Source: a virus. From it: a DNA stretch of 64,000 bases. The first letter of the stretch is position 1, and every line of letters starts with the position of its first letter. Shown piece by piece: positions 1 through 64,000 of the stretch. The notes under the pieces are model-generated. The model was not told the origin of the DNA. It saw only the letters and a list, made by a program, of their open reading frames with translations, and did no database searches. The translations under genes were made by a program, and so were the position numbers. The DNA is taken from IMG/VR virus record IMGVR_UViG_3300042566_000678, positions 64,001-128,000 of that record; one strand, given 5' to 3'.

Positions 1-106
1 ATTTAATCTCATAGAAATTAGAGTCTTCCCCACAATACTCAACTTTCCAACCCGATTGTCCTATGGGTTTGTCACATAATAGATAATAATTTTGTATCTT
101 TAGCAT
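1..106 (-). CDS. Hypothetical protein (runs off window edge), member of the LxIxN paralog family
   Basis: Hand translation MLKIQNYYLLCDKPIGQSGWKVEY...; N-terminus matches neighbouring MLTIQN/MLTIEN/MLTISN proteins. Confidence 0.7.
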   Translation of the reverse strand, partial: MLKIQNYYLLCDKPIGQSGWKVEYCGEDSNFYEIK

Positions 107-107
107 A

Positions 108-497
108 TTACATAAACATTATTATTTTATTTGTCATCCAAGTATAAAATCCAATTCTATCTTTTAGGTGTGTACGTGTACCCACAGATGTTTCATAAAT
201 TAAACCCTCCCTGCCACTATGAGTGAAACCTTTTTGCTCGTCGTAAATCTTAAAGTTGTATATGGATGTTGTACCTACTATTGGGTTTCTTTCCAAAAAG
301 CATTTGAACCTACTACGCCAAATCCTGCTCCTTCCATCGTTGTAACTCCAATAGAATGCGTAATAATCATAGTTACCCGAAATACCCGTTACTTCATCAG
401 GTCGATTGTACAAACCTGCATTTACTAATTTGAATGAACCTATCACCATTCCAACATCTGGGTCTGCACCTTTTGTTTGGTTTTGTATTGTTAGCAT
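108..497 (-). CDS. Hypothetical protein, LxIxN paralog family
   Basis: 129 aa, starts MLTIQNQTK; tightly packed with neighbours. Confidence 0.75.
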   Translation of the reverse strand: MLTIQNQTKGADPDVGMVIGSFKLVNAGLYNRPDEVTGISGNYDYYAFYWSYNDGRSRIWRSRFKCFLERNPIVGTTSIYNFKIYDEQKGFTHSGREGLIYETSVGTRTHLKDRIGFYTWMTNKIIMFM

Positions 498-500
498 ATC

Positions 501-848
501 TTATTTGTGACCAAAGTATTTGTGAAAATCTTCTAATTTAGCTATCATCCAACTATTGAACGCGGCGAATGATAGGAATTGGGATGTACGGACGAAATCA
601 AAAGCTGGGAGTGTGGTGTGGAATATTTCTCCTACGCCGCTTGTAGCTACCTTAACCGTATAGAATTGTTTCTCCCAATTGAACTCCATTAGGATTACAT
701 TACGAGAACTAGGATTTTGTGGGTATATCCATACTTGATTACCTATACTACCATCTGCTGATAATTTATATACATAATCACCAGGAAATGGACCTGTTTT
801 GATTATATGTCCATCAACCTTTTGTGCGAAATTTTGTGGTGCTTTCAT
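501..848 (-). CDS. Hypothetical protein, possibly a divergent member of the paralog family
   Basis: Start reassigned to ATG at 848 (MKAPQNF) because the upstream extension overlaps a promoter. Confidence 0.7.
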   Translation of the reverse strand: MKAPQNFAQKVDGHIIKTGPFPGDYVYKLSADGSIGNQVWIYPQNPSSRNVILMEFNWEKQFYTVKVATSGVGEIFHTTLPAFDFVRTSQFLSFAAFNSWMIAKLEDFHKYFGHK

Positions 849-852
849 ATGA

Positions 853-921
853 TTTATATTTAACTGATGTTTAACAAAGGTAAGTAAAAAAATCCACAAT
901 TCCTAATTTTTACTTAATTAT
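853..921 (-). promoter_or_regulatory. Early-type promoter (variant copy)
   Basis: TACCTTTG at 882-875 is a perfect Bacteroidota -7 TAnnTTTG; flanks resemble the other copies. Confidence 0.7.
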
Positions 922-934
922 TTAATATCCAAAC

Positions 935-1180
935 TCATTCTTCATCGAAATCGTATCGTTTGTAGAATTTTTCATAGTTTTCTTTAGGTTCTTTGGGTTT
1001 CGATTCCACCACCAACACATCACTACACTCCACCACCTTAATCTTTACATCTTTGTAGTATGGTGATGATTGTCGTAACACTCTTTTTGCTTCATTCACA
1101 CCCGAAGCAACCACATAACGTTCATACATTATGTAACCATGTCGGTTAATCAAGTGGAATTTATATAGTGTTGGTTTCAT
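935..1180 (-). CDS. Hypothetical protein
   Basis: 81-aa ORF in co-oriented gene run. Confidence 0.7.
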   Translation of the reverse strand: MKPTLYKFHLINRHGYIMYERYVVASGVNEAKRVLRQSSPYYKDVKIKVVECSDVLVVESKPKEPKENYEKFYKRYDFDEE

Positions 1181-1183
1181 ATC

Positions 1184-1420
1184 TTATTTACGATTTAATT
1201 TACTAATACGATGCCATCTTTTGATGAACCAATACATATGGACCAATAGTACCATAACGTTGACGATGATAGTAGGATTGTTTTGGATTAAGAACCCATA
1301 CCACACCCACACTAAACAGGCGAAGAGATTGACCATCCTTACCAACTTTTGTTTGGAAAAGGCAAAGGATAGAACGGACATCCCCATAGCAAAGTAACCA
1401 ACTAATTCTAATGTATTCAT
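1184..1420 (-). CDS. Small 3-TM membrane protein, YgjV/PQ-loop-like
   Basis: ELVGYFAM..VLSF..LVRMVNLFACLVWVWYGFLIQNNPTIIVN pattern. Confidence 0.65.
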   Translation of the reverse strand: MNTLELVGYFAMGMSVLSFAFSKQKLVRMVNLFACLVWVWYGFLIQNNPTIIVNVMVLLVHMYWFIKRWHRISKLNRK

Positions 1421-1425
1421 ATCTT

Positions 1426-1578
1426 TTATATATTTGCGATTTCAATAAACTTATTTGTAGGGTACTCATCGGCTTCTTTATGAGCCATCTTCCATGCGGT
1501 AGATATATCCTCCGTAGTGTATATCCTTTCAAACTTAAACTTACCACTAATGTAAAATCTAAACTTATATTCGTTCAT
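1426..1578 (-). CDS. Hypothetical protein (50 aa, below ORF-track cutoff)
   Basis: Hand translation MNEYKFRFYISGKFKFERIY...IEIANI; fills the gap, with an AAAGAT leader like its neighbours. Confidence 0.65.
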   Translation of the reverse strand: MNEYKFRFYISGKFKFERIYTTEDISTAWKMAHKEADEYPTNKFIEIANI

Positions 1579-1583
1579 ATCTT

Positions 1584-1835
1584 TTATCTTCCTATTTGAA
1601 AATCAATGTAATCCGATATTGCCATTGAGTTCCTAACGTTAATCCGTTTTTGAATCAACTCCATAGCTTCTTCGTATCTATCATACGAAACCACACCTTC
1701 ATTTATATAGTATTCGGAATTGGCTCGTTTAGGTGTTATACCCAATTGTTCTGCTCTCGCTTCGATGAACTCAACGTAACGTTCTAAAGAAAGTCGTTTA
1801 ATCGTTGATGGTTTTAAATCTAATATCCTTTTCAT
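1584..1835 (-). CDS. Hypothetical protein, paralog of 3445-3660
   Basis: Shares the GVVSx(D/E)RYEEA motif. Confidence 0.7.
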   Translation of the reverse strand: MKRILDLKPSTIKRLSLERYVEFIEARAEQLGITPKRANSEYYINEGVVSYDRYEEAMELIQKRINVRNSMAISDYIDFQIGR

Positions 1836-1847
1836 ATCTCTTATCTT

Positions 1848-2069
1848 TTATAGGTCGTAAATCTCTTCTAACTTACCATTGTAGTAGGCAACAAACAAAC
1901 CATACTCACCTACCTCAACGTTGTAATACCCATCGTTGTAATCCATCAAACTTACATCCAACCAACTTGTGTGGATACCATTCAGTTCACATAGGGTTTC
2001 GAACTCAACTGCGTTAATAGTGGGTGCAATTGCAATCAACTCTTTCTTCGTAATCTTTGTAGCTTTCAT
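1848..2069 (-). CDS. Hypothetical protein
   Basis: 73-aa ORF. Confidence 0.7.
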   Translation of the reverse strand: MKATKITKKELIAIAPTINAVEFETLCELNGIHTSWLDVSLMDYNDGYYNVEVGEYGLFVAYYNGKLEEIYDL

Positions 2070-2088
2070 AATATAAGGGGTTTAAGGA

Positions 2089-2376
2089 TTAACAATTAAC
2101 TCTGGCTTCAGAAGCCCAATCTTCATTAACTAAATACCAATACTTCTCTCTCATATGGATAATGTCGTAACCACCACCATTCTCCTCAATACTAACAATA
2201 CCTTTCTTAACCAAAGAACCTAACACACCACGAAGGACCTTTGTAGAGATTTCTAACTCCTTACTCAAATCATTCACATCCACATCGGAAAAGCCAGGTT
2301 CGGCATACAAACCACCAATAAAGGCAGTTAAGGTAAGTGATTCTAATTCCGTTAAATTCAATTCTAAATAGTTCAT
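2089..2376 (-). CDS. Winged-helix DNA-binding protein
   Basis: VDVNDLSKELEISTKVLRGVLGSLVKKGIV wHTH signature; start MNYLEL. Confidence 0.7.
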   Translation of the reverse strand: MNYLELNLTELESLTLTAFIGGLYAEPGFSDVDVNDLSKELEISTKVLRGVLGSLVKKGIVSIEENGGGYDIIHMREKYWYLVNEDWASEARVNC

Positions 2377-2404
2377 ATCTTTATGTTTAAATTGTTTCTC
2401 TCTC

Positions 2405-2463
2405 AATGTTTAGTAAAGGTAAGTAAAATATCTTACAATGTCAAGTCTTTTCTTAATTATTTT
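2405..2463 (-). promoter_or_regulatory. Early-type promoter TTGACA-N17-TACCTTTA with A/T-rich upstream tract
   Basis: TTGACA at 2444-2439, TACCTTTA at 2421-2414. Confidence 0.85.
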
Positions 2464-2801
2464 AAAGGAAGTTCTAACCCTAATTGTAGTTCAAAGATGT
2501 GGTATTCGATTTCGGTAAGTGTCTTCTTACCACAATTACGTTGAGCCATTAATCTGGCTTGGGTTAGTTTAAGGAAATCACCGATAGTAACGATACCCAT
2601 TGCCTTAACAACCTGATATGCTCTAAACGATATATCCAAATCCGTAACTGGTGATAGGGGGTTAATTTCGATTTGGGTTAGGGATTCTACCTTCGCTGAA
2701 TGAATTGCTTCCTCTAACTGACGATTTAACTCCTTCATACGTTTGTTGTATTCGGATTGTAACTTTTGAATTTGATTGGAAATGGATTGTAGATTGTTCA
2801 T
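2457..2801 (-). CDS. Coiled-coil + RNA polymerase alpha C-terminal-domain-like protein
   Basis: PVTDLDISFRAYQVVKAMGIVTIGDFLKLTQARLMAQRNCGKKTLTEI matches the alpha-CTD consensus; start MNNLQS. Confidence 0.85.
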   Translation of the reverse strand: MNNLQSISNQIQKLQSEYNKRMKELNRQLEEAIHSAKVESLTQIEINPLSPVTDLDISFRAYQVVKAMGIVTIGDFLKLTQARLMAQRNCGKKTLTEIEYHIFELQLGLELPLK

Positions 2802-2811
2802 ATTTTCGATG

Positions 2812-2885
2812 TTTATGTCTAACTGATGTTCTATAAAGGTACGCAATAATAACCACAATGTCAAGTCTTTTCTTAATTATTTTTT
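2812..2885 (-). promoter_or_regulatory. Early-type promoter
   Basis: TTGACA at 2864-2859, N17, TACCTTTA at 2841-2834. Confidence 0.85.
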
Positions 2886-2989
2886 CTTTTTGTCATTTTT
2901 TTATACCTCCATATAGGATAGCAAAAAAGTAAATAGCGATAACCCTATTCAGACATACCCTTTGGGTATAATAGTATATTAAATAAGTC

Positions 2990-3140
2990 TAGCCCGAAAA
3001 CATGACCCCCGTATGAAAACGTACTCGGCTCGGGTCCGGCGGGTGCCTTTCGAGCGTGTTACGGGAAATGGAGAGTCTCCCTTAACGGTGAACGCCGGCG
3101 GCGCCGCCTCCACTCACCCACCGCACACACCCACGCTCTC
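2990..3140. other. GC-rich non-coding structured island (candidate ncRNA or cis element)
   Basis: Very GC-rich against the AT-rich background; several nested stems and the palindrome GGCGGCGCCGCC. Confidence 0.5.
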
Positions 3141-3163
3141 ATAGTTAGATGGTTATCTAATTA

Positions 3164-3385
3164 TTAAATCTGCTTACGGATGGGACGTTCATACGCCTTT
3201 AAGGCTTGAGTAGCTATGTATTGATGTTCTCTGGCTGAACGTAGTGAGATTTCACATTGTTGTATTAGTGCTCCGTTCTTTTGGGATTGTGCTTGTAGAT
3301 ACATAACGATTATATCTTGTATATCTGTTTCTATTGCTTGTAGTCTACGTTGAAAGAAAGCTAGTGTCTGATTGTATGTACTCAT
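3164..3385 (-). CDS. Hypothetical helical protein
   Basis: 73-aa ORF. Confidence 0.6.
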   Translation of the reverse strand: MSTYNQTLAFFQRRLQAIETDIQDIIVMYLQAQSQKNGALIQQCEISLRSAREHQYIATQALKAYERPIRKQI

Positions 3386-3444
3386 AGTAGTCTTGATTTT
3401 GTTTTGCTAAAATAATTTTACCTTTGTTGTCCGCAGATGAAAAT

Positions 3445-3660
3445 CTATGCATGGCCTAGTCCGGTGAAGTGTTCTTCTATTACCTTACGAATCCCCAATC
3501 CCCACACTGCCTCCTCATATCTTTCTTCACTCACCACACCATACGAATAGCAGTAATCATAATTAACCTTTTCAGGTGTTGAACCATTCATTACAGCCAT
3601 ACCCTCTAACAGATTAACATAATCAACCAACTCTAAATTTGAAATCTCATTACTAGTCAT
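3445..3660 (-). CDS. Hypothetical protein, paralog of 1584-1835
   Basis: YGVVSEERYEEA motif. Confidence 0.7.
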   Translation of the reverse strand: MTSNEISNLELVDYVNLLEGMAVMNGSTPEKVNYDYCYSYGVVSEERYEEAVWGLGIRKVIEEHFTGLGHA

Positions 3661-3680
3661 AGTGTGTGTGGGTTTAAAGA

Positions 3681-3926
3681 TTAAGAAATAAATTTTAATA
3701 CATAAGAAGGGATACCAGCCTCATTACCTCTACCCACTCTCAATGCCTCCTCAATGATTCCAGCTGATTGTTTGTAAAGAGCGATGAACTCTCTTATCGC
3801 CTGGCGTTGTAACTTATTACGATAAGGAAGACGAAAACGTTCAAAACAAATAATCGGCGTTCCAGCCTTAATAACTCGTCCGATGTTAGCAGAAATGTTT
3901 TTGTAGATAATTGGTTCGTAATTCAT
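3681..3926 (-). CDS. Hypothetical protein
   Basis: 81 aa, first gene downstream of the promoter at ~4000. Confidence 0.7.
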   Translation of the reverse strand: MNYEPIIYKNISANIGRVIKAGTPIICFERFRLPYRNKLQRQAIREFIALYKQSAGIIEEALRVGRGNEAGIPSYVLKFIS

Positions 3927-3974
3927 AGTAGTATATTTTATGTTTAACTGAATGTCAGAAGCGTTTCCCCCAAC

Positions 3975-4035
3975 GTTTAATAAAGGTACGCAAAATATTT
4001 CACAATGTCAAGTCTTTTCCAAATTATTTTTAAAA
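3975..4035 (-). promoter_or_regulatory. Early-type promoter
   Basis: TTGACA at 4011-4006, N17, TACCTTTA at 3988-3981. Confidence 0.85.
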
Positions 4036-4250
4036 TAAATTAAAATTATTTCGTGAGCATATACACAGCATTCACACGTACTACCATACGGATGTAAAAA
4101 TATATCTTCAAAAAAAATTGTATTATTCTTATAAACTGATTTACATATGTAAACAACACGCGTGTGAATAGGTGGAATTGAGAGAATTTCTCGTACGCAC
4201 GAATGAAATGTGCGCTGAAATAATGCATAGGATTATTCCGTAATTAGTGA

Positions 4251-4456
4251 TTTAACTAATTAGTTGTTTAACTAAATACCTAAATATGTGAAAGTGTGTA
4301 AAATAAATTCAGGATTCCTTGGTTTTTTGCTCACAAATGAATATGTACTTGGCGTCCTTCAGGTGCGTTGTACCCGTATAGGGGACAGTGGGTTTCTTTT
4401 GCTATTTCCTATTGTGTTAATTACCCGTCTAACTAATTAGTTAAATAACTAAATAT
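4251..4456. repeat. Two copies of palindrome AACTAATTAGTT, each followed by TAACTAAATA, in a long non-coding gap
   Basis: Copies at 4254-4265 and 4431-4442. Confidence 0.7.
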
Positions 4457-4563
4457 CCATACCTCGTCAATAAGGGCTTTTATACACCTCTCGTATGTGA
4501 TTATATACCTATGATGATTTTAACACCTTATAGACGAGCAAAAGAATAGACTATGTGTAACGA

Positions 4564-5013
4564 TTAGTGAACGAAAGGGTGTTGGTTAGAATAGAGGTGT
4601 TTTCTTACCTTAACTACGGTTCCCGTTGATATTCCCTTCGATTTTCTTACCTTAACAATAGTTTTGGATGAAGCACCTAAAACCTCTACTATCTTTCTAA
4701 CGGAATATCCTTTCTCTAATAGGGTAATTATTTCTTTGGTTATGGGTTTATTCATAAAAGTTTCGGTAGATTCCATACTACCTACTCTTCTACCTGCTAC
4801 TCCCCCATTTTCAATCCATTTTTCCCTACCTAATTTTATTAACCTTTTCCACTCATTAGGGTTCTTATGTATCCCCACATCTTTACCATGCGCTTTACCA
4901 TGGCATACATTACATAGGGGTATAGTTTTAGTACCACCCAATGATTTAGGTATAATATGGTGTTGATGTATATGTTCACCACTACCACACTCAAAACATA
5001 TTTTAGTATCCAT
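4564..5013 (-). CDS. HNH endonuclease with C-terminal HTH
   Basis: CFECG..HQHHIIPKSLGG..LCNVCHGKAH; C-terminal GYSVRKIVEVLGASSKTI. Confidence 0.9.
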   Translation of the reverse strand: MDTKICFECGSGEHIHQHHIIPKSLGGTKTIPLCNVCHGKAHGKDVGIHKNPNEWKRLIKLGREKWIENGGVAGRRVGSMESTETFMNKPITKEIITLLEKGYSVRKIVEVLGASSKTIVKVRKSKGISTGTVVKVRKHLYSNQHPFVH

Positions 5014-5015
5014 AT

Positions 5016-5369
5016 CTATTGTATTACTTGTCTCCCACCACTATGTATTTGATTAAATACCCTTCTTATATCCTTAAAATCTTCTACTCTTAAAAATTTA
5101 GTACATCCTCTTGCAAGGGGTACGTTTACATTCTTACAATAGATTTTTACATATTCATGTCCAGCGAAATCATTTGGGTCATACATTTGTTGTGTTTCCT
5201 TATAGATTTGTACTAATATCTTTATATCCTTTTGTTCCTTATCCTTTAAGACGTACTCATATATACCCCCAATTGGGTTATCTCCTACATAATGTATTTT
5301 CCAACTCGTTAAACTCTTTTCTACGAAATTTACTAGCCTATTAGGATTTTCTATGTTTATCCTTTTCAT
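5016..5369 (-). CDS. Hypothetical protein, LxIxN paralog family
   Basis: MKRINIENPNRL. Confidence 0.7.
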   Translation of the reverse strand: MKRINIENPNRLVNFVEKSLTSWKIHYVGDNPIGGIYEYVLKDKEQKDIKILVQIYKETQQMYDPNDFAGHEYVKIYCKNVNVPLARGCTKFLRVEDFKDIRRVFNQIHSGGRQVIQ

Positions 5370-5725
5370 ATTATGTAACTATGAATTATTATATCCGTAA
5401 AATTTCCTAATGCTAATCCAAATTGATTCATATCCCTCAATACCCTACTACTCACCAATTGGGTTTCAAATCGGTTTGTATATGCACCTATCTCCCAACT
5501 CAACTCCCAATACCTTTCTTCAAAGTAAACACCTCTCGGTGGTTTTCTATCCAATACAATCCTTATCTCTTTTGAATCTACAAGAAATGTGGAATGGATT
5601 TGTAATTCAAACACATAGGTATTATTATTCATCCAATACACATCTTTTACTCTACATGTCCAATGGTGTGATTGTATAGGTACTTTCCTATCTACCATCT
5701 TATGTATGTTCTCTATCGTTAGCAT
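5366..5725 (-). CDS. Hypothetical protein, LxIxN paralog family
   Basis: MLTIENIHKM. Confidence 0.75.
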   Translation of the reverse strand: MLTIENIHKMVDRKVPIQSHHWTCRVKDVYWMNNNTYVFELQIHSTFLVDSKEIRIVLDRKPPRGVYFEERYWELSWEIGAYTNRFETQLVSSRVLRDMNQFGLALGNFTDIIIHSYII

Positions 5726-5767
5726 TTCTAGCTGAATTATTTTTATCTTATTTGTCCAACTTCCTAA

Positions 5768-6307
5768 CTAATCCTCATCCCATTCATAGTATCCCGTATA
5801 GACATCCAATAATTTCTTCTTAAATTTACTCACATCTTTTATATCATCTATGGATATGGTACTCCAATTATCACTATCATAATCCTCCAACCTATACAAT
5901 CCTTTTGAGTGTTCTTTTCTTTGTAGTTTAATATTCATCTCCGATGGACAATCCTCATATCTTCCACTAAAATCCCCATGTATAATAAATGTATATTCAT
6001 CCTTATCTTTATAGCATTTATGTATATTCGGCCATGGGTGATTACTATCATCATCCAATAGTTGATTTTCTAACTTACTAAAATTTTCGATATTTAACCT
6101 CATACCCTTTCTTTTAGGTTTAAGATTATACTCATCTAATAACTCATCTATAAGCTCTTTATCCTCATCAAATATATCTTCCCCATCAAAAAATACTTTC
6201 TTAACCCACCCATAGGTTTCTTCATCATCACCCTCTACCATTTGGATAATATCATTTATGGCGTTAGCCCATAGCATCTTTTGTACTTCTCTTTCCGTTG
6301 GTTTCAT
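5768..6307 (-). CDS. Hypothetical protein: acidic N-domain + LxIxN family domain
   Basis: Internal MRLNIENFSKLEN. Confidence 0.7.
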   Translation of the reverse strand: MKPTEREVQKMLWANAINDIIQMVEGDDEETYGWVKKVFFDGEDIFDEDKELIDELLDEYNLKPKRKGMRLNIENFSKLENQLLDDDSNHPWPNIHKCYKDKDEYTFIIHGDFSGRYEDCPSEMNIKLQRKEHSKGLYRLEDYDSDNWSTISIDDIKDVSKFKKKLLDVYTGYYEWDED

Positions 6308-6339
6308 TGTATGTTTATTTTATTATCCCTAATTTATTT

Positions 6340-6681
6340 TTATACCCCAATCTCCATCAACTGTCCTATTCTCTTCAATAGGGTATCCTTATCTCTTATA
6401 TCACTTGCCATCATATTCAACGTTTCTCCTCTACCATCTCTCAATGTGTATATTGGTGTGTGCGGCATTGAATCCCATATCCCCCCATGTCTAACCAATT
6501 GGACCTCACTCAACCCTACCATATCCTCATATTCGGTATGTAAATGAAAAGTATATAAATCCTTGTCCTCTACCACTCCGTTTATCACACATTTGAAAGC
6601 TCCATTCGGAAATTTTTGAGGTATTTCACACTTTACGATTTTATCCACATTATGGATTTTAATGGTCCTCGTCCCTATCAC
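6340..6681 (-). CDS. Hypothetical protein, LxIxN paralog family
   Basis: TIKIHNVDKI...VQLVR...IRDKDTLL. Confidence 0.7.
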   Translation of the reverse strand: MIGTRTIKIHNVDKIVKCEIPQKFPNGAFKCVINGVVEDKDLYTFHLHTEYEDMVGLSEVQLVRHGGIWDSMPHTPIYTLRDGRGETLNMMASDIRDKDTLLKRIGQLMEIGV

Positions 6682-7007
6682 CCTATTTGATTCTTATCGT
6701 TTTCATCAAACTCTATATTAAAGAAATCATCCTTTTTAGTTATCATCATCTCTTTCGCATTTTTAGGTGTAACGCTAGGTGAAATGTTAGGTACAATGGA
6801 TTGTTTATCCCTATCCCTCTTATCCAACTCATACCTTATGGTATCCCACAACGGATATACAAATACAACACACACAAATCCAACCAATCCCACCGCAAGG
6901 ATATATCCCACAAATTGAGGATAGTTTTTAATTGAATAGATGATACCCCAAACCCCACCTATTATGGCAGCCGTCCATAGAGCTGCGATTATACCATTTT
7001 TACTCAT
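6678..7007 (-). CDS. 2-TM membrane protein
   Basis: Two hydrophobic segments. Confidence 0.7.
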   Translation of the reverse strand: MSKNGIIAALWTAAIIGGVWGIIYSIKNYPQFVGYILAVGLVGFVCVVFVYPLWDTIRYELDKRDRDKQSIVPNISPSVTPKNAKEMMITKKDDFFNIEFDENDKNQIG

Positions 7008-7028
7008 ATCTTTATTGTTTATATCTCA

Positions 7029-7060
7029 CTAATATACGAAATTATTTTCATAAAACCAAG
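7029..7060 (-). promoter_or_regulatory. Bacteroidota-type promoter (TTGG...TATATTAG)
   Basis: Same spacing as the TTTG..TATATTTG copies elsewhere in the window. Confidence 0.6.
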
Positions 7061-7146
7061 GGGAAAGCATAAAAACTGAATCAAGGTAACTATCAAAAAA
7101 ATTAGGTTTCGACTCCGTTTCCTACCCCCGCCCCTCCCCCACGCTA
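7058..7146 (-). ncRNA. G-rich structured element, copy 1 (candidate cis-RNA)
   Basis: Homologous to 32456-32544; nested stems; core GTCGAA..CCTAA..TTTTTGATAGT. Confidence 0.5.
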
Positions 7147-7731
7147 AAATGGGTTATATGATGGGTTATGTTTTGTTGCTTGAATCATTGCTTTCTCATA
7201 CTGACTGAAAATATGCTCAACAAAAAATTCTTTACTCTTTAATACTTTTAGTGGTACTTTAGACCAGGAATACCCAACTGGTTGTTGTTTTTTATATACA
7301 GGTCTTACATCTTCATACCTTACCACCATCCTTACATACTTACCAATATTTTCATCCAATGGTGAGTCTTTATCCTCTTCTATTGGTTTGTATATCTTTA
7401 CAATACCACCACCTTGTGGCTTCGGACTTGAGAAACTCGGTAACAAATTAGATTGTTCTGTTATCGTATATGGGTAGTACTCTTCTTCAGGTGCCAATGT
7501 AGTGAATACAGAAGATGGTTTTAAAGATAGTGTTACACCATTTATCACCTTCCTTGCATTCAACTCCTTATAGTTATGCAGTTTGATATTCTTTACCCCT
7601 GGCTTATCTTTGATGTGGGCTTGGTATTGGTCAATTGCTTCCATTAGTTTTTGATTACTACTATCTATTTTGTGTGCTATTCTATCAAGTGTTATAGCAC
7701 GCATTATATCTGCGTATTCCATTGATTTCAT
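7144..7731 (-). CDS. Hypothetical protein, possible internal LxIxN-family domain
   Basis: 195 aa; internal IKLHNYKELN; ends in TAG. Confidence 0.7.
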   Translation of the reverse strand: MKSMEYADIMRAITLDRIAHKIDSSNQKLMEAIDQYQAHIKDKPGVKNIKLHNYKELNARKVINGVTLSLKPSSVFTTLAPEEEYYPYTITEQSNLLPSFSSPKPQGGGIVKIYKPIEEDKDSPLDENIGKYVRMVVRYEDVRPVYKKQQPVGYSWSKVPLKVLKSKEFFVEHIFSQYEKAMIQATKHNPSYNPF

Positions 7732-7952
7732 ATCTCCCCAAAATATTGTGCCGTTACTGCTATGAATACTCGCATTATATTTTCATCTACCTTACCCTCT
7801 GCTCTAACAAAATCCATATAGATTTCCGCAAGGTATTTAGTCATCTCACTCTGCTTATCTATGTTATTGGTTTTGGATTTCTGAATCATCTTCATCTTCG
7901 CCTCATATCCACCATGCTCATAGAATTGGTTGAACTTATCTATTATAGTCAT
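7728..7952 (-). CDS. Hypothetical protein
   Basis: 74-aa ORF with ATGA overlap. Confidence 0.65.
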   Translation of the reverse strand: MTIIDKFNQFYEHGGYEAKMKMIQKSKTNNIDKQSEMTKYLAEIYMDFVRAEGKVDENIMRVFIAVTAQYFGEI

Positions 7953-7964
7953 CCGTTTATCTTT

Positions 7965-8246
7965 TTAATATGGTTTCCAACCATTTCGTTTTCTTTCCTC
8001 ATCTTTTAACCTTTGGTATTCCCTTGCGTTCTCCTTATCTTTCAAATAATCTCTAATTGGTAGTGAAATCACAAACACCATACCAATCAATAATATGGTA
8101 GTTAGCACATAGGGTAAGTAATCACCCAATAGAACTCCAATTGTCAGTATTACTAAAATTATACCAATAACAGCCATTACCATTAACGCTGCAATTCCAA
8201 TTGCGGTGATGTTTCTTTTCCAAACGTGTTTTGTGTATTGATTCAT
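7965..8246 (-). CDS. 2-TM membrane protein
   Basis: Long hydrophobic hairpin, basic C-terminus. Confidence 0.7.
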   Translation of the reverse strand: MNQYTKHVWKRNITAIGIAALMVMAVIGIILVILTIGVLLGDYLPYVLTTILLIGMVFVISLPIRDYLKDKENAREYQRLKDEERKRNGWKPY

Positions 8247-8248
8247 CT

Positions 8249-8752
8249 CTAAAATTTATATCCAACTCCCAAACCTATGGTTGATATTTTGGAAACCTGA
8301 CATTCTGTTCTAATCATTCCCTTTTTGTCTTCTCCAAAATAAAAATCAATACCAACCCCAACATATGGTTTTTGATATTTTTTATTACCAGTTGTAGTAA
8401 TGTCCTGTACAAACTGTCCACCAGCCGAAACAAACACATTTGCATTCTTATTGTTGTTTATATTAAACATAGGAACGAATACTCCTAAATTTCTAAAAGA
8501 ACTACTAATTGTATATGTATTTCCGTTAATAAAGTTTGTAGCATCCTCATCACCCAATGTCATCCCACGTTTAAACTCAATACCCACTTTTCCAAAATTA
8601 ACCCACCCACCATAAATCATTGATGGATTCAAACGATTTGTTGTAAAACCACTTACTCCACCAATTGTATAAATTACTTTCTGATTGGTTTTGTCTTGTC
8701 CATACGATACGGACGATAATAATAATCCTGCAATTACTAATAATTTTTTCAT
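8249..8752 (-). CDS. Putative small outer-membrane beta-barrel protein
   Basis: Signal peptide ending SYG-Q, amphipathic strands, C-terminal GLGVGYKF. Confidence 0.7.
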   Translation of the reverse strand: MKKLLVIAGLLLSSVSYGQDKTNQKVIYTIGGVSGFTTNRLNPSMIYGGWVNFGKVGIEFKRGMTLGDEDATNFINGNTYTISSSFRNLGVFVPMFNINNNKNANVFVSAGGQFVQDITTTGNKKYQKPYVGVGIDFYFGEDKKGMIRTECQVSKISTIGLGVGYKF

Positions 8753-8850
8753 AACCTTTTTTTGTTTATTTCTTTGATGTCAATCTACCGTAGATAACAC
8801 CCACTAAAAATACAGATACTATTGTACCTATCATTACTAACTCTACCACA

Positions 8851-9387
8851 TTATTTATGTTTTTTTAAGAAAAATACCAATGTCAATCTACTATTTTCTT
8901 TTGTATCCCCAAACGGATTTGTTGGTCCATGTAGTATATCGGCTGGATATATTACCATTGTATTATATACATTCTCTGCTTCACCAACCTTATTACCTTC
9001 ATCATCGAAAAATGATGTCCCACTATTTTTTGGTGGGTTAGGGGTTAAATACACTAAACCTACTATCCTAGAATCATTACTATCGTAGTGCTTTGATGCT
9101 TCCTCAAAGCTTTCAGTAGTAAAATTAGCTCTTACCTCCTCCGATGTTATATGGAAATACAATTCCATTTCACCATATTTAAAATTAGGTATTCTAAATG
9201 AAACTTCTTCAACTATCATTCTCTCTAAATCAACCCCAGCCACTACTCTGTTTGTGGGATTAACTCTCATACCCCGCCAACCTTGCGTTGGTGATGGACC
9301 ATCAAAATCCATATTTAAAGCACACTCTCTTATCTCATCTGGATTATCAAAGAAATTATCTATCTTATATACCTTTACTATTTCCAA
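8851..9387 (-). CDS. 2OG-Fe(II) oxygenase (DUF6445-like)
   Basis: IDNFFDNPDEIR..HYD..GLVYL..H..RLTLVFF. Confidence 0.8.
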   Translation of the reverse strand: MEIVKVYKIDNFFDNPDEIRECALNMDFDGPSPTQGWRGMRVNPTNRVVAGVDLERMIVEEVSFRIPNFKYGEMELYFHITSEEVRANFTTESFEEASKHYDSNDSRIVGLVYLTPNPPKNSGTSFFDDEGNKVGEAENVYNTMVIYPADILHGPTNPFGDTKENSRLTLVFFLKKHK

Positions 9388-9925
9388 TGATATTATTATC
9401 TTTTATTGATGCAAAAAATGTTAATGCTAATCTACTATCCTCATTGGTTTCACCAAATGGATTTGTGGGGGCGTGGATTATATCAGCAGGGTAAAATACA
9501 AATCTATTATACACATTTTCCACCTCTCCAATCTTTCTACTAACATCGTCAAAAAATGATGTACCACTATGCGGTGGGGGTTCTGGTGATAAATAAACTA
9601 CACCTGCAAAATGTATTACTTCGCTATCGGTGTGTGATTGTAGATAATCAAATTTATCACCCATATCTCCCCTTACACTTTCAGGTAATAAATGAAATAC
9701 CAATCTTAAATCAAAATCAGGTACATCTGGCAACCAACCTTTAACTTTATCTTTTATATAAGTTTCTATGTTAATTTCACCAATTTCAATATCCAAATCT
9801 TCGGTTCTTAAACCCAACCAGCTTTCATCCGTATCCGGCGTTCTATATGATTGAGCAAGAGCACATTCCCTAATTAAATTTGGGTTCTCAAAAAAATTAT
9901 CACATTGTAGTGCTCTTACTTGCAT
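9365..9925 (-). CDS. 2OG-Fe(II) oxygenase (DUF6445-like), tandem paralog
   Basis: HTD..AGVVYL..H..RLALTFF; likely start MQVRAL. Confidence 0.8.
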   Translation of the reverse strand: MQVRALQCDNFFENPNLIRECALAQSYRTPDTDESWLGLRTEDLDIEIGEINIETYIKDKVKGWLPDVPDFDLRLVFHLLPESVRGDMGDKFDYLQSHTDSEVIHFAGVVYLSPEPPPHSGTSFFDDVSRKIGEVENVYNRFVFYPADIIHAPTNPFGETNEDSRLALTFFASIKDNNIIGNSKGI

Positions 9926-10409
9926 ATTGTTCTCTAATTTTAGTTCCACTTATTTGTGCTATATCAGCTGGTGGTTCGTGGTATATTACATCGTACCCAA
10001 CACCTCTACCATAGTTTACTGAATCAATATCAGGTATGATTGAAACCATTATTCTATCTTTGTTTTTAATAAAAAATGTTTCATCTAGCAAATCTAGCCA
10101 CACCCTATGTGAAGTTTTAGGATTGTTTTCATCCGTAGGTACATCCCTAATAGCTACCCATACATTTTTTCCCTTTTCCAATTGTTGGTTTATTAGCCAC
10201 TCATGTCCTTCATGCCAATTTTGCCACCTACCGATAAATAAACTATACTTTAATTGTGTTTTAGGCATACAACGATATTTTGTAGTAGGTCCTTTGGGGG
10301 CTACATACACAAAATCATCATCGCCAATGGGCTCGAATTGTCTGAATGGTTTGTGTTCTTTCTCAAACTCATTTAAACGATTGTTTATATCCTCTAAATC
10401 AATTCCCAT
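9900..10409 (-). CDS. Cytidylyltransferase-like (HIGH-motif) nucleotidyltransferase
   Basis: FIGRWQNWHEGH and ISGTKIR motifs. Confidence 0.8.
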   Translation of the reverse strand: MGIDLEDINNRLNEFEKEHKPFRQFEPIGDDDFVYVAPKGPTTKYRCMPKTQLKYSLFIGRWQNWHEGHEWLINQQLEKGKNVWVAIRDVPTDENNPKTSHRVWLDLLDETFFIKNKDRIMVSIIPDIDSVNYGRGVGYDVIYHEPPADIAQISGTKIREQYASKSTTM

Positions 10410-10411
10410 AG

Positions 10412-10723
10412 TTATTCACCTAAATACTCTTTTCTATAATATGCCTCATCAAAATAATACAATCTATACTCTTCCAAATAATTTTGTAATTTACACAAAT
10501 CACACCCATCAATAGTCTTATCTTTGATGCTTGATTCACTATGTATAAAATCTAAATCATTTATTTTTTGGATGAATGATTTAGTGCTTTCAATACAATG
10601 TGGTTGTATTTCATCAAACTCTCTACTATGTAATGCTGCTATAAATTCCTTAAATGTATATTTTTTTTTAGCTTCCATACTATTTTTTTGATTTTTTCTT
10701 TGTTGCTTTTTTAATTGGTTCAA
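10412..10723 (-). CDS. Hypothetical protein
   Basis: ORF; true start is probably MEAKKK. Confidence 0.55.
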   Translation of the reverse strand: MNQLKKQQRKNQKNSMEAKKKYTFKEFIAALHSREFDEIQPHCIESTKSFIQKINDLDFIHSESSIKDKTIDGCDLCKLQNYLEEYRLYYFDEAYYRKEYLGE

Positions 10724-10988
10724 CTACCACTTCATCCACTTGCTCTGTAATTTCCTTTGGTATATTTAACTGCTGAAAGATGTGTTCGTTTTCCTCACTT
10801 CTCTCCAAATTAACCAAATCGTAATCATCATCCTCTACCATACCCCACTCTGGTCTTTCCCATAGTTCTTTGACAAGATTCTTAATATCCTCTTCTTCAG
10901 GAGCACCTTCCCAAACACAAATGTGCTTTACCAATACTCTACCATCTTCCTGATTCTTTGTTGCAATCGTTGCGTATTTAACTTCCAT
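10680..10988 (-). CDS. Hypothetical acidic protein
   Basis: 102-aa ORF. Confidence 0.65.
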   Translation of the reverse strand: MEVKYATIATKNQEDGRVLVKHICVWEGAPEEEDIKNLVKELWERPEWGMVEDDDYDLVNLERSEENEHIFQQLNIPKEITEQVDEVVVEPIKKATKKKSKK

Positions 10989-10990
10989 TT

Positions 10991-11143
10991 CTATATTGTT
11001 TTTAATAATTCTCTTAACTCTTTTACTCTCAATCTACCTTCTGCATATTGGTCATCATCGGATGCTCTGTGTCCGTTTAGGTTGGCAATCGTTATTTCAT
11101 ATTCTAACTTAACCAACTCCGATATTATATCATTAAAATCCAT
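10991..11143 (-). CDS. Hypothetical protein (50 aa)
   Basis: Hand translation MDFNDIISELVKLEYEI...; fills the gap. Confidence 0.6.
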   Translation of the reverse strand: MDFNDIISELVKLEYEITIANLNGHRASDDDQYAEGRLRVKELRELLKTI

Positions 11144-11144
11144 T

Positions 11145-11591
11145 CTATATTGTTATGTATTTTCGTTTTATTCTACCAGCACCTTTGTATCCTTTCTTAT
11201 ACTTTGGTTCATCTAAATTACTAATCTTCACACCTTCTGCTCTATTGGCAGCGTGTACTATTTGGTTATTACCTATGTATGTACCACAATGCCAACCCGA
11301 TGGTGATATTCTACTTCGAAAGAATACCAAATCACCAAAAGATAAACTATCTCTATCAACCCTATCGGTTTGTATCCATTGTGTTTGACAATTGTTACCC
11401 AATCTAATATCAAATACCTCCTTATATAGGCGTTTGTTGAATTGTGAACAATCTATACCTCTTTCAGTAACACCACCTAACCTATACGGCTTACCCACCC
11501 AATGCTCTATAAACCTATTCATAGTTGAATCAGTTGTTTGTGCAAAGGTAGGTAAACTTAATAATACAAATATACTAAATTTTTTCATCAT
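11145..11591 (-). CDS. NlpC/P60 cell-wall peptidase with signal peptide
   Basis: GKPYRLGG..GIDCS..GDLVFF..HCGTYIG..IVHA. Confidence 0.92.
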   Translation of the reverse strand: MMKKFSIFVLLSLPTFAQTTDSTMNRFIEHWVGKPYRLGGVTERGIDCSQFNKRLYKEVFDIRLGNNCQTQWIQTDRVDRDSLSFGDLVFFRSRISPSGWHCGTYIGNNQIVHAANRAEGVKISNLDEPKYKKGYKGAGRIKRKYITI

Positions 11592-12208
11592 TCACAAATA
11601 AATCTTATCTTTCTTTCTATTGAATCCTTTTCAATCCTAACAAATAATTTTGATGTTGGTATCTCTTTTGTTATATGAGCCACAGCAGTAATGGTTATTG
11701 TATCTCCCTTCATATAGTATATTGGAGCAACCATAGTATTCACACTACCATCCGATGATGATGGATACGATGAACCATTTACCGTTGGAATTAATGAATT
11801 TGATTGAGACTTAAATGTACCCAATTCAGCTGTTGTCAGTTTTCCTGTAAATGTGTTAAAATAGGTTTTATATACTACGAATAAATTAGTTTTATTATTT
11901 AAAATCCAATAATGAGAACTTTTCCATTCTATTTTACAATCAACGGGTGATGGAATTGGATTTGGTTCACCATTCCACAAAAATTTTCCGGTGATACGGC
12001 TAAATGTTTGAAAAGTATTTTCTGATAATTTTAGATGATAGTATCCATTTATATCCTTTGGTAAACTCCTAGTACCAAATCTATTTAAAGCAGAATCCAA
12101 TTGGAATGTAAAATTGTATGCAGGTGGTTTAGGTACTATATATTGCGGCTCTTCGTAGCAAGATATTAATCCTAATAGTATCGGTAAAAATAATAGTAAC
12201 TTTTTCAT
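11588..12208 (-). CDS. Putative lipoprotein
   Basis: Lipobox LISC after a hydrophobic signal. Confidence 0.7.
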   Translation of the reverse strand: MKKLLLFLPILLGLISCYEEPQYIVPKPPAYNFTFQLDSALNRFGTRSLPKDINGYYHLKLSENTFQTFSRITGKFLWNGEPNPIPSPVDCKIEWKSSHYWILNNKTNLFVVYKTYFNTFTGKLTTAELGTFKSQSNSLIPTVNGSSYPSSSDGSVNTMVAPIYYMKGDTITITAVAHITKEIPTSKLFVRIEKDSIERKIRFICE

Positions 12209-12552
12209 CGTTCATTTACAAAATCATCTAGCATCTCATTTAATGCCTTTATAATATTATCACTACTCTCTAATGCTTTCTTTTTTATACCCAAATCCTT
12301 TCGTTTAACCCGCCCATCATCAAAACGTTGTATGATATGGGTGTCATAAACTGGTGTTTTATCGTTTGGAAACTTTGGGTCTACATCGGTTCTTTTGTTT
12401 CTAGCTATTCCTATGTATATTGGTACATTATGAAACTCAAATGCATACTCTACGAATATCCTATATGCCAATTCGTTTTCTTCGATGCTTTGTATGTACA
12501 ACCTACCTTCGAAATACCCATTCAGTTTATCAAAATTACTTATGGTTAGCAT
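12205..12552 (-). CDS. Hypothetical protein, LxIxN paralog family
   Basis: MLTISNFDKLNG. Confidence 0.75.
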   Translation of the reverse strand: MLTISNFDKLNGYFEGRLYIQSIEENELAYRIFVEYAFEFHNVPIYIGIARNKRTDVDPKFPNDKTPVYDTHIIQRFDDGRVKRKDLGIKKKALESSDNIIKALNEMLDDFVNER

Positions 12553-12890
12553 TACAATTCCACCCCCCTTATAATTTCTTCAACACATTTTAATAGTATA
12601 TACCTATTTTCTATATGCTTTGTTCCTACAAACATTTCGTCCAAAGATACCCAATTATTTGATGCTTGCCATAGTTTTGTTTCTAAATGGTATCCGTGTC
12701 CATCAACTTTGTTTCTATTGAGTGATACCTCTATAACAGGAAATTCAGATGGATTTGGTTTATTATAGAAAGCTAATACATATGCTTCATCGGAAGAATA
12801 TGTTTCCGTTGCTGTCCACATACCAAAATCAAAATAAACAGTATTAAGTGGTTCTTCTAATTTATGAAAGTTCTTTATTGTTAGAGTCAT
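12552..12890 (-). CDS. Hypothetical protein, LxIxN paralog family
   Basis: MTLTIKNFHKLE. Confidence 0.75.
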   Translation of the reverse strand: MTLTIKNFHKLEEPLNTVYFDFGMWTATETYSSDEAYVLAFYNKPNPSEFPVIEVSLNRNKVDGHGYHLETKLWQASNNWVSLDEMFVGTKHIENRYILLKCVEEIIRGVEL

Positions 12891-13467
12891 ACATTTCTAA
12901 AACATAGTTTATTACTACTCTCCTATCTGATAATTTTGGTGTTGTTGATGTGTGAACTCGATTTGAATCAAATAATATACCAGTACCACCTTTTGGGGTT
13001 TGTCTATAAATTTCTTTTAGTTGGCTTATATTATGTTCGTTTCCATCTAAATATGTATCAAACAATATAGTATCACCATCCGAATCATTTACATAATAAA
13101 CAAATGATAATAGATTTGGTCCAGAATAATCTATATGAGGACCATTATAAAAATCATTTGGATACGAAGCATCGCCAACCATAAGGTTTGCTTTAATACG
13201 AATTACTTTTTTTATTTTACTACCAGCTTCCTTTTCAATTATTCCCAGCATTTCTGAAAAATAATGGTAATATATACTTTTTTGTTGCTTATCAATCAAT
13301 ATGGTATGCGTGAATTGTGGCATATCTTTGGTTTTTGAATCAACAACAGTACCATAATCTCCTTCAAGCAATGTTGCACCATTCCAATACCAATCAAACT
13401 CCGAACCAAGCATTAATTCTGCCAAAACATCGGCATATTCCTTATCTATTTCTATTCTTTTTACCAT
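12862..13467 (-). CDS. 2OG-Fe(II) oxygenase
   Basis: RIKANL..PHID..YYVNDSDGDT..H..RRVVINY. Confidence 0.85.
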   Translation of the reverse strand: MVKRIEIDKEYADVLAELMLGSEFDWYWNGATLLEGDYGTVVDSKTKDMPQFTHTILIDKQQKSIYYHYFSEMLGIIEKEAGSKIKKVIRIKANLMVGDASYPNDFYNGPHIDYSGPNLLSFVYYVNDSDGDTILFDTYLDGNEHNISQLKEIYRQTPKGGTGILFDSNRVHTSTTPKLSDRRVVINYVLEMYDSNNKELS

Positions 13468-13762
13468 AATAATTTTCAAATAAATCCATAAATCCACTAA
13501 CTATGAAAGAAACATCGTTTGAGGTTTTAATGTGCGATGGTATAAATTGTGCAGTATCTTTATATTTTCCATAACTGAAATGGATTTCATAAAAATTACT
13601 ATGTTGATTTCTATATATCATTATATTACCACCTTTCTTTTTGTGGTTAAACATAATTTTATATACACCATCCAATACTAATACATGGGTAATAATAGAA
13701 CCCATATCGGTTTTTTTACCAATTAAGGTTTCAATCGTTGGAATTATCAGTTTCTTGCTCAT
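13442..13762 (-). CDS. Hypothetical protein, probable LxIxN family
   Basis: KLIIPTIETLIG..YKIMF..IMIYR..YEIHF. Confidence 0.6.
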   Translation of the reverse strand: MSKKLIIPTIETLIGKKTDMGSIITHVLVLDGVYKIMFNHKKKGGNIMIYRNQHSNFYEIHFSYGKYKDTAQFIPSHIKTSNDVSFIVSGFMDLFENYYGKKNRNR

Positions 13763-14121
13763 TTAATTTCTTTTTATGTTCTAACTCTTTTATTAAACCT
13801 TTCACTACTCTATTGGTATTTCTAACGTGTAGGTATATTAACCAAGCTGAAATACCGAACCAAAATAAATCTAATACCATTTCCATATTACATATCATCA
13901 AATAGCCAGAACATTATCCTAACTACTATTATTAAAATTACAATTATTGTTCCAAATGTTATATAAACAGGATTTATCATCCTACATAAATATCAGTTAT
14001 TCGGATTCACCAAATAAATCATTTCCTTTGTAATTGGGATGATTTTTTTTCATATTATCCATACCACCTATCCACAACCAGCATATTGGTGCCAATATTA
14101 CTAATATAATTACAATACCTA

Positions 14122-14457
14122 TCATTTCCAAAATATTTGAATTATTACTACACACAATGCTAAAGCGATGCAAACTCCTGTTTTTATAGTTAGGGGTTCT
14201 CTAAAAATAATCCAACTCATAAGAGAGAAGATTATGATACCAGCTGCCTGTCCAATTAACCTACCAGGCCAAGTTGCGCCAGTTGCTTCGTTGATTAAGC
14301 GAGTTGAATTGATGAACAAATAACCAATTGGTAATCCACACAACGCCATCAAAGTTGGGTTCTCTTTAGCCCATTCCCACTTACCTTGTCCTTGCAATTG
14401 TAGGAACGAGATGACTTGAGCAATAATAATCAAGCCTAATCCGTTTATAATTTTCAT
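14122..14457 (-). CDS. 4-TM membrane protein (DMT/SMR-like)
   Basis: Four hydrophobic helices; FREPL motif. Confidence 0.65.
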   Translation of the reverse strand: MKIINGLGLIIIAQVISFLQLQGQGKWEWAKENPTLMALCGLPIGYLFINSTRLINEATGATWPGRLIGQAAGIIIFSLMSWIIFREPLTIKTGVCIALALCVVIIQIFWK

Positions 14458-14478
14458 ATGTTTATAATTTATGTTTAA

Positions 14479-14700
14479 CTAAAAAAATCTGTTGAATCTC
14501 TCCTTCTCCTTTTTGGGTTTCTTCTTCTTTGGTTCAAACGGCTGATATTTTGATTTGATTTCAACCGATACCGGTCCATTGGTGAACTTTGAATAATCAT
14601 ATTTCCATATCATTATCGAATGTTCATCTTCATAGATTTGCTCAAACTTTCTGGGAGCTGTTGGTTCATTACTTATCTTTGCCATAGAACAAATATACAA
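14479..14700 (-). CDS. Hypothetical protein
   Basis: Likely start MAKISN, just downstream of a promoter. Confidence 0.6.
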   Translation of the reverse strand: MYICSMAKISNEPTAPRKFEQIYEDEHSIMIWKYDYSKFTNGPVSVEIKSKYQPFEPKKKKPKKEKERFNRFF

Positions 14701-14721
14701 AATTTATTTGACAAATCCAAA
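14690..14721 (-). promoter_or_regulatory. Bacteroidota housekeeping promoter TTTG...TATATTTG
   Basis: TATATTTG at 14697-14690, TTTGG at 14721-14717. Confidence 0.75.
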
Positions 14722-14722
14722 T

Positions 14723-14752
14723 AAAAAAGGTACTATTTCTAGTACCTTTTTT
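14723..14752. terminator. Intrinsic terminator (bidirectional shape)
   Basis: AAAAAAGGTACTA TTTC TAGTACCTTTTTT. Confidence 0.8.
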
Positions 14753-14991
14753 TACATATTCATCCACTTTAATTTCTTTTTGTAGATGAACTTTTTGATT
14801 TTTTCTTCGTTTAATGGGATTTCAAACTTATTGTTTGTTTTAGTTAGCGGGATGAATATTGTTGTATTTGCCTGCTGATTGTATAGAATTTTTGGTTTAC
14901 CCAATTTTTCAAAATAAGTTACTCTGTTGGTATCTACACCCTGTCCAACTGAACTGATTGATACTAATAATAAAATACATAACTTTTTCAT
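14752..14991 (-). CDS. Hypothetical secreted protein
   Basis: Signal-peptide-like N-terminus. Confidence 0.55.
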   Translation of the reverse strand: MKKLCILLLVSISSVGQGVDTNRVTYFEKLGKPKILYNQQANTTIFIPLTKTNNKFEIPLNEEKIKKFIYKKKLKWMNM

Positions 14992-15003
14992 AACCTTTTA
15001 TTT

Positions 15004-15426
15004 TTATTTACCTGTACTACCAAATCCTCCTATTCCTCTACTACTTTCACTCAACTCATCCACCTCTACAATCTGAATAATTGGGTGTGGTACGATGATT
15101 ATTTGAACAATCCTATCACCTATCTTATAAAACTCATCTTTAACACCATTCTTATTAAATGTTGCCTGCAATTCACCTCTATATCCAGCATCAATCACAC
15201 CAACACAATTGGATAGAGTTAGACCCGTATTACGGATTGATGAACGAGGGAATATCAACCCAACCATACCATCTGGTATTTCAATGGCTAATCCTGTCCC
15301 ATATGTTATTTGTGATGGCGTTTCACTAATGATTTCAGTTGCTACCAAATCCATTCCAGCATCGCTTTCTTTGGCATACTTTGGTTTAACTGCGTTTGGG
15401 TGTAACTTTTTAATCTTTACTTTCAT
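15004..15426 (-). CDS. dut: dUTPase (trimeric)
   Basis: AGMDL, PRSS, GVIDAGYRGE, RGIGGFGSTG motifs. Confidence 0.97.
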   Translation of the reverse strand: MKVKIKKLHPNAVKPKYAKESDAGMDLVATEIISETPSQITYGTGLAIEIPDGMVGLIFPRSSIRNTGLTLSNCVGVIDAGYRGELQATFNKNGVKDEFYKIGDRIVQIIIVPHPIIQIVEVDELSESSRGIGGFGSTGK

Positions 15427-17358
15427 ATACCTGAACTTCTTGTATTGTTTATTTCTTTAATGTAATATACTTCCTTTATATTCTTATCCATTATATCCAC
15501 CCACCTACATACTTTGTAGTACGTCTTTCCATTATCTTCTATTTCATACATAGCATCCGTATAGGATTTCACCTTTACACCAGTTGATACTTTATATTCT
15601 ATATCATTTAATATAATTATCTTTTCCATTATGGTATTGTAGATATTCTACATTTTATTCCATCTTCACTTTGAAACTCCCAAATAGTATCAGTTTGCTC
15701 AATAGTATATGATGCATATTTAACCTCTATCTTTTCATCGTATTCTTTAAGAAAAGAAAACCTACGAAATCCATTTGTTTTAGGATTTTGTATGATAAAC
15801 TTTTTCTTTTGGTTTGGGAATGCATCTACGCATTCTGGTCTATTCTCATCCCATAAATAAGCAGCTGATGCATAAAAGCAGTTATCCGTTTTGTTCCAAC
15901 GGAATTGGTTAATGCTATATTTATAGTTTTTCATAACTTATTGATTTTCTATTGCTCTACAAACTGATACAAAGTTTTCTAATAACTCTGCATCTTTAAT
16001 CTTATGATGTCCGTTGTCCAATAGTTCAACTATCCATCCACCATTTGCTTCTACTTCATCGTGCGCACACGTCAACAACGAAATAGCAGGATAATCATCT
16101 TCTTTCAGTAAATCTAATGAATAATAGTAGTATGCAGGTCCACCTGCTTCTTCTTCGCTAATTAAGTTCTTTTCAAAACCTAGCTTTTCCAATAGTTCTT
16201 CTGTAATTTCCATATTATTGTGCTTTACGAATATTCATTTTTGAGTTCTTCACTTTTGCTTTAAGTGATGTGTTAGTATTCATAGCGGATTTAGCATTAC
16301 TTTTACCTGCTCCAGCTTTTGTTTTATTGGTAAGTAAAATATCACCAATAAGTTTTAGGTTTGCCTTTCTGTCAATTGGTTGACCTACATTTGATTTACC
16401 TTCGTTTAAGTTTTCCATAGTTATTTGATTTTGTGTTTTTTCATAAAATTCAAAACCTCACTTTCCTTAAACACATTGTTTTCTGGTCCGTATTTTGTAA
16501 TCCACTCTTTTGCATCATTTCCTTTGAAAGTTTGTTCTTCAATTCTTTCTCGTGAGTGTAATACATAGAATATCTTATGCTCTAAATTATTTATATAATC
16601 AGCCGTCATTGTTGAGTCTGTACCAAACATTTTAATATATTCGTCCATTCTATCTGCCAACGTTGATTCTTTATCAGTTAGTTCGTTCTTTTCTTCCATA
16701 TAATTATACAATTGTTTCTTCAAACATTACATCTTGTATCTGCTCTAAAAAATACATTTGATTTTGCTGTCTCAATACTAAATTACAACCCAACGCCTCC
16801 TTTATACCATTATGGTCCTTAACCTTTTCGGCTGGGTATGTTGCATGGATAATGTATAAATTATCTTGATATTTCATAAAATCTTTCCGGAAGGGGTTCT
16901 TTGTCATTTTCTTTTGGATAACCGATTTGATAATCTACATCTAATTTATGTCCCCAATTATAAGGATTAAAGTTCATATTGAGCGTGATTGTACTAACTC
17001 CATCATCTTCAACGGAATCGTATAAATCACTAACTGCTTTGATTATTAGCTCTCGCTTTTGTAGTTTTGTAACATCTTGCCATTTCATAACTTATTCTTC
17101 TTCTAATTTACGTTCTGCAACCCAAGCACTATCTCTTTTAGCCACATCTTCTGTTAGTTTATTCTGCAACCTATAATACTCATAAGAAACTGAATCCAAT
17201 TTGAATTTCATTTCAGAGTATTTGTTTTTCTTTTTGGTTTCCTTTTCAGTATAGCGAGTGTAACTAACCGTTGCTATAAATAAAAGAATAGAAGATAAGA
17301 ATATCTGTGTATTGTTATCTATAAAAAATTGTGTAACTTTTGTTATAAATGTTTTCAT
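15423..17358 (-). other. Run of small hypothetical CDSs (15423-15629, 15629-15934, 15938-16213, 16215-16418, 16421-16723, 16704-16907, 16861-17088, 17092-17358)
   Basis: Abutting co-oriented ORFs of 67-101 aa with no recognised domain. Confidence 0.65.
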
Positions 17359-17396
17359 GTAAATGGTTGGTTATATTCACCAATAAATATACACTT

Positions 17397-17816
17397 TTAC
17401 AATAATTTTTTAATAGATTTTGAGTATCTTCTACTACCACTATAATACTTATCCAAGTATCTAAAGTAATCGTTTTTACTACGGATTTTACCTATAAATC
17501 TATCCTGAAAGTATTTGTAATCAATCACACTTTCTTGCCAAGATAGGTATCTTGCATATCCAAACTGCTTACCAACTGCCGTTGTGTAACGGCTTCTCGC
17601 AACTCTCATTCCGAACATATTGTTGTTGTATCGGAACAACTTTGAACGAAAACTGCCTGTTTCCCAAACTGCTTGCGCCCATACTATTTCTGGGTATTGA
17701 ACACCCAAACTATCCATGTACTTTAATACTACTTCTTTTTCGATTTTAGATTTTATAACTATTGGTTTTGCTAATGCTGTATTTACTATTAAAATTAAAC
17801 ATATCAATAATCTCAT
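17397..17816 (-). CDS. Glucosaminidase (GH73-like) peptidoglycan hydrolase
   Basis: IVWAQAVWETG..NNMFGM..YARY..SVIDY; signal peptide. Confidence 0.85.
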   Translation of the reverse strand: MRLLICLILIVNTALAKPIVIKSKIEKEVVLKYMDSLGVQYPEIVWAQAVWETGSFRSKLFRYNNNMFGMRVARSRYTTAVGKQFGYARYLSWQESVIDYKYFQDRFIGKIRSKNDYFRYLDKYYSGSRRYSKSIKKLL

Positions 17817-18108
17817 ATTTTCCTTTGTTTGGTGATAGAATTACGGATGATTTCATTCTTGTCTACTCTCTTTCCGTTTTTATATACACGCAACTCTTCA
17901 GAGCCATCGGCGTGTGTTACGATAAAACTATGTATTTCATCATCTTTTTTGAATAACTGCTTTAACCAATTAAAAAATTTCATTTGATTTAAGATTTTAC
18001 AAATATAACAATTTTTACTCTGTTCACCAAATGATTTTGGTGATTTTTTCGGGGGATGGTTTGACCCGTATAATAATAAGTATAACCAAAATTACAAAAA
18101 CCTACACC

Positions 18109-18789
18109 CTAAAGTGTAGGATTTGTATTATAGAAAGTATCTGTATCACTATCCCAACAAATTATCGGATTTTTTATCATATAATTTTCATCTAACAAAG
18201 ATGCGTTGATGGATGTGGTACTAAATGCTTCATCGTATAACTTACCACCATCCTCGTGAATGTGTCCAAAGACGTGTATTTTTGGTTTTACTATCTGAAC
18301 CTTTTGCTTTAACATTTCACAACCACAAGAGGTATGTGTGTATTTAGTAAAATCAAATCTGCCAAATGGTGGGCCGTGTGTAATAAGAATATCAGTATCA
18401 TCTGGTATTAGATTTACCTTTGTACCAATGATACCACCACGCGGTTTCATAAACGCCCAATTACCAAACAAAGGAGTCCAAGGAGAACCCCATATTTTGA
18501 ATCCATTCAACTCAATTCCACTATCGTTAAGATATATTAGGTCTTTATCTTTTAAGAGTTCCTGTGTAAGCTCTTGATGTTCTAATCCAAAGTCGTGATT
18601 ACCTGCTATAAAGATTTTATATTTGTATGGTAATCCACTAAACCACTCTACAAAATCCTTTAACTCATCCGGCTTACCTACATTACTAACATCACCAGCG
18701 TGAATGATACAGTCACCCTCTGGAAACTGATATAGTTTTTCCACCTCACGATGTAACCCGTGAGTATCTGATATAAATACAAATTCCAT
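18109..18789 (-). CDS. Metallophosphoesterase (calcineurin-like)
   Basis: ISDTHG, HAGD, IAGNHD, ILITHGPP, FGHIHE. Confidence 0.93.
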   Translation of the reverse strand: MEFVFISDTHGLHREVEKLYQFPEGDCIIHAGDVSNVGKPDELKDFVEWFSGLPYKYKIFIAGNHDFGLEHQELTQELLKDKDLIYLNDSGIELNGFKIWGSPWTPLFGNWAFMKPRGGIIGTKVNLIPDDTDILITHGPPFGRFDFTKYTHTSCGCEMLKQKVQIVKPKIHVFGHIHEDGGKLYDEAFSTTSINASLLDENYMIKNPIICWDSDTDTFYNTNPTL

Positions 18790-18793
18790 TTGA

Positions 18794-19181
18794 TTAGATT
18801 TTTAGGTCTTTACACTCTTGCACAATATCTTGTTCATTAGCGTAAATATCCTTTACTTTGTCCAACGCTTCATTCCAAGCGGTTTCTGCGATTTTGGTAG
18901 CATCTTCTACCTTAATATATTTTGAACTAACTCCCTTTGAATCTTTAAGACTTAAAAAGGATGTTCCGTATAGTTTAGTTTCCCACATCATTTTTTGTAG
19001 ATTTTTGGATATAAGTATTATCCTGAATCATTTTGTATAAAATAATAAGCTGGTCTTTTGATAAATTACCTGTTTTTTCTAAATGATTTTCACAGGAATA
19101 TACAAAGCCCAGCTTATATTCGTATTCTCTTTTAAGTCTATTTATGATATTTCTATCTCTGTAACCTTTTTTGTTTTGCAC
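18794..19181 (-). other. Two small hypothetical CDSs (18794-18991, 18975-19181)
   Basis: Co-oriented packed ORFs. Confidence 0.55.
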
Positions 19182-19636
19182 TATTTACCCATTTTAAGAG
19201 ATAAACCTAATCCTAATGTGAAATCAGAACCAACTAAATTACCAATTGTCCATAATTTCAAATCACCATTAGCTTTTAATGGATTGTACATTAAGAATAC
19301 ATTTGGTTTAGTTCCATTTAATGTTGGTTGAATACCAGCACCAAACATCCACTTACCATCAACTACTTGACGAAGAATACCATATTTCATTTGACCTGAA
19401 ATAGTACCTGTCTGTGTGTTAATTGCAGGAATTGCAATGTTTCCATTTGCTTGCGCAGCTTGTATTTCTGTATAAGGTAAACCTGCGTAGATTCCCCATC
19501 CTTTTTTGATGTATCCTGCAGTAATGTACCCATCTGATGGACCACCCTTTCTAGTTGCAGAAAACAACCACTCTTGTGCGTTTGCGGCAGTACTCATTCC
19601 GAATACGATAGCCGATAATAATAATAATTTTTTCAT
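19181..19636 (-). CDS. Putative outer-membrane beta-barrel protein
   Basis: Signal peptide ANA-Q, Gly/aromatic strands, C-terminal FTLGLGLSLKM. Confidence 0.6.
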   Translation of the reverse strand: MKKLLLLSAIVFGMSTAANAQEWLFSATRKGGPSDGYITAGYIKKGWGIYAGLPYTEIQAAQANGNIAIPAINTQTGTISGQMKYGILRQVVDGKWMFGAGIQPTLNGTKPNVFLMYNPLKANGDLKLWTIGNLVGSDFTLGLGLSLKMGK

Positions 19637-19686
19637 AATCTGTTTTTTGTTCCCATATAAATATATAGTTTTTTAGAAAAACAAAT

Positions 19687-21978
19687 CTAATCAAGTTCAC
19701 TCATATACTCCAAAAATGGATTAGTATTAATAATTCTTGTATTAGATTTCACTTCTCTATCAACCAATGCTTTCTTATCAATCAAAGGTTTTACTTCCTT
19801 AAATTTCAATTTAGATACCATCTCAACTACACATACCCAATTATAAAACTTACGTCCCAACACATCTGCGGATTTAACCCTGTACTCCATAGCATAACCA
19901 ATGTAGCCTGAACTTGAATGAGATGCTCTATAACGTTTACGTGAATTTTCGTAGTAATAAAATGTTTTCATTTATTTTAGATTTTAAGTTTTACAAATAT
20001 AACAAATTAAAATGAGTTTTACAAATAATTAAAGGTAAAGTTTTAGAACAATCGCTGTAGTCCTTTGGTGTTTGCTCTCTTCAACTGAATATCCATTTCG
20101 GATTTGGTAGTTACCTCTTTACATTTCTTTTTATACCACCAATACAAATCTTCTAATGTTTTGAAACTACTTTTTAGGTTCATAGCTTTCTCCCACAAAT
20201 CATTATCAAACTCCTTCTTTAAATCATTCTGTAATTTCCAAAGGATTTTGTTTTCGTTGGCGAATGCTTCTAATTCCAATTTGATTGCCTTAAGTCTTTT
20301 CATTCTACTGGCTTCCATCGCTTCGTAAATACGATTATTTTCCTCTGTACCTTTATAGTTCTTATAGGTCAAATCATATACTTTCTGTGCTTCGGCTCTT
20401 GTATCTTCTGCTTCCTTAAACATATAAGAATAGCCATAATCACCATTACGAATTTTAAGTAACAATGGAGCATCCTCTTTAAGAGGTTTTTGGGGTCTAC
20501 CTTTTGTAAACCATCTGAACTTATTATATCCCATTACACAATACGATTTATATCTCGTATATAATCTGATAGTAATTCGGCTTCGTAAATATCCTGCTCC
20601 GTTAGGTTACATTCAATTTCCTCATCTAAAAACAAATCCAATGGTGGATTGTTATACTCTACATCATCATAAACCGATGAAGTATCCATGCCCAATGTTT
20701 CCAAGTAATACTCTTTTGTTCTGCTCATAACTTTTATTTTTATAATGTAAATATACAAAAAATATTTTACAATTCCAAGCATTTATTAAAATAAATCTGC
20801 CATAGTTAGAGGACCATTTTTATATGGTGCAATATCTAATTCATATGTAGTTTCATCAATTTGTGTATATGGTAGTGAATCCTTCAAAGGTCTAATTGCT
20901 TTTGTTCCAACCGAACCTTTCCACATTACCGCTAAATCCGCATCATATACTAAATTATCTTCAGATGAAAATATATATTTGCTTTGAATTGGGTTTGCAT
21001 CTATAAAATAGATATTTTCTATAATAGTATCACCCTCTTTCATAATAACTTTGTCCATTAAATTCATACTAACTCCTGTTTTTTAAGTTTATTTTGTTGT
21101 CTTTTGTACTTTTTCTCTGCTGATAAATATAACTCCCAAAACCTTTCCTTCCAATAATCTACGGATTTGGTTTCTTTTTTATCATATCGTAGAACACGTT
21201 TCTGCTTTCCGTTACGTGTCATAATCCATTCACCGAATATAGGTAAGTAGGCTGGAACTATATAATCTCCACCATGCTCTCTACTATGGTTGGCTAAATA
21301 GGTAATACTTTGTTGTGCTAGTTCCATAGCTTCATTAAAGTTTTTGGAATCTATAAACCATTTGGTTTGTTCTATTGTTAGTGATACGTTCATATTATTT
21401 GGCGGATTGAGATTTAACTAATGTGATTAATTTGAGTGGCGAAAGTGTCTGACCGAATATCAAATGTGATAAGATATTCAATCCAATTGCTTCCCAAAAA
21501 GTAATGTAACGTAATCCGAAGATTGATGGAACTATCCAATTCCATACATACATTAGTGGTGCACCCATCAAAATTAGTGAGGATAATCCTATAAATAATA
21601 TTCCAACTATTAAGTTTAATCTATCTGTATTCATAATTTTAAGTTTTAATCGAACCATTGTGAACGATTTGTTTTTACATTTTTAATTTGAGGGTCTTTA
21701 TACTTTGGGTCACCACCCAATTTTTCAGCTGCCTGTGCTATTTCGTTTGAACGAAACTCATCACCAACTCTACCAATCTCCTTTGCAGTTTTTAACTCTT
21801 CAGTAGATAACTCACCACCATTACTCAATGCTGCGAATGTTTTAGCGTGATAGGTATCTAAAGGACGAGTGAATTGTTTTAGATATTTGGCTTTTGAATC
21901 TAAATACTCAAAGAAATCTGCTTCATCTAAACAATTTAATTCGTTTTGAGTTAGTTCGTTTTCTGGATTGTATTTCAT
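19687..21978 (-). other. Run of hypothetical CDSs (19687-19971, 20043-20534, 20534-20782, 20786-21067, 21064-21393, 21395-21658 membrane, 21646-21978)
   Basis: Abutting ORFs; TATATTT-type promoters at ~19995 and ~20750. Confidence 0.65.
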
Positions 21979-21987
21979 ATTAGTATA

Positions 21988-22020
21988 AAATAATGGCTGG
22001 ATGTTTTCACACCCAGCCGT
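21988..22020 (-). terminator. Intrinsic terminator after the AAA ATPase gene
   Basis: GGCTGGGTG TGAAAA CATCCAGCC followed by a U-rich tail. Confidence 0.6.
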
Positions 22021-22030
22021 AGTGAATTAA

Positions 22031-23251
22031 TTACCAAACAATGTTTTCTTCATCATTAGCTTCAACCTTTTCTTCAAACAATGGTTTATCACCACTCTCA
22101 TCACGAAGATACTTTTGAACTAATTGTTTGATGTAAGTACGTTCTGAATCAATACCACCATCCGTAGAATAGAATGGGAAGATAGAGATTTCAGCGGCCT
22201 CAACCAAATTGAAACCATCATATAACAACCCAGCTAACTCCACACTAGCACGCGTAGATACTGCCGTACTCAATTTACCTGCTTCATTACGAATCTGGTC
22301 ACGAGTGTGAGCGGCGATTTCAGCAACTGCATTCAAGTCATAAGAATCAACGCCTGGATACAACATCGTAAGTAACTCCAACTCTTGCTCTTTATCAAGC
22401 ACATCAACCTCAATCGTAGTGAATCGGTCCATAATAGCCCGGTCAAGAACACGCGTTGATGTATATTCATTACCGATGTTAGCCGTTGCGATGAAAGTAA
22501 CCCCCTCTGCAACAGGAACGATTGGTGAACCTTCAGCCTCATCCAAACGTAAGTAACGTTGTCCCTGGTCTAACACACTCATTAAGATGTTCCATGCTTC
22601 TGGGTGAGCTCTACTCAACTCATCTAATAAGATAACTGCGTTAGGAGTTTTGATTGCCGTAACGAAAGCGGAATCAGAGAAGAAAGTACCCTTTTGTTTA
22701 TCAAAGTGAGTATTACCAATTAATGCTGCTCTCGGGTCCTGCGTTGCTCCCAAGTTAAAGTAATGGAAAGGTCTTCCTAATGCTTCAACCAATGCTTTAG
22801 CTGCCAACGTCTTACCCGAACCAGCAGGTCCAGTCATCATAATGTTACGAGCTCTAACTGCTGAACGGATTAAATATTTCCATTTCAAATCAGTCATAAT
22901 TAACGATTTCGGTTTTAATGCTACCGAACTATTTTGGATAAAATCCACAATAGCGTTGTGTTCTTTTGGAATCTCATTCGTAGGTTCTGCGTTGGTAGTG
23001 TTTAATGGTTTAACCAACTTATCATACTCTTTCATATCTACTAATCGGTAGGTTTTGTTACCCAATTTGTTAATGTGTCCTCGAACTGCTTTGTTAGTTC
23101 GTAGTGCCTTTGAGCGGGTGATTTGATTTAATTTAACGCCGGTTGTAACATCACCTTGTGTGTTCAACATTTGGATTCTACCATTAGATAATTTCTCTAA
23201 TTTGTAAATCTCATTAGTGTAACCGAACTCTGAATTTTTTAACTTTGTCAT
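22031..23251 (-). CDS. AAA+ ATPase (MoxR/CbbQ/CobS-like)
   Basis: Walker A GPAGSGKT, Walker B ILLDE, FIATAN, LDRAIMDRF. Confidence 0.92.
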   Translation of the reverse strand: MTKLKNSEFGYTNEIYKLEKLSNGRIQMLNTQGDVTTGVKLNQITRSKALRTNKAVRGHINKLGNKTYRLVDMKEYDKLVKPLNTTNAEPTNEIPKEHNAIVDFIQNSSVALKPKSLIMTDLKWKYLIRSAVRARNIMMTGPAGSGKTLAAKALVEALGRPFHYFNLGATQDPRAALIGNTHFDKQKGTFFSDSAFVTAIKTPNAVILLDELSRAHPEAWNILMSVLDQGQRYLRLDEAEGSPIVPVAEGVTFIATANIGNEYTSTRVLDRAIMDRFTTIEVDVLDKEQELELLTMLYPGVDSYDLNAVAEIAAHTRDQIRNEAGKLSTAVSTRASVELAGLLYDGFNLVEAAEISIFPFYSTDGGIDSERTYIKQLVQKYLRDESGDKPLFEEKVEANDEENIVW

Positions 23252-23295
23252 AGGAATTGGATTTATGTTTTATGTTTAATAATTAGTAACTCTCT

Positions 23296-23345
23296 CAATG
23301 TTTAGTAAAGATACGCAAAATAATTGATAATGTCAAGGTAATTGC
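23296..23345 (-). promoter_or_regulatory. Early-type promoter
   Basis: TTGACA at 23336-23331, N17, TATCTTTA at 23313-23306. Confidence 0.8.
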
Positions 23346-23369
23346 CAAATATTTTTGAACTTTTTTTCA

Positions 23370-25529
23370 TTATTTTTTAAGAAATAATTCGTTCAAAGTT
23401 TTGGTGATTGGAACTAAACCATTTACATCAATAAATTTAGCATCCTTACCATACATTTCAGAAAACACTTTCTTTGAACTTTCGTATGGTGTGTAATCAG
23501 ATACAAAGTAACTCAACACCCCAATACCACGTTGTTTGATTCTCTTAACCATTTCAGCGGTGTGCTTACTTGCTACCTGACGAGAATAGTTAATTGAATC
23601 ATTACCAAAGTTTGGTTCACCATCTGAAATGTTTAGGAAATAGGATTCCAAATCGTTAGATGATTCAACAAAGTGTTTCATAATTGCTTCGAAACACAAA
23701 CCTTCAGGTGTAGTACCATTTGGTTCTAATGCTGCTACCAATTGTTTAACCTTTGTAAACTTATCAGTACGAGAATCGTATGCAATAACCATATAAGGTT
23801 TACTATTATTCCAGCTTCCACCATCAATTGTTGAACGAACTGAAACCTGTACATCCAAGTTGTTTACCATCGTAGCTGCTTTACAGATAGCGATTGTAGT
23901 GGTCATTGCCTGTCTCCATCTATCACCTGCCATAGAGCCAGATGCATCTAATGAAATATGAAGAATGATTTTCTTAAATTTATCAACCTCTTTAGTGTAG
24001 AAAACGTTTTGGTAATCATAACCCAAAGCAGAAACCAATCGGCGGTCAATTCGTCCATTTAACTGACGATTGTAAACCGTATCACGTTCTTCACTACGAA
24101 CTTGCAATCTCTTACCCAATAAAGTTCCCAATGCTAATCCCTTTTGTAAGGTATTCTCATCAACAACCAACTCTTTAGTTCTCCAATCCTGTCTAGCCAA
24201 AGGAAATGCTTCGGATTTCATCAACTCTTCTGTCAACTTTTTAACCACTACCACCTGCGTTTGAGGAACTTTACCCACACCTTCGATAGTTTCACCAGCA
24301 ACATTCACCAATTCAGTACCCGATTTAGCAATCTGTTCTAATGCTTTATCATCTTTGTTAGTGATTGTTTTCTTTTTAGTTTCACCTTTTAAGAAATCTT
24401 GTTGTTTCTTAATTGCTTTCTCTAATTTCTTACGATTAGCTTCACTTAAACCAGCACCTTTATCAGAACCTTTACCTTCAGATTCTTTAACTTTAACCTT
24501 ACCTTTAAGTGGTTGGTTTAGAGAAGCAGATGGACCTGAATCAGAACCCGAATCACCATCTTCTGAATCATCAAACTCAACCTCTAAATCATCATCTTCT
24601 TCACCATCTTCACCCTGTCCGTTGCCAGAACCCTCACCTTTCTCTTGTGGTCCATCCTGCGCATCTTGCTTACCATTACCATTCTTTTCATCCTCCAGCT
24701 CATCAGCGATAGATTGAATGATAATCTCAACAATACCTTCTGCAATCTCAACTGATTGTTGAGTAGAGGTGATACGATTGATATTGTTTAAGTTTAACAA
24801 TTTAGAAATCTTACCTAAACCTCTCAACTTTGATAAGTTAGTGTTGGGGTTGGTGATATTGATAATACGGAACAAATAAGAATCAATTGTTTCCGTAGTA
24901 TATTCATTTGAAAGTAATCCTTTATCAATAGAAGCATCGTTGAAATATGTATCATATAAAGAACGATAGTAATCTCGGTAGCCAGGGCAGGTAGTGTAAA
25001 CGTGATTGTCAATACGTTTATCTTCTACATAGTTAGTTAAGTTCTTAACCAAATCCCAAATCCGTTGTTTAGCCCAATTTTGGTGAGATTGATTACCTCT
25101 ATCTACATTTTCAACCACATCTAAATACTTATCAACCAATGTAGGATTGGCTTTGTAATTAACAAAGGTTTCAAAATCAGTAAGAACAATGTGAGATGCT
25201 TCGTGCAATGCTAAACCAACCGTAGAATCAAACTTATCTGGCTTCAAATCAGAAGAGATAGTAACAGATTTACCATCGGTATAAGAATCACCTTTGACGG
25301 TAAAACGAACAGGAATGTTTCTGTTAGTAAGGATATTAACAAAGTTAGAAATGGCTCTACGATGAGCATTTAACTTTAAATAATGTAGGGTAGAGTTTTC
25401 AGTAGCAGTTCTGGTAGGAACATCTGAATCATCCAAATCATCCCAACCATAATCTAAATCGTAATCATTAGCCCAAAAAGAAGTGGCTGATTTGGTAGAT
25501 GTTTTACCTTTGAAGAAGTTGTTTATCAT
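23370..25529 (-). CDS. VWA-domain protein with N-terminal HExxH domain (CobT-like partner of the AAA ATPase)
   Basis: HEASH, acidic linker, MIDAS DASGSM...GTTP...ISDGEP. Confidence 0.88.
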   Translation of the reverse strand: MINNFFKGKTSTKSATSFWANDYDLDYGWDDLDDSDVPTRTATENSTLHYLKLNAHRRAISNFVNILTNRNIPVRFTVKGDSYTDGKSVTISSDLKPDKFDSTVGLALHEASHIVLTDFETFVNYKANPTLVDKYLDVVENVDRGNQSHQNWAKQRIWDLVKNLTNYVEDKRIDNHVYTTCPGYRDYYRSLYDTYFNDASIDKGLLSNEYTTETIDSYLFRIINITNPNTNLSKLRGLGKISKLLNLNNINRITSTQQSVEIAEGIVEIIIQSIADELEDEKNGNGKQDAQDGPQEKGEGSGNGQGEDGEEDDDLEVEFDDSEDGDSGSDSGPSASLNQPLKGKVKVKESEGKGSDKGAGLSEANRKKLEKAIKKQQDFLKGETKKKTITNKDDKALEQIAKSGTELVNVAGETIEGVGKVPQTQVVVVKKLTEELMKSEAFPLARQDWRTKELVVDENTLQKGLALGTLLGKRLQVRSEERDTVYNRQLNGRIDRRLVSALGYDYQNVFYTKEVDKFKKIILHISLDASGSMAGDRWRQAMTTTIAICKAATMVNNLDVQVSVRSTIDGGSWNNSKPYMVIAYDSRTDKFTKVKQLVAALEPNGTTPEGLCFEAIMKHFVESSNDLESYFLNISDGEPNFGNDSINYSRQVASKHTAEMVKRIKQRGIGVLSYFVSDYTPYESSKKVFSEMYGKDAKFIDVNGLVPITKTLNELFLKK

Positions 25530-25553
25530 AGTATCTATCTTTTAATGTATATA

Positions 25554-25700
25554 CAAATATAGTGAAAATAATTGAGAATGTCTAATGGTATTTTACCAAC
25601 TTTTGGTGTTATTTTACCCAATATTGATTTTATTTTATATCTAACTCTCATTACCCTATAAAGATACGCAAAATATATGATAATGTCAAGCTTTTTCTTA
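25554..25700 (-). promoter_or_regulatory. Tandem promoters upstream of the VWA gene
   Basis: TTGACA(25689-25684)-N17-TATCTTTA and TAGACA(25584-25579)-N17-TATATTTG. Confidence 0.75.
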
Positions 25701-25717
25701 AATATATTTTTGGACAT

Positions 25718-25742
25718 AAAAAAACCTCCCACTTTGGGAGGT
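25718..25742 (-). terminator. Intrinsic terminator
   Basis: ACCTCCC AAAGT GGGAGGT followed by a T run. Confidence 0.85.
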
Positions 25743-25763
25743 CTAATTATTAAATAGGTTTAA

Positions 25764-25925
25764 TTATTTAGCTACTGAATCAACTGCCGCCGAATCTGTT
25801 GCTACCGAATCTGCTGCAACAGTATCAACTGCTACTGAATCTGCTGCTGCTTCTGTGTTTTTCTCACCACAAGCTACTAATCCTAATCCTAATGCGATAA
25901 ACGCTACGAATAATAAATTTTTCAT
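25764..25925 (-). CDS. 53-aa lipoprotein with D-(S/T)-(A/V) repeats
   Basis: Hand translation MKNLLFVAFIALGLGLVACGEKNTEAAADSVAVDTVAADSVATDSAAVDSVAK. Confidence 0.8.
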   Translation of the reverse strand: MKNLLFVAFIALGLGLVACGEKNTEAAADSVAVDTVAADSVATDSAAVDSVAK

Positions 25926-25935
25926 ACTTTTTGTT

Positions 25936-26256
25936 TTATTGTTTATTTGTTTTTGGTTTATAATAACGTCTTTTTTTCTTTACAGGAACTTCGTTTCCTT
26001 TTACTACATCAGCTACTTCGCCCATTTCTTTGGCTACTTTCTTAACTGCTTTAGTAACATCTTCAACTTGCTCCTTAACTTTTTCAATCTTTACCTTTGT
26101 TTCTGTAAAGGTTTTGTTTACTTCTGCAATAGATTCCTCTACTACATCTGGGATTGAATCCCCATCCGAGTCTTTAATTTTACCACCTTTGGTAAGTAAG
26201 TAGACCACACCAACTGCAACCGCTGCTAATGCGAGAATGATTAGAATTGTATTCAT
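25936..26256 (-). CDS. Membrane-anchored coiled-coil protein
   Basis: N-terminal TM, DSDGDSIPD motif. Confidence 0.7.
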   Translation of the reverse strand: MNTILIILALAAVAVGVVYLLTKGGKIKDSDGDSIPDVVEESIAEVNKTFTETKVKIEKVKEQVEDVTKAVKKVAKEMGEVADVVKGNEVPVKKKRRYYKPKTNKQ

Positions 26257-26289
26257 TTATTTTTATTTATTTGGTTACTATTATAAATA

Positions 26290-26556
26290 TTAATCTTCGC
26301 CATATAACGAAAATCTTTTCTGTGGGACTTCCACTTCAACTTTGGTAACTATTTGAATAGTTCCTTCCCTCGCATCAATATAGAATTGAGTGCTACCATA
26401 CGATTGAAACCATGCTTCCAAAGCATCTGTAAGAGAACCGTAAGTTTGCCCAGCACCGATTGTCAAACCATTACCCTCTTTAGCAGCTTTCCATCTATCT
26501 CCAGGTGGAAATCTATTAAAAATAACCTTACGTTCTTCTTTAGTTTCTTTTTCCAT
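26290..26556 (-). CDS. Hypothetical protein
   Basis: 88-aa ORF. Confidence 0.7.
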   Translation of the reverse strand: MEKETKEERKVIFNRFPPGDRWKAAKEGNGLTIGAGQTYGSLTDALEAWFQSYGSTQFYIDAREGTIQIVTKVEVEVPQKRFSLYGED

Positions 26557-26765
26557 TATTCAAATACCTCTACGATTTTTGATTGTGCTGCTCCTTTGAT
26601 GTTATACTCTAACTGAATGTTAGATGCTTCAAATTCCTTAACAACTCTTGCTTCTGCTTCGGTCACCGATTGAGCATCCACTAAATATTGTTCTGTTACT
26701 TTTTTAGTTCCACCCTTACCATTGTCTGTGTGTAACTCTACTGCTACTTGAAAGTACTTCGCCAT
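26556..26765 (-). CDS. DUF4494-like protein
   Basis: KKVTEQYLVDAQSVTEAEARV matches a Bacteroidota family as recalled. Confidence 0.7.
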   Translation of the reverse strand: MAKYFQVAVELHTDNGKGGTKKVTEQYLVDAQSVTEAEARVVKEFEASNIQLEYNIKGAAQSKIVEVFE

Positions 26766-26853
26766 AGTTTTTTTGTTTATTTATTAGTTTTAATTTTTAA
26801 GTGATACAAATATACGAATAATATTTTATATCTCCAAATGTTTTAAGGTTTTT

Positions 26854-27357
26854 TTAAGTAGTTGGTAATTCTGTTAGTTTAAAGGCAATAGTAACACGCA
26901 AATTGTTATATCCTTTTCTTGGTGCCATTCCTTTGTGTTTATATTTATGTTCAAATAATACTGCCGAATTTGGTATTGGTGTTACGGCAATGGGTTCACC
27001 ATCTACCATAAAATAAGTTTCACCAACTAAAGATATATCATCGGTATCATTAAAGTAATATAAAAATGTGTAACCTATATCATTATTGAAAGAATCAACG
27101 TGCCAACTCCCATCTTGTCCTAATGTTTGACCATTGGCATATAACCTATCAATTTTAAACTTTTTATTACTTAACTTTTCGATTTCAGATAACCATTCCA
27201 CAAAGAACGGGTGTTCCATCAACTCCGAATACCAAAATCTATTAGCTGTTACATCTTTTGTACTATAACCAGAATAAACCCATTGTAAATTTTCAACAAT
27301 TTTTACAAGTTGATTATACTTTTCTTGTGTTAAGAAATCAAAATATCTCTGTATCAT
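26854..27357 (-). CDS. 2OG-Fe(II) oxygenase
   Basis: RLYANGQT..WHVD..H.G..LRVTIAFK. Confidence 0.85.
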   Translation of the reverse strand: MIQRYFDFLTQEKYNQLVKIVENLQWVYSGYSTKDVTANRFWYSELMEHPFFVEWLSEIEKLSNKKFKIDRLYANGQTLGQDGSWHVDSFNNDIGYTFLYYFNDTDDISLVGETYFMVDGEPIAVTPIPNSAVLFEHKYKHKGMAPRKGYNNLRVTIAFKLTELPTT

Positions 27358-27359
27358 AA

Positions 27360-28067
27360 TTATTCAATTGTAGTTTCATCCTCTGTTGCTTCATCTTCAT
27401 CGCCATCATCTACCACACCTTGTGTGATAATAGTTCCTCTCTTTGGTATCCTCCGTTTACCTACCAACAGAAAGAAGCAGTTATAGCAAAGGAATCGTAG
27501 ATTCTCCAACTTATGGTTTTGCCAATCATTATCTAAAAAATCTAATAATAGTGGAACTTTTCCATCGGTTGCTCTTTTCTCATCAAAACCACAACACGTA
27601 CATTCTTCTGCAAAGTAACCAGATGTAATCAATCTACGCTTTAATCTTGCAATTGGATAATCTGGTTTACCTTCACCTCTTAATATTTTATCTAATGCAT
27701 TCTCACCACTATGAACTTGGTTAGCACGGATAATACCAATACCAGCTGGATTTAATAAGTTTTCAAATATACCATAGGTTTTAGCCCATTTTTTATAGGT
27801 ATTATAAGATACACCCAATGTCCTAGCTGCCTCAAATGCGGATTTGGATTTAGATTGTGCATCTCTAATATCGTTTTCCAATATAGGACGAAACCCTGCT
27901 CCACGTGGATATGCTCCCGTAGACCATTTTTTCTTCACCATCGTATCTTTTATTTTTTCGATACGCTCTTCAGGTGTAAGTTTCTCCTCTTTGGGTTGGT
28001 CTACATCTTCCCACTTATCCTCACTATCTTCACCCCAATTAGCAAAAAACCTTTCTTCTTTCGGCAT
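27360..28067 (-). CDS. HTH + degenerate HNH/zinc-finger protein
   Basis: AARTLGVSYNTYKKWA; CTCCG...LDFLDND..NHKLENLRFLCYNC. Confidence 0.7.
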   Translation of the reverse strand: MPKEERFFANWGEDSEDKWEDVDQPKEEKLTPEERIEKIKDTMVKKKWSTGAYPRGAGFRPILENDIRDAQSKSKSAFEAARTLGVSYNTYKKWAKTYGIFENLLNPAGIGIIRANQVHSGENALDKILRGEGKPDYPIARLKRRLITSGYFAEECTCCGFDEKRATDGKVPLLLDFLDNDWQNHKLENLRFLCYNCFFLLVGKRRIPKRGTIITQGVVDDGDEDEATEDETTIE

Positions 28068-28068
28068 A

Positions 28069-28314
28069 TTAATCTATATTGTATTCTCGTATAAGATGAA
28101 TTGGTGTGATGTATTTACCTGCATCATCTGTTAAATGATGGTTTAATACATTAAATTCCAAATGTTCCCAAGCATCACTATAAGTCATACCATCTCTAGT
28201 CATTAGAGTAGTAATCATTATATCCGTATCATATATGTATCTACCGGTATCGTAGCAGTTTCCTATAATAGCCCCATCAAATCCATCCCATTTTATTTTC
28301 TCTTCTTCTTCCAT
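28069..28314 (-). CDS. Conserved phage hypothetical protein
   Basis: DGFDGAIIG..DGMTYSDAWEHLEFN pattern. Confidence 0.65.
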   Translation of the reverse strand: MEEEEKIKWDGFDGAIIGNCYDTGRYIYDTDIMITTLMTRDGMTYSDAWEHLEFNVLNHHLTDDAGKYITPIHLIREYNID

Positions 28315-28315
28315 A

Positions 28316-28924
28316 TTATTCCTCTATATGTTTATACCAACCGGTTATAATATATTTAGTTTCAGTTTCACTAACTTGACCTTTATGAAAATGTGTCCAA
28401 AATGCAGGCCATATTAAAAATTTACCAGCTTCTGCTTTTTCTGTGTGGTTTTGTGATTTAAACTGCGTTCCACCTGCCTCTACATCATTTAGATATATCA
28501 TCCACGCCAAAACTCTATTAGAACTATTGGGATAGCCGGGGTTCTCACAATGCCAATTATAAAAACCTTCACCTGGTAAGTATCGTTGTATGTTATATCC
28601 TTCCAAATCAAACTTTTGTATGCTATCTAATGCTGGATGTTCCAACATATAAGAATCTAATCCCTTTTCCAATTTAGAATTTATATATTGTACATAATCA
28701 AACCATTCTGGTTCACCACGTTGTATAGCATCTTCGATAAAGCCAGGATACATAGAAATATCGGTTGATTTTTTAGTAGTATTTTCATCTTTAGTTTCAA
28801 TTACCCCACCATTTATCACATACGATGTACCTTTATGTTTGAAATTTGATTTTTCAAATAACTCTATAAGGTCTTTGCAAAACTCTTGTGATAATAAATT
28901 TGGTACTCTATGTATAAAATCCAT
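28316..28924 (-). CDS. 2OG-Fe(II) oxygenase (prolyl 4-hydroxylase-like)
   Basis: WHCE..RVLAWMIYLNDV..GGT..HFHKG..KYIITGW. Confidence 0.9.
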   Translation of the reverse strand: MDFIHRVPNLLSQEFCKDLIELFEKSNFKHKGTSYVINGGVIETKDENTTKKSTDISMYPGFIEDAIQRGEPEWFDYVQYINSKLEKGLDSYMLEHPALDSIQKFDLEGYNIQRYLPGEGFYNWHCENPGYPNSSNRVLAWMIYLNDVEAGGTQFKSQNHTEKAEAGKFLIWPAFWTHFHKGQVSETETKYIITGWYKHIEE

Positions 28925-28926
28925 TA

Positions 28927-29187
28927 TTACTCCTTTATAAATTTATCAACTGCTTTTTGATTTCTATCTAAAATCCGTTTAACATTATCCCAAGCATCAT
29001 CATTCTCTTTTAATAACTTTGGATTCACACATTCAATACGAGTTGGTTCATCTCTAACTGGAACGATATAAGAAATAATATCAGCATCCTTTGCTAATGA
29101 TTCTTTTATTAGTTCCATCATTTCTCCCAAATTACTATTAGGTACACCATCTATATTAATGTAGTGAACCAAAATTATCTTATCCAT
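28927..29187 (-). CDS. Hypothetical protein
   Basis: 86-aa ORF. Confidence 0.65.
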   Translation of the reverse strand: MDKIILVHYINIDGVPNSNLGEMMELIKESLAKDADIISYIVPVRDEPTRIECVNPKLLKENDDAWDNVKRILDRNQKAVDKFIKE

Positions 29188-29768
29188 TATACTAAATTAA
29201 AGTTTATAACACACCGCATACCATTTGTTGGTTGTTCCGCAGTGTGATAGTATTTACCATTAAATATAACTGCTCTACCTTTTTTTGGTGTTATACGATG
29301 TAAAACCTCATAATCGGTATGTTTTAAATCTTTAGCAACATCTTCACCTGCTTCAAATTTTTTATTTACAATTACAGTATCACCATCACTATCCAATACA
29401 TAATATAATACAACCAAATGTTCGGATGTAGAATCTATATGCAATTTATCAACAAATTCTTTTCTCCAATCTGTATTTAATGGGAATTGTAAAAAAGAAC
29501 GGACCTGTAATACATCTTGATAATCAAATCCATATAATTCTGCACCTTTATCACCAACATCTTCAATTAGATTATAAAATTGACTATTTGTTTTATAATC
29601 CAATCTATAATAATGATTCATAACAGGTGTGTTAGTTGATGATATAGTTGGATATGTTGCATCATTCAAATAAAACCAAGGAAACCCACCATTTAATAAA
29701 GTTTCTTTTATTTCATCTTGCTTTTCCAATGATACAATATCATCTACAATCAAAAACTTATCACTCAT
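29187..29768 (-). CDS. 2OG-Fe(II) oxygenase
   Basis: LHID..LYYVLDSDGDT..YYHTA..RCVINFN. Confidence 0.85.
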   Translation of the reverse strand: MSDKFLIVDDIVSLEKQDEIKETLLNGGFPWFYLNDATYPTISSTNTPVMNHYYRLDYKTNSQFYNLIEDVGDKGAELYGFDYQDVLQVRSFLQFPLNTDWRKEFVDKLHIDSTSEHLVVLYYVLDSDGDTVIVNKKFEAGEDVAKDLKHTDYEVLHRITPKKGRAVIFNGKYYHTAEQPTNGMRCVINFNLV

Positions 29769-30334
29769 TATAGTATTTCATCAATTACACCCAAATCCAA
29801 CGCTTCGTCTGCTGGGATGTACCAATCAATCTTTTCTTTATATACTTCCTTCAATCTTGTCTTCTTAATGCCAGTTCTACGGACTGTGAAATCTTCAATC
29901 CATTTCTGTAATCGTTTCATCTCAATCACATCATCATCAATATCCTTCAATGTACCAGCCGATACGGATGAAACTTGGTGATACAATAGAGTTGATGTTG
30001 GGTATGCAAATCGTTTATGACCTCCCAATGTAATTAAGAATCCACAACTCATAGCAACACCTGTAACAATCGTATGTATCGGTGTCGTTGAACGTTCCAT
30101 CACACCTAACAAACCCATACATTGATACACTTGTCCACCATAACTATCTATATATATCTTAATTGGTTGAGGTTCGTATGTTAAACCATGTATAGAATAC
30201 AATTTTTTTAAGTATTCATCATCCTCAACTATATCTACAATTGACTTTGTTAATTCCAATATCGTAGATTGCTCTACCTGTTTGGCAAAGTGTAGTGTTC
30301 TATTTTTAGGTAGTAATAATCCTCCTGCGCTCAT
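29768..30334 (-). CDS. clpP: ClpP-like protease
   Basis: IYIDSYGG, AMSCG (catalytic Ser), LYHQ (His), EALDLGVIDEI. Confidence 0.88.
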   Translation of the reverse strand: MSAGGLLLPKNRTLHFAKQVEQSTILELTKSIVDIVEDDEYLKKLYSIHGLTYEPQPIKIYIDSYGGQVYQCMGLLGVMERSTTPIHTIVTGVAMSCGFLITLGGHKRFAYPTSTLLYHQVSSVSAGTLKDIDDDVIEMKRLQKWIEDFTVRRTGIKKTRLKEVYKEKIDWYIPADEALDLGVIDEIL

Positions 30335-30337
30335 ATA

Positions 30338-31593
30338 TTAATCGTCTAAACTTTCTAAATGGTTAAATTCTGCAATGGCTTCACCTAATTCATCATCACT
30401 CCACTCACTCAAAGAATCTTTTAAATCAGTATTTTCAGTTTCGTAAATAGATTCTGCCATTTCTTTAATACCATAATTCCAAGTAGATTCATCGTACCCC
30501 AAACCTACCGTAATTCCTTTAAAAATATCCAATAACTCGTGTATATCTGTATCTGAATTAGCTAGTTCAATACTAACCTTTCTACCCCATTGTTCTCCTG
30601 TAATCTTTGTAGGTTGTGCACCTTTACTTATATATGTCATATCTATTTTTTGTTTATTACATAGTTGCACACTTCAATACCAAAAAGCACAAAGCGAAAC
30701 CAACTATGAAAAGTATTAGGGGTGTTTTAATTTCCTTCATATCTATTTTGATTCAAAATCTAATTCTAATTGATTACTTCCCGTCGTTGGTTGTTGTGGT
30801 AATGTAGTTGTATAACTCCATGCAGAACCACTTGGATTCCACATCGTTGTTGTAGATGGATTATATGTAATAGAACCATATCCAGGCGTAGCTATAATAG
30901 TTCCACTACTACCGGTTGTTACTGTTAGCGTTGTGTCAGTTCCACAAGTTACCTTATATGGATTGTATGGGTCATATGGTTGGATAAATGGTAATGTTTG
31001 TATTGGTGCAGTATTTGGAACTCCAAATGGAAAAGATGGTGTTGATTCATCCTTAACCTCACCTAACTTATCTTTTAGGGTATCCCACTGCTTTGGTGTG
31101 GGTGAATAATCATTGCAGGCTTCTACAAAACCTTGCATCCAAACTACAAATTCTTTTGATGTCATAATCTTATTTATCTAAATATTCTTTTACTTTACTC
31201 CAATACATATAACCCCTATCAGCTCCCATATCACTCAATACCTCATCACATACCTTTTTGGCAAATAGAATCGCAGTAGGACGATATAACCTACTATAAT
31301 CACTCATCTTCGGTGGTTCTGTGTTCATAAAGAACTCAATCAATTGTTCCCCTTTTTCTTCTGGTGTTATCATCTTATTTATCTTCTACCCAAATGTGCA
31401 TATCACTTTGAATTGGATTGCCGGTATAGTCGGGGTTCAAAACGGATTTCCATTTCTGCCCGCATCTTCTACATTTCATTTTAGATGGCATCCACCCAAA
31501 GTTCGTTTCGTAACGATGTCCTAAAATCTTACATAACAATTTTTTCATTTCAAAGATTATCAAATATGAATTTAGCAAACTTTCTATGTCCAC
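30338..31593 (-). other. Small hypothetical CDSs (30338-30670, 30743-31165, 31170-31373, 31375-31593)
   Basis: Packed ORFs; 30743-31165 is Thr/Pro-rich; 31375-31593 has a CKILGH..CRRCG motif. Confidence 0.6.
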
Positions 31594-32134
31594 TTGAAAT
31601 TAAATGTATCCCATCGGACGAGTCACCACGAAAAATACTATCTTCCATAGGAATTACAACACATTCTTTTAAATCCGTTTGTATTCTCTTTTGTAATGAA
31701 ATGTATCTATTACGGCATTTAGTTTCAACTTCAGCTGAATAGATTGTGGTTTGTATCACTCTTTGTGGATTATACCCAACAATTACAATTGGTACTGCTC
31801 CCATCTTTTTTGCGATGTAAACCATACTTTGAATGTTTTTGATGGTTTCATCCTCTTTAACACTACTAAATGAGTCGTTGATACCACCATAAATTATTAC
31901 AGTATCGTATTCATACGAACCCAATGGATATTTTTCCATTTGATTTAACATCCATTTAGTTCGTTTACCAGCCTTTGAGATGTTATCATATTTAGCGTGT
32001 CTTAACCTTGAAAGTTGATGCTGCCATCCACCTCTATAAGCCGTTAGAGAATCACCAACGAAAAGAATTTTTTCTTCTTCTTCCGTAAATCCCATCAAAA
32101 ACCAACACAATAATGTTATAAGTCCTATTCTCAT
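31550..32134 (-). CDS. SGNH/GDSL hydrolase with signal peptide
   Basis: FVGDSLT, GGIND, DGIHL. Confidence 0.88.
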   Translation of the reverse strand: MRIGLITLLCWFLMGFTEEEEKILFVGDSLTAYRGGWQHQLSRLRHAKYDNISKAGKRTKWMLNQMEKYPLGSYEYDTVIIYGGINDSFSSVKEDETIKNIQSMVYIAKKMGAVPIVIVGYNPQRVIQTTIYSAEVETKCRNRYISLQKRIQTDLKECVVIPMEDSIFRGDSSDGIHLISSGHRKFAKFIFDNL

Positions 32135-32455
32135 TTTAAATATTTTCTAATTCCATACCCAACGATACTGCCGGTATAGTTGTCGTAGATTGTACACAAT
32201 TCCATTCGGAATAAAAATCGTAGGATTTTATTTGTGAACTTCATTTTTGGTTTTAAGTTGTTTGATTTGGTCTTTTAAGGATTTAATCTCGCTCTTTAAT
32301 TGGAATGTTCCAATCATTTGAATAGAAATACACACCAATAGACCTATTAGTACCCATACCAATGTATTATCTCTCTTATTCATAACTTTTTATTTATTTG
32401 AACAAAGATACGAAATTATCCGATTAAATCCAAATAATATCTATATTTTTTTATA

Positions 32456-32544
32456 GGATGGGGGAAACCGAAGATTGGGGGGAAGGCGCACTATCAAAAA
32501 TTTTTAGGTTCGACACCTTTTCTCCCCCCGCCCCCTCCGCGCTA
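32456..32544 (-). ncRNA. G-rich structured element, copy 2
   Basis: Homologous to 7058-7146; followed by a TATCTTTG promoter at ~32403-32434. Confidence 0.5.
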
Positions 32545-33210
32545 CTTAAAGGTGTAACCCGTTAGTTTTTGTATAACTGAAATATCTACTTGATTGTTTA
32601 GGAAACCATCTGGATTAGATAAATCATTATTAAATAGATATGCTAACCATTTGTTTGCCGATGGGATGTGAATTACCTTCCAACATTGTGTAGGAACTGA
32701 TACTAAACCAATCTTCTTTGCTTCTCCTACCGAACCACTCCACACTCTTACTCTATCATTTATTAATGCCCAATCTCTTGTTGCAGTTTCTAATGATTTC
32801 CAATCTCCTGCATTCAATCTATGAGTTTGTGCTACCATATTTGAAAAGTAGAAACACTCATCTTGTACCGCTTGAGTTTGACAAAGATTATCAGCTGCTG
32901 GCATTACGTGCCCTCTATCGTATCCACTCTTTACATAGTAGAATGCAATATTAGTTTCATCCACCAATTGTGGGTCTGGCTTAAAGTTATCCTTTCTTTT
33001 TAGTGGAGTTGGGCAACCCACCATTGCTTTGGTTGTTTCCCATTGTACTAATACAGGGTATCTTTTTGATTTACTGAATGTAGTTGTGTAATTTTGGTGT
33101 TTGATTGTTACTAAATCTTGTGCTACTAATCCACTAGCTACTAAAAGTACTACCGCTAATGTATTCAACCAATTCTTCCATGTTTGTTTGTTCATCGTAT
33201 TCATCTTCAT
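32542..33210 (-). CDS. Secreted DNA/RNA non-specific endonuclease (NucA/EndA-like)
   Basis: YDRGHVMPAAD, FSNMVAQ..LNAGDWKSLE, VPTQCWKVI; signal peptide; ends in TAG. Confidence 0.92.
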   Translation of the reverse strand: MKMNTMNKQTWKNWLNTLAVVLLVASGLVAQDLVTIKHQNYTTTFSKSKRYPVLVQWETTKAMVGCPTPLKRKDNFKPDPQLVDETNIAFYYVKSGYDRGHVMPAADNLCQTQAVQDECFYFSNMVAQTHRLNAGDWKSLETATRDWALINDRVRVWSGSVGEAKKIGLVSVPTQCWKVIHIPSANKWLAYLFNNDLSNPDGFLNNQVDISVIQKLTGYTFK

Positions 33211-34115
33211 TAAAATATTCGTTTAAGTATTGTTTTCCTGATTGTGTTAAATAAATAATTTCTTCCCCTGGCTTTGTATCATCTTCCTTATACATCCCCA
33301 TAAACCCTTTTTCTGTTAGTTCATATACTACCATCCTTGATACTATATATGATTGTAGATACTTTATCTCATTTCCATCTTCCAATGAAATCTCTTCTCC
33401 TTTGAGGAACTTTTGGAAAAAGTAATGATTGATAAACTCATTTGTATCTTTAAGGATTTCTCCTTCTAATTTCATACCAAATAGTCTCTTTACTACCATT
33501 AGGTATTTATCTGTTGCTTCTTGTACTGATTGTGGGTACATATTTGTTATTTGTGAAAGTGAATCATAATACCAGCATCTCCTGCTGATATTATATGTGT
33601 TCCACTTTTGTTTGATACTACATATCCGTATTTAATAAACCGATATATTATTACATCTTTATTTTCGAATGTTGCGTGTATTGCGTTTGTTGCAAAATCT
33701 AAATGTGGGTGTACGATGTGCCCCATTTTCCAACTATCTCTAAACTCTTCTTCTAATTCGTTTGGCGAAATAAGGATTATCATTTAATTAAGTTTCGTAG
33801 TACAATTGTTAAAGATATAAATATCCAAATTGTATTAAATGTTATTAGTGTTGGTAATGATTTCCTCATACTTGCCCATATCAATGCCGATGATGTTGCC
33901 AATGTTAGAAAATGCAATTGCCATATCTCTATACCATATAATAATCCTGGTAATATTACCACTGCCTTTGCCATCCAAGCCATAAACTCTATGGTGTTGT
34001 AATCTGTCCAATAGGATTTCTTACTAAACATTTTAAGTGTGTTCCAAACCTTTTGGTAGCCAATTAGACCATACCAAATTCCAATAAATGTAATAAAAAT
34101 AAGTGTGTTTATCAT
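33134..34115 (-). other. Hypothetical CDSs (33134-33541, 33547-33783, 33780-34115 membrane)
   Basis: Packed ORFs. Confidence 0.6.
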
Positions 34116-34627
34116 TTAGTTTCTTTTTTAATCCAATGTAAAAACATCATAAAAATATATTCATCTTCACCACATACTAACTCATCTCTCCAATGCTCCA
34201 ATTCATGCGAGTTGTAAATCAACAAACCATCACCCAACTTAATATCTTTACAAGTTACAGATTCATCATAATCTTTTGAACAAATAGGCCATTCTATATT
34301 TGATGGATTTTCTATACAAATTGATAATGTTACACCAATATCTTCTCTATCTATATGTTTAGGGAGTCTTGAACCATTTACATATTCTCTACAATATGTA
34401 TTTACAGTTTCTACTTCAAAACCAACTAATTCTTCTATCTTTTCTTTTAAAGTGTGTAACCAAATGTAACATTCAGGAATATCACTTGTCCATACGCCAG
34501 TTGCGCCAGGTGCCGAAGCTGGACTATACTCAACCATATCTGGTCTGTTACACATTAAATCCATAGTTCTTTGTGTTATTTTTTCACAATCTTCTATTGG
34601 GATTACATTTTCTAAATAATGTATCAT
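34112..34627 (-). CDS. 2OG-Fe(II) oxygenase
   Basis: TYCREY..LPKHIDR..LSICI..WPI..GDGLL..LEHWR. Confidence 0.8.
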   Translation of the reverse strand: MIHYLENVIPIEDCEKITQRTMDLMCNRPDMVEYSPASAPGATGVWTSDIPECYIWLHTLKEKIEELVGFEVETVNTYCREYVNGSRLPKHIDREDIGVTLSICIENPSNIEWPICSKDYDESVTCKDIKLGDGLLIYNSHELEHWRDELVCGEDEYIFMMFLHWIKKETK

Positions 34628-34630
34628 AGT

Positions 34631-35794
34631 TTAATTACTTAAAGGTGCTTTAATCTTTGGATGTGATTGGTAATCATTCAATTCAAAACAATCAGGTCTG
34701 TACGATAGTATCTTATCATTAAATGATTTTGGACCTAAATGTTCTTTTACTTTCTCATGCTGATACCAATTTCTTTCTGTTATTGTAATAGTTGGTAAAT
34801 CATATGGTTCTCTACTGATTTGCTCTTTAGCCTGTTCAATATGATTTTTGTATAAATGTACATCGCCCAAATTACCAATCAAATCTTCAGGTATCATATT
34901 AACTTCTTTTGCAATAATCTCTAATAGTAATGCGTAAGATGCTATGTTAAATGGTAATCCTAAAAATGTATCTACACTTCGTTGATTCCACATTAAAGAG
35001 ATTGCTCGTGTTGGGATGTTCAATTCATCTAACACATCAAATGTTATCCTTTTATCTGGAGTCCAGTCAAATTTTCTTTCATTTTTTAAAATAAAAATTT
35101 CAAATCTTTGGTCATAACTCAACTCTCTCGTATAAACTTGGAATCCATAATGGCAAGGTGGTAAAACCATTTGGTCTAACTCTGCTACATTCCAAGCATT
35201 TACCATCAATCTTCTACTATCTGGATTTGTTTTTAGAGAATGAACTAATTGTAGAATCTGGTCATACCATAATGAACCTTTCTCATTACCTCTCATATCT
35301 ACCCAACCTTGCCATTGTCTCCACTGCTTACCATAGATTGGTCCTAAATCACCCCACTTTTTGGCAAAATCTTTATCATTTTTTATTTTACTAATAAATT
35401 CTTCTTTTGTTAAGGGAATTAATTCATCGGTATTACTAAACATCGCTTCAATATGTGGTTGTATTCCCATAATGTCACCACATCTATAACCGTCAATAAT
35501 ATCTTCAACCGCATTAGTATAGTTTTTAAACGCATCACCATCCCAAATGTGGCAATCGTAATCCAATAGGAATTTGATGTTAGTATCACCACGTAGAAAC
35601 CATAGGAGTTCTGTAACAATTGTCTTCCAAGCCATCTTCTTTGTAGTAAGTAAAGGGAATCCTTGTGACATCTTATGACGGATTTGTCTACCGAATACAG
35701 ATATAGTACCCGTACCGGTTCTATCTTGCTTTTCAACTCCGTTGTCTAAAATATCTTCTAATAAGTCTTGGTATTTACTATCTATTGTGTTCAT
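34631..35794 (-). CDS. thyA: Thymidylate synthase with insertions
   Basis: DRTGTGT, FPLLTTKK, ELLWF, LPPCH, QRSVDTFLGLPFN, GDVHLY. Confidence 0.97.
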   Translation of the reverse strand: MNTIDSKYQDLLEDILDNGVEKQDRTGTGTISVFGRQIRHKMSQGFPLLTTKKMAWKTIVTELLWFLRGDTNIKFLLDYDCHIWDGDAFKNYTNAVEDIIDGYRCGDIMGIQPHIEAMFSNTDELIPLTKEEFISKIKNDKDFAKKWGDLGPIYGKQWRQWQGWVDMRGNEKGSLWYDQILQLVHSLKTNPDSRRLMVNAWNVAELDQMVLPPCHYGFQVYTRELSYDQRFEIFILKNERKFDWTPDKRITFDVLDELNIPTRAISLMWNQRSVDTFLGLPFNIASYALLLEIIAKEVNMIPEDLIGNLGDVHLYKNHIEQAKEQISREPYDLPTITITERNWYQHEKVKEHLGPKSFNDKILSYRPDCFELNDYQSHPKIKAPLSN

Positions 35795-36402
35795 TATTTA
35801 ATATATACAAAATTGGTTATACAATATCTACCATATCCACTATATGGTTCTACCTCTTCAATCATTTTAATTGGTGTTACTTCGTGCAATCTCCAAGATG
35901 GAAATACAACCAATCTATTGTTTTTATATGTTATACCCGCATCTAATTCTGGCAATATCAAATCGCCACCTTCAAACTTTTTAGGTTCTTTATGACACCA
36001 ATACAGATAAGTCAATACTGCCGAATCGCTGTGTGCTTTGTAGTAATCTTTTTCTTCATAATAACTTATCAATGTTGAATCACTATTAGTATATCCGATA
36101 TATCTAAAACAATTATCCATACCTTCAAAGTTAGATATAACCTCCAATGAAAATAACTTTCTATTTAAGGTTAGTATATTAGAAAAATCACGTCTTGCAT
36201 ATAACCCATCTAAAAATAAAGCAGAGTTTTTCTTTAATGCTTTTCCCGTATCCAAATCATGTGCAGTACCCGTTTCTTCGGGTGGCATTAATTTTTTATC
36301 ATACGTTAAAAAATCCAATTCTTTCCAAATTTCTATTTGCTCTTCATCGGTAAAAAAATCATCTATAACCAAAAAATCTTTGGAATCACTTGCTACTTTC
36401 AT
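35794..36402 (-). CDS. 2OG-Fe(II) oxygenase
   Basis: YKAHSD..FEGGDL..HEVTP..GRYCI. Confidence 0.88.
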   Translation of the reverse strand: MKVASDSKDFLVIDDFFTDEEQIEIWKELDFLTYDKKLMPPEETGTAHDLDTGKALKKNSALFLDGLYARRDFSNILTLNRKLFSLEVISNFEGMDNCFRYIGYTNSDSTLISYYEEKDYYKAHSDSAVLTYLYWCHKEPKKFEGGDLILPELDAGITYKNNRLVVFPSWRLHEVTPIKMIEEVEPYSGYGRYCITNFVYIK

Positions 36403-36403
36403 A

Positions 36404-37015
36404 TTATTTTCCTATTGACGGATATACAAATAAAAATTTTGAGATAGAGTATCTACCTTTACCTTGCCCAATTTCTTCCATAGATACTGGCGAAACTGAA
36501 TGTACATTGTGTGATGGGAATATAACCAATCTATTGTTTTTCATACTAATAACCTCACCAATTTGATGTAGAGTTAAATCCCCACCTTCAAATGCTTTTG
36601 GTTCTTTATAACACCAATATAAGCAAGTTAGGATTGCTGCATCGGTATGTGGTTTGTAGTGGTCATCATTCTCATAATAATTCAATAGAGTTCTATCAAA
36701 GTTTACATAAAATGCATACTTAAACTCTGGACTCATTGTTGGGAACTTTTCATATACCTCCGTACAAATATACTTATCGTACATATTCAGTATAGATGAA
36801 TCTTCACGTTTCTCATAGTAATCATCTAAAAATATACCAGAGTTCTGTTTGATTATATTACCATCCTCACCCTTTGCTCCAGCAGTAATGCTTGGTGGTT
36901 GTAATGCATCCTTACTTTGTAATGTATCCAACTCTCTCCAAAGAGATATTAGTTCACTCTCATTAAAGAAATCATCTACAATTAAGTATTGTTTAGAATT
37001 ACTTGATACTTGCAT
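36404..37015 (-). CDS. 2OG-Fe(II) oxygenase, tandem paralog
   Basis: YKPHTD..FEGGDL..HSVSP..GRYSI. Confidence 0.88.
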   Translation of the reverse strand: MQVSSNSKQYLIVDDFFNESELISLWRELDTLQSKDALQPPSITAGAKGEDGNIIKQNSGIFLDDYYEKREDSSILNMYDKYICTEVYEKFPTMSPEFKYAFYVNFDRTLLNYYENDDHYKPHTDAAILTCLYWCYKEPKAFEGGDLTLHQIGEVISMKNNRLVIFPSHNVHSVSPVSMEEIGQGKGRYSISKFLFVYPSIGK

Positions 37016-37370
37016 ATCCTGCTTTTTGTTTTATTTTACGATTTTCCTCAAAGTAATCTTCGTTTAATTGTTCACTATATGCATCGCTGAACATAGCATA
37101 TCTAATAAACTCTTTACGATTGTGTTTATCTAAACCACCTATCCCAAACTCGTATTTAGCAATTAGGTTTTTTAGGTTTTCAACCTCTTCGTTTCTAACT
37201 TTATTCTCCATCTCTTGCTCTCCTTGCAAATCATAGATTACGGCTTGTAGAGAATCTGCTTTACATTCTGTTTGTGATACTATCGGTGCAGTATCATTAC
37301 GATGGATTACTACGAATACGATAATTTGTGCTAACACAACACCAAAGATAAATGCGATTAAATATTTCAT
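36999..37370 (-). CDS. Membrane-anchored hypothetical protein
   Basis: N-terminal TM plus coiled coil. Confidence 0.65.
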   Translation of the reverse strand: MKYLIAFIFGVVLAQIIVFVVIHRNDTAPIVSQTECKADSLQAVIYDLQGEQEMENKVRNEEVENLKNLIAKYEFGIGGLDKHNRKEFIRYAMFSDAYSEQLNEDYFEENRKIKQKAGYASIK

Positions 37371-37427
37371 AACTTTTAGATTTTAAATGTTTTACAAATA
37401 TACTACTTTTTGTAGATTTTACCAAAT

Positions 37428-37450
37428 AAAAAAGGGGAAATCTTCCCCTT
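37428..37450 (-). terminator. Intrinsic terminator
   Basis: AAGGGGAA GAT TTCCCCTTTTTT. Confidence 0.7.
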
Positions 37451-37979
37451 AAAATGTTTCTTTTGCTTGTTGTACGTTTATTCGTATGTTTGGGTACTTC
37501 TTTTGCAGTTTCTTTACTGCTTCCACATTCTTTCTGGAATCATCTAAAAAAAATATATCATCGTACCCTTTTTGGATTTGTGTTTCAATCCAATCTGCTT
37601 TCTTTTGTGGGTCATTCGATGCAAGTGTTACAATATAAACATCACCCATACCAATATCTTTTAGGTATTTCTTTACAGGCTCATATGCTGCTCTCGCAGT
37701 AAGGATAGTTACTCTGGCAATTCCCTCATCGTTTATAATCTTTTTAAGATACTTTGTGAACGGACGGATTTGCTTTGGTTTGTTTACCTTTTCAAAATCA
37801 TTAAAATTGAATGTATCACCCGGTCTTTCATCATATACTGCGTACTCACCTGGAGTTAGTTTAGATTTAGAACCATCTTTATGTGTGATGTATATAAATG
37901 ATTTGGTTTTGACAAGTGTGTCATCAAAATCTAAAACTCGTAATCTTTTCTCTACCAATAAATCTTTTAACTTTATCAT
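37449..37979 (-). CDS. HAD-superfamily hydrolase
   Basis: VLDFDDTL, ILTAR, K, FLDDS. Confidence 0.85.
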   Translation of the reverse strand: MIKLKDLLVEKRLRVLDFDDTLVKTKSFIYITHKDGSKSKLTPGEYAVYDERPGDTFNFNDFEKVNKPKQIRPFTKYLKKIINDEGIARVTILTARAAYEPVKKYLKDIGMGDVYIVTLASNDPQKKADWIETQIQKGYDDIFFLDDSRKNVEAVKKLQKKYPNIRINVQQAKETF

Positions 37980-38038
37980 ACTATATATTTTCGTACTTAC
38001 AAAGATAACTATATTATTTGATATTTCCTAGTCTTTTC

Positions 38039-38809
38039 TTAATATTTTTCTACTTTTTTGTAATCAATTATTTCGGTAGGTTTCATAATAATCTCATTCC
38101 AAAGTGCGGTTTTGTTTTTCTTACACTCATCCCAATTCCTACATAAATTGTTTTCATTATCTGGATAAGAGAAACGGAATAGATTTGCTGCTCTATCACC
38201 ATTATCTACCACCAAAGATTTAACGTCTGATTGGAATGCTGCTACTAAATTACCTTTAACCTTTACTAATATATTACTCTCCGGTCTGAAGAATGATTTA
38301 GCTTGTGTAGTAAATGTGGAAATAGAAAATTGAGCTTTATTATCTATACTATCTTGTAAGTTAGCCAATCCTTCCTCACTTGTCCAATGTAATGTTACAA
38401 CTTCAACTGGCTTCTCACCATATGTATCGTTTGTAAATCGTTTATCTAATAGTATATATGGTTCTATTGCACCTCTACTGTAAAAGAATGAAAACTTATC
38501 ATTTTGTATATCAACAATATATTCAGCAAACTCATCAGCTAAACCCCACACTCTATGGTTTATAAAATCTTCTATAAAATCTAATACATTTTTTTGTGTT
38601 AAATCTTCAAACCTTTGTGTTTCTACATATAGTTGAAATCCAAACCATTTGTTTACTAATGCAATTAGTTCTGGACTATTATCAATCATACCACCACGAG
38701 TATCAAACCCCTTCTTTTGTAAAGATAAAAACTCGTTGGCAACGGCTTCCCACTCTGCTATGGTAGCGAAACTTTTATATGGGTGATAATATCCTCTTAC
38801 TTCTGTCAT
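38039..38809 (-). CDS. Hypothetical protein, possible ADP-ribosyltransferase-like fold
   Basis: LHWTS...ISTFT...WNEII spacing. Confidence 0.4.
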   Translation of the reverse strand: MTEVRGYYHPYKSFATIAEWEAVANEFLSLQKKGFDTRGGMIDNSPELIALVNKWFGFQLYVETQRFEDLTQKNVLDFIEDFINHRVWGLADEFAEYIVDIQNDKFSFFYSRGAIEPYILLDKRFTNDTYGEKPVEVVTLHWTSEEGLANLQDSIDNKAQFSISTFTTQAKSFFRPESNILVKVKGNLVAAFQSDVKSLVVDNGDRAANLFRFSYPDNENNLCRNWDECKKNKTALWNEIIMKPTEIIDYKKVEKY

Positions 38810-38812
38810 TAT

Positions 38813-39442
38813 TTACTTTTCGTCTTGTAGGAAATTTGAAATATACCCCGCTAATCTATTTGATTCTGCTGATAAATATGATAATTGTTCTTGCTTCAAT
38901 TGTTTTGGTTTCTTTACCCAATCTACACCCAACGTTCCCATAAACTCATTTGTTCCTAAATTAAACAAACCAAATACATACGATGCTCTAGTACCAACTG
39001 CTTCTGCTCCACCTTTTAATCCAAATGTTGCTATTGTCTCATCGTTAAAATCTGCTATGAATATACTACCATTTTTTAATAATTCATCAAATGCTCTAGA
39101 GTATAATGAAGATGGGATGTTTCTAAATGTATGTGCTATTGGTGATACCCCGCTTGCATTTACTTCATGGAACACAGAAAACTTTTGTATTGATTTTGGT
39201 GAATGTAAAAACTTACCACCATTGTGAAATTGAGAAATCCAAACTCTATCTGCACTCAATGTATCTAATATAGTTTCCAATTCTTTGTTTATAACACAAC
39301 TCTTTGCAAGTTCTTCCTTTACGGGGTCTGTTATTGGTTGGGGTTTTGAAAACTTAACTTTTGCCCATTCTACAACAGTAGGACCTAATGTAGATACTAT
39401 AAATGCAACTGCAATACTAGCAAATATTTCTAAATTATTCAT
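38813..39442 (-). CDS. TM + GAF-like domain protein (T4 T-holin-like architecture)
   Basis: Single N-terminal TM; ADRVWISQFHNG..FMGTLGVDW. Confidence 0.6.
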   Translation of the reverse strand: MNNLEIFASIAVAFIVSTLGPTVVEWAKVKFSKPQPITDPVKEELAKSCVINKELETILDTLSADRVWISQFHNGGKFLHSPKSIQKFSVFHEVNASGVSPIAHTFRNIPSSLYSRAFDELLKNGSIFIADFNDETIATFGLKGGAEAVGTRASYVFGLFNLGTNEFMGTLGVDWVKKPKQLKQEQLSYLSAESNRLAGYISNFLQDEK

Positions 39443-39444
39443 TA

Positions 39445-41679
39445 TTAATCCTGGTCAGGGTTTCCCTTATAGTATCTGTTTATAGAATGTAGGTAATCAC
39501 TTGCTAATGCAGTTTTTGCCTGAACCCACGCTGGTACATCAAAGTTTTCACCTTTTGATTGGATTGTTTGTTGAATACCTTGTGCCGATTCCATTGCGGA
39601 TGTTATACTACTGATAAACATTCCACTCTCATCCGCAGTTGTATCCATATCTTCTACCACTGTATTTTCAGTCTTTATCTTTCTCTTTTGCTGAATTATA
39701 CTTTGTATTTGTGAAAATATACTTTGTATATCCTTATCCAATTGCTTCTCATCTGCGGACATCGGTGTTGTAATATCCACATTAGAATAAAGTTTCTTCT
39801 TTTTAGCAATTAGAACATCAACTTTTTTAATTAAATCGTGTCTTACTTTATCCAAATCTTTAATGATAGCAGATGTATCTGTATCTTCTTTGATTACACC
39901 CTCTATTCTCAATCTATCAGTTACATTTGTTATTTCATCGTAATCGGAATTTCTCAATTCATCCTCAATATCTCTTCTACTTGCCTTTGGGTCTTTTAAC
40001 AATATAGTTCCAATTTTCTTACGAGTGAATGAACCACCCTTATCCCAAATTGCCATAATTGCTTTGAAATGCCAATCGTTTGTAGTTACTTCGGTTACTT
40101 CTTTCTTTGGTGCTTCTGCATTTGCGTCTGCTTTCTTTTGTTGAATACCAATTTGGTCTGCGAAATCATTTGATATTTTAACCAACTCTTTGATTGGCAT
40201 ATCAATTACTCTTACATTCATCATAGCAGGTTTACCACTTGCTACCGCAGAAGATGTAACTGCTGCCCATCTGTGATGACCATCTAATACATATCCATCG
40301 TTTGATACATAGATTGGTGCAGTAATCTTTGGATGATTGGGTTCTGTTTCCAATGCCTTTGTCATACCTGCTACCTTTGCCCCAACCAATTCAGTTTGAG
40401 TTGCTTTCAATTGGTCTGCTGCTACTTCTTGTGGTTCTGATACTTTTACACCATTCTTCTTTAATAGAACTTTGAATTGTGATTCTGTATCTACTTCACC
40501 ATCATTATTTTTTGGTAATTTATCAGCGATTGAACCTGGCTTTGCGTATCCTTTGAATTGTGGCATATCCTCACGAGGAATACCTTTGTTTCCTTTACAA
40601 TATAAGTTAGTACCAGGAATTGTAATATCACATAGATTAAAGTTTGGTGCTTTCTCACCTGCCGCTTTAGCTTCAGCTGCTGCTTTTGCTAATTGGTCTA
40701 TCTTCATAGATACCATACTACGGAACTTTTGTGGAATATCTTTGATGTGTGATTGTTTATCTACATCTAATTCAGGTCCTTTAGTTGAATTGTTTGAAAC
40801 CTTATTTACTCTTTCCTTTGCCCAATTTTCTAAATCGTTGGTAGAGTAATTGTTGGTTCTAAACTTACTTTCGTGTTCACTTTCACCACCAATCTTTGCC
40901 AATCTTTTTAATAGATTATCATATTGAGAGTCTTTTAATCCTAACGCAGATTGTGGGTCTTTTTCCCCTTTGATAAGTAGGTTCATTAGTTTTTCACCAG
41001 TAGTACCTTTTATATCTTCTAAATCTGATTTGATTTTTTTAGGTGATAAGTTGGAGGTTGGTTCTGCTTTTTGGGAATATTTAGCTATTATATCCTTTGC
41101 ATATTTGTTACCAGGATTACCAACAACCGCAGTCATAAAATCCATAGGTTTTAACTTTTTGGATTTCAAATCATCTGCCACTTTTGATAGGTTTACACCA
41201 TTCTCATCTGCCCACCCTGCTACTGCTTGTGCTCTTAAACCAGTTGTGGATGCAATACCATTTACGGTTGCCATACCATCTACTTTAGGTTCTGCTTTTA
41301 CCTCACCACCATTATCTGCTTTGGCTTTGGCTATATCACTTGCCGATGGTTTTGAATGGATTGCCGGATTAGCTTTCTTTACTGAATATACATTACCAGT
41401 CTTCTTATTCTTTACTACCACATCTTCACCTAAATTTACTGGCTCACCTGTTAATGCTTTTTCAAATGCAGCTTCTGCTCTATCTACCAACTCTTGATGA
41501 TATTGCATTTCACTATGCAATGCAATCAATTGTGGTTTTAATTTAACCTTTGCATTGTGGTCACCAACCTTAAATTGGTCAATTAAAGCACGTTGTTCTT
41601 TTTGCTTTGCTTGATATTGTTGAACTGCTCTTTGGTATAGCTCTGATGCCTTCTTAAATTGAGATGATATATTTGCCAT
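39445..41679 (-). CDS. Large mosaic protein with ParB/Srx-like domain
   Basis: LKATQ..PIYVSNDGYVLDGHHRWAA; coiled coils; C-terminal PAWVQAK. Confidence 0.7.
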   Translation of the reverse strand: MANISSQFKKASELYQRAVQQYQAKQKEQRALIDQFKVGDHNAKVKLKPQLIALHSEMQYHQELVDRAEAAFEKALTGEPVNLGEDVVVKNKKTGNVYSVKKANPAIHSKPSASDIAKAKADNGGEVKAEPKVDGMATVNGIASTTGLRAQAVAGWADENGVNLSKVADDLKSKKLKPMDFMTAVVGNPGNKYAKDIIAKYSQKAEPTSNLSPKKIKSDLEDIKGTTGEKLMNLLIKGEKDPQSALGLKDSQYDNLLKRLAKIGGESEHESKFRTNNYSTNDLENWAKERVNKVSNNSTKGPELDVDKQSHIKDIPQKFRSMVSMKIDQLAKAAAEAKAAGEKAPNFNLCDITIPGTNLYCKGNKGIPREDMPQFKGYAKPGSIADKLPKNNDGEVDTESQFKVLLKKNGVKVSEPQEVAADQLKATQTELVGAKVAGMTKALETEPNHPKITAPIYVSNDGYVLDGHHRWAAVTSSAVASGKPAMMNVRVIDMPIKELVKISNDFADQIGIQQKKADANAEAPKKEVTEVTTNDWHFKAIMAIWDKGGSFTRKKIGTILLKDPKASRRDIEDELRNSDYDEITNVTDRLRIEGVIKEDTDTSAIIKDLDKVRHDLIKKVDVLIAKKKKLYSNVDITTPMSADEKQLDKDIQSIFSQIQSIIQQKRKIKTENTVVEDMDTTADESGMFISSITSAMESAQGIQQTIQSKGENFDVPAWVQAKTALASDYLHSINRYYKGNPDQD

Positions 41680-41682
41680 TTC

Positions 41683-42060
41683 TTATTTCAATGTTAGTAA
41701 ATACTTTGTTTTATTACATTTTGCCATTAACTCATCACGTAAGTTTAATAGGTCTGTATCTCTTCTTGCATCCAACACATCTGTAAGGTTGATTGCGGTT
41801 TCAATCATATCATCAATTGCAGTTATTACATTAGCATCGCTGATATTTACAAAATCATAAGATAATCCAGCTACATCAACTCTACCATACTTACCCATAG
41901 CTGTTTCCGTAAACTCATCAACCAACTCTGTTATAGCATCAAATGCTTTACCCAATGCTTCGTGTTTTGCATAGATTTTAGTTTGCCAATGAAAGAACTT
42001 CAATGCGTTTGAAAAGTGTTGTGTATCTGCGATGTATTGTTGTAAATCTTTATTTTCCAT
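41683..42060 (-). CDS. Ferritin/Dps-like protein (DUF5856-like)
   Basis: FHWQT..HEALG..LVDEFTE..LLNLRDE..KYLLTLK. Confidence 0.75.
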   Translation of the reverse strand: MENKDLQQYIADTQHFSNALKFFHWQTKIYAKHEALGKAFDAITELVDEFTETAMGKYGRVDVAGLSYDFVNISDANVITAIDDMIETAINLTDVLDARRDTDLLNLRDELMAKCNKTKYLLTLK

Positions 42061-43016
42061 TATCTAAAATTGTTTCTCGTTATCTTGCTTATTAAATCGT
42101 AATCTTTTGGGTCTAACTTTTTCTTCAAAACCTTTGCAAAATCTACTGTTCTTGGATGGGATACTGCGTGTTGAATATCTTCATCATTTTCTAATTCTTT
42201 TTCTAACTGGCGTATTCTACCCATATTCTTTAACGAAGTCCAAGCATTCTTAACACCCTGAATAGTACTCTTTATACCATTCATCGTTGCATCCTTTGAT
42301 GATTTTAAGAACTCACCAATCATATATCTAATTAAAAATCTTAAAAAGAAACTACCCGCTGCTATACCAATCATTTGCAATCCACTCATTACAACATCCG
42401 ATATATCTTCGTTTAGTTTAGATTCTGTTTGAACTTTTTTTTTTAAAATAGCTCTAACACTTTCCTTAATACTTTCAATTTGCTTTCTTTCGTAGTATAA
42501 TTCTTTTAATGAATTGAATACTTGCTCACCATCTGCTACACCTTCTCTCCAACCACCACCTTTCTTCTCATACATTTTGATACGTTCAACAACAGGTCTA
42601 CCTTCACAAACTTTACCAGTTGCGTTCCAAAGTACTCTGTTAGTTGGTAGTGGAAAATTCTTTTGTGTTCTATTGTTTGGTAAATCTTGGATAGATGCTA
42701 TGGTAGCATTTGGATTTACATCTGCCGATTCGGTTCTAAAACAACCACAACTTGCATCATATCCTTTTATAGTGTTTTCAGCACTAACGGGTAAAACAGC
42801 TGATGGTAAATCTTCATCTTCCAAATCTATTTTGTTTTCCTTCTTAACGTGGGTGGGTAAACCTTTGTGTTTTGTAGATGCAAAATCTTTTGCTGCTTTA
42901 TCGGTCATAGAATCTGCCGCTTTCTCAACTTCTGGAGATGGGTTTTCTAAATCGCCTTTTTGGGCGGCATGAACCATTCCCATAAATCTTTGTTGTGCTT
43001 TACTAACTGACGGCAT
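42060..43016 (-). CDS. DUF3008-like N-terminal domain protein
   Basis: MPSVSKAQQRFMG..FASTKHKGLP. Confidence 0.65.
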   Translation of the reverse strand: MPSVSKAQQRFMGMVHAAQKGDLENPSPEVEKAADSMTDKAAKDFASTKHKGLPTHVKKENKIDLEDEDLPSAVLPVSAENTIKGYDASCGCFRTESADVNPNATIASIQDLPNNRTQKNFPLPTNRVLWNATGKVCEGRPVVERIKMYEKKGGGWREGVADGEQVFNSLKELYYERKQIESIKESVRAILKKKVQTESKLNEDISDVVMSGLQMIGIAAGSFFLRFLIRYMIGEFLKSSKDATMNGIKSTIQGVKNAWTSLKNMGRIRQLEKELENDEDIQHAVSHPRTVDFAKVLKKKLDPKDYDLISKITRNNFR

Positions 43017-43056
43017 ATCTTTTAATATATAGTTTTACCAATATAAATATATAGAT

Positions 43057-44253
43057 TTAAAGTTTAACTAATGATTTTTGATACTCCGTTAGTTTATTTA
43101 CCGATATATCAAACACATCGTATTTGAATTTGCCCTCTGCCTTATTGTCAAACATCACCATAGGTAACATAGTTAGGAATCTAAATCTGTTTTGGTCTGC
43201 AAGTAAATCATCACAATTACACTTTACAACTACATCGTTGTATGTTGCACCATCTAATGGTTTGAACTTATTATTTATATCAATGTTGGTAAATCGTAGT
43301 TCACTAGCCAAATAATCAACTGCTATTTCAGTATCACAATGGATAGTTGAAAAGTATGGTTCTAAATAACCAATTACATCTTCTCTTGCATTTTCCAGCA
43401 CTAAACCAATATCATACTTTGGAACAATTGTTGGGTATTGATATTCATCATACAATGGAGTTGTTCCCCATTTACGAATGAACTCTCTTGTCTGTCTCAT
43501 AGCTAGGTAATTCCAATCATCACTTTTCTTTTGTAAATCATCCGTTTGATTTGCGTGTTCAAATTGTCCACCTCTACAAGTCAAATGATAAACCAATGCA
43601 TTCCAAGGTTGTACGAAATCAAAACCATTTAATAGGAAACGATTGAACAAATCTCTATCCTCACTATGTGATTTCATAATTGGGTCATGCCCACCCACCG
43701 ATAAGAAATCTTCTCTAGCTATCAACCAAGGAGCAAACACTCCCTTCGTTGTTCTATCATTATCTAAATTATGTTCTACGAAATCATTAAATCTCTGTTT
43801 CATAAAACCATCCTTCACATTTTCTTCTGGCCACAATCCAAAGTTTTCAACTATCTTTGCTGGGTCTGCTGGATGTAATGGTGGTTCGATTCTTGTAGCT
43901 GATACTACCAATCCTTTCTGCCAATTCTTATATAGATTTAAATCCATATCTTTACCCGCCAACATATCTGCATGATATATAACTACGAACTCCGTAGTTG
44001 CTTTCTCTACTAATAAGTTGTATGCATTACCAATACCATATAATTCTGTATGTGGGTTCTTATGGAAATCTACACCATTCTCCTTACACCAATTCTCCGT
44101 ACCATCATTATCAGCATCAATGAATACTAATATCTTATGGGTTTTATTATAGCAGTTATCTCTAATATACTGAACTGCGTGTTTTAAGTATCGTAAGTTA
44201 TTCTTACTGGTGATACAAAATGTAAAATCTGGTATTATTTCTATTGTTTCCAT
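43057..44253 (-). CDS. Glycosyltransferase family 2
   Basis: DADNDGT, HADM, VGGHD..SEDRDL. Confidence 0.88.
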   Translation of the reverse strand: METIEIIPDFTFCITSKNNLRYLKHAVQYIRDNCYNKTHKILVFIDADNDGTENWCKENGVDFHKNPHTELYGIGNAYNLLVEKATTEFVVIYHADMLAGKDMDLNLYKNWQKGLVVSATRIEPPLHPADPAKIVENFGLWPEENVKDGFMKQRFNDFVEHNLDNDRTTKGVFAPWLIAREDFLSVGGHDPIMKSHSEDRDLFNRFLLNGFDFVQPWNALVYHLTCRGGQFEHANQTDDLQKKSDDWNYLAMRQTREFIRKWGTTPLYDEYQYPTIVPKYDIGLVLENAREDVIGYLEPYFSTIHCDTEIAVDYLASELRFTNIDINNKFKPLDGATYNDVVVKCNCDDLLADQNRFRFLTMLPMVMFDNKAEGKFKYDVFDISVNKLTEYQKSLVKL

Positions 44254-44900
44254 TATTCTCCTACGTCTACCACGTGTCTATCCCAACCAATATGCTTACA
44301 ATATCCTTCTGTGAATATCATTGCAAAGTATTCTCTTTCGTAATAGTATTTACTTATTTCTAACTCTCTACCAATTGGTGTGTACCCATCTTTTGGATAA
44401 TCTACCAACTTTCGTAGTGATGGGTTGAATGTGAATCCATGCCAATGTCCATCAAATCCCCAAATCAATCTACGAACTCCCTTACCATTTACATCATAGG
44501 TTGGGTCTATGGATGGGTGTGGTGTATCGTTAGGGTCTCTTGTCCATACACATATAATCTTTTCATCCAAATCAATTACATCCAAACAAGCCTCAATGAA
44601 TCCTTCTTTGTAGAACTCCCAATCTTCTTCCATATGGAAAATGTATGGGGTTGTTATCATAGTATATGCTTTATCTATACTACGAACTTGACCTATGTTT
44701 TTAGGATTATCTATAAACTTAATTAATGGGTACTTTTTAATCAAGTCATTATTGCAACCAACCACACCACTATCATCAATCACTATAAACTTTTTGATTG
44801 GATGTGTGTTAAACTTATGGAAACTATCCAAAGTTTTCTCTAACAAATCTGGTCTGTTACATGATGTAACTACAACTGAAACCTCTTTAAAGTCCTTCAT
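44253..44900 (-). CDS. Glycosyltransferase family 2
   Basis: VVVTSCNRPDLL, VIDDS, HMEEDW. Confidence 0.85.
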   Translation of the reverse strand: MKDFKEVSVVVTSCNRPDLLEKTLDSFHKFNTHPIKKFIVIDDSGVVGCNNDLIKKYPLIKFIDNPKNIGQVRSIDKAYTMITTPYIFHMEEDWEFYKEGFIEACLDVIDLDEKIICVWTRDPNDTPHPSIDPTYDVNGKGVRRLIWGFDGHWHGFTFNPSLRKLVDYPKDGYTPIGRELEISKYYYEREYFAMIFTEGYCKHIGWDRHVVDVGE

Positions 44901-45513
44901 AGAAATCGTTTTGTTTTCTTTGACGTTCTATATCTTTAATATGTTTGATTGAATATACCTCTTCCGTTGGGAATATAGAATAGGAATCATATCCCTGTAC
45001 CTTCTCATGTACTTTACCTGCCCAAAAGATGTTTTGTTTGTTTCGATACAATCTACCTTGTACATCTGGATAATTTACCCAACCTTGCTCATTAACTTGC
45101 CATCTCCATTTTGCAATATCCTCCGGTGTTAAACCATTTACGATGTTGATTCGTGGTAGCCAGAACATATCTATCTCTGGGTTTCCCTCTAATATAGTAT
45201 GTAGGTTTTCTATAAGTGTTGGGTCTAAATCTTCATCTGCATCTAATTGGAAAATCCAATCACCACTACAATTTTGATTTAGATGTTGTTTGAATTGCCC
45301 AAAATCCCCATTTAGTGGGAATGATACTAAACGTTGGATTGAACTATCTATTACAGATTTATTTAGATATTCAACTACCTCCACCGTTGCTTTTGGTGAA
45401 TCGAATTGAACTACGATTTCATCTTCTTCTCTTTTGTGTGAAGATAAACGTGTTATAAGGTTTTGTATCTCAACTATCTCATTGGATACTGTAACTGCGT
45501 AACTTATTTTCAT
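44887..45513 (-). CDS. Glycosyltransferase family 2
   Basis: WIFQLDADE, YPDVQGRL, VHE. Confidence 0.88.
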   Translation of the reverse strand: MKISYAVTVSNEIVEIQNLITRLSSHKREEDEIVVQFDSPKATVEVVEYLNKSVIDSSIQRLVSFPLNGDFGQFKQHLNQNCSGDWIFQLDADEDLDPTLIENLHTILEGNPEIDMFWLPRINIVNGLTPEDIAKWRWQVNEQGWVNYPDVQGRLYRNKQNIFWAGKVHEKVQGYDSYSIFPTEEVYSIKHIKDIERQRKQNDFYEGL

Positions 45514-45521
45514 AATCTATT

Positions 45522-46055
45522 TTATTGTCTACCAACTGGCTTTATTTCAAGTCCAATTTTCTTACCTAATTTTTCTACATTGAAATACACTTCACTCAAT
45601 CTTTTTAATCCTGGTATTTTATAGGTTCTATAACAATCGTAGTTTTTAAGTAGTGTATTATTTTTAACTTGCTTTTGATAAAATGCAGCTCCTGTCCTAT
45701 CTATCTTTATAGCTTTAGCTTCTTTACTATATTGTAGATTTTCGGATAGTTCTGTATTAGTATCTTGTATATCTTTTAATAGTGCTACAACGTATAAAGG
45801 TTCTTGTATTTTCTGCATCAATTGAGTAAATACCCTTAAAGGTATTGCGTTTAACTTAATGCAATGTACTAATTTATCGCCTCTGTTAAAACCCAATACC
45901 AATAAGAGTGGAGTCTGCGAACCCCCATATGCTTTTGTTTTACCACTTACATAATCATACCCATATAATCTATAAAACCCACCATTTTTTATTTGGTTTT
46001 TTGTAGTGTTTCTTTCTAAATAGAAATATGGAATATAATAATATAGGTTATTCAT
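45522..46055 (-). CDS. Hypothetical protein, weak resemblance to DNA end-protector proteins
   Basis: PLLLVL..IKLNAIP..CYRTY pattern. Confidence 0.4.
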   Translation of the reverse strand: MNNLYYYIPYFYLERNTTKNQIKNGGFYRLYGYDYVSGKTKAYGGSQTPLLLVLGFNRGDKLVHCIKLNAIPLRVFTQLMQKIQEPLYVVALLKDIQDTNTELSENLQYSKEAKAIKIDRTGAAFYQKQVKNNTLLKNYDCYRTYKIPGLKRLSEVYFNVEKLGKKIGLEIKPVGRQ

Positions 46056-47313
46056 TTACTTTTGTCAACTTTGGGATATTCAACGGAATAAATTGTTTTA
46101 TTGTTGGAACGTATTTAGTTAAAATACCATCAAACAAAGTAGTCATTTTTTCTAAACCAAAATTTTGTTGGTTTTGTTTTCCTAATTGTTGAGATGCTGT
46201 TTTGTACTTATCGTATCCCTTATAAATATCGGTAAATGTTTTAATTGCTCCGGTGTAATTCACATAGAACCATTTAGTTCCTTCCAAAATGAATTGGTCT
46301 TGTGCTGATGGGTGTACATCTTTCAACTCACCATCTAACAATACTGCACCTTTATTTAAGAAATCCAAATGCCCACTCCAATTAGATGCAATTACGGGCT
46401 TACCTGTCAAACTGAACTCTAATAATGGTCTACCAAATCCTTCACCATGTGTAAACGAAACCATAGTTTTTACCTTTGGATGTTGGTATAGTGCGTTCAT
46501 TTCTGAATCACTTAACTCACCATGCAGTAAATAGATAGATGGGATGTTCTTACCAAACTCTTCCGTAACCTCTTCTAATTTACCCATAGTTGCTTCTCTA
46601 TCCATTACAGAGAAACCCGCTGATGATGTTTTAAGGATTAGTGCAGGTGCGTTCTTTTGCCCTCTAAATGCGTGACAGAATGATTTAATCATCATACCTA
46701 CATCTTTTCTATCGTGCCCCAAATCACCTTTCAACCAATGCCCTACAAATAGGAATGCAAAATCTTCTTTGATTTTATCCAACTCTGGTAATTCAACTTC
46801 TGCTTTCTTACCAAAGAACTCTTCGTTGTATCCCTCAAATAAAACCTCAACCGGCTTTTCTAATTTATGTTCTTTAACTACTCGTTGTGTGTTTCTATCA
46901 GTTTCACTATAAATAGTTTTAACTAATACATCTTTAGAAAACTCCGATGGTACAATAATCATATCCATACGATTACACCCTGCAATAAAATCAACAGAAC
47001 AAGCCGTAGTTTCTATACCAGCAGTAATACCAATATTATATGTACCCATTGGTTGGAACTCATTTGGTACAGTCACTTGCATATACACATCTGGCTTACG
47101 TTCTACACCAGCCACAATTCTTTTAATAATATCTTCATCATTACCAGTTAATGCAGTCATCGGTGTTGCTCCCCATCTGGTAGATATAATACGAACATCG
47201 TACTTATCCAATTTGATTAGAGAACGAACCAAATCTCGTGCATGGTCCCCATAACCACTCCTTGTGGCTACGGGTCCTTGAAATAATAGTAAAGGTTTTT
47301 TAACTTCTGCCAT
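46048..47313 (-). CDS. Glycosyltransferase family 4 (GT-B)
   Basis: SGYG, GEGFGRPLLE..GKPVIASNWSGHLDF. Confidence 0.9.
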   Translation of the reverse strand: MAEVKKPLLLFQGPVATRSGYGDHARDLVRSLIKLDKYDVRIISTRWGATPMTALTGNDEDIIKRIVAGVERKPDVYMQVTVPNEFQPMGTYNIGITAGIETTACSVDFIAGCNRMDMIIVPSEFSKDVLVKTIYSETDRNTQRVVKEHKLEKPVEVLFEGYNEEFFGKKAEVELPELDKIKEDFAFLFVGHWLKGDLGHDRKDVGMMIKSFCHAFRGQKNAPALILKTSSAGFSVMDREATMGKLEEVTEEFGKNIPSIYLLHGELSDSEMNALYQHPKVKTMVSFTHGEGFGRPLLEFSLTGKPVIASNWSGHLDFLNKGAVLLDGELKDVHPSAQDQFILEGTKWFYVNYTGAIKTFTDIYKGYDKYKTASQQLGKQNQQNFGLEKMTTLFDGILTKYVPTIKQFIPLNIPKLTKVNE

Positions 47314-47316
47314 AAC

Positions 47317-48711
47317 TTATTTAATATCTAATGTAAAAATCTCGTGTTTCTTTCTCGGTGTAAAGTTTTCTAATGCATCATTGATTCCATCGGTCATAGT
47401 TTTACACATATTCTCTAATGATAATCCACCTTCGCCTAATGCCCACTCTCTACCTTTTAATCCTAACGCCTTTCTTTCTTCTCTACCCATATTGTAGAAC
47501 TCACTTAATGCCGATGTTACCTCATAAGTATCAACGTGGTCTTCCATAATGTATGGTGTTGGTGGTGAACCTGTATAAGAACGAGAACGGCTCCATACTG
47601 GAATTACCCAATCTCCCCAAGTTACTTTATCTTCAAACTTTCTCCAATCGTGCAAAGAACCAATCTCCACATAATCTTCTTCGTTTAATGCTACACCACT
47701 ATCTTTCCAACGGAAACCACATTGGTCTTGCAATCCACCAGTTACATTTACAATGACAGGTGTTCCTGCTACGATACTTTCTGCACTAGCCAATCCAAAT
47801 CCTTCTGCTGATGAAATGTTTAAAGTAACATCTGCTATATTGTATAACTGATTTAATTGCTGCTCATTCCACTTTCTATCATCAAATATCACATTGATAC
47901 CCGGAGCTAAATCTGCTACTACCTTCGGTAAATCCGTACCATTCTCATCTACCTTTTGTGTGTGCATCAATAAAGCACATTTATCACGTTTTTCTTCTGG
48001 TAGATTATTTACAAAATCTCTAAAAGATACAATCACATCAATTGCCTGCTTTCTACGGATGTTTCGGTTGTTCCAATATGCTACAAAATCATATTTTTTA
48101 TCACCCAATACCTCTTTGTAGAATTTATCATCAATTTGAGTTGGTTTGTAATCTACATCGTTTATACCGTGTGGTACATACTTTACTTGCCAATCAGCAG
48201 GTTGTTTCCAACGTGATTTTGCATCCATTCCCCATACTCTACGAGTAATCCCATAGGTTTGTCTTGAAATAGTACCTACCCAATCACAACTCTCTAAATA
48301 ATCTCTGTTGTATTGTGGGTCTGGTAAATCATCCCAAATGTGATAGAATAAAATTGGGATGTTTTGACGAATCTCATGCTCAATTTGATATAACCAAATC
48401 CAATACCTAGGGTCTGTAAAGTGTAGGATTGCATCTGGGTTTTCCATATTGATGATTTGACGTAACGAATCCGCAGTACCATATCCTGATGATGGGTAGA
48501 TTTTTACATATGCATCTTCGATACCCGTTCTCTTACGGACATCTTCACACAAATCCATAATCTTACCTTCTTCCGGATGTTTTACTGCTGCTCCGATTTG
48601 CACCCAATCGAAATCTTTTAATGTACCTAATACGAATTGCTTTGACATATTTGCAATACCACTTGCCATCCGTAGGTCGTCTGATAGTAACAATATCTTC
48701 TTTTTTGCCAT
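47317..48711 (-). CDS. Glycosyltransferase family 4 (GT-B)
   Basis: NRNIRRK, EGFGLASAESIVAGTPVI. Confidence 0.9.
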   Translation of the reverse strand: MAKKKILLLSDDLRMASGIANMSKQFVLGTLKDFDWVQIGAAVKHPEEGKIMDLCEDVRKRTGIEDAYVKIYPSSGYGTADSLRQIINMENPDAILHFTDPRYWIWLYQIEHEIRQNIPILFYHIWDDLPDPQYNRDYLESCDWVGTISRQTYGITRRVWGMDAKSRWKQPADWQVKYVPHGINDVDYKPTQIDDKFYKEVLGDKKYDFVAYWNNRNIRRKQAIDVIVSFRDFVNNLPEEKRDKCALLMHTQKVDENGTDLPKVVADLAPGINVIFDDRKWNEQQLNQLYNIADVTLNISSAEGFGLASAESIVAGTPVIVNVTGGLQDQCGFRWKDSGVALNEEDYVEIGSLHDWRKFEDKVTWGDWVIPVWSRSRSYTGSPPTPYIMEDHVDTYEVTSALSEFYNMGREERKALGLKGREWALGEGGLSLENMCKTMTDGINDALENFTPRKKHEIFTLDIK

Positions 48712-48717
48712 AATTTG

Positions 48718-48921
48718 TTAAAACGCTGAACCGCTTAATTGTAACTGATTGTAATTGTTTAATTTGTTTTTGTAATCTTCATCATTCAGATAAAGTTTTA
48801 TACTCCGATTTACTAATTTTTGTAACGTTATTCCGTTTTCACTTATTGACGAAACCCTAAATGTTTGGTATAAATCAGAGATTATCTTTACCGAAGTCAG
48901 TTTAGTTTCTGCTTTTTTCAT
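48718..48921 (-). CDS. Small putative ribbon-helix-helix DNA-binding protein
   Basis: LTSVKI...LQKLVNRSIKLY. Confidence 0.5.
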   Translation of the reverse strand: MKKAETKLTSVKIISDLYQTFRVSSISENGITLQKLVNRSIKLYLNDEDYKNKLNNYNQLQLSGSAF

Positions 48922-48988
48922 AATAACCCTCTATATATTTGTATATATAAATATACAAAAAATAAAAAATCATACAAAAAAAATTAAA

Positions 48989-49858
48989 TTATTTTTGCCG
49001 AGCTGGACACCTATCCTTAAACTCACAGAATCTACAATTTTTATTACCCTCACCTGGATTTGGTGTGTAATCCGCATCTAAATTATCTGTACCATCTTCG
49101 TTAAATACCGAATCTACGAATCTCATAAAGTCTTTAACCGCACGAGCCACCGATGGACCACCATTAGCAGGAACTAATTTAGATATGCGTGGTATAGTAT
49201 ATTCCGTATTCTCACTAATTTTTCGTTTAATGATTTGGAACTCGACTTGTATCCTGTCTATCGGGTGATTGTACTGCTCTGAATAATAATGTTTGTATAA
49301 TAGTAATTGGTTTAGTTTAGTTTTGTCCGCCTTCTGTTCCTTTGTCCAACCACGCGTAGATGTTTTGAAATCAACAATCTTTAATAGGTTGAACTCTTTG
49401 TGGCGGGTTACTATATCCAAATATCCTAACATAGATACATTGGGTTTTAGTTGGATGTTTAGGGGTAATTCTATACCTACCAACTCCCAACCTTTCTTTG
49501 CGAAGAAGTCATCACTATTTTTCTTAAAGTACTCCAAACAAATGACTCCATCGTTATAGAACTCCATAAGTTCCTCTTTGGAACATACGAACTTGCCTTC
49601 CTCAAACCCTTCATGCTCTTTCTTAAAAGTATCTACAAGCCTTTCTTTAAGTAAAGCAGGTAAATCTATTTCGTTGGCCTCTTTCTTTGTCTTATTGTAG
49701 AATATACTCAAATAATGTTGTAGGGTTTCGTGAAATGCAGTACCAAAGATTGTGTGAATACTACCAGAGTAGACACCTAACTTATCAATGTAGTTGAACT
49801 TGTACTGCTGCGGGCAGGTGGTGTACATTGAATACCGTGAATAGGATACGCGAGCCAT
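48989..49858 (-). CDS. PD-(D/E)XK exonuclease (RecB/AddB/Cas4-like with Fe-S Cys staple)
   Basis: SYSR..CP, GTAFHE, GYLD..IVDFKT, QLLLY, CRFCEFKDRC. Confidence 0.88.
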   Translation of the reverse strand: MARVSYSRYSMYTTCPQQYKFNYIDKLGVYSGSIHTIFGTAFHETLQHYLSIFYNKTKKEANEIDLPALLKERLVDTFKKEHEGFEEGKFVCSKEELMEFYNDGVICLEYFKKNSDDFFAKKGWELVGIELPLNIQLKPNVSMLGYLDIVTRHKEFNLLKIVDFKTSTRGWTKEQKADKTKLNQLLLYKHYYSEQYNHPIDRIQVEFQIIKRKISENTEYTIPRISKLVPANGGPSVARAVKDFMRFVDSVFNEDGTDNLDADYTPNPGEGNKNCRFCEFKDRCPARQK

Positions 49859-49874
49859 AATATTTTCTTTAAGT

Positions 49875-49913
49875 ACAAATATACAAAAAAGACTTGGGAT
49901 TACCAAGTCTTTC
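49875..49913 (-). promoter_or_regulatory. Terminator hairpin overlapping a TATATTTG promoter
   Basis: AAAGACTTGG TAATC CCAAGTCTTTTTT, then TATATTTG at 49882-49875. Confidence 0.7.
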
Positions 49914-49939
49914 TCATGTTATTTTTAACTTATTTAATA

Positions 49940-51190
49940 CTATTTTAAACTATCTAATTGAGCTACAACCTTTCCATAATTTTCATAAAGGTTACCATAT
50001 ACAATAACCATATTATCTTTATGATTATCTAATACATTCTTAATTGGTAAAGTATGCCCACTAATACCAGCGGATTTCCAATCCCTTTCATTAAGATATG
50101 TAAATATAACCAACCAACGATTAATAGTTTCATCATATGCTACTAAAATATATTGCCCCTCTCTAATACCCTGCCCACCTCGCCATTGTGTAGCTGAAGA
50201 ATTAAAATTCGTTACCTTTATTTCAACTTTATCATCAATATCATTGTGATAAATATCGGGGTCTGTGGCGTGACCATGTGCTGCTCTAACATCATATCCC
50301 TCACTTCGTAATATTTGAGCCCCAATCATCTCTGTTAAGTGAGAAATAATCGCAGAGGTAGAACCTTTAGTAAAATCCTTGTAGGGAAAATAATCTTCAC
50401 CATTAATAACTACTTTACTTTCACGTGTGGAATGGATTAAATTTGAAACTCTATTAAATATACTTTTGAAAATATCAGTAGTGTATATTTCACTCCAATT
50501 TCTATTAGGATTATTTGATTTAACTACTTTTGTTTTATTTCTACCAGTTGCCTCATCCCAAGCAGTTTTTACACTCATATCACCAGAATCAACTAGTGGT
50601 AATAAATCTTTACGCTTTGCTTTAATTTCTTGTAGTTTCTTTATCGTATCACGACTTGTACCCAATTGCTTAATATGTTCATCTTCTTGAGAAGTACTTC
50701 TATTAATAGCAAATTCTTTTACATGGGCCAAATTCATTTGTTCAAACTCATTCAATTTAACAGAGTGAGTCATCTTACGATAGATGTTTGAACTAACCAC
50801 AGATTGTAAAGTTGTATATGGTTCGTTTTCAAAATCAGGATAAGGTTTATCCGAAAATACTACCCAAATTTCGGTGTTAGCAAGTTTTGCAGCTTCAGTC
50901 CTAGTGTGACCAGCATCAATTAAACCATCCTCCCATATAATTACAGGTTGTTCGTTTGCAGTTAATCCCCGCTCAATACGTTTTTTAAAATCTTCTGATA
51001 ATTTTAATTGAGTTGCCTTTTCTTCCTCAATGTTTGTATATATCTCTTTGTTAAGAGGATTTGGAATAAGTAAATTTGGGTCTACAAATATCTTATCTTT
51101 TTTCTTTGTTGTAACTAATTGAATTGTTGTTGGCATTCCTTTTGGGGTTTTTGTAGGTATGGGTGATACCTGTATTTGATTTTTGTTCAT
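49940..51190 (-). CDS. ParB-like N-domain fused to a restriction-endonuclease-like C-domain
   Basis: LIPNPLNKEIY..LIDAGHTRTEAAK; DPDI..VEIKVT. Confidence 0.6.
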   Translation of the reverse strand: MNKNQIQVSPIPTKTPKGMPTTIQLVTTKKKDKIFVDPNLLIPNPLNKEIYTNIEEEKATQLKLSEDFKKRIERGLTANEQPVIIWEDGLIDAGHTRTEAAKLANTEIWVVFSDKPYPDFENEPYTTLQSVVSSNIYRKMTHSVKLNEFEQMNLAHVKEFAINRSTSQEDEHIKQLGTSRDTIKKLQEIKAKRKDLLPLVDSGDMSVKTAWDEATGRNKTKVVKSNNPNRNWSEIYTTDIFKSIFNRVSNLIHSTRESKVVINGEDYFPYKDFTKGSTSAIISHLTEMIGAQILRSEGYDVRAAHGHATDPDIYHNDIDDKVEIKVTNFNSSATQWRGGQGIREGQYILVAYDETINRWLVIFTYLNERDWKSAGISGHTLPIKNVLDNHKDNMVIVYGNLYENYGKVVAQLDSLK

Positions 51191-51238
51191 AATTTATTGT
51201 TTTAAAGTTTAAAATTTATGCTAATATACAACTAATAT

Positions 51239-51793
51239 TTAAGATTTCCTAATAAAATCAACAAAATCTTGTAACTTTTTTTCGTTAATTGGTTTGTAGT
51301 TCGGATTTCTCCATATCGGTTTAGTTGATGAACGTTTCCCATCACACAGATAAAACACCTTATGAATATTACCCTCATCCATATAATACTCGTATGCCTT
51401 ATCACTTACACTATTTTCTAATGCAAGAATAAAAGTAGTTGGTTTGGATGTAACACCATTTAGGATTCTACCAAAATCTGAACTAGCCCTTTCCATAAAA
51501 CATCTATCTAAATATGCTTTACATTCACCAATCTTTTGCATAGTCCCATCTGTATGGTATAGGTGTCTATCTACCTGAAACTTTAAGGAATACCCACTTT
51601 TAGATACGGATTCAATAAAATCATTTTTCTTTGATTCACCACCGATTTCAGTTTTCCAAATCAAATCTAACAATCCTTCTACCACCTCTTTCATAGTGGA
51701 ACGAACCATACCCATTTCGCCTTTGTTGGCGTAAGACCTTGCCATTCCGACATTATCTTCGTAATACTTAATGTAAGTTTGTAAGTTGCTCAT
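51239..51793 (-). CDS. Putative PD-(D/E)XK restriction-like endonuclease
   Basis: QVDRH...IGECKAYLD. Confidence 0.55.
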   Translation of the reverse strand: MSNLQTYIKYYEDNVGMARSYANKGEMGMVRSTMKEVVEGLLDLIWKTEIGGESKKNDFIESVSKSGYSLKFQVDRHLYHTDGTMQKIGECKAYLDRCFMERASSDFGRILNGVTSKPTTFILALENSVSDKAYEYYMDEGNIHKVFYLCDGKRSSTKPIWRNPNYKPINEKKLQDFVDFIRKS

Positions 51794-51794
51794 A

Positions 51795-52070
51795 TTAATA
51801 AGATTTTATGTTTTCTTCGTGATAAGTTGTGGTTTTACCGCTACTATTTTGTTGTGTTGTTATGGTTTCACCTCTACTTGTAAAGTAATGAAAATGCATT
51901 CCATCATAAAAACGATACATTTTCACACCATCTTTCTCAAAAAGATATTCTACCTCAAACCCATCATCTTTACCAACACGTTCCTTTGACATTGGTTCGT
52001 TAGTACAAGCCCCAAACAACATAGCACCTAGTACTATGATTGTTATGTAAATCGCTAATATCTTTTTCAT
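51795..52070 (-). CDS. DUF4884-like lipoprotein
   Basis: Lipobox FGAC; VEYLFEKDGVKMYRFYD..HYFT. Confidence 0.7.
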   Translation of the reverse strand: MKKILAIYITIIVLGAMLFGACTNEPMSKERVGKDDGFEVEYLFEKDGVKMYRFYDGMHFHYFTSRGETITTQQNSSGKTTTYHEENIKSY

Positions 52071-52071
52071 A

Positions 52072-52527
52072 TTACCAAGATGAAGAGTAATAGTAATCAT
52101 CAGCATTAGTATCACTCAATGCTTCCTCTAAAATCTCAATTGTGTTTTCAATATCTTTGTAGTACCACTCATCGTATTCAGTACCACCAAAGAAGAAACC
52201 ACTTGCAGTTGGTAATAATTCTTCTGCCAATGAATTATCGTTTAGGATTTTCTTACATATATCCAATAATTCTTGCAACTTATCTAAACTTACATAATAC
52301 TCACTACAATTATCCACACCATTTTGCACATTCTCTACGAACCATTGGTGAATTTGGTTTGCTTTACGCCAATAACCAACCTCTTCAATAACATAAGTAA
52401 CACGTTTTGGGTCAATCTTTATAGATTCACCACCTTTGGTCACTTCCACTTTGTACTGCTCTTCTGGTGTTTGATGCTCCCATTGTCTAACATAGGTACG
52501 CTTCTCTAAATACATGTCTAATCCCAT
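52072..52527 (-). CDS. Conserved phage hypothetical protein
   Basis: MGLDMYL..YWRKANQIHQWF..GFFFG..YYYSSSW. Confidence 0.75.
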   Translation of the reverse strand: MGLDMYLEKRTYVRQWEHQTPEEQYKVEVTKGGESIKIDPKRVTYVIEEVGYWRKANQIHQWFVENVQNGVDNCSEYYVSLDKLQELLDICKKILNDNSLAEELLPTASGFFFGGTEYDEWYYKDIENTIEILEEALSDTNADDYYYSSSW

Positions 52528-52545
52528 TGTTTTATTTTTTAAAGT

Positions 52546-53607
52546 TTATAAATAATTTTTAATAACTGAAACTACATTTTCTATTCTATTGTAAAGTGCC
52601 TTATCTATCTTTGCACCTCTAGCTACTTCAAGTAAATCATCGTAAAGGTAGCCATCATATAATCCGTATAACATATTCATAAGGTCAAAGCCAGTATTGA
52701 AATCAACCTCTTTAATAATATCCATAATTTCACCTAGCGTTGTTGGTGTCATATTGGCATGTCTATCAAATTTAATGTAACTCATATCTTATTTGTTTTG
52801 ATTGTCTAACTCAATAATTTCTGGTCCGTATTTGATGAACCGCTTTTTGGAATTGAAAATCTTAATTGCTTTCTCTTTTGAGGGAGCGGAGATGAAGATT
52901 TGTTCATCATCGAAATCGTTGTAACCCGGCACCCAGCCGTAATAATTAAATTGGTAATTTTTCATAACTTTTATATTTTATTCTTCACAAACCGTAAACT
53001 CAATTGCTGGTCCAAAGTCCCAAATCCCCCCACTAACACCCATCCAATTGTAAGATGGTTCTAATATCGTTCTAACTTTCTCTCTATCTATGGAATCAAA
53101 CTGAATCTCATACTCATGTGGTTGAGTGAGGTACTCACCGATTGCGTTGATGATTTCTTTACGAGAAGCAATTGGATACATACCAGTCTTTTTATTGTAA
53201 AAATCATTACAATACTCAATGAACATAGTAAGTTCATTTAAAAAGTTTCTTTGAACTTGCATTGGAATTGGGGCTTCATTCATCATATCTTTGTTGTTTT
53301 ATGTTTAACTCTTATTACTCTATAAAGGTACGCAAAATAAATGAGAAAGTCAAGTCTTTTCTCAAATATTTTTTAATTATTTTAATCGGTACATAAATAA
53401 ATGCCCACAATCATCATCATAATCTACATCTTCTACAACCTCATTCATACCACCGATAATGGATTGTAATTTATCCACATCAACGCTTCTCCAATAACCA
53501 AATCGGAAATACACATCGTAACTACCACCAAAAACTTGTTTGATTTCAAAATCACCAAACTCTGCTTCAATCTTTTTTAATGTTGAAATACCTAATCCAT
53601 TTCTCAT
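52546..53607 (-). other. Small early-type hypothetical CDSs (52546-52785, ~52789-52965, 52978-53286, 53377-53607)
   Basis: Small ORFs downstream of repeated strong promoters. Confidence 0.65.
53298..53365 (-). promoter_or_regulatory. Early-type promoter
   Basis: TTGACT at 53353-53348, N17, TACCTTTA at 53330-53323. Confidence 0.8.
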
Positions 53608-53617
53608 ATCTGTATTT

Positions 53618-53690
53618 GTTTATGTTTAACTTTTATTACATAGTAAAGGTACGCAATTTTTATCACAATGTCAAGTCTTTTCCAAAATAT
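53618..53690 (-). promoter_or_regulatory. Early-type promoter
   Basis: TTGACA at 53674-53669, N17, TACCTTTA at 53651-53644. Confidence 0.85.
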
Positions 53691-53726
53691 TTTTTTGATA
53701 TATTTATATATACATTCGGGGGTTAT

Positions 53727-53885
53727 ATGAAATCATTATTTACAAAAGCATTAGTTTATTCAATTGGAACAATTGTAGTTTCAGCTGCGGTATTTAGTAT
53801 TACTATGGCAGGGTTGAACCTTGCTGGTAAGACAGATGTTACAAAGCAAGTTATTGAAGAAATGGATGAAGTTTTAGGAATCTAA
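53727..53885 (+). CDS. Small single-TM protein, the only credible + strand gene
   Basis: MKSLFTKALVYSIGTIVVSAAVFSITMAGL..; TATTTATA at 53701; fills an otherwise empty gap. Confidence 0.65.
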   Translation: MKSLFTKALVYSIGTIVVSAAVFSITMAGLNLAGKTDVTKQVIEEMDEVLGI

Positions 53886-55462
53886 AGCATCAATCTAGAA
53901 CCTATTAAGAAATTACTTAATATCGGTGCTCCAGCAGCAGTTGATGTGTTTATCTTATAGTTGAAACTCAAACCAAACTTTTTGGATAATTTATAATCTA
54001 CGGATGTTCCTAATAGGAATCCAACATTAGTAGTATAACTAACCTCACCCTTTGCAGTATTTAAACTTGCACCAGGAGTCATTACAAACACCTGTGGTGA
54101 TAGAGTAAGTTTCTTTGATTTCTGATATGGTTTAGTCCAAAATACAACTGCTGAACTACTCATACTATAATCCTTACCGATAAATAAATTTACCAAACCT
54201 AAATTGTAACCATATACACCATACTTTGGATTTGGTATAATATGTGTAAATCCAGCCAATGCCATATAGTTACCAGATAGGTATGCAGTAGTTACTGAAT
54301 AGGAGTTCATAGAAGCCATCTTTCCATCCTTAAAGTTCATCTTTGTTACACCACCACTCAAAGCAAACTGCTTCAATGTAGACCATACCATAGAGTTTAA
54401 TGAATAGGTTACATTACCTGCTGCCGATGAACGTGATATACCATTAGTAAGTATAGCTGCGAACTCACCAGGTGAACCTTCTACTACGCTTAAATCAGAT
54501 GCTATTAATAGTGGATTTATTGGTGCTACTTTTTGTTTTTTCTCTTCTTTTTTTTCCTCTTTCTTTTCTTCCTTTTTTTCTTCTTTTTTAGATTCTTCTT
54601 TCTTTTCTTCCTTTTTAGATTCCGATTTAGATTCTTCTTTCTTTTCCTCACTCTTACTTTCAGATTTGCTTTCTGATTTGGATTCAGATTTGGATTCAGC
54701 TTTTGCTTCGGTTTTAGTTTCCGTTTTACTTTCAGATGATGAAGATGAACTATTGGATGATGAACTACTACTACCACCGGCCGATGGAGATGATGAACTA
54801 CTTGCTGGCGCTGGTGCGGATGATGCGGCAGGTGCTGGTGCTGAAGTAGTTGGTGTTGGTGGTGGAGGTGGAACTGCCGCCGATGCAGCTCCACTAGCTG
54901 CTCCACTCGCTGCCGAACTAGCCGCTCCACTTGCTGCCCCACTTGCCGCTGAACTTGCTGCTCCACTCGCTGCATTTGAGGCCGCTGAACTGGCTGCCGA
55001 TGAAGCTGCTGAACTTGCTGCACTACTTGCGGCAGAACTCGCTGCCGATGAAGCTGCTGAACTCGCTGCTTGGGATGCTGCACTACTTGCGGCTTGAGCT
55101 GCTGCCGCTGATGCGGCTTGTGTAGCTGCTTGGGCTGCTGCTTGCTGAACTGCCTGATTTACCGTTTGTTGAACTGTCTGTTGAACTACTATTGTTGCCG
55201 TTTGGCATCCTTGTGCGGAGTATGCAGTATAAACTGTCTGTAACCATATTCGCATTGCACCACTTTGAACTTCATCTGGTGAGAATACTCTCATCTGGTC
55301 ATAGAATGATACAAATGCACTTCCGTTGACATAAGTAGTAGTGGCAAGTTTTACCTCACCACTACACTTGTCAATAAATGTTTGTGTAAATGTTTGTCCT
55401 TTAGCTTTGGAAGCTAGACAAAAGATAAATAATACACTTAATAATATTCTTAAACTTTTCAA
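53882..55462 (-). CDS. Secreted protein with Ala/Ser-Pro-Glu/Lys repeat stalk and C-terminal beta-barrel
   Basis: Signal peptide AKG-Q; (AASS/AASG)n, PPPPP, (ESKS)n, (EEKK)n; amphipathic strands. Confidence 0.7.
   Translation of the reverse strand: MKSLRILLSVLFIFCLASKAKGQTFTQTFIDKCSGEVKLATTTYVNGSAFVSFYDQMRVFSPDEVQSGAMRIWLQTVYTAYSAQGCQTATIVVQQTVQQTVNQAVQQAAAQAATQAASAAAAQAASSAASQAASSAASSAASSAASSAASSAASSAASSAASNAASGAASSAASGAASGAASSAASGAASGAASAAVPPPPPTPTTSAPAPAASSAPAPASSSSSPSAGGSSSSSSNSSSSSSESKTETKTEAKAESKSESKSESKSESKSEEKKEESKSESKKEEKKEESKKEEKKEEKKEEKKEEKKQKVAPINPLLIASDLSVVEGSPGEFAAILTNGISRSSAAGNVTYSLNSMVWSTLKQFALSGGVTKMNFKDGKMASMNSYSVTTAYLSGNYMALAGFTHIIPNPKYGVYGYNLGLVNLFIGKDYSMSSSAVVFWTKPYQKSKKLTLSPQVFVMTPGASLNTAKGEVSYTTNVGFLLGTSVDYKLSKKFGLSFNYKINTSTAAGAPILSNFLIGSRLML
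54530..55150 (-). repeat. Coding low-complexity tandem repeats
   Basis: 12-nt periodic repeats encoding AASS/AASG, ESKS and EEKK. Confidence 0.85.
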
Positions 55463-55495
55463 CCATCTGATATTTGCTACTTATATAAATATCAA

Positions 55496-56692
55496 TTAGT
55501 TTCCTTTTGTTGGAAATTTTGTCCAATCATTTGTCCACATTGGTTTATCCATTGTAGGTATTATCACATCCACTTCTTTATTACTCTTTGAAAGTGCAAG
55601 AGTTTTTAATTGGTCATTTGTTAGGATTGTAGTTGCTTTACTGATAAAGTTTAGTGTAGGGTTAAACGTTCCTACTGAATTGTTTTCAAATACTGAAATT
55701 CCATCTTTCACAAATTGTGCGGTTTCATTACTTTCCAAACTTAATCCACCTTTCATCCATCCCCAAATTACACTATTCTTCATTGTGAATTGTGTTGCTC
55801 TTCTAAATCTTAAACCTAAATTATGGTTTGATAATGCAGTAGATGTATTCGGTCCAATCAAAATCATATTATAAAGTTTTGGATGTGTGAATGGAGTTGC
55901 AGATGAACCTGTTCCATCATTATCACATTCTACACCATTTCCTGCATCACCATTATCTACGAATTGTGGGTCTCTCTTTGCTACACCATTTGTGATTGTT
56001 CCAGTGAATCCAAAATCAAAATCAAAATCATCATCTGCGGTTGCAAATGCATATAAGTTTTTAGGTGATACAGTCCCACCAAAGAACTCAAATGCATCAT
56101 CGTTAGCGTAGATAGTTTGTACATTCTCAATGATTGTACCACTACCAACTCCACCTAATGTTAGTGCGTTGATTTCAGAGTTTGGCATTGCTGCAACTCC
56201 TGCGTATTCTATTCTTACATATTTTAGAATACCACTATTATCCAAATCGTTTGTTCCACCAAACGCTCTACCAATACCACCTTCGATTGTTGGTTCGGAT
56301 GTTCTATTGGTTTTTGCTCTACCCAATATTACAATACCACCCCAATCGCCAGGTGTTCTTTCACCGACTGCTCTACCCGATGTGAATACAATTGGTTTTG
56401 CCGAAGTTCCTTCTGCTATAATTTGTGCTCCTCTTTCGATACACAATGCACCTTTCTCACTTATATCTGATTTGATTATTGTACCCGGCTGAATGATAAG
56501 TTTTGCACCATCGGTTACATATACATATCCTTTTAATATCCACTCTTTATCAGCGGTTAGGGTTGTAGTTGCTGAAATGTTTCCACTTAAAGTTGTAGTT
56601 GATGGTACATTTATTGGAGTAACTTCTCCACCCAATTCTTTTGAACATCCAAAGATTGTTAAACTTGCAAATAATACTAATAATTTTTTCAT
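55496..56692 (-). CDS. Beta-helix lipoprotein of the TonB-receptor-associated type
   Basis: Lipobox IFGC; PIVFTS, GDWGGIVILG, YVRIEYAG, EINALTLGGVGSGT, DDAFEFFGG, DDDFDFDFG. Confidence 0.8.
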   Translation of the reverse strand: MKKLLVLFASLTIFGCSKELGGEVTPINVPSTTTLSGNISATTTLTADKEWILKGYVYVTDGAKLIIQPGTIIKSDISEKGALCIERGAQIIAEGTSAKPIVFTSGRAVGERTPGDWGGIVILGRAKTNRTSEPTIEGGIGRAFGGTNDLDNSGILKYVRIEYAGVAAMPNSEINALTLGGVGSGTIIENVQTIYANDDAFEFFGGTVSPKNLYAFATADDDFDFDFGFTGTITNGVAKRDPQFVDNGDAGNGVECDNDGTGSSATPFTHPKLYNMILIGPNTSTALSNHNLGLRFRRATQFTMKNSVIWGWMKGGLSLESNETAQFVKDGISVFENNSVGTFNPTLNFISKATTILTNDQLKTLALSKSNKEVDVIIPTMDKPMWTNDWTKFPTKGN

Positions 56693-59172
56693 AGGTTGTA
56701 ATTTAGTGTTAGTGAAATTGTTGTTTCGTTGTTTGTTTTAATTAAGGTACGATTTGGTTTTTGGTAATACTTAAATGGTTGTCTGAATATATCCGATACT
56801 GCTAATTTAATTTCTCCGTTTTTAATCTTACGAAGTAGAACTATATCCACCACATCACGAGAGTTTTCGAATATATCAGGATACCCTTGGAAACCAACTG
56901 CTGATATTCTATCTCCTACTCTATTGTATGATATGTTAAATGTGTTATTATTTTTGTGTAAGTTTAATCCACCATTTACTACATAGTTTGATTGCCCTTG
57001 CAATTGTCTTTTTACTGAACCTATTTGGACTTCCGAATTGATGAACGATGTGTTTGAGTATAAATCTAACCACTCATTTAATTTCTTACGAAGTTCTATC
57101 TCTACCCCATAAACTAATGCTTCTTTTGGGTTTTTGTATGTTAGTAAAAGGTTTGATGGAACTGAACCATCTGCTACTACTTGCTCAATTGGATTGAAGA
57201 ACTTTTTACCAAAGAAACCAATTGATATATTTTCACCTGATTTAGGATACAACTCAAACTTTATATCTGAATTGAATATATCAGTCTTTTGTAAGTTTGG
57301 ATTTCCCAATAGTTGTGCGTTTCTTACAAAATCATAATAAGCAAAGTTTGCTACCTCTCTGAACTCCGGTCTTGCTAATGTTTTACTTACGGATAATCTA
57401 ACCTTTGTTTTTTCCGATGTTGAATATGTTGCGTTTAATGATGGTAGTAAATCAAAGTATTCTCTATCTACTGAAATCTTCTGTCCACCAAAATCAGATG
57501 TTTGTACTTTGAATAAATTGTACTCCGTTCTGAAACCAGTGTTTATCTTTAACTTATCAATTTCTTTTTCGTACATCACATATCCATTTGCCAAATCAAA
57601 ATCAGCAGTATATCTATCCGTATTGTTTGTGATTTCGTTTAACATATCCAATGCTTCGTATCTGAATATTCTTGCTTTGAAGTTTCTTAATTTCTTCAAG
57701 TAACCCACTCCTAAACGAATATCTCCTATGGATTTGTTTAATCCCCCATTGAATGAGTTTTCATCCATTACACTCCAAAAACGGTAGGTGTCTCTCCACG
57801 CTATTGTGTAAGGTGTTGTTGTGTATAAAGATGATATGAATGGAGTTACTCTATAATCGGGTTGGTCTCTCAACATAAGGTTGTATCCTACATTAAAATC
57901 CCAAGTCTTAAATTTACCTTCGAATTGTGTATTGATTACTGCTTTTTGAATTGAGTTTGATGATTTACTATCCACATACTGAACATTATCATAGTTCTCA
58001 CCAACTCTACTTAAAAACGATGATTCGGTTTGGTAGTTAGCAAGTGTTTTCCAACTATAACGATTCTCTCCCAAATACACTATGTTTAACAATCCGTTTA
58101 ATGATTGTACATTTGAATAGTTTTGGTCTTTGTATTTGTATGCTAATTCCGTTGATGATTGGTAATCAATTCTTTCGGTTGTGTTGGCTGAATATGTATT
58201 TCTTGCAGTTGAACTGAATAAGATGTTCCATTTGTTTTTCACCACACCAAATGATAAACTACCATTTAAGTTTGGGATAGATGTTGATGTTTCAGTTTGT
58301 GGTGAACCTATTAGTTTTGTGTATGCTCTTCTATCACCATTACTGCCAATTCGGAATGTATTTGTTGATGGAAATGTTTTTGGGAATTGTATAGGGTCTA
58401 CCAACCTAAAATCCTGTCCAGTTGATAGTGAACCCCAACTTCCTCCCAATGATATATTAAGGAAATCACCACTAACTTCCTTTGTTGTAATTTGTACCAA
58501 ACCTCCTGCGAAATCACCCGGTAAGTTTGCAGATGCTCCTTTGTTGATGATGATATTATCTATAAGTGATGTTGGGATAATATCAAATGAGAATGCTCTC
58601 CTATCGGGTTCGGTTGATGGTAGGATTGATTTGTTTAGTAGAGCCGAGTTGTATCTATCAGCTAAACCTCTAACTAAAACAAACTTATCGTTTTGGATTG
58701 TTACTCCACTAACTCGTTTAAGTGCATCACCAACAGTTCTATCTGGTGTTTTCTTTATTGATTCAATTGATAAACCATCTGCTACAATGTAAGATGCTTT
58801 AAGTGTGTTGATAAGTGCAGATGCGGTTTCTTTCTTTGCAACTTGCTTTACCACAACTTCTTGCAACAATTTAGTATCCTCTTCTAATTGAATATCTAAA
58901 TTAGTTGTTGTATCAATTGTAATATCTTTGTTGTATTCTTTATATCCAACAAAAGATGCTTTTACTGAATAGTTTCCTTTTGCTATATTGGTAAATTGAT
59001 ATTTGGATTCAATATCAGATGTTGTTCCTGCTTTCTTATTTGTTGTATTATTGGTAAGCCAAATTGTTACACCTATAAGTTCTTCTTTGTTTGATTTTAC
59101 TTTACCTGAAAGGTTTTGAGAGAAAATTTGATGTGAAAGTAACAGAATTGATAATAAAAATAGTTTCCTCAT
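56689..59172 (-). CDS. TonB-dependent receptor
   Basis: Signal peptide, CarboxypepD-like N-domain, LQEVVV, plug DALKRVSGVTI..VRGLADRYN, LLPSLN, RPEFRE, GNPNL. Confidence 0.93.
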   Translation of the reverse strand: MRKLFLLSILLLSHQIFSQNLSGKVKSNKEELIGVTIWLTNNTTNKKAGTTSDIESKYQFTNIAKGNYSVKASFVGYKEYNKDITIDTTTNLDIQLEEDTKLLQEVVVKQVAKKETASALINTLKASYIVADGLSIESIKKTPDRTVGDALKRVSGVTIQNDKFVLVRGLADRYNSALLNKSILPSTEPDRRAFSFDIIPTSLIDNIIINKGASANLPGDFAGGLVQITTKEVSGDFLNISLGGSWGSLSTGQDFRLVDPIQFPKTFPSTNTFRIGSNGDRRAYTKLIGSPQTETSTSIPNLNGSLSFGVVKNKWNILFSSTARNTYSANTTERIDYQSSTELAYKYKDQNYSNVQSLNGLLNIVYLGENRYSWKTLANYQTESSFLSRVGENYDNVQYVDSKSSNSIQKAVINTQFEGKFKTWDFNVGYNLMLRDQPDYRVTPFISSLYTTTPYTIAWRDTYRFWSVMDENSFNGGLNKSIGDIRLGVGYLKKLRNFKARIFRYEALDMLNEITNNTDRYTADFDLANGYVMYEKEIDKLKINTGFRTEYNLFKVQTSDFGGQKISVDREYFDLLPSLNATYSTSEKTKVRLSVSKTLARPEFREVANFAYYDFVRNAQLLGNPNLQKTDIFNSDIKFELYPKSGENISIGFFGKKFFNPIEQVVADGSVPSNLLLTYKNPKEALVYGVEIELRKKLNEWLDLYSNTSFINSEVQIGSVKRQLQGQSNYVVNGGLNLHKNNNTFNISYNRVGDRISAVGFQGYPDIFENSRDVVDIVLLRKIKNGEIKLAVSDIFRQPFKYYQKPNRTLIKTNNETTISLTLNYNL

Positions 59173-59223
59173 TATTGTTTTTTTAGTTCAACAATAAGTA
59201 GGAAACTATCTTATTAAAATACC

Positions 59224-59248
59224 ATTTCGTATGTTACGAAATTGTTAA
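59224..59248 (-). promoter_or_regulatory. Pho-box-like direct repeat overlapping an inverted repeat
   Basis: TTAACA-N5-GTAACA (11-bp period); ATTTCGTA-N3-TACGAAAT. Confidence 0.5.
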
Positions 59249-59254
59249 ATTATA

Positions 59255-60055
59255 CTATGCACCCAATGCTTTACTGAACCCATCTGGACAAGTTCTAGTA
59301 CATACTAAAGATGCAACAACTGGTGCTACTGCAGCTCCGATTGCGATACCAACTCCAGCAGGCGTTGCCCATAATGCAGCTGAATCTAAACTATAATAGA
59401 TACAATTTGAACATACGTTTCTTAATAATTGTGGGTCAACATTTCCACCAACACCAGGTATTGCTAAAAACCCATCTGCCACTATATTTCCCATTGCCGT
59501 TGATACTGCCATTTTAGCTGCCATATCTGCAACATAAAGAACCGGCGTAGCCATCAATGATAATGTAGTTGAAGTTGCTGCTCCAGCAGGTTGTGCAGGT
59601 GTAAATGCTGCAACACAACCCATAGAGATTGCTGCCGTTAATCCTAATCTACAAGCATTTGCATCTGCCCAATTGTATGCAGATATTGCACCTGCTGCTA
59701 CAATTTCAACACCTGCTACGATTTGTTGTTCGGCTTGTTTAGATAATTGAACGAACTCATTTTGAGTTACATCAAATCCTACCTTTGCAAATTCTTCCGT
59801 AGTACTTGCTACTGTGTTGGCTGCACTTTCTACTCTGTGTGCTGTATCAGTTGCAAATGTTACTGAATAATTGTATGCATCTTCAACACTACCTATTGCG
59901 GTATTAACACCACCAATCATTGGTTGAATAACATTATCGTTAATTGCATTGCCAGCATCTACTACCGCATCTCCAATTGGTTTAATAACATTATCGTTAA
60001 TTGCATTTCCCGCATCTACAAATGCGTCTTCGATTGCTTTTCCTGCTCCACCCAT
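59255..60055 (-). CDS. Ala/Gly-rich amphipathic and hydrophobic Cys-containing protein
   Basis: MGG start, duplicated VDAGNAINDNVI, six Cys in the hydrophobic C-half. Confidence 0.7.
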   Translation of the reverse strand: MGGAGKAIEDAFVDAGNAINDNVIKPIGDAVVDAGNAINDNVIQPMIGGVNTAIGSVEDAYNYSVTFATDTAHRVESAANTVASTTEEFAKVGFDVTQNEFVQLSKQAEQQIVAGVEIVAAGAISAYNWADANACRLGLTAAISMGCVAAFTPAQPAGAATSTTLSLMATPVLYVADMAAKMAVSTAMGNIVADGFLAIPGVGGNVDPQLLRNVCSNCIYYSLDSAALWATPAGVGIAIGAAVAPVVASLVCTRTCPDGFSKALGA

Positions 60056-60080
60056 AATTTTTGTTTTTTTGTTTAGTTTA

Positions 60081-60389
60081 TTAATTTATTTCCATTCTCA
60101 TTAAATACAAATCGTTGTTTTCAAAAAAATCTTTGAATCCAAACATCTTTGCTAATTTCTTTGCTTTAAGATTACCTTTTAGGGGTGCTCCGTATATTTC
60201 GGTATATCCTTCTTTTTTAAAATTATCAAGTATACCAACATATATATACATCATTCTCTTAAAAAAAGAATGTGACCATACATCTTCATTAAAAGTTATG
60301 TGCATTGCAACCTTGCTACGATTATGTAGATAATCACATTCCACTAACACATCTTCATCTTGATATAACGTTACTCTTATTGGTGGCAT
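60081..60389 (-). CDS. GNAT-fold-like protein
   Basis: GYTEIYG..NLKAKKLAKMFGFK resembles GNAT motif B. Confidence 0.5.
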   Translation of the reverse strand: MPPIRVTLYQDEDVLVECDYLHNRSKVAMHITFNEDVWSHSFFKRMMYIYVGILDNFKKEGYTEIYGAPLKGNLKAKKLAKMFGFKDFFENNDLYLMRMEIN

Positions 60390-60392
60390 TTT

Positions 60393-61133
60393 TTATTTAT
60401 TTACCCAATTTTCCAATGCTTCTATATACCCACCACTCATATGGTCTTTTATATTTTTACCTGAAAATAGTGCTTTTATGTATAACCAAAATGATTTTAG
60501 TGATTTATCATTTTTCAATCTATTACCATTATTATCTAATCTTACTTGATGATTGACGTGATAAAATCTAATGTATGGTGTATGTGTTACTAAATCGTTG
60601 TTATGTACTATTCGTAAAGTATCTATATCACTTTTATCATAGTTTTCTTTAAACACATTATTACCAACTCTCGGGCTACCAATAGTTGTTGCACTAACAT
60701 TATAGTGAGGAAAGTGTTTCTTTATTGAGTATGCATATAATGTTGCTACTGCACCACCTAAACTATGCCCACTAACTACAATATCAGTAGTTTCACCTTG
60801 TAGGTTTTCTAATGCAGTATCAATAGCATCGTAAGTATCACCTATTACTGATTCCCAACAATATTTAAATCCAATATGAACCTTCTCACCATCTTCAATG
60901 AATGGTACTTTATCAATTGAAGCATCGTTTTGGAAATCCTTCTTTGATTCACTACCTCTCCAAACTACATATATAGTTTTATTTCTCGTAGCCACAAATC
61001 CTTGTGTATCTGATTTTTTATTCTCAATCCACTTTACTAACGATAATCCCAATTCATCCCAATTTATCTGGTCTTTGTTTGAATACGCTAATACTGCTAA
61101 TTTTGAGTTATATAGTGCTTCCTTTCTTGTCAT
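60393..61133 (-). CDS. Lipase class 3
   Basis: VVWRGS, VHIGF, GHSLGG, GSPRVGN, DLVTHTP, DHM. Confidence 0.93.
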   Translation of the reverse strand: MTRKEALYNSKLAVLAYSNKDQINWDELGLSLVKWIENKKSDTQGFVATRNKTIYVVWRGSESKKDFQNDASIDKVPFIEDGEKVHIGFKYCWESVIGDTYDAIDTALENLQGETTDIVVSGHSLGGAVATLYAYSIKKHFPHYNVSATTIGSPRVGNNVFKENYDKSDIDTLRIVHNNDLVTHTPYIRFYHVNHQVRLDNNGNRLKNDKSLKSFWLYIKALFSGKNIKDHMSGGYIEALENWVNK

Positions 61134-61139
61134 AATTTA

Positions 61140-61859
61140 TTATTTTTGGAACTTACCCTTTTTAATCATTCTTAAAAGGATACGAGCACAAGCAATATCT
61201 AATGCCTTCTTTGTAGATGTTCCGATTGTTGATTGGTTAAATTTAACATCTGATAAATTATCATCGTTCAATAATGATAGTTCACGAGTTGTAGTTGCAT
61301 CACCTAAACCAGATGCTCCAAATACCTCGCCTGTCTCTGCGTCTGTGAAACGAACTTGTAAACCTAAACGAGTAACCATTTTGTTTTTAACACCATCTTT
61401 TAAATTGATTGTTTCATCCTCACTAATAGAGAAATCATATACCTCAATAGATACAAAATAATGTGCTAATCTAATCTTACCTCTACCATCTAACTTATCT
61501 TGGGAAATGCCCGCTTGAGAAGCTTGAAATTGTTTAACCATTCTATTTTTGATTTCGGTTTTGTCCTCTGTAAAAGTAAAACGGTTGAGATTTTCAAGGT
61601 ATTCCATAGATATATTCGCCACACCAAGACCCACCTTCTTTTCTTTAAGTTCCGGATATTGTTCCAAAATTTCATCACTAATTCCACATTTTAAGATTTG
61701 AATTGGAATTGTTGGACCATCGTAGTCCATCAACTCGCTTATGTCCACTTTTGTTTCAAAACTCGCTTTGTAGTTTTCAGTAGTAGTTTTTCCAACTACT
61801 TGTCCCTTTGCAATAAAGGTCAATAATCCCATTGCTAAAATTAGAAATATATTCTTCAT
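61140..61859 (-). CDS. CsgG/HfaB-like secretion-channel family protein
   Basis: Signal peptide; NRFTFTE..; EVYDFS..LGLQVRFTDAETGEV. Confidence 0.65.
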   Translation of the reverse strand: MKNIFLILAMGLLTFIAKGQVVGKTTTENYKASFETKVDISELMDYDGPTIPIQILKCGISDEILEQYPELKEKKVGLGVANISMEYLENLNRFTFTEDKTEIKNRMVKQFQASQAGISQDKLDGRGKIRLAHYFVSIEVYDFSISEDETINLKDGVKNKMVTRLGLQVRFTDAETGEVFGASGLGDATTTRELSLLNDDNLSDVKFNQSTIGTSTKKALDIACARILLRMIKKGKFQK

Positions 61860-61891
61860 ATCTTATAGTTTTTTCTTTCCTATAAGTATAT

Positions 61892-61924
61892 AAAAAAAGG
61901 GAAAAACTTTCGTTCTTCCCTTTT
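61892..61924. terminator. Intrinsic terminator
   Basis: AAAAAAGGGAA...TTCCCTTTT. Confidence 0.65.
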
Positions 61925-61931
61925 CAATACA

Positions 61932-62231
61932 TTATCCTAATTCCTCTTCTTCCTTCATTGGTTCTGGCTTAATACTATCCAAATGATTTAGCTTATCATT
62001 TTCGGCTTTCTTATTAACAAACTTGTCAACCGATGCTATACCAAATGAACCCAATGTGATGGTTAAGAAACCATTAAAGATATACTCATTGATAAGTAAT
62101 TCCTTACCCATATATCCTGTTACTAAATCAACTGCTATTGCAACCACCATTATTCCGAATGATGCAAATCCTACAACTGATTTTTCGTTGATGTTATTAT
62201 CATCATCAAACAAATCTTTAAAAAAACCCAT
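61932..62231 (-). CDS. 2-TM membrane protein (holin-like)
   Basis: Two TMs, charged tail. Confidence 0.6.
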   Translation of the reverse strand: MGFFKDLFDDDNNINEKSVVGFASFGIMVVAIAVDLVTGYMGKELLINEYIFNGFLTITLGSFGIASVDKFVNKKAENDKLNHLDSIKPEPMKEEEELG

Positions 62232-62252
62232 AGTTACTCCCCTTATTTTTAA

Positions 62253-62600
62253 TTAATCTATATTATGGTGTGCTTCATCATTTTGTGGTGCAGAACCTGC
62301 GCCAGTGTTTGATAAGGATACACCGTCTTCCTCGTCCATTTTTTGAACTAACATTTTATCTTTGTCTGTATCAGAGAACCAATAATCTATAATCTTACCA
62401 TAAGAACCAATGAATGCTCCTAATAATAAAAGTAATAATTCTTTCCACTCTTGCCCAACAACCGTATCTGCGTGAATAGAAATAAGAATACCAAATGTTG
62501 TGAGCATGAATGTGATTAAGACAATTAATGTCATTAACCACCTTCTATTCATCATTGTGTTTAGTAGGTCCTTAAATCCTGATGGAGTTTGTTGTTCCAT
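62253..62600 (-). CDS. 2-TM membrane protein
   Basis: ELLLLLLGAFIGSYGKIIDYWF. Confidence 0.65.
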   Translation of the reverse strand: MEQQTPSGFKDLLNTMMNRRWLMTLIVLITFMLTTFGILISIHADTVVGQEWKELLLLLLGAFIGSYGKIIDYWFSDTDKDKMLVQKMDEEDGVSLSNTGAGSAPQNDEAHHNID

Positions 62601-62606
62601 AATATA

Positions 62607-62930
62607 TTACCAAGCCGCTGGCTTCTCTTTGAACTCGTCTGCTTCTTTTTTAGGTTTTGGAGCAGGTGCAGGTTGAGCTGGTTTAGCTGAACCATTTCCT
62701 TCACCACCTTTGTTGATGATAATAGTTTTACCACCAGCTGATTGTTGTTGAGTTTGGTTGTTTTGGATGTTAATTACCGGAGCTGCTGCTGGAGCTGCTG
62801 CTGGCTGGTCACCACCACCGAACATTTGTGAACCTAACCAAGCTCCGCCTGCGGTTACTATTGTTCCTACTGTCCCAATTAGTGTTTTAACTAATCCTGA
62901 CATTGTTCCATCGTTTGATTCTTCTGACAT
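62607..62930 (-). CDS. Membrane-anchored low-complexity (P/A/Q) protein
   Basis: One TM, then PAAAP, QQQ, PAPAP. Confidence 0.65.
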   Translation of the reverse strand: MSEESNDGTMSGLVKTLIGTVGTIVTAGGAWLGSQMFGGGDQPAAAPAAAPVINIQNNQTQQQSAGGKTIIINKGGEGNGSAKPAQPAPAPKPKKEADEFKEKPAAW

Positions 62931-62954
62931 AATCTTTGTTTTTGTAATTTGTTA

Positions 62955-63326
62955 TTATAATTTATTAAAATCTGCTATTCCTAATGCGTTTCCTTCCATA
63001 TCAAATAAAGCAATTCTATATGCAGAAGATGGTAAAGCGTTTGCGTATATTTTCAATACGTTATTTCCAGCTTTTATATCAACCTCTTCTTTTGATACTG
63101 ATTTATTTTCTATGTTTAATATCTTTACTATATATTTTCCAGCAGTTTCTGCTTTTACGTTCATAGAAACCTCATCTTTTACGAATGGTGTTTCTACTCT
63201 AATACCCATATTTCCAACTATTTGTAATTTTTCGTTTACTACGGTTGGAGTTGGTACGAATAATTCTTCATTTTGGCAAGATGCTAACAATCCAATTGCC
63301 AATATTGATGCTACTATTTTTTTCAT
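62955..63326 (-). CDS. Lipoprotein with Ig-like (T9SS-CTD/FlgD-like) domain
   Basis: Lipobox LASC; AGKYIVKI..AGNNVL..ALPSSAYRI. Confidence 0.55.
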   Translation of the reverse strand: MKKIVASILAIGLLASCQNEELFVPTPTVVNEKLQIVGNMGIRVETPFVKDEVSMNVKAETAGKYIVKILNIENKSVSKEEVDIKAGNNVLKIYANALPSSAYRIALFDMEGNALGIADFNKL

Positions 63327-63667
63327 TTTATTTTTATTATTGTTTTTCCTAATTCTTTTTTAGCAACATCTTCCAATAACAGATATAAATATCTACTTTG
63401 TAACGATTTCGTATAAATCTTTCTTACATTTTCTCCACTTTGCCCAATAAACTTATCTCTACCTACTACTTGTCCACTTTCTTTGTCTATTAAAGTTAAT
63501 GTATAAGTTCCTTTTTCTGGTAAATCAAAGTGTAGAGATTCTCCATTTGTAACACTACTTTCACTTACACTAAATATATCATCAATTGATAATCCTTCCG
63601 GCATTACCAATTCAGGTCCACTACACCCAACCAATAGTATCAAAAATAAATATAGTATCCTTTTCAT
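63323..63667 (-). CDS. Lipoprotein with Ig-like domain
   Basis: Lipobox LVGC; GTYTLTLID. Confidence 0.55.
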   Translation of the reverse strand: MKRILYLFLILLVGCSGPELVMPEGLSIDDIFSVSESSVTNGESLHFDLPEKGTYTLTLIDKESGQVVGRDKFIGQSGENVRKIYTKSLQSRYLYLLLEDVAKKELGKTIIKIK

Positions 63668-64000
63668 TAGTTCATCTTTACTTTTAATGATATACCTTCT
63701 TTGTTTACCGCATCTGTTGCTGAAACTGATGTTAAACCTAATGTACCTCCAATACCGATTAATGGTATAAATGTTATTTTGTATTCTGTATTATCATCCA
63801 ACAATCCGTTTCCACTATAAATCAAAGAACCAAAGTTTATATACTTACCACTATCGTTTGAAAAGTTTGTAGGGTTTCCGGTAGTTGTATATTCTGTACC
63901 TTCGTATTTTAATGCATCACTATCATAGTTTAGTTTTAACTGAATACCTTTTAGTGATTGCCCTAATGTATTTACTTTTACACTTACCACTACTTTACCA
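63667..64000 (-). CDS. C-terminal part of a cohesin-domain-like protein (start outside window)
   Basis: VSVKV..LKGIQLKLNYDSDALKY cohesin-like strands; frame stays open to the window edge. Confidence 0.55.
   Translation of the reverse strand, partial: GKVVVSVKVNTLGQSLKGIQLKLNYDSDALKYEGTEYTTTGNPTNFSNDSGKYINFGSLIYSGNGLLDDNTEYKITFIPLIGIGGTLGLTSVSATDAVNKEGISLKVKMN

Follow-up and report, generated by a model that had tools for sequence, protein, structure and literature searches.

A clade-specific G-rich intergenic repeat of uncultured large phages, a possible junction cassette with boundary and recombination roles

We analysed a window of 64,000 nucleotides from an uncultured phage (IMG/VR record IMGVR_UViG_3300042566_000678, positions 64,001 to 128,000) and found both G-rich repeats on the minus strand, where an earlier note on this DNA had placed them. 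Copy 1 begins directly after the TAG stop (7144–7146) of a 195-aa ORF (7144–7731) and copy 2 directly after the TAG stop (32542–32544) of an ORF encoding an Endonuclease_NS nuclease (PF01223; 32542–33210). From there each copy runs through G runs, GTCGAA, an A/T block, TTTTTGATAGT and C-rich runs into a Bacteroidota-type promoter. The two elements are homologous, as had been claimed, but the homologous unit is shorter than the ~88 nt first described: it is a core of 55 nt in copy 1 (7089–7143; profile E = 2e-15) and of 52 nt in copy 2 (32490–32541; E = 7e-14), with 78% identity between them. The core of copy 1 comprises a G tract (7125–7140), GTCGAA (7108–7113), an A/T spacer and TTTTTGATAGT (7089–7099); the G tract, GTCGAA and TTTTTGATAGT of copy 2 lie at 32522–32538, 32509–32514 and 32490–32500, again with an A/T spacer.

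Past the cores, the C-rich tails of the two copies resemble each other in composition only. The variable tail of copy 1 (7056–7088) contains a C/U-rich arm (CTTTCCCC, 7060–7067) that could pair with the G tract and is followed by UUUU (predicted fold, −27.5 kcal/mol). Copy 2 has two C-rich arms (32477–32486 and 32456–32467, within 32456–32489), for which the predicted fold (−32.2 kcal/mol) shows pairing with the G tract. The host-type promoter (Bacteroidota −33/−7) reported after each copy was also recovered. Behind copy 1 it reads TTG...TATATTAG (7029–7059), 5′ of a 109-aa membrane-protein ORF (6678–7007), and behind copy 2 it reads TTTG-N20-TATCTTTG (32403–32434), 5′ of a 51-aa membrane-protein ORF (32228–32383); the latter promoter is kept in relatives both with and without the C arm. 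Homing-endonuclease genes occupy the same variable slot, an HNH gene at 4564–5013 in the window and a gene for a NUMOD3 protein in the related locus L055.

A search for further copies yielded 29 more in related IMG/VR and metagenome contigs. The resulting 31 come from 25 metagenome contigs and three virus records and fall into three gene contexts. Two are present in the 148-kb record and two in each of two related fragments (about 2–3 per genome). With the all-copy profile, the rest of the 148-kb genome scored at most 12 bits, and an nhmmer search of 1.09 Mb of related loci plus the whole genome found no more diverged copies, with nothing between 44 and 12 bits; a candidate in L009 was rejected as a chance match within an ORF. 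All copies are sense-oriented, and the core starts 0–9 nt 3′ of the upstream gene's stop codon. The core is 52–55 bp long, has sharp borders and carries invariant blocks separated by spacers of nearly constant length: GGGGCGGGGG, then GTCGAA 10–12 bp on, then TTTGATAGT 8–10 bp further. The A/T block measures 9–10 nt (one outlier) while its A/T boundary shifts; because its length stays constant as the boundary moves, we read it as a spacer rather than a U tract. Nine B1 variants share with the window copies a predicted polyG...polyC stem before a promoter. Contexts A, C and B2, which hold most copies, lack both the C arm and the adjacent promoter, and 10–12 nt past the core C and B2 have the start of an ORF or tRNA-Met gene that has no promoter of its own.

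The core is 92–100% conserved, whereas adjoining coding DNA is 50–82% conserved. Within contexts, mean core identity is 92–96%, compared with 67–97% for the upstream 150 nt (67% in context A, 82% in context B) and 56–68% for the downstream 100 nt. Cores can be 100% identical despite unrelated flanks (e.g., L016 and L003). Mosaic borders are sharp at both core edges, and flanking genes are exchanged exactly there. Past the nuclease gene and core comes either the C arm with the promoter and 51-aa gene or, immediately, a 170-aa gene, and a unit running from a membrane protein to a 180–200-aa gene is found 3′ of the core in L055 and in the window but 5′ of it in L005. Comparison of these arrangements shows the core as the identity patch for the exchange, insertion and deletion of neighbouring genes among related phages. 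The element marks the ends of gene blocks, where neighbouring genes are swapped. Three phages keep it at the same two loci, 22.5–25.4 kb apart, although flanking genes have diverged down to 50–82% identity, and this retention suggests selection.

A search of 185,579 prokaryote genomes gave 15 matches, all of them due to chance, and a host origin of the element was rejected. Cultured phage records (50,697) likewise contained no real copy. Among 80 phage loci with a nuclease homologue, the two that carry the element are the already-known carriers, IMG/VR records G001 and G002. The element is confined to one narrow clade of uncultured large phages.

What could such an element do? One earlier proposal, an amber read-through signal by which the upstream protein would gain a Gly-rich tail, is almost certainly wrong, refuted by the identity of the stops, the frame, the peptides and the tRNAs. 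Both window copies do adjoin TAG in the same frame, their read-through peptides are as originally given, and TAG precedes 24 of the 31 copies compared with 15% of ORFs genome-wide. Yet TAA precedes the remaining 7, some cores follow a 4–9-nt spacer, and the frame shared by the window copies is not shared by the family, in which the core is scattered over frames 0, 1 and 2 relative to the stop (11, 12 and 8 copies). Extension peptides are unlike even among the orthologous copies behind the nuclease gene, where the distance varies (30–33 nt); nuclease homologues in 78 other phages stop at the same residue and carry no extension; a tRNA gene follows the core in one context; and the suppressor tRNA with a CUA anticodon whose presence had been suggested as a check is absent among the 25 phage tRNAs. 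The TAG excess stems from about five independent junctions and, since the same 74-aa gene ends in TAA or TGA where the element is lacking, the TAG is probably carried along with the edge of the cassette. Stop-codon recoding is absent here. A cis-acting RNA, be it an mRNA processing site, a 3′-end stabiliser or a nut/put/ops-like antitermination signal, is highly unlikely, even though the element lies in sense orientation in transcribed DNA right behind stops, at the 2–3 copies per genome of nut or put sites, and G-U pairs are possible in the sense strand only. RNAalifold gave −1.75 kcal/mol and 0 covarying pairs for 15 distinct cores, and 18 predicted pairs with 0 compensatory changes for the 11 C-arm copies. 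Rfam returned no family at gathering or E ≤ 10 thresholds, and the arms are often missing. C-arm copies fold at −20 to −36 kcal/mol (mostly −27 to −36), and the pairing of G runs with distal C runs described previously is indeed predicted in the window copies, but it is no stabler than in dinucleotide shuffles (z = −0.96 and −0.67). We rejected a conserved RNA fold on the results of single folding of each strand, RNAalifold and Rfam, and the structured cis-RNA of the earlier note is not supported; its processing/termination option is possible only as a non-canonical attenuator. Genome-wide, the complementary partners of the core are AT-rich words and one 9-nt tRNA T-arm word only, and a complementary RNA acting in trans was rejected, none having been found in the genome. 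The 9-nt word lies on the plus strand (the reverse complement of the core) and recurs in the T-arms of phage tRNA genes, so that a core RNA would be complementary to those T-arms; we judge this resemblance to be chance. A tRNA or tRNA fragment was rejected too, as ARAGORN finds none at the copies.

Of the earlier options, a G-quadruplex or DNA site appears to fit best, because conservation is at the sequence level and the spacers are of fixed length. The two window copies are the only sites with |G4Hunter| ≥ 2 in the 148-kb genome, and G4-aware folding predicts a quadruplex in 16 of 16 distinct cores (G4Hunter 2.4–2.95, a computed propensity). The element might be a phage counterpart of mitochondrial CSB II, with a factor bound at GTCGAA and TTTGATAGT, in which the non-template G tract forms a co-transcriptional hybrid G-quadruplex/R-loop and halts the host RNA polymerase in the A/T block. 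We consider this quite unlikely, and assign the same low probability to the halt taken together with its outcome, namely that the stopped polymerase supplies a replication primer (an origin) or a lesion that initiates cassette-shuffling recombination. The tract (G5-A-G4-C-G5 or G5-C-G6) is akin to the human mitochondrial G5AG7, and, given at least two G tracts, hybrid G4s form with unrelated polymerases (PMC4176368, PMC3488243). No other site in the genome has such G4 potential, which is kept across cores, the G tract is on the non-template strand (202 of 211 ORFs lie on the G-tract strand), and orientation is fixed, with the A/T block behind the tract, 2–3 copies per genome and recombination junctions at the element. 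However, that A/T block starts 21–25 nt beyond the G tract, B-type copies allow only two-layer or bulged quadruplexes, and the DNA downstream is not G-rich, which leaves no R-loop elongation zone. Cumulative GC skew is monotonic with no inflection at either copy, and an origin signal in the skew was rejected. Conservation at the sequence level, constant spacers roughly a helical turn apart and a sharp 3′ border could also reflect a factor-dependent promoter or operator, whose blocks would dock a phage activator, sigma factor or repressor, with a start just after GATAGT. A tRNA-Met gene and the 170-aa ORF lie 10 and 12 nt past the core with no other promoter between, and L070 and L015 carry, beyond the core TTGATAG, four further TTGAT(T)G repeats at spacings of 12, 21, 9 and 21 nt. 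We nonetheless find it unlikely: the best match to TTTG-N19-21-TAnnTTTG has 3–6 mismatches of 10, the same as random 70-nt genome windows, and a host-type promoter within the core was rejected at this background level. The core is unlike all three promoter classes enriched 5′ of phage genes, occurs in only 2 copies per genome, and is followed in both window copies by a separate, complete host-type promoter, which an allele of the copy 1 cassette in L005 retains without the element. There is, finally, only a slender chance that the repeat is a selfish or neutral recombination scar or homing-endonuclease target of no benefit to the phage, spread and kept uniform by gene conversion among co-infecting phages. 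Identical cores in unrelated flanks, the narrow phyletic range, sequence variants 'a' and 'b' present in both contexts A and C as though homogenised, and the HNH and NUMOD3 endonuclease genes 1.4–2.1 kb from the element agree with it; the absence of terminal inverted repeats, target-site duplication and coding capacity does not, nor does retention at the same two loci in three phages with diverged flanks.

The interpretation that we favour, at somewhat less than an even chance, is that the repeats are a clade-specific intergenic junction cassette with a PeSL-like boundary and recombination role, whose build and behaviour come nearest to those of the T4-type PeSL. PeSLs (promoter-early stem-loops) are mobile regulatory cassettes of T4-type phages (Arbiol et al. 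2010, PMC2839356; Comeau et al. 2014, PMC4122927). A transcription boundary is its likely role, with the biochemical activity inferred. In this almost one-directionally transcribed genome, the G tract on the non-template strand would probably damp read-through from the upstream operon, either through RNA-level pairing with the C arm or, in copies that lack one, through G-quadruplex or hybrid structures; the next promoter would then restart expression. The invariant GTCGAA and TTTGATAGT blocks are probably protein-binding sites. Several observations weigh against a boundary cassette. The attenuation is one that we purely infer, and it would leave the invariance of GTCGAA and TTTGATAGT unexplained. 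Most copies (A, C and B2) lack both the C arm and the adjacent promoter, and a strong terminator would silence the tRNA-Met gene or ORF 10–12 nt downstream in C and B2. The hairpins show no covariation and are no better than shuffles, and copy 2 has no U tract after its stem. There are 2 copies per genome or fragment, compared with PeSLs in tens, and the HNH and NUMOD3 genes could drive local shuffling with the element playing no role.

The idea of mobile regulatory cassettes is now based on T4-type coliphages and vibriophages. If our reading is true, cassettes as drivers of modular phage evolution reach uncultured large phages with Bacteroidota-type promoters, in another build: a long invariant G-tract module rather than a promoter-centred repeat. 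As the element is short, sharp-edged, conserved above its neighbours and the sole strong quadruplex candidate, it would offer a clean test of in vivo non-template G-tract control of bacterial RNA polymerase. It is also a practical marker of recombination breakpoints in this phage group.

Compared with known systems, the element shares with programmed read-through signals a conserved sequence immediately 3′ of the stop in the two window copies, whereas stop identity, spacing, frame and extension peptide vary across the family. It resembles intrinsic terminators in its place right behind a stop at an operon end and, in copy 1, in a long G/C stem followed by UUUU. A GC-rich hairpin running directly into a U tract is nevertheless missing; copy 1 with its arm comes close, but copy 2 and its orthologues are A-rich after the stem, with no U tract. 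Within the core, the T run is preceded by no more than a 4-bp stem and has no hairpin directly against it; this run varies from 3 to 7 and can fall to 3 as the A run grows. Ordinary hairpin and T-run terminators exist elsewhere in this phage, as do hairpin, T-run and promoter cassettes (e.g., 37371–37448, with a G4-loop-C4 stem). The likeness to CSB II lies in two to three long non-template G tracts broken by single bases, with an A/T-rich stretch next. With unrelated polymerases, the CSB II tract itself makes transcription stop in an orientation-dependent way and gives rise to stable RNA-DNA structures. There is no homology, the biological system is another, and the phage element adds invariant blocks past the tract.

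The PeSL differs in several respects. PeSLs are many per genome (tens) and clustered in hyperplastic regions, whereas here there are 2–3; a strong host-type early promoter is the heart of the PeSL, whereas here the G tract and an invariant sequence make up the constant part, the host-type promoter lies outside the conserved core, and many copies have neither C arm nor promoter. The 'loop' of the phage element is a 35-nt invariant sequence, the host promoter is of the Bacteroidota (−33/−7) rather than the sigma-70 type, and this phage is transcribed from one strand. A Pfam Gp23 search found no match in the phage and none in control genomes either, and PHROGs gave only generic portal, large terminase and baseplate-wedge matches. 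Terminator and promoter activity and mini-circle formation are traits of PeSLs; no mini-circle-like small circular contig occurs among 19 full-length contigs. Like a PeSL, the element is an intergenic cassette amid small early genes of a large phage (here small same-strand ORFs), and its window copies have a predicted polyG...polyC stem just 5′ of an early promoter of host type. Between close relatives, single-gene indels, replacements and displacement fall at the element, which, as PeSLs do, acts as a short homology patch.

Two copies of the element lie on the minus strand of the window, where an earlier note had placed them, with cores at 7089–7143 and 32490–32541. Each is directly preceded by a TAG, which ends a 195-aa ORF in the first case and an Endonuclease_NS nuclease in the second, and both read in the same order: G runs, GTCGAA, an A/T block, TTTTTGATAGT, C-rich runs and a host-type promoter. 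A family profile scores them at E = 2e-15 and 7e-14, and they are the only sites genome-wide with |G4Hunter| ≥ 2; we conclude that the repeat is real and that a chance match is excluded. Run over the whole genome, the profile found nothing else above noise. Pattern scans yielded a further 25 copies from metagenome contigs and 4 from two related IMG/VR fragments, which brings the family to 31 (27 distinct sequences if flanks are counted, 16 distinct cores). It was absent from the 185,579 prokaryote genomes scanned and from the cultured phages searched. This family is real and previously undescribed.

Alignment of the copies delimits a core of 52–55 nt with sharp borders and three invariant blocks, GGGGCGGGGG, GTCGAA and TTTGATAGT, set 10–12 nt and 8–10 nt apart, respectively. 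One position between the first two blocks accepts all four bases. The A/T block is constant in length and the boundary between its A's and T's shifts among copies; to judge from the alignment, it behaves as a spacer, not as a U tract.

The nuclease precedes 14 copies (context B), a 180–200-aa gene precedes 10 (context A, plus window copy 1 behind a different 195-aa gene), and a 74-aa gene precedes 6, which lie 10 nt or ~80 nt 5′ of a tRNA-Met gene (context C). Contexts A and C and window copy 1 occupy one syntenic slot, bordered by the 74-aa gene (window 7728–7952) and the 'MLTIEN' gene (window 5366–5725). In contigs L055 and L066 the order is 74-aa gene, element, tRNA-Met, membrane protein, 182-aa gene; in the window it is 74-aa gene, 195-aa gene, element, C arm (a C-rich stretch 3′ of the core), promoter, membrane protein, 113-aa gene, 179-aa gene; in contig L005 it is 74-aa gene, an element-less promoter cassette, 115-aa gene, membrane protein, 199-aa gene, element, spacer, 'MLNIRN' gene. 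Where relatives carry the element in front of tRNA-Met, the whole record, G000, has beside tRNA-Met a 230-nt non-coding stretch (142720–142950, ~14.7 kb past the window end, tRNA-Ala on its other side) containing a long inverted repeat rich in G+C, GCCGGTGTGG...CCACCGGC.

Behind the nuclease, the core is followed either by the C arm, a promoter and a 51-aa gene (B1, as in the window) or directly by a 170-aa gene, with the same promoter and 51-aa gene only afterwards (B2). The 170-aa gene is absent from the G000 genome. In more distant phages it begins 3–18 nt after the nuclease and the element is missing; gene order therefore identifies the element as a clade-restricted insertion, carried by only 2 of 80 nuclease loci. 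In one distant relative lacking it, L116, the nuclease is separated from the next gene by an 18-nt spacer (3149–3170) similar to the A/T block and ATAGT of a B-type core, which could hint at the source of the element's 3′ part or be a chance likeness in AT-rich DNA.

Core identity is 95% within context A and 92% within context B; the upstream flanks there share 67% and 82%, and the downstream flanks 56% and 68%, respectively. Cores of context A are 91% identical to those of context C, with unrelated flanks, and core conservation exceeds that of adjoining coding DNA. Contig pairs read as textbook mosaics: L024 and L065 are 60% identical upstream and 100% identical in the core and downstream, L024 and L037 share 71–76% upstream, 100% in the core and 48% downstream, and L016 and L003 have identical cores (100%) between unrelated flanks. 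From this conservation of core over flanks, together with the mosaics, we infer that the element is strongly constrained or homogenised and is a junction where adjoining modules get exchanged.

HNH and NUMOD3 endonuclease genes occupy the same slot and may contribute to this exchange. At window 4564–5013 (minus strand), 2.1 kb 3′ of copy 1 in the variable slot, an ORF gives HNH and helix-turn-helix matches that are weak and below threshold, and it may encode a free-standing homing endonuclease; a 335-nt non-coding stretch (4229–4563, minus strand) lies directly 3′ of it. In L055, a 205-aa ORF (3962–4576, minus strand of the locus) with NUMOD3 motifs, a homing-endonuclease DNA-binding module, sits in the equivalent slot 1.4 kb 3′ of that contig's element. 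Downstream of the element in L070 (909–990) and L015, the motif TTGAT(A/T)G occurs five times, first within the core and then at spacings of 12, 21, 9 and 21 nt, an arrangement that resembles iterons or operators; from core to next gene, the spacer is hypervariable among close relatives.

The leading idea of the earlier note was amber read-through, in a conserved frame, into a Gly-rich tail. The peptides it quoted for the two window copies were reproduced, but those of orthologous nuclease copies differ from one another, as does the distance from stop to GTCGAA (30, 31, 32 or 33 nt). Across the 31 copies the preceding stop is TAG in 24 and TAA in 7, sometimes with a 4–9-nt spacer, and GTCGAA lies in frame 0, 1 or 2 relative to it in 11, 12 and 8 copies, respectively. 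None of the record's 25 tRNA genes has a CUA anticodon. TAG terminates 15% of the genome's ORFs, and its apparent excess before the element traces to some five independent junctions. For the 74-aa gene, the stop is TAG where the element comes next and TAA or TGA where it is missing, so the TAG is probably part of the cassette edge. Translation through the stop is excluded and the idea refuted; we give amber read-through virtually no credence.

A structured cis-RNA had also been proposed. Folds of single sequences do not beat those of shuffles, and RNAalifold on 15 cores returned −1.75 kcal/mol with no covarying pairs. The postulated stems between G runs and C runs do form in the 11 copies with a C-rich arm (−20 to −36 kcal/mol), but they show no compensatory changes, and the arm is missing from contexts A, C and B2. 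No Rfam family matched the element even at E ≤ 10, and a complementary partner was not found elsewhere in the genome. We regard a structured RNA as very unlikely. An ordinary host promoter inside the element was likewise rejected, the best match of any copy having 3–6 mismatches in 10, the same as random windows, and so was an ordinary terminator, the T run having no abutting hairpin. The element is also unlike all three motif classes enriched 5′ of genes.

The phage has TTTG-N20-TAnATTTG promoters in its intergenic regions, which we take to be of the Bacteroidota −33/−7 type. A second repeated class, AAGACTTGACA-N17/18-TACCTTTA, unlike the TTTG-N20-TAtATTTG class, occurs on the minus strand at window 849–934, 2377–2456, 2802–3163, 3927–4045 and 23252–23369, and a third motif, ATATTTAT(A), is enriched 5′ of 23 genes and may be a late promoter. 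Normal hairpin and T-run terminators are used elsewhere, several of them promoter-fused. Two that are fused to a host-type promoter (37371–37448, with a G4-loop-C4 stem, and 14686–14751, both minus strand) resemble in their usual build the promoter-early stem-loop (PeSL) cassettes of T4-type phages, in the same genome as the element.

The IMG/VR virus record, of which the window covers bases 64001–128000, has 148,235 bp and 33% G+C and is 80% complete by CheckV estimate. A portal, a large terminase and a baseplate-wedge protein were recognised with PHROGs; a Pfam Gp23 search gave no matches in the phage and likewise none in control genomes. A simple ORF call over the whole record puts 202 of 211 ORFs on the minus strand, and GC skew is monotonic over the whole 148 kb. 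The thymidylate synthase (window 34631–35794, minus strand) has 387 aa, of which residues 7–386 are covered by a Pfam model of 266 positions, implying an insertion of ~120 residues. This AT-rich genome also has, flanked by a 73-aa ORF and a CTTGACA-type promoter, a ~170-nt GC-rich non-coding stretch (window 2975–3145, minus strand) that folds at −62.6 kcal/mol, with a z of only −0.81, and has no Rfam match at E ≤ 1.

We tentatively read the element as a boundary and linker cassette, which seems to us a good possibility. The comparisons establish its anatomy, orientation, position, conservation, restricted distribution and mosaic junctions. Its G tract would damp transcription reading through from the upstream operon, by pairing with the C arm into an RNA hairpin or, where that arm is missing, through a quadruplex or hybrid structure; the next promoter would restart expression, and the two other invariant blocks would bind protein. 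The main weakness of this mechanism is that promoterless genes lie right 3′ of the core in contexts C and B2, so that either any stop is partial or the core is itself a factor-dependent promoter, a reading we think rather unlikely. The G tract and junctions might instead mark an origin or recombination initiator acting through a G4 or R-loop, which we consider improbable, and the conserved core might be selfish or neutral sequence, which we consider slightly more improbable still. As a boundary and linker cassette, the element would be a variant of known phage regulatory and recombination cassettes, with a putative function.

PeSLs have terminator and promoter activity; they are clustered in hyperplastic regions, and they mark sites of indels, replacements and mini-circle excision (PMC2839356, PMC4122927). 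The two window copies share PeSL architecture, and the element family behaves alike in comparisons. However, the conserved heart of the element is not a promoter, and there are 2–3 copies per genome compared with tens of PeSLs. Because these two defining features fail, we treat the element, by analogy, as working like a PeSL but outside the PeSL family. The closest likeness of its G tract is the mitochondrial G-tract element CSB II. With unrelated polymerases, the non-template G tracts there stop transcription in an orientation-dependent way and yield stable RNA-DNA structures (PMC4176368, PMC3488243); the likeness is a physical analogy and not homology.

Follow-up and report, generated by a model that had tools for sequence, protein, structure and literature searches.

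A two-gene cassette in a phage genome encodes an intact TonB-dependent transporter and a lipoprotein, and probably serves phosphorus scavenging as an uptake unit of the outer membrane that belongs to the phosphate-starvation regulon of Bacteroidota and has been retained in a large clade of tailed phages from fresh water. The cassette was found in a window of 64,000 nucleotides (positions 64,001 to 128,000 of IMG/VR record IMGVR_UViG_3300042566_000678). Because the pair is host-derived from phosphate-starvation genes and has retained the direct repeat upstream of it, infected cells that are starved are probably made to scavenge phosphorus. Both genes are under purifying selection, with dN/dS values of 0.17 for the transporter and 0.15 for the lipoprotein.

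The gene pair and the phage that carries it

A preliminary description of this DNA reported an intact 827-aa TonB-dependent receptor overlapping a 398-aa lipoprotein by ATGA. Both open reading frames were confirmed, as was the overlap at 56689-56692 that is common to them (Table 1). The larger protein belongs to the TonB-dependent transporter superfamily, with a plug and a C-terminal 22-strand beta-barrel. Pfam identified CarbopepD_reg_2, Plug (E 1.3e-8), and OMP_b-brl_3 (E 1.3e-24), and TIGR01782 scored 183 bits, which is under the cut-off of that model. Comparison with solved structures using Foldseek gave 218 TonB-dependent transporter chains within E ≤ 0.001, with a top E-value of 4.5e-23. 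The barrel in the AF2 model has a pLDDT of 80–90 and the plug is poor (pLDDT 28–56). The protein consists of a signal peptide, a CarboxypepD_reg-like N-terminal domain, the TonB-box-like LQEVVVK, the plug, and the beta-barrel. The predicted TonB box spans about residues 102–108, past the N-terminal extension and ahead of the plug, and the motifs aligned with it in 11 cellular and 3 phage homologs read xEVV(V/I)x.

The smaller protein has an N-terminal lipoprotein signal whose last residues are FGC, with SKE next, and its AF2 model is a right-handed parallel beta-helix (pLDDT 81). VIA-align matched the model to pectate-lyase-fold proteins with Z of about 23 at 8–14% identity, which is a generic fold match. 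A phmmer search of PDB sequences gave no match and a Foldseek search of the PDB with the model gave nothing below 1e-3; phmmer also matched 6774 representative clusters at E ≤ 0.001. Precomputed PF28492 annotations exist for near-identical proteins and for the lipoprotein gene in locus L002, and the family is present in 30 of the 30 nearest Atlas clusters, including 100% of the members of the three clusters listed. The lipoprotein is a Beta_helix_4 protein, probably of the FII/ElpS-like kind.

The record is a tailed phage with genes for a portal, large terminase (TerL), baseplate wedge, endolysin, and DNA polymerase. The G+C content and strand are uniform, and an independent 230-kb contig has the identical gene order. 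Relatives of the cassette are encoded by 145 IMG/VR contigs, and no fewer than two phage contexts are represented; in 63 of 81 lipoprotein-bearing viral loci the transporter gene lies alongside, the remaining loci being cut. The habitat is lakes and estuaries, several studies of which yielded runs with the cassette or close relatives, and metagenomes contain thousands of near-identical proteins. A blastn search of the INPHARED phage collection with the locus gave no match. Genes of the Trans_reg_C, PhoH, and TonB_C kinds are absent from the phage genome. The tmRNA of locus L003, another phage locus, was detected by Rfam and missed by ARAGORN. Several further secreted proteins or lipoproteins are encoded around the cassette, and the window also contains genes for a nuclease, lipases (one of class 3), and a phosphoesterase. 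The latter genes had been linked earlier to the cassette as parts of the same scavenging program; they exist, but the repeat is upstream of none of them, and their Pho control was rejected.

Table 1. Coordinates, in the window, of the cassette genes and of the elements upstream of the transporter
Feature	Position	Strand	Remarks
TonB-dependent transporter	56689..59172	-	827 aa; Pfam and Foldseek
Beta_helix_4 (PF28492) lipoprotein	55496..56692	-	398 aa; translation, precomputed PF28492
Second conserved block, TAnTTATTG-nn-GAACTAA	59183..59200	-	conserved across viral loci
TATTTTAA, possible alternative -7-like box	59214..59221	-	10 nt after the repeat
Pho-box-like direct repeat, TTAACA-ATTTC-GTAACA	59232..59248	-	two half-sites, 11-bp period

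The upstream repeat and candidate promoter boxes

The motif TTAACA-N5-GTAACA, described earlier as lying about 60 nt upstream of the transporter, is present and is separated from the ATG at 59172 by 59 nt. On the minus strand, TTAACA occupies 59248-59243, the spacer ATTTC 59242-59238, and GTAACA 59237-59232. One such site alone is no proof, and the signal suggested by the sequences is conservation across loci. The two-hexamer pattern is not enriched in the 148-kb phage genome (5 found vs. 3.0 expected), nor is a loose form of the repeat (8 found vs. 7.7 expected). Scored as at least two TAAYA cores at an 11-bp period (exact dimer), the repeat occurs upstream of the transporter in 22 of 46 distinct viral loci, compared with 3 of 609 upstream regions belonging to other genes of these loci (Fisher 3e-25). 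Allowing at most one mismatch, the dimer is found in 38 of the 46 viral transporter upstreams, mostly at -72 to -87 from the ATG. Alignment of 35 viral upstreams revealed that the block TTAAyAATTTsnTAAyA is kept as the flanks diverge, and many of these upstreams have a weaker third repeat.

In Bacteroidota genomes the dimer is present at 38 of 62 transporter upstreams vs. 29 of 714 others, and the matches among these controls include Porin_O_P, PlcP-like Metallophos, and PhoB-like regulator genes of the same loci. The window has two good half-sites and cellular arrays have 2–6 repeats. The sole array of at least three repeats in Sediminibacterium sp. C3 (3.2 Mb) is a six-repeat array before the homologous transporter. 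Genome-wide searches for three repeats gave few matches, mainly the cassette's own locus (G001 and G002), and the other targets were mixed (a beta-lactamase-fold protein, a choice-of-anchor I protein, and a sigma-54 activator). A comparison with PBP_like_2 (pstS-like) genes in five genomes was uninformative, because their upstreams sit inside operons and have no promoter-like region. Since the literature searched gave no consensus Pho box for Bacteroidota, the PhoB-site label is a comparative-genomic one. The earlier idea of a Pho box appears strengthened by the conservation of the repeat in phages and cells and by its presence upstream of other Pho-type genes, and the repeat is a candidate binding site of the host PhoB.

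A hairpin (ATTTCGT/ACGAAAT) overlaps the repeat, and the preliminary description considered that the repeat might be just part of it. This was rejected: the fold is a weak one (-6.8 kcal/mol, z -0.56), matched by 39 of 200 shuffled sequences, and the hairpin is missing in most related loci. The second conserved block (TTATTGNNGAAC) occurs once in the 148-kb genome and was not found upstream of cellular transporters. It starts 20 nt past the last repeat in phage locus L003, where the third repeat is present, and the spacing from the array to TAATTTTG, a -7-type box, in cellular locus L249 is also 20 nt. The block may be a -7-type promoter box together with a leader that travels with the cassette. 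Elements resembling TAnnTTnn or TTTAGAG follow the repeat in many viral loci, and TATTTTAA might act as the promoter box instead.

Cellular relatives, known systems, and origin of the pair

Among the cellular homologous loci, the transporter is adjacent in 70 of 82. Phosphate-type neighbors (PhoBR-like, PHO4, PhoU_div, OprP-like Porin_O_P, PlcP-like, or glycosyltransferase) occur in 27 of the 82, including most of the nearest Chitinophagales relatives, and 55 have no such neighbor within about 8 kb. The regulator adjoining the cellular pair has PhoB models as its best NCBIfam matches, below the curated equivalog cut-offs. A class-level genome search from a MAG labelled Sphingomonadales behaved as Bacteroidia (133 of 151 genomes matched, a tally with one unpublished genome in it).

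Lidbury et al. (2021; PMC8115612) have described the transporter Fjoh_0545 and the lipoprotein FII, Fjoh_0546, in cluster PUSIV of the phoBR region of Flavobacterium johnsoniae. Both were induced by log2 8–10 on Pi depletion and not induced by N or Fe limitation. Like the phage transporter, Fjoh_0545 contains PF07715, PF13715, and PF14905 and is followed by a pectin-lyase-fold lipoprotein, and the pair adjoins phoBR and an OprP-like porin, as in Chitinophagales loci L090, L111, and L008. The phage versions are shorter than the F. johnsoniae type (827 vs. about 935 aa for the transporter and 398 vs. about 460 aa for the lipoprotein) and overlap by ATGA. Unlike the F. johnsoniae pair, the phage pair has two good repeats and a cassette-specific second block and resides in a virus without phoBR. 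Architecture and context suggest that the two pairs are orthologous. The resemblance to phosphate-starvation receptor/lipoprotein operons that was proposed earlier is thus upheld by the published pair and by the phosphate-type neighbors of the cellular loci.

Le Blastier et al. (2010; PMC2996285) have reported that ElpS (CC0170) of Caulobacter crescentus is a lipoprotein of about 50 kDa that is induced by Pi starvation and encoded beside the TonB-dependent receptor CC0171, an arrangement like that of the phage lipoprotein gene. ElpS is released by type II secretion and raises extracellular phosphatase activity, is itself no phosphatase, and has reported homologs in Bacteroides and Shewanella (PMC2996285). 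The FI–FIII lipoproteins share 31–36% identity with ElpS (Lidbury et al., PMC8115612), and it is through this published comparison, with FII as the nearest published counterpart, that the phage lipoprotein appears related to ElpS.

Among Bacteroidota, complexes of a TonB-dependent transporter and a surface lipoprotein include SusCD, BtuB-BtuG (PMC10404256), and an iron-piracy system of gut Bacteroides (PMC13142918). These combine a TonB-dependent barrel with an adjacent dedicated surface lipoprotein and may serve as a working model for the phage pair, which is known here from its genes and whose partner is a beta-helix, unlike the SusD or beta-propeller partners. No SusD-family domain (PF07980/PF14322) was found in the phage lipoprotein. 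The pair is not SusCD or PusCD, because its partner is without a SusD domain and is a beta-helix instead. Zeng and Chisholm reportedly found in 2012 that cyanophage pstS and phoA lie behind a host Pho box and are switched on by the host PhoBR when cells are P-starved. These are phage phosphorus-acquisition genes behind a host-type Pho box, as those of the present cassette probably are, and comparable regulation is suggested for it. The cyanophage cargo is a periplasmic binding protein and a phosphatase, whereas here it is an energised outer-membrane transporter with a probable surface lipoprotein in phages of lake Bacteroidota. The preliminary description also regarded a whole outer-membrane transporter as unusual phage cargo, a view that was not supported, since TonB-dependent receptors have already been reported in the huge phage Mar_Mega_1 (PMC9723777) and in Lak and other huge phages (bioRxiv 10.64898/2026.10.24.761521). 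The latter source also mentions that genes for phosphate acquisition lie near large barrels in phages of aquatic habitats. The roles given in the available parts of the two reports are carbohydrate uptake or superinfection exclusion, and these parts contain no ElpS/FII-type partner, Pho-type repeat, or back-transfer. No Pho-linked transporter/lipoprotein pair in phages was found in the literature searched.

In both trees the phage copies group as one clade within the Bacteroidota homologs. They are trimmed relative to cellular copies: the transporter is about 85 residues shorter, and the losses are spread over nine short stretches of the barrel that probably correspond to loops. The cassette is therefore a host-derived, putative nutrient gene set that is maintained by selection in a bona fide phage. 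In one freshwater genus of Spirosomataceae, 10 of the 61 genomes sampled have the phage-type pair in situ in place of the native pair and keep the native Pho array before it. L089, a close relative located in a bacterial MAG, is truly cellular, and its promoter region is different. The chances are about even that gene flow has been two-way: phages would have taken a Bacteroidota Pho pair, streamlined it (shorter loops, a shorter lipoprotein, overlapping genes, and an own promoter block) and recombined it, and the phage version would then have taken the place of the native pair at its own Pho locus, behind the native array, in part of the Spirosomataceae genus.

Proposed function, alternatives, and significance

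In a phosphate-starved infected cell, the phosphorylated PhoB-type regulator of the host would bind the TAAYA repeats and activate a weak Bacteroidota-type promoter just downstream of them. A single mRNA would yield the transporter and then, by ATGA-coupled translation, the lipoprotein. Both proteins would be delivered by the Sec, Bam, and lipoprotein export machinery of the host and the transporter would be energised by host TonB-ExbBD, so that the regulator and TonB would both be host-supplied. The beta-helix lipoprotein would lie on the cell surface with the barrel, like its counterparts in other Bacteroidota pairs, and may capture or process a phosphorus-containing ligand, which the barrel would import in support of phage DNA synthesis. 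Organophosphate, proposed earlier as the ligand, was not supported.

It is unlikely that the pair serves receptor remodelling or superinfection exclusion, in which the trimmed transporter and its lid would displace or mask the host version, itself perhaps a phage receptor, block later phages, and take up nutrients only incidentally. TonB-dependent transporters are common phage receptors, the missing residues fall in likely loops, and the cassette region encodes several other secreted proteins or lipoproteins, all of which would fit exclusion. Such a role has also been proposed for huge-phage outer-membrane proteins (bioRxiv 10.64898/2026.10.24.761521). Exclusion, however, leaves unexplained the conservation of a Pho-type repeat at a fixed position, the purifying selection on the partner lipoprotein, and the phage-type pair at a bacterial Pho locus behind the native array.

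Uptake of a non-phosphorus nutrient such as iron, a glycan, or a vitamin, with the repeat bound by another OmpR-family regulator, is quite improbable. Among solved structures, the closest in fold are transporters for siderophores, haem, and B12, but these structural matches have 10–13% identity and reflect the general fold only. The pectate-lyase-like fold of the lipoprotein, the neighboring regulators below the PhoB equivalog cut-offs, and the reading of the Mar_Mega_1 receptor as carbohydrate uptake (PMC9723777) also favor another nutrient. They have to be set against cellular neighbors of the PHO4, PhoU_div, Porin_O_P, PlcP-like, and phosphatase-like kinds, rather than iron or glycan genes, and against the F. 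johnsoniae pair, which is Pi-responsive and repressed under N and Fe limitation (PMC8115612). A host chimera, raised in the preliminary description, or host DNA in a misclassified contig can be given hardly any credence and was rejected. The genes are of cellular origin and one close relative is in a bacterial MAG, but that relative is a true cellular locus with a different promoter region, hallmark phage genes are on the same uniform contig, its synteny recurs independently, and the cassette or its relatives recur in the 145 contigs and in runs of several lake and estuary studies. Phosphorus scavenging under host Pho control remains the preferred reading.

Lakes, where Bacteroidota act as major degraders, are commonly phosphorus-limited. 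Members of a widespread phage clade may reserve an energised outer-membrane importer for phosphate-starved hosts, and if so, viral infection changes phosphorus capture in these waters. With the cassette, host-Pho-controlled phage genes, as known from cyanophage pstS and phoA, would reach a new phylum and include cargo of a new class. The cassette also offers a compact natural version of an ElpS/FII-type uptake system that is useful for ligand search, and it allows a candidate Pho box of Bacteroidota to be defined by comparison. If the two-way reading is true, phages exploit the phosphate sensor of their hosts and also supply new alleles for the host uptake machinery.

The phage cassette and its surroundings

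The IMG/VR record is a tailed phage, with genes for portal, large terminase, baseplate wedge protein, endolysin and DNA polymerase on 148,235 bp (CheckV completeness estimate, 80%). The window covers bases 64001-128000 of it. Almost every gene is read from the minus strand, with a uniform G+C of about 33%; thymidylate synthase, exonuclease and glycosyltransferases are also encoded in the window. The preliminary description had proposed an 827-aa TonB-dependent transporter and a 398-aa lipoprotein sharing ATGA, with TTAACA-N5-GTAACA about 60 nt upstream; both open reading frames, the ATGA overlap and the repeat were confirmed in the window. The nuclease, lipase and phosphoesterase noted elsewhere in the window are also present, and none of these three genes has a TAAYA dimer upstream. 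No gene for an OmpR-type regulator, PhoH or TonB was found in the 148-kb record.

Features of the cassette and of other genes in the window
Feature	Position	Strand	Remarks
Repeat TTAACA-ATTTC-GTAACA	59248-59232	- (coding strand of transporter)	59 nt before the transporter ATG
TonB-dependent transporter, 827 aa	56689..59172	-	signal peptide, CarboxypepD_reg-like N-terminal domain, Plug, OMP_b-brl_3 barrel
Lipoprotein, 398 aa	55496..56692	-	N-terminal lipoprotein signal ending FGC
Secreted protein, 526 aa	53882-55462	-	directly downstream of cassette
Envelope-directed phage gene run	59255-63667	-	upstream of cassette
Ala/Gly-rich protein, 266 aa	within 59255-63667	-	
Class-3 lipase	60393-61133	-	
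Secreted protein, 239 aa	within 59255-63667	-	found in 18 viral loci
Two small lipoproteins	62955-63326 and 63323-63667	-	
Metallophos phosphoesterase	18109-18789	-	
GDSL lipase	31550-32134	-	
Endonuclease_NS	32542-33210	-	

The 526-aa protein carries extended low-complexity regions rich in Ser/Ala and in Glu/Lys, and its C-terminal domain (aa 315-526) is conserved; tblastn located this domain in 32 of the viral loci but not in any cellular locus. Pfam and NCBIfam gave no match for the protein, a possible outer-membrane anchor. The Pho-type repeat is absent from all envelope-directed genes of the upstream run.

The AF2 model of the lipoprotein is a right-handed beta-helix (pLDDT 81) with generic structural relatives only. 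The transporter model is confident in the N-terminal domain and barrel, poor in the plug, and matches 218 solved TonB-dependent transporters; its TonB-box-like LQEVVVK aligns with the cellular copies. Set against the cellular transporters, the phage protein has nine short gaps that add up to about 85 residues, and the phage lipoprotein is about 60 residues below the cellular median length. Among phage copies dN/dS is about 0.15 for both genes.

The Pho-type repeat in phages and bacteria

TTAACA-like hexamers every 11 bp resemble the Bacillus subtilis PhoP box and the cyanobacterial SphR box. The window repeat alone is not above chance, since the whole phage genome holds 5 dimers against 3.0 expected and 8 of a looser form against 7.7, and the case for it lies in comparison between loci. 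Relatives of the lipoprotein were detected in 145 IMG/VR contigs at E<=1e-3, and the 80 retained are 74-94% identical. In almost all uncut viral loci, a transporter of 747-833 aa ends 4 nt past the lipoprotein start. A pair of exact TAAYA cores at the 11-bp period was present in 22 of 46 distinct viral transporter upstream regions and, with at most one mismatch, in 38 of the 46, mostly 72-87 nt before the ATG. Among 609 upstream regions taken from the other genes of the same loci, only 3 had the exact pair (Fisher 3e-25, not a strict probability because the viral loci are related). When the viral upstreams are aligned on the repeat, a conserved block TTAAyAATTTsnTAAyA stands out amid diverged flanks, often followed by a third, weaker half-site. 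The possibility that the repeat is a by-product of a terminator was rejected, because the window hairpin that overlaps it has little stability (-6.8 kcal/mol, z -0.56) and is not conserved across related viral loci, while the repeat block is.

A second conserved viral block, TAnTTATTG-nn-GAACTAA, lies nearer the start codon; its TTATTGNNGAAC occurs once in the phage genome. The block is absent from the upstreams of cellular transporters and on this comparison is a feature of the phage cassette. In three-repeat phage loci the TAnTTATTG box follows the last repeat by 20 nt, and in the cellular locus L249 the spacing from array to -7 box is also 20 nt, so the ancestral promoter geometry seems to be retained in the phage cassette. 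The third repeat has decayed in the window copy, where a TATTTTAA box 10 nt past the repeat is an alternative candidate promoter box.

Pfam places the lipoprotein in PF28492 (Beta_helix_4); 6774 representative clusters match at E<=0.001, and in one class, which behaves as Bacteroidia, a match was present in 133 of the 151 genomes sampled (the tally takes in one unpublished genome, G103). Of 82 cellular loci examined (80 from species-representative genomes and two metagenome contigs), 70 have a TonB-dependent transporter of about 935 aa ahead of the lipoprotein. The other neighbouring genes seen most often are a HisKA/HATPase histidine kinase and an OmpR-type response regulator (14 loci each), an OlsF-like acyltransferase (12), a PHO4 phosphate transporter (11), PhoU_div (9), a PlcP-like metallophosphoesterase (8), Porin_O_P (5) and a glycosyltransferase (4). 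At least one phosphate-type neighbour is found in 27 of the 82, including most of the closest Chitinophagales relatives. The best NCBIfam matches of the regulator are the two PhoB models, and the kinase matches PnpS, WalK and PhoR, all below curated cut-offs. OlsF-like enzymes are linked to phosphorus-free ornithine lipids.

At least two TAAYA cores at the 11-bp period precede 38 of 62 cellular transporters, and at least three precede 14, compared with at least two in 29 of 714 control upstreams of the cellular loci (Fisher 6e-30); many of these 29 precede Porin_O_P, a PlcP-like gene, a PhoB-like regulator or the lipoprotein itself. The cellular locus L008 has six repeats before the transporter and a further pair between PhoU_div and Porin_O_P. 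In Sediminibacterium sp. C3, the six-repeat array before the transporter is the only array of at least three repeats in 3.2 Mb. No published Pho-box consensus for Bacteroidota was found in the literature searched.

A second conserved cellular context, with no phoBR nearby, was observed in L007, L097, L123, L129, L135, L139, L163 and L165, in the order RNase Y, Mpo1-like, transporter, lipoprotein, divergent OlsF-like acyltransferase and HHH_3. Of these loci only L097 lacks the repeat before the transporter, and the OlsF-like gene fits phosphorus-free lipid synthesis. Another locus, L101, comes from a record labelled as a Sphingomonadales MAG; its genome behaves in the genome collection as a member of class Bacteroidia, 133/151 of its class-mates carrying the family, and the locus looks Chitinophagales-like, which points to a probable error in the NCBI label or in the binning of the contig.

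The likeness to phosphate-starvation receptor/lipoprotein operons, suggested in the preliminary description, is borne out by the cellular neighbours and by published systems, the link to FII and ElpS being drawn from the literature. Lidbury et al. have reported a phoBR cluster of F. johnsoniae that includes Fjoh_0545, a TBDT with PF07715, PF13715 and PF14905, and Fjoh_0546, a hypothetical lipoprotein termed FII whose fold is that of a pectin lyase (PMC8115612). Uncharacterised low-Pi-inducible loci, FII included, are under tight repression when N or Fe is limiting (PMC8115612). Pi depletion induces the two by log2 8.0 and 9.9, both are abundant in the exoproteome, and the lipoproteins FI-FIII share 31-36% identity with Caulobacter ElpS (PMC8115612). 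ElpS (CC0170) is produced on phosphate starvation, is encoded beside the TBDR CC0171, and raises extracellular phosphatase activity while not itself a phosphatase (PMC2996285).

Divergence among phages and probable transfer to bacteria

Trees built for each of the two proteins place the phage copies in a single long-stemmed clade, with Chitinophagales and Sphingobacteriales homologs from Pho-type loci (e.g., L109) as nearest cellular neighbours. Compared with the viral locus L044, the window copy shows dN of 0.139 for the lipoprotein and 0.042 for the transporter; compared with L003, another viral locus, the values are 0.079 and 0.283. Together with two transporter size classes (about 750 and 826 aa), this discordance suggests recombination inside the cassette among phages. 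The cassette occupies at least two phage contexts, that of the window and one 3' of a tmRNA gene. In the latter (viral-type contigs L003-L006), a full-length tmRNA gene and terminator lie directly upstream (L003:6983-7405; Rfam RF00023, 98.4 bits); the tmRNA of L003 was not called by ARAGORN.

The closest cellular copy, L089, is a genuine bacterial locus of a lake Spirosomataceae MAG, flanked by a secreted purple-acid-phosphatase-like protein and an alkaline-phosphatase-superfamily protein. In its genus, 61 genomes were sampled; the lipoprotein is of phage type in 10 (74-77% identity to that of the window) and of native type in 40 (46-50%), and no genome has both. The replacement was traced in L248-L253 and L218-L247 (genus of genome G160, freshwater Spirosomataceae). 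Between two of these, L250 and L253, flanking genes are 76-94% identical, as against 48% for the lipoprotein and 34% for the transporter, and both keep the native upstream region, a four-repeat array and a TAnnTTTG box. The phage-type copies of the genus form one clade inside phage diversity in both trees, nearest the window's group. This is most simply read as one transfer from phage to bacterium in which the coding sequences were exchanged in situ, its direction being probable rather than proven because the trees are quick or FastTree builds. In the literature searched, no paper identifying the FII/ElpS-type pair in phages, the conserved Pho-type repeat or the back-transfer was found.

Alternative readings and proposed role

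TonB-dependent receptors have previously been reported in large phages (PMC9723777; bioRxiv 10.64898/2026.10.24.761521), and in the preprint large barrels of aquatic phages are noted to have phosphate-acquisition genes nearby. The pair could instead serve receptor remodelling or superinfection exclusion, a reading favoured in the same 2026 preprint, on phage outer-membrane proteins; it leaves unexplained the conservation of the Pho-type repeat, the selection seen in the lipoprotein gene and the uptake of the phage version by bacteria at a Pho locus. A less likely reading is that the pair takes up some other nutrient, and an assembly artefact is the least likely. Most of the locus is present in lake water, freshwater and estuary metagenome runs from several studies.

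Under the phosphate reading, the most likely one, the repeats would be bound by host PhoB~P, which would then switch on transcription of a bicistronic mRNA. In cyanophages, phage genes are already known to come under the Pho control of the host. For export and energy both proteins would depend on host systems, and the pair would import some putative phosphorus-bearing ligand.
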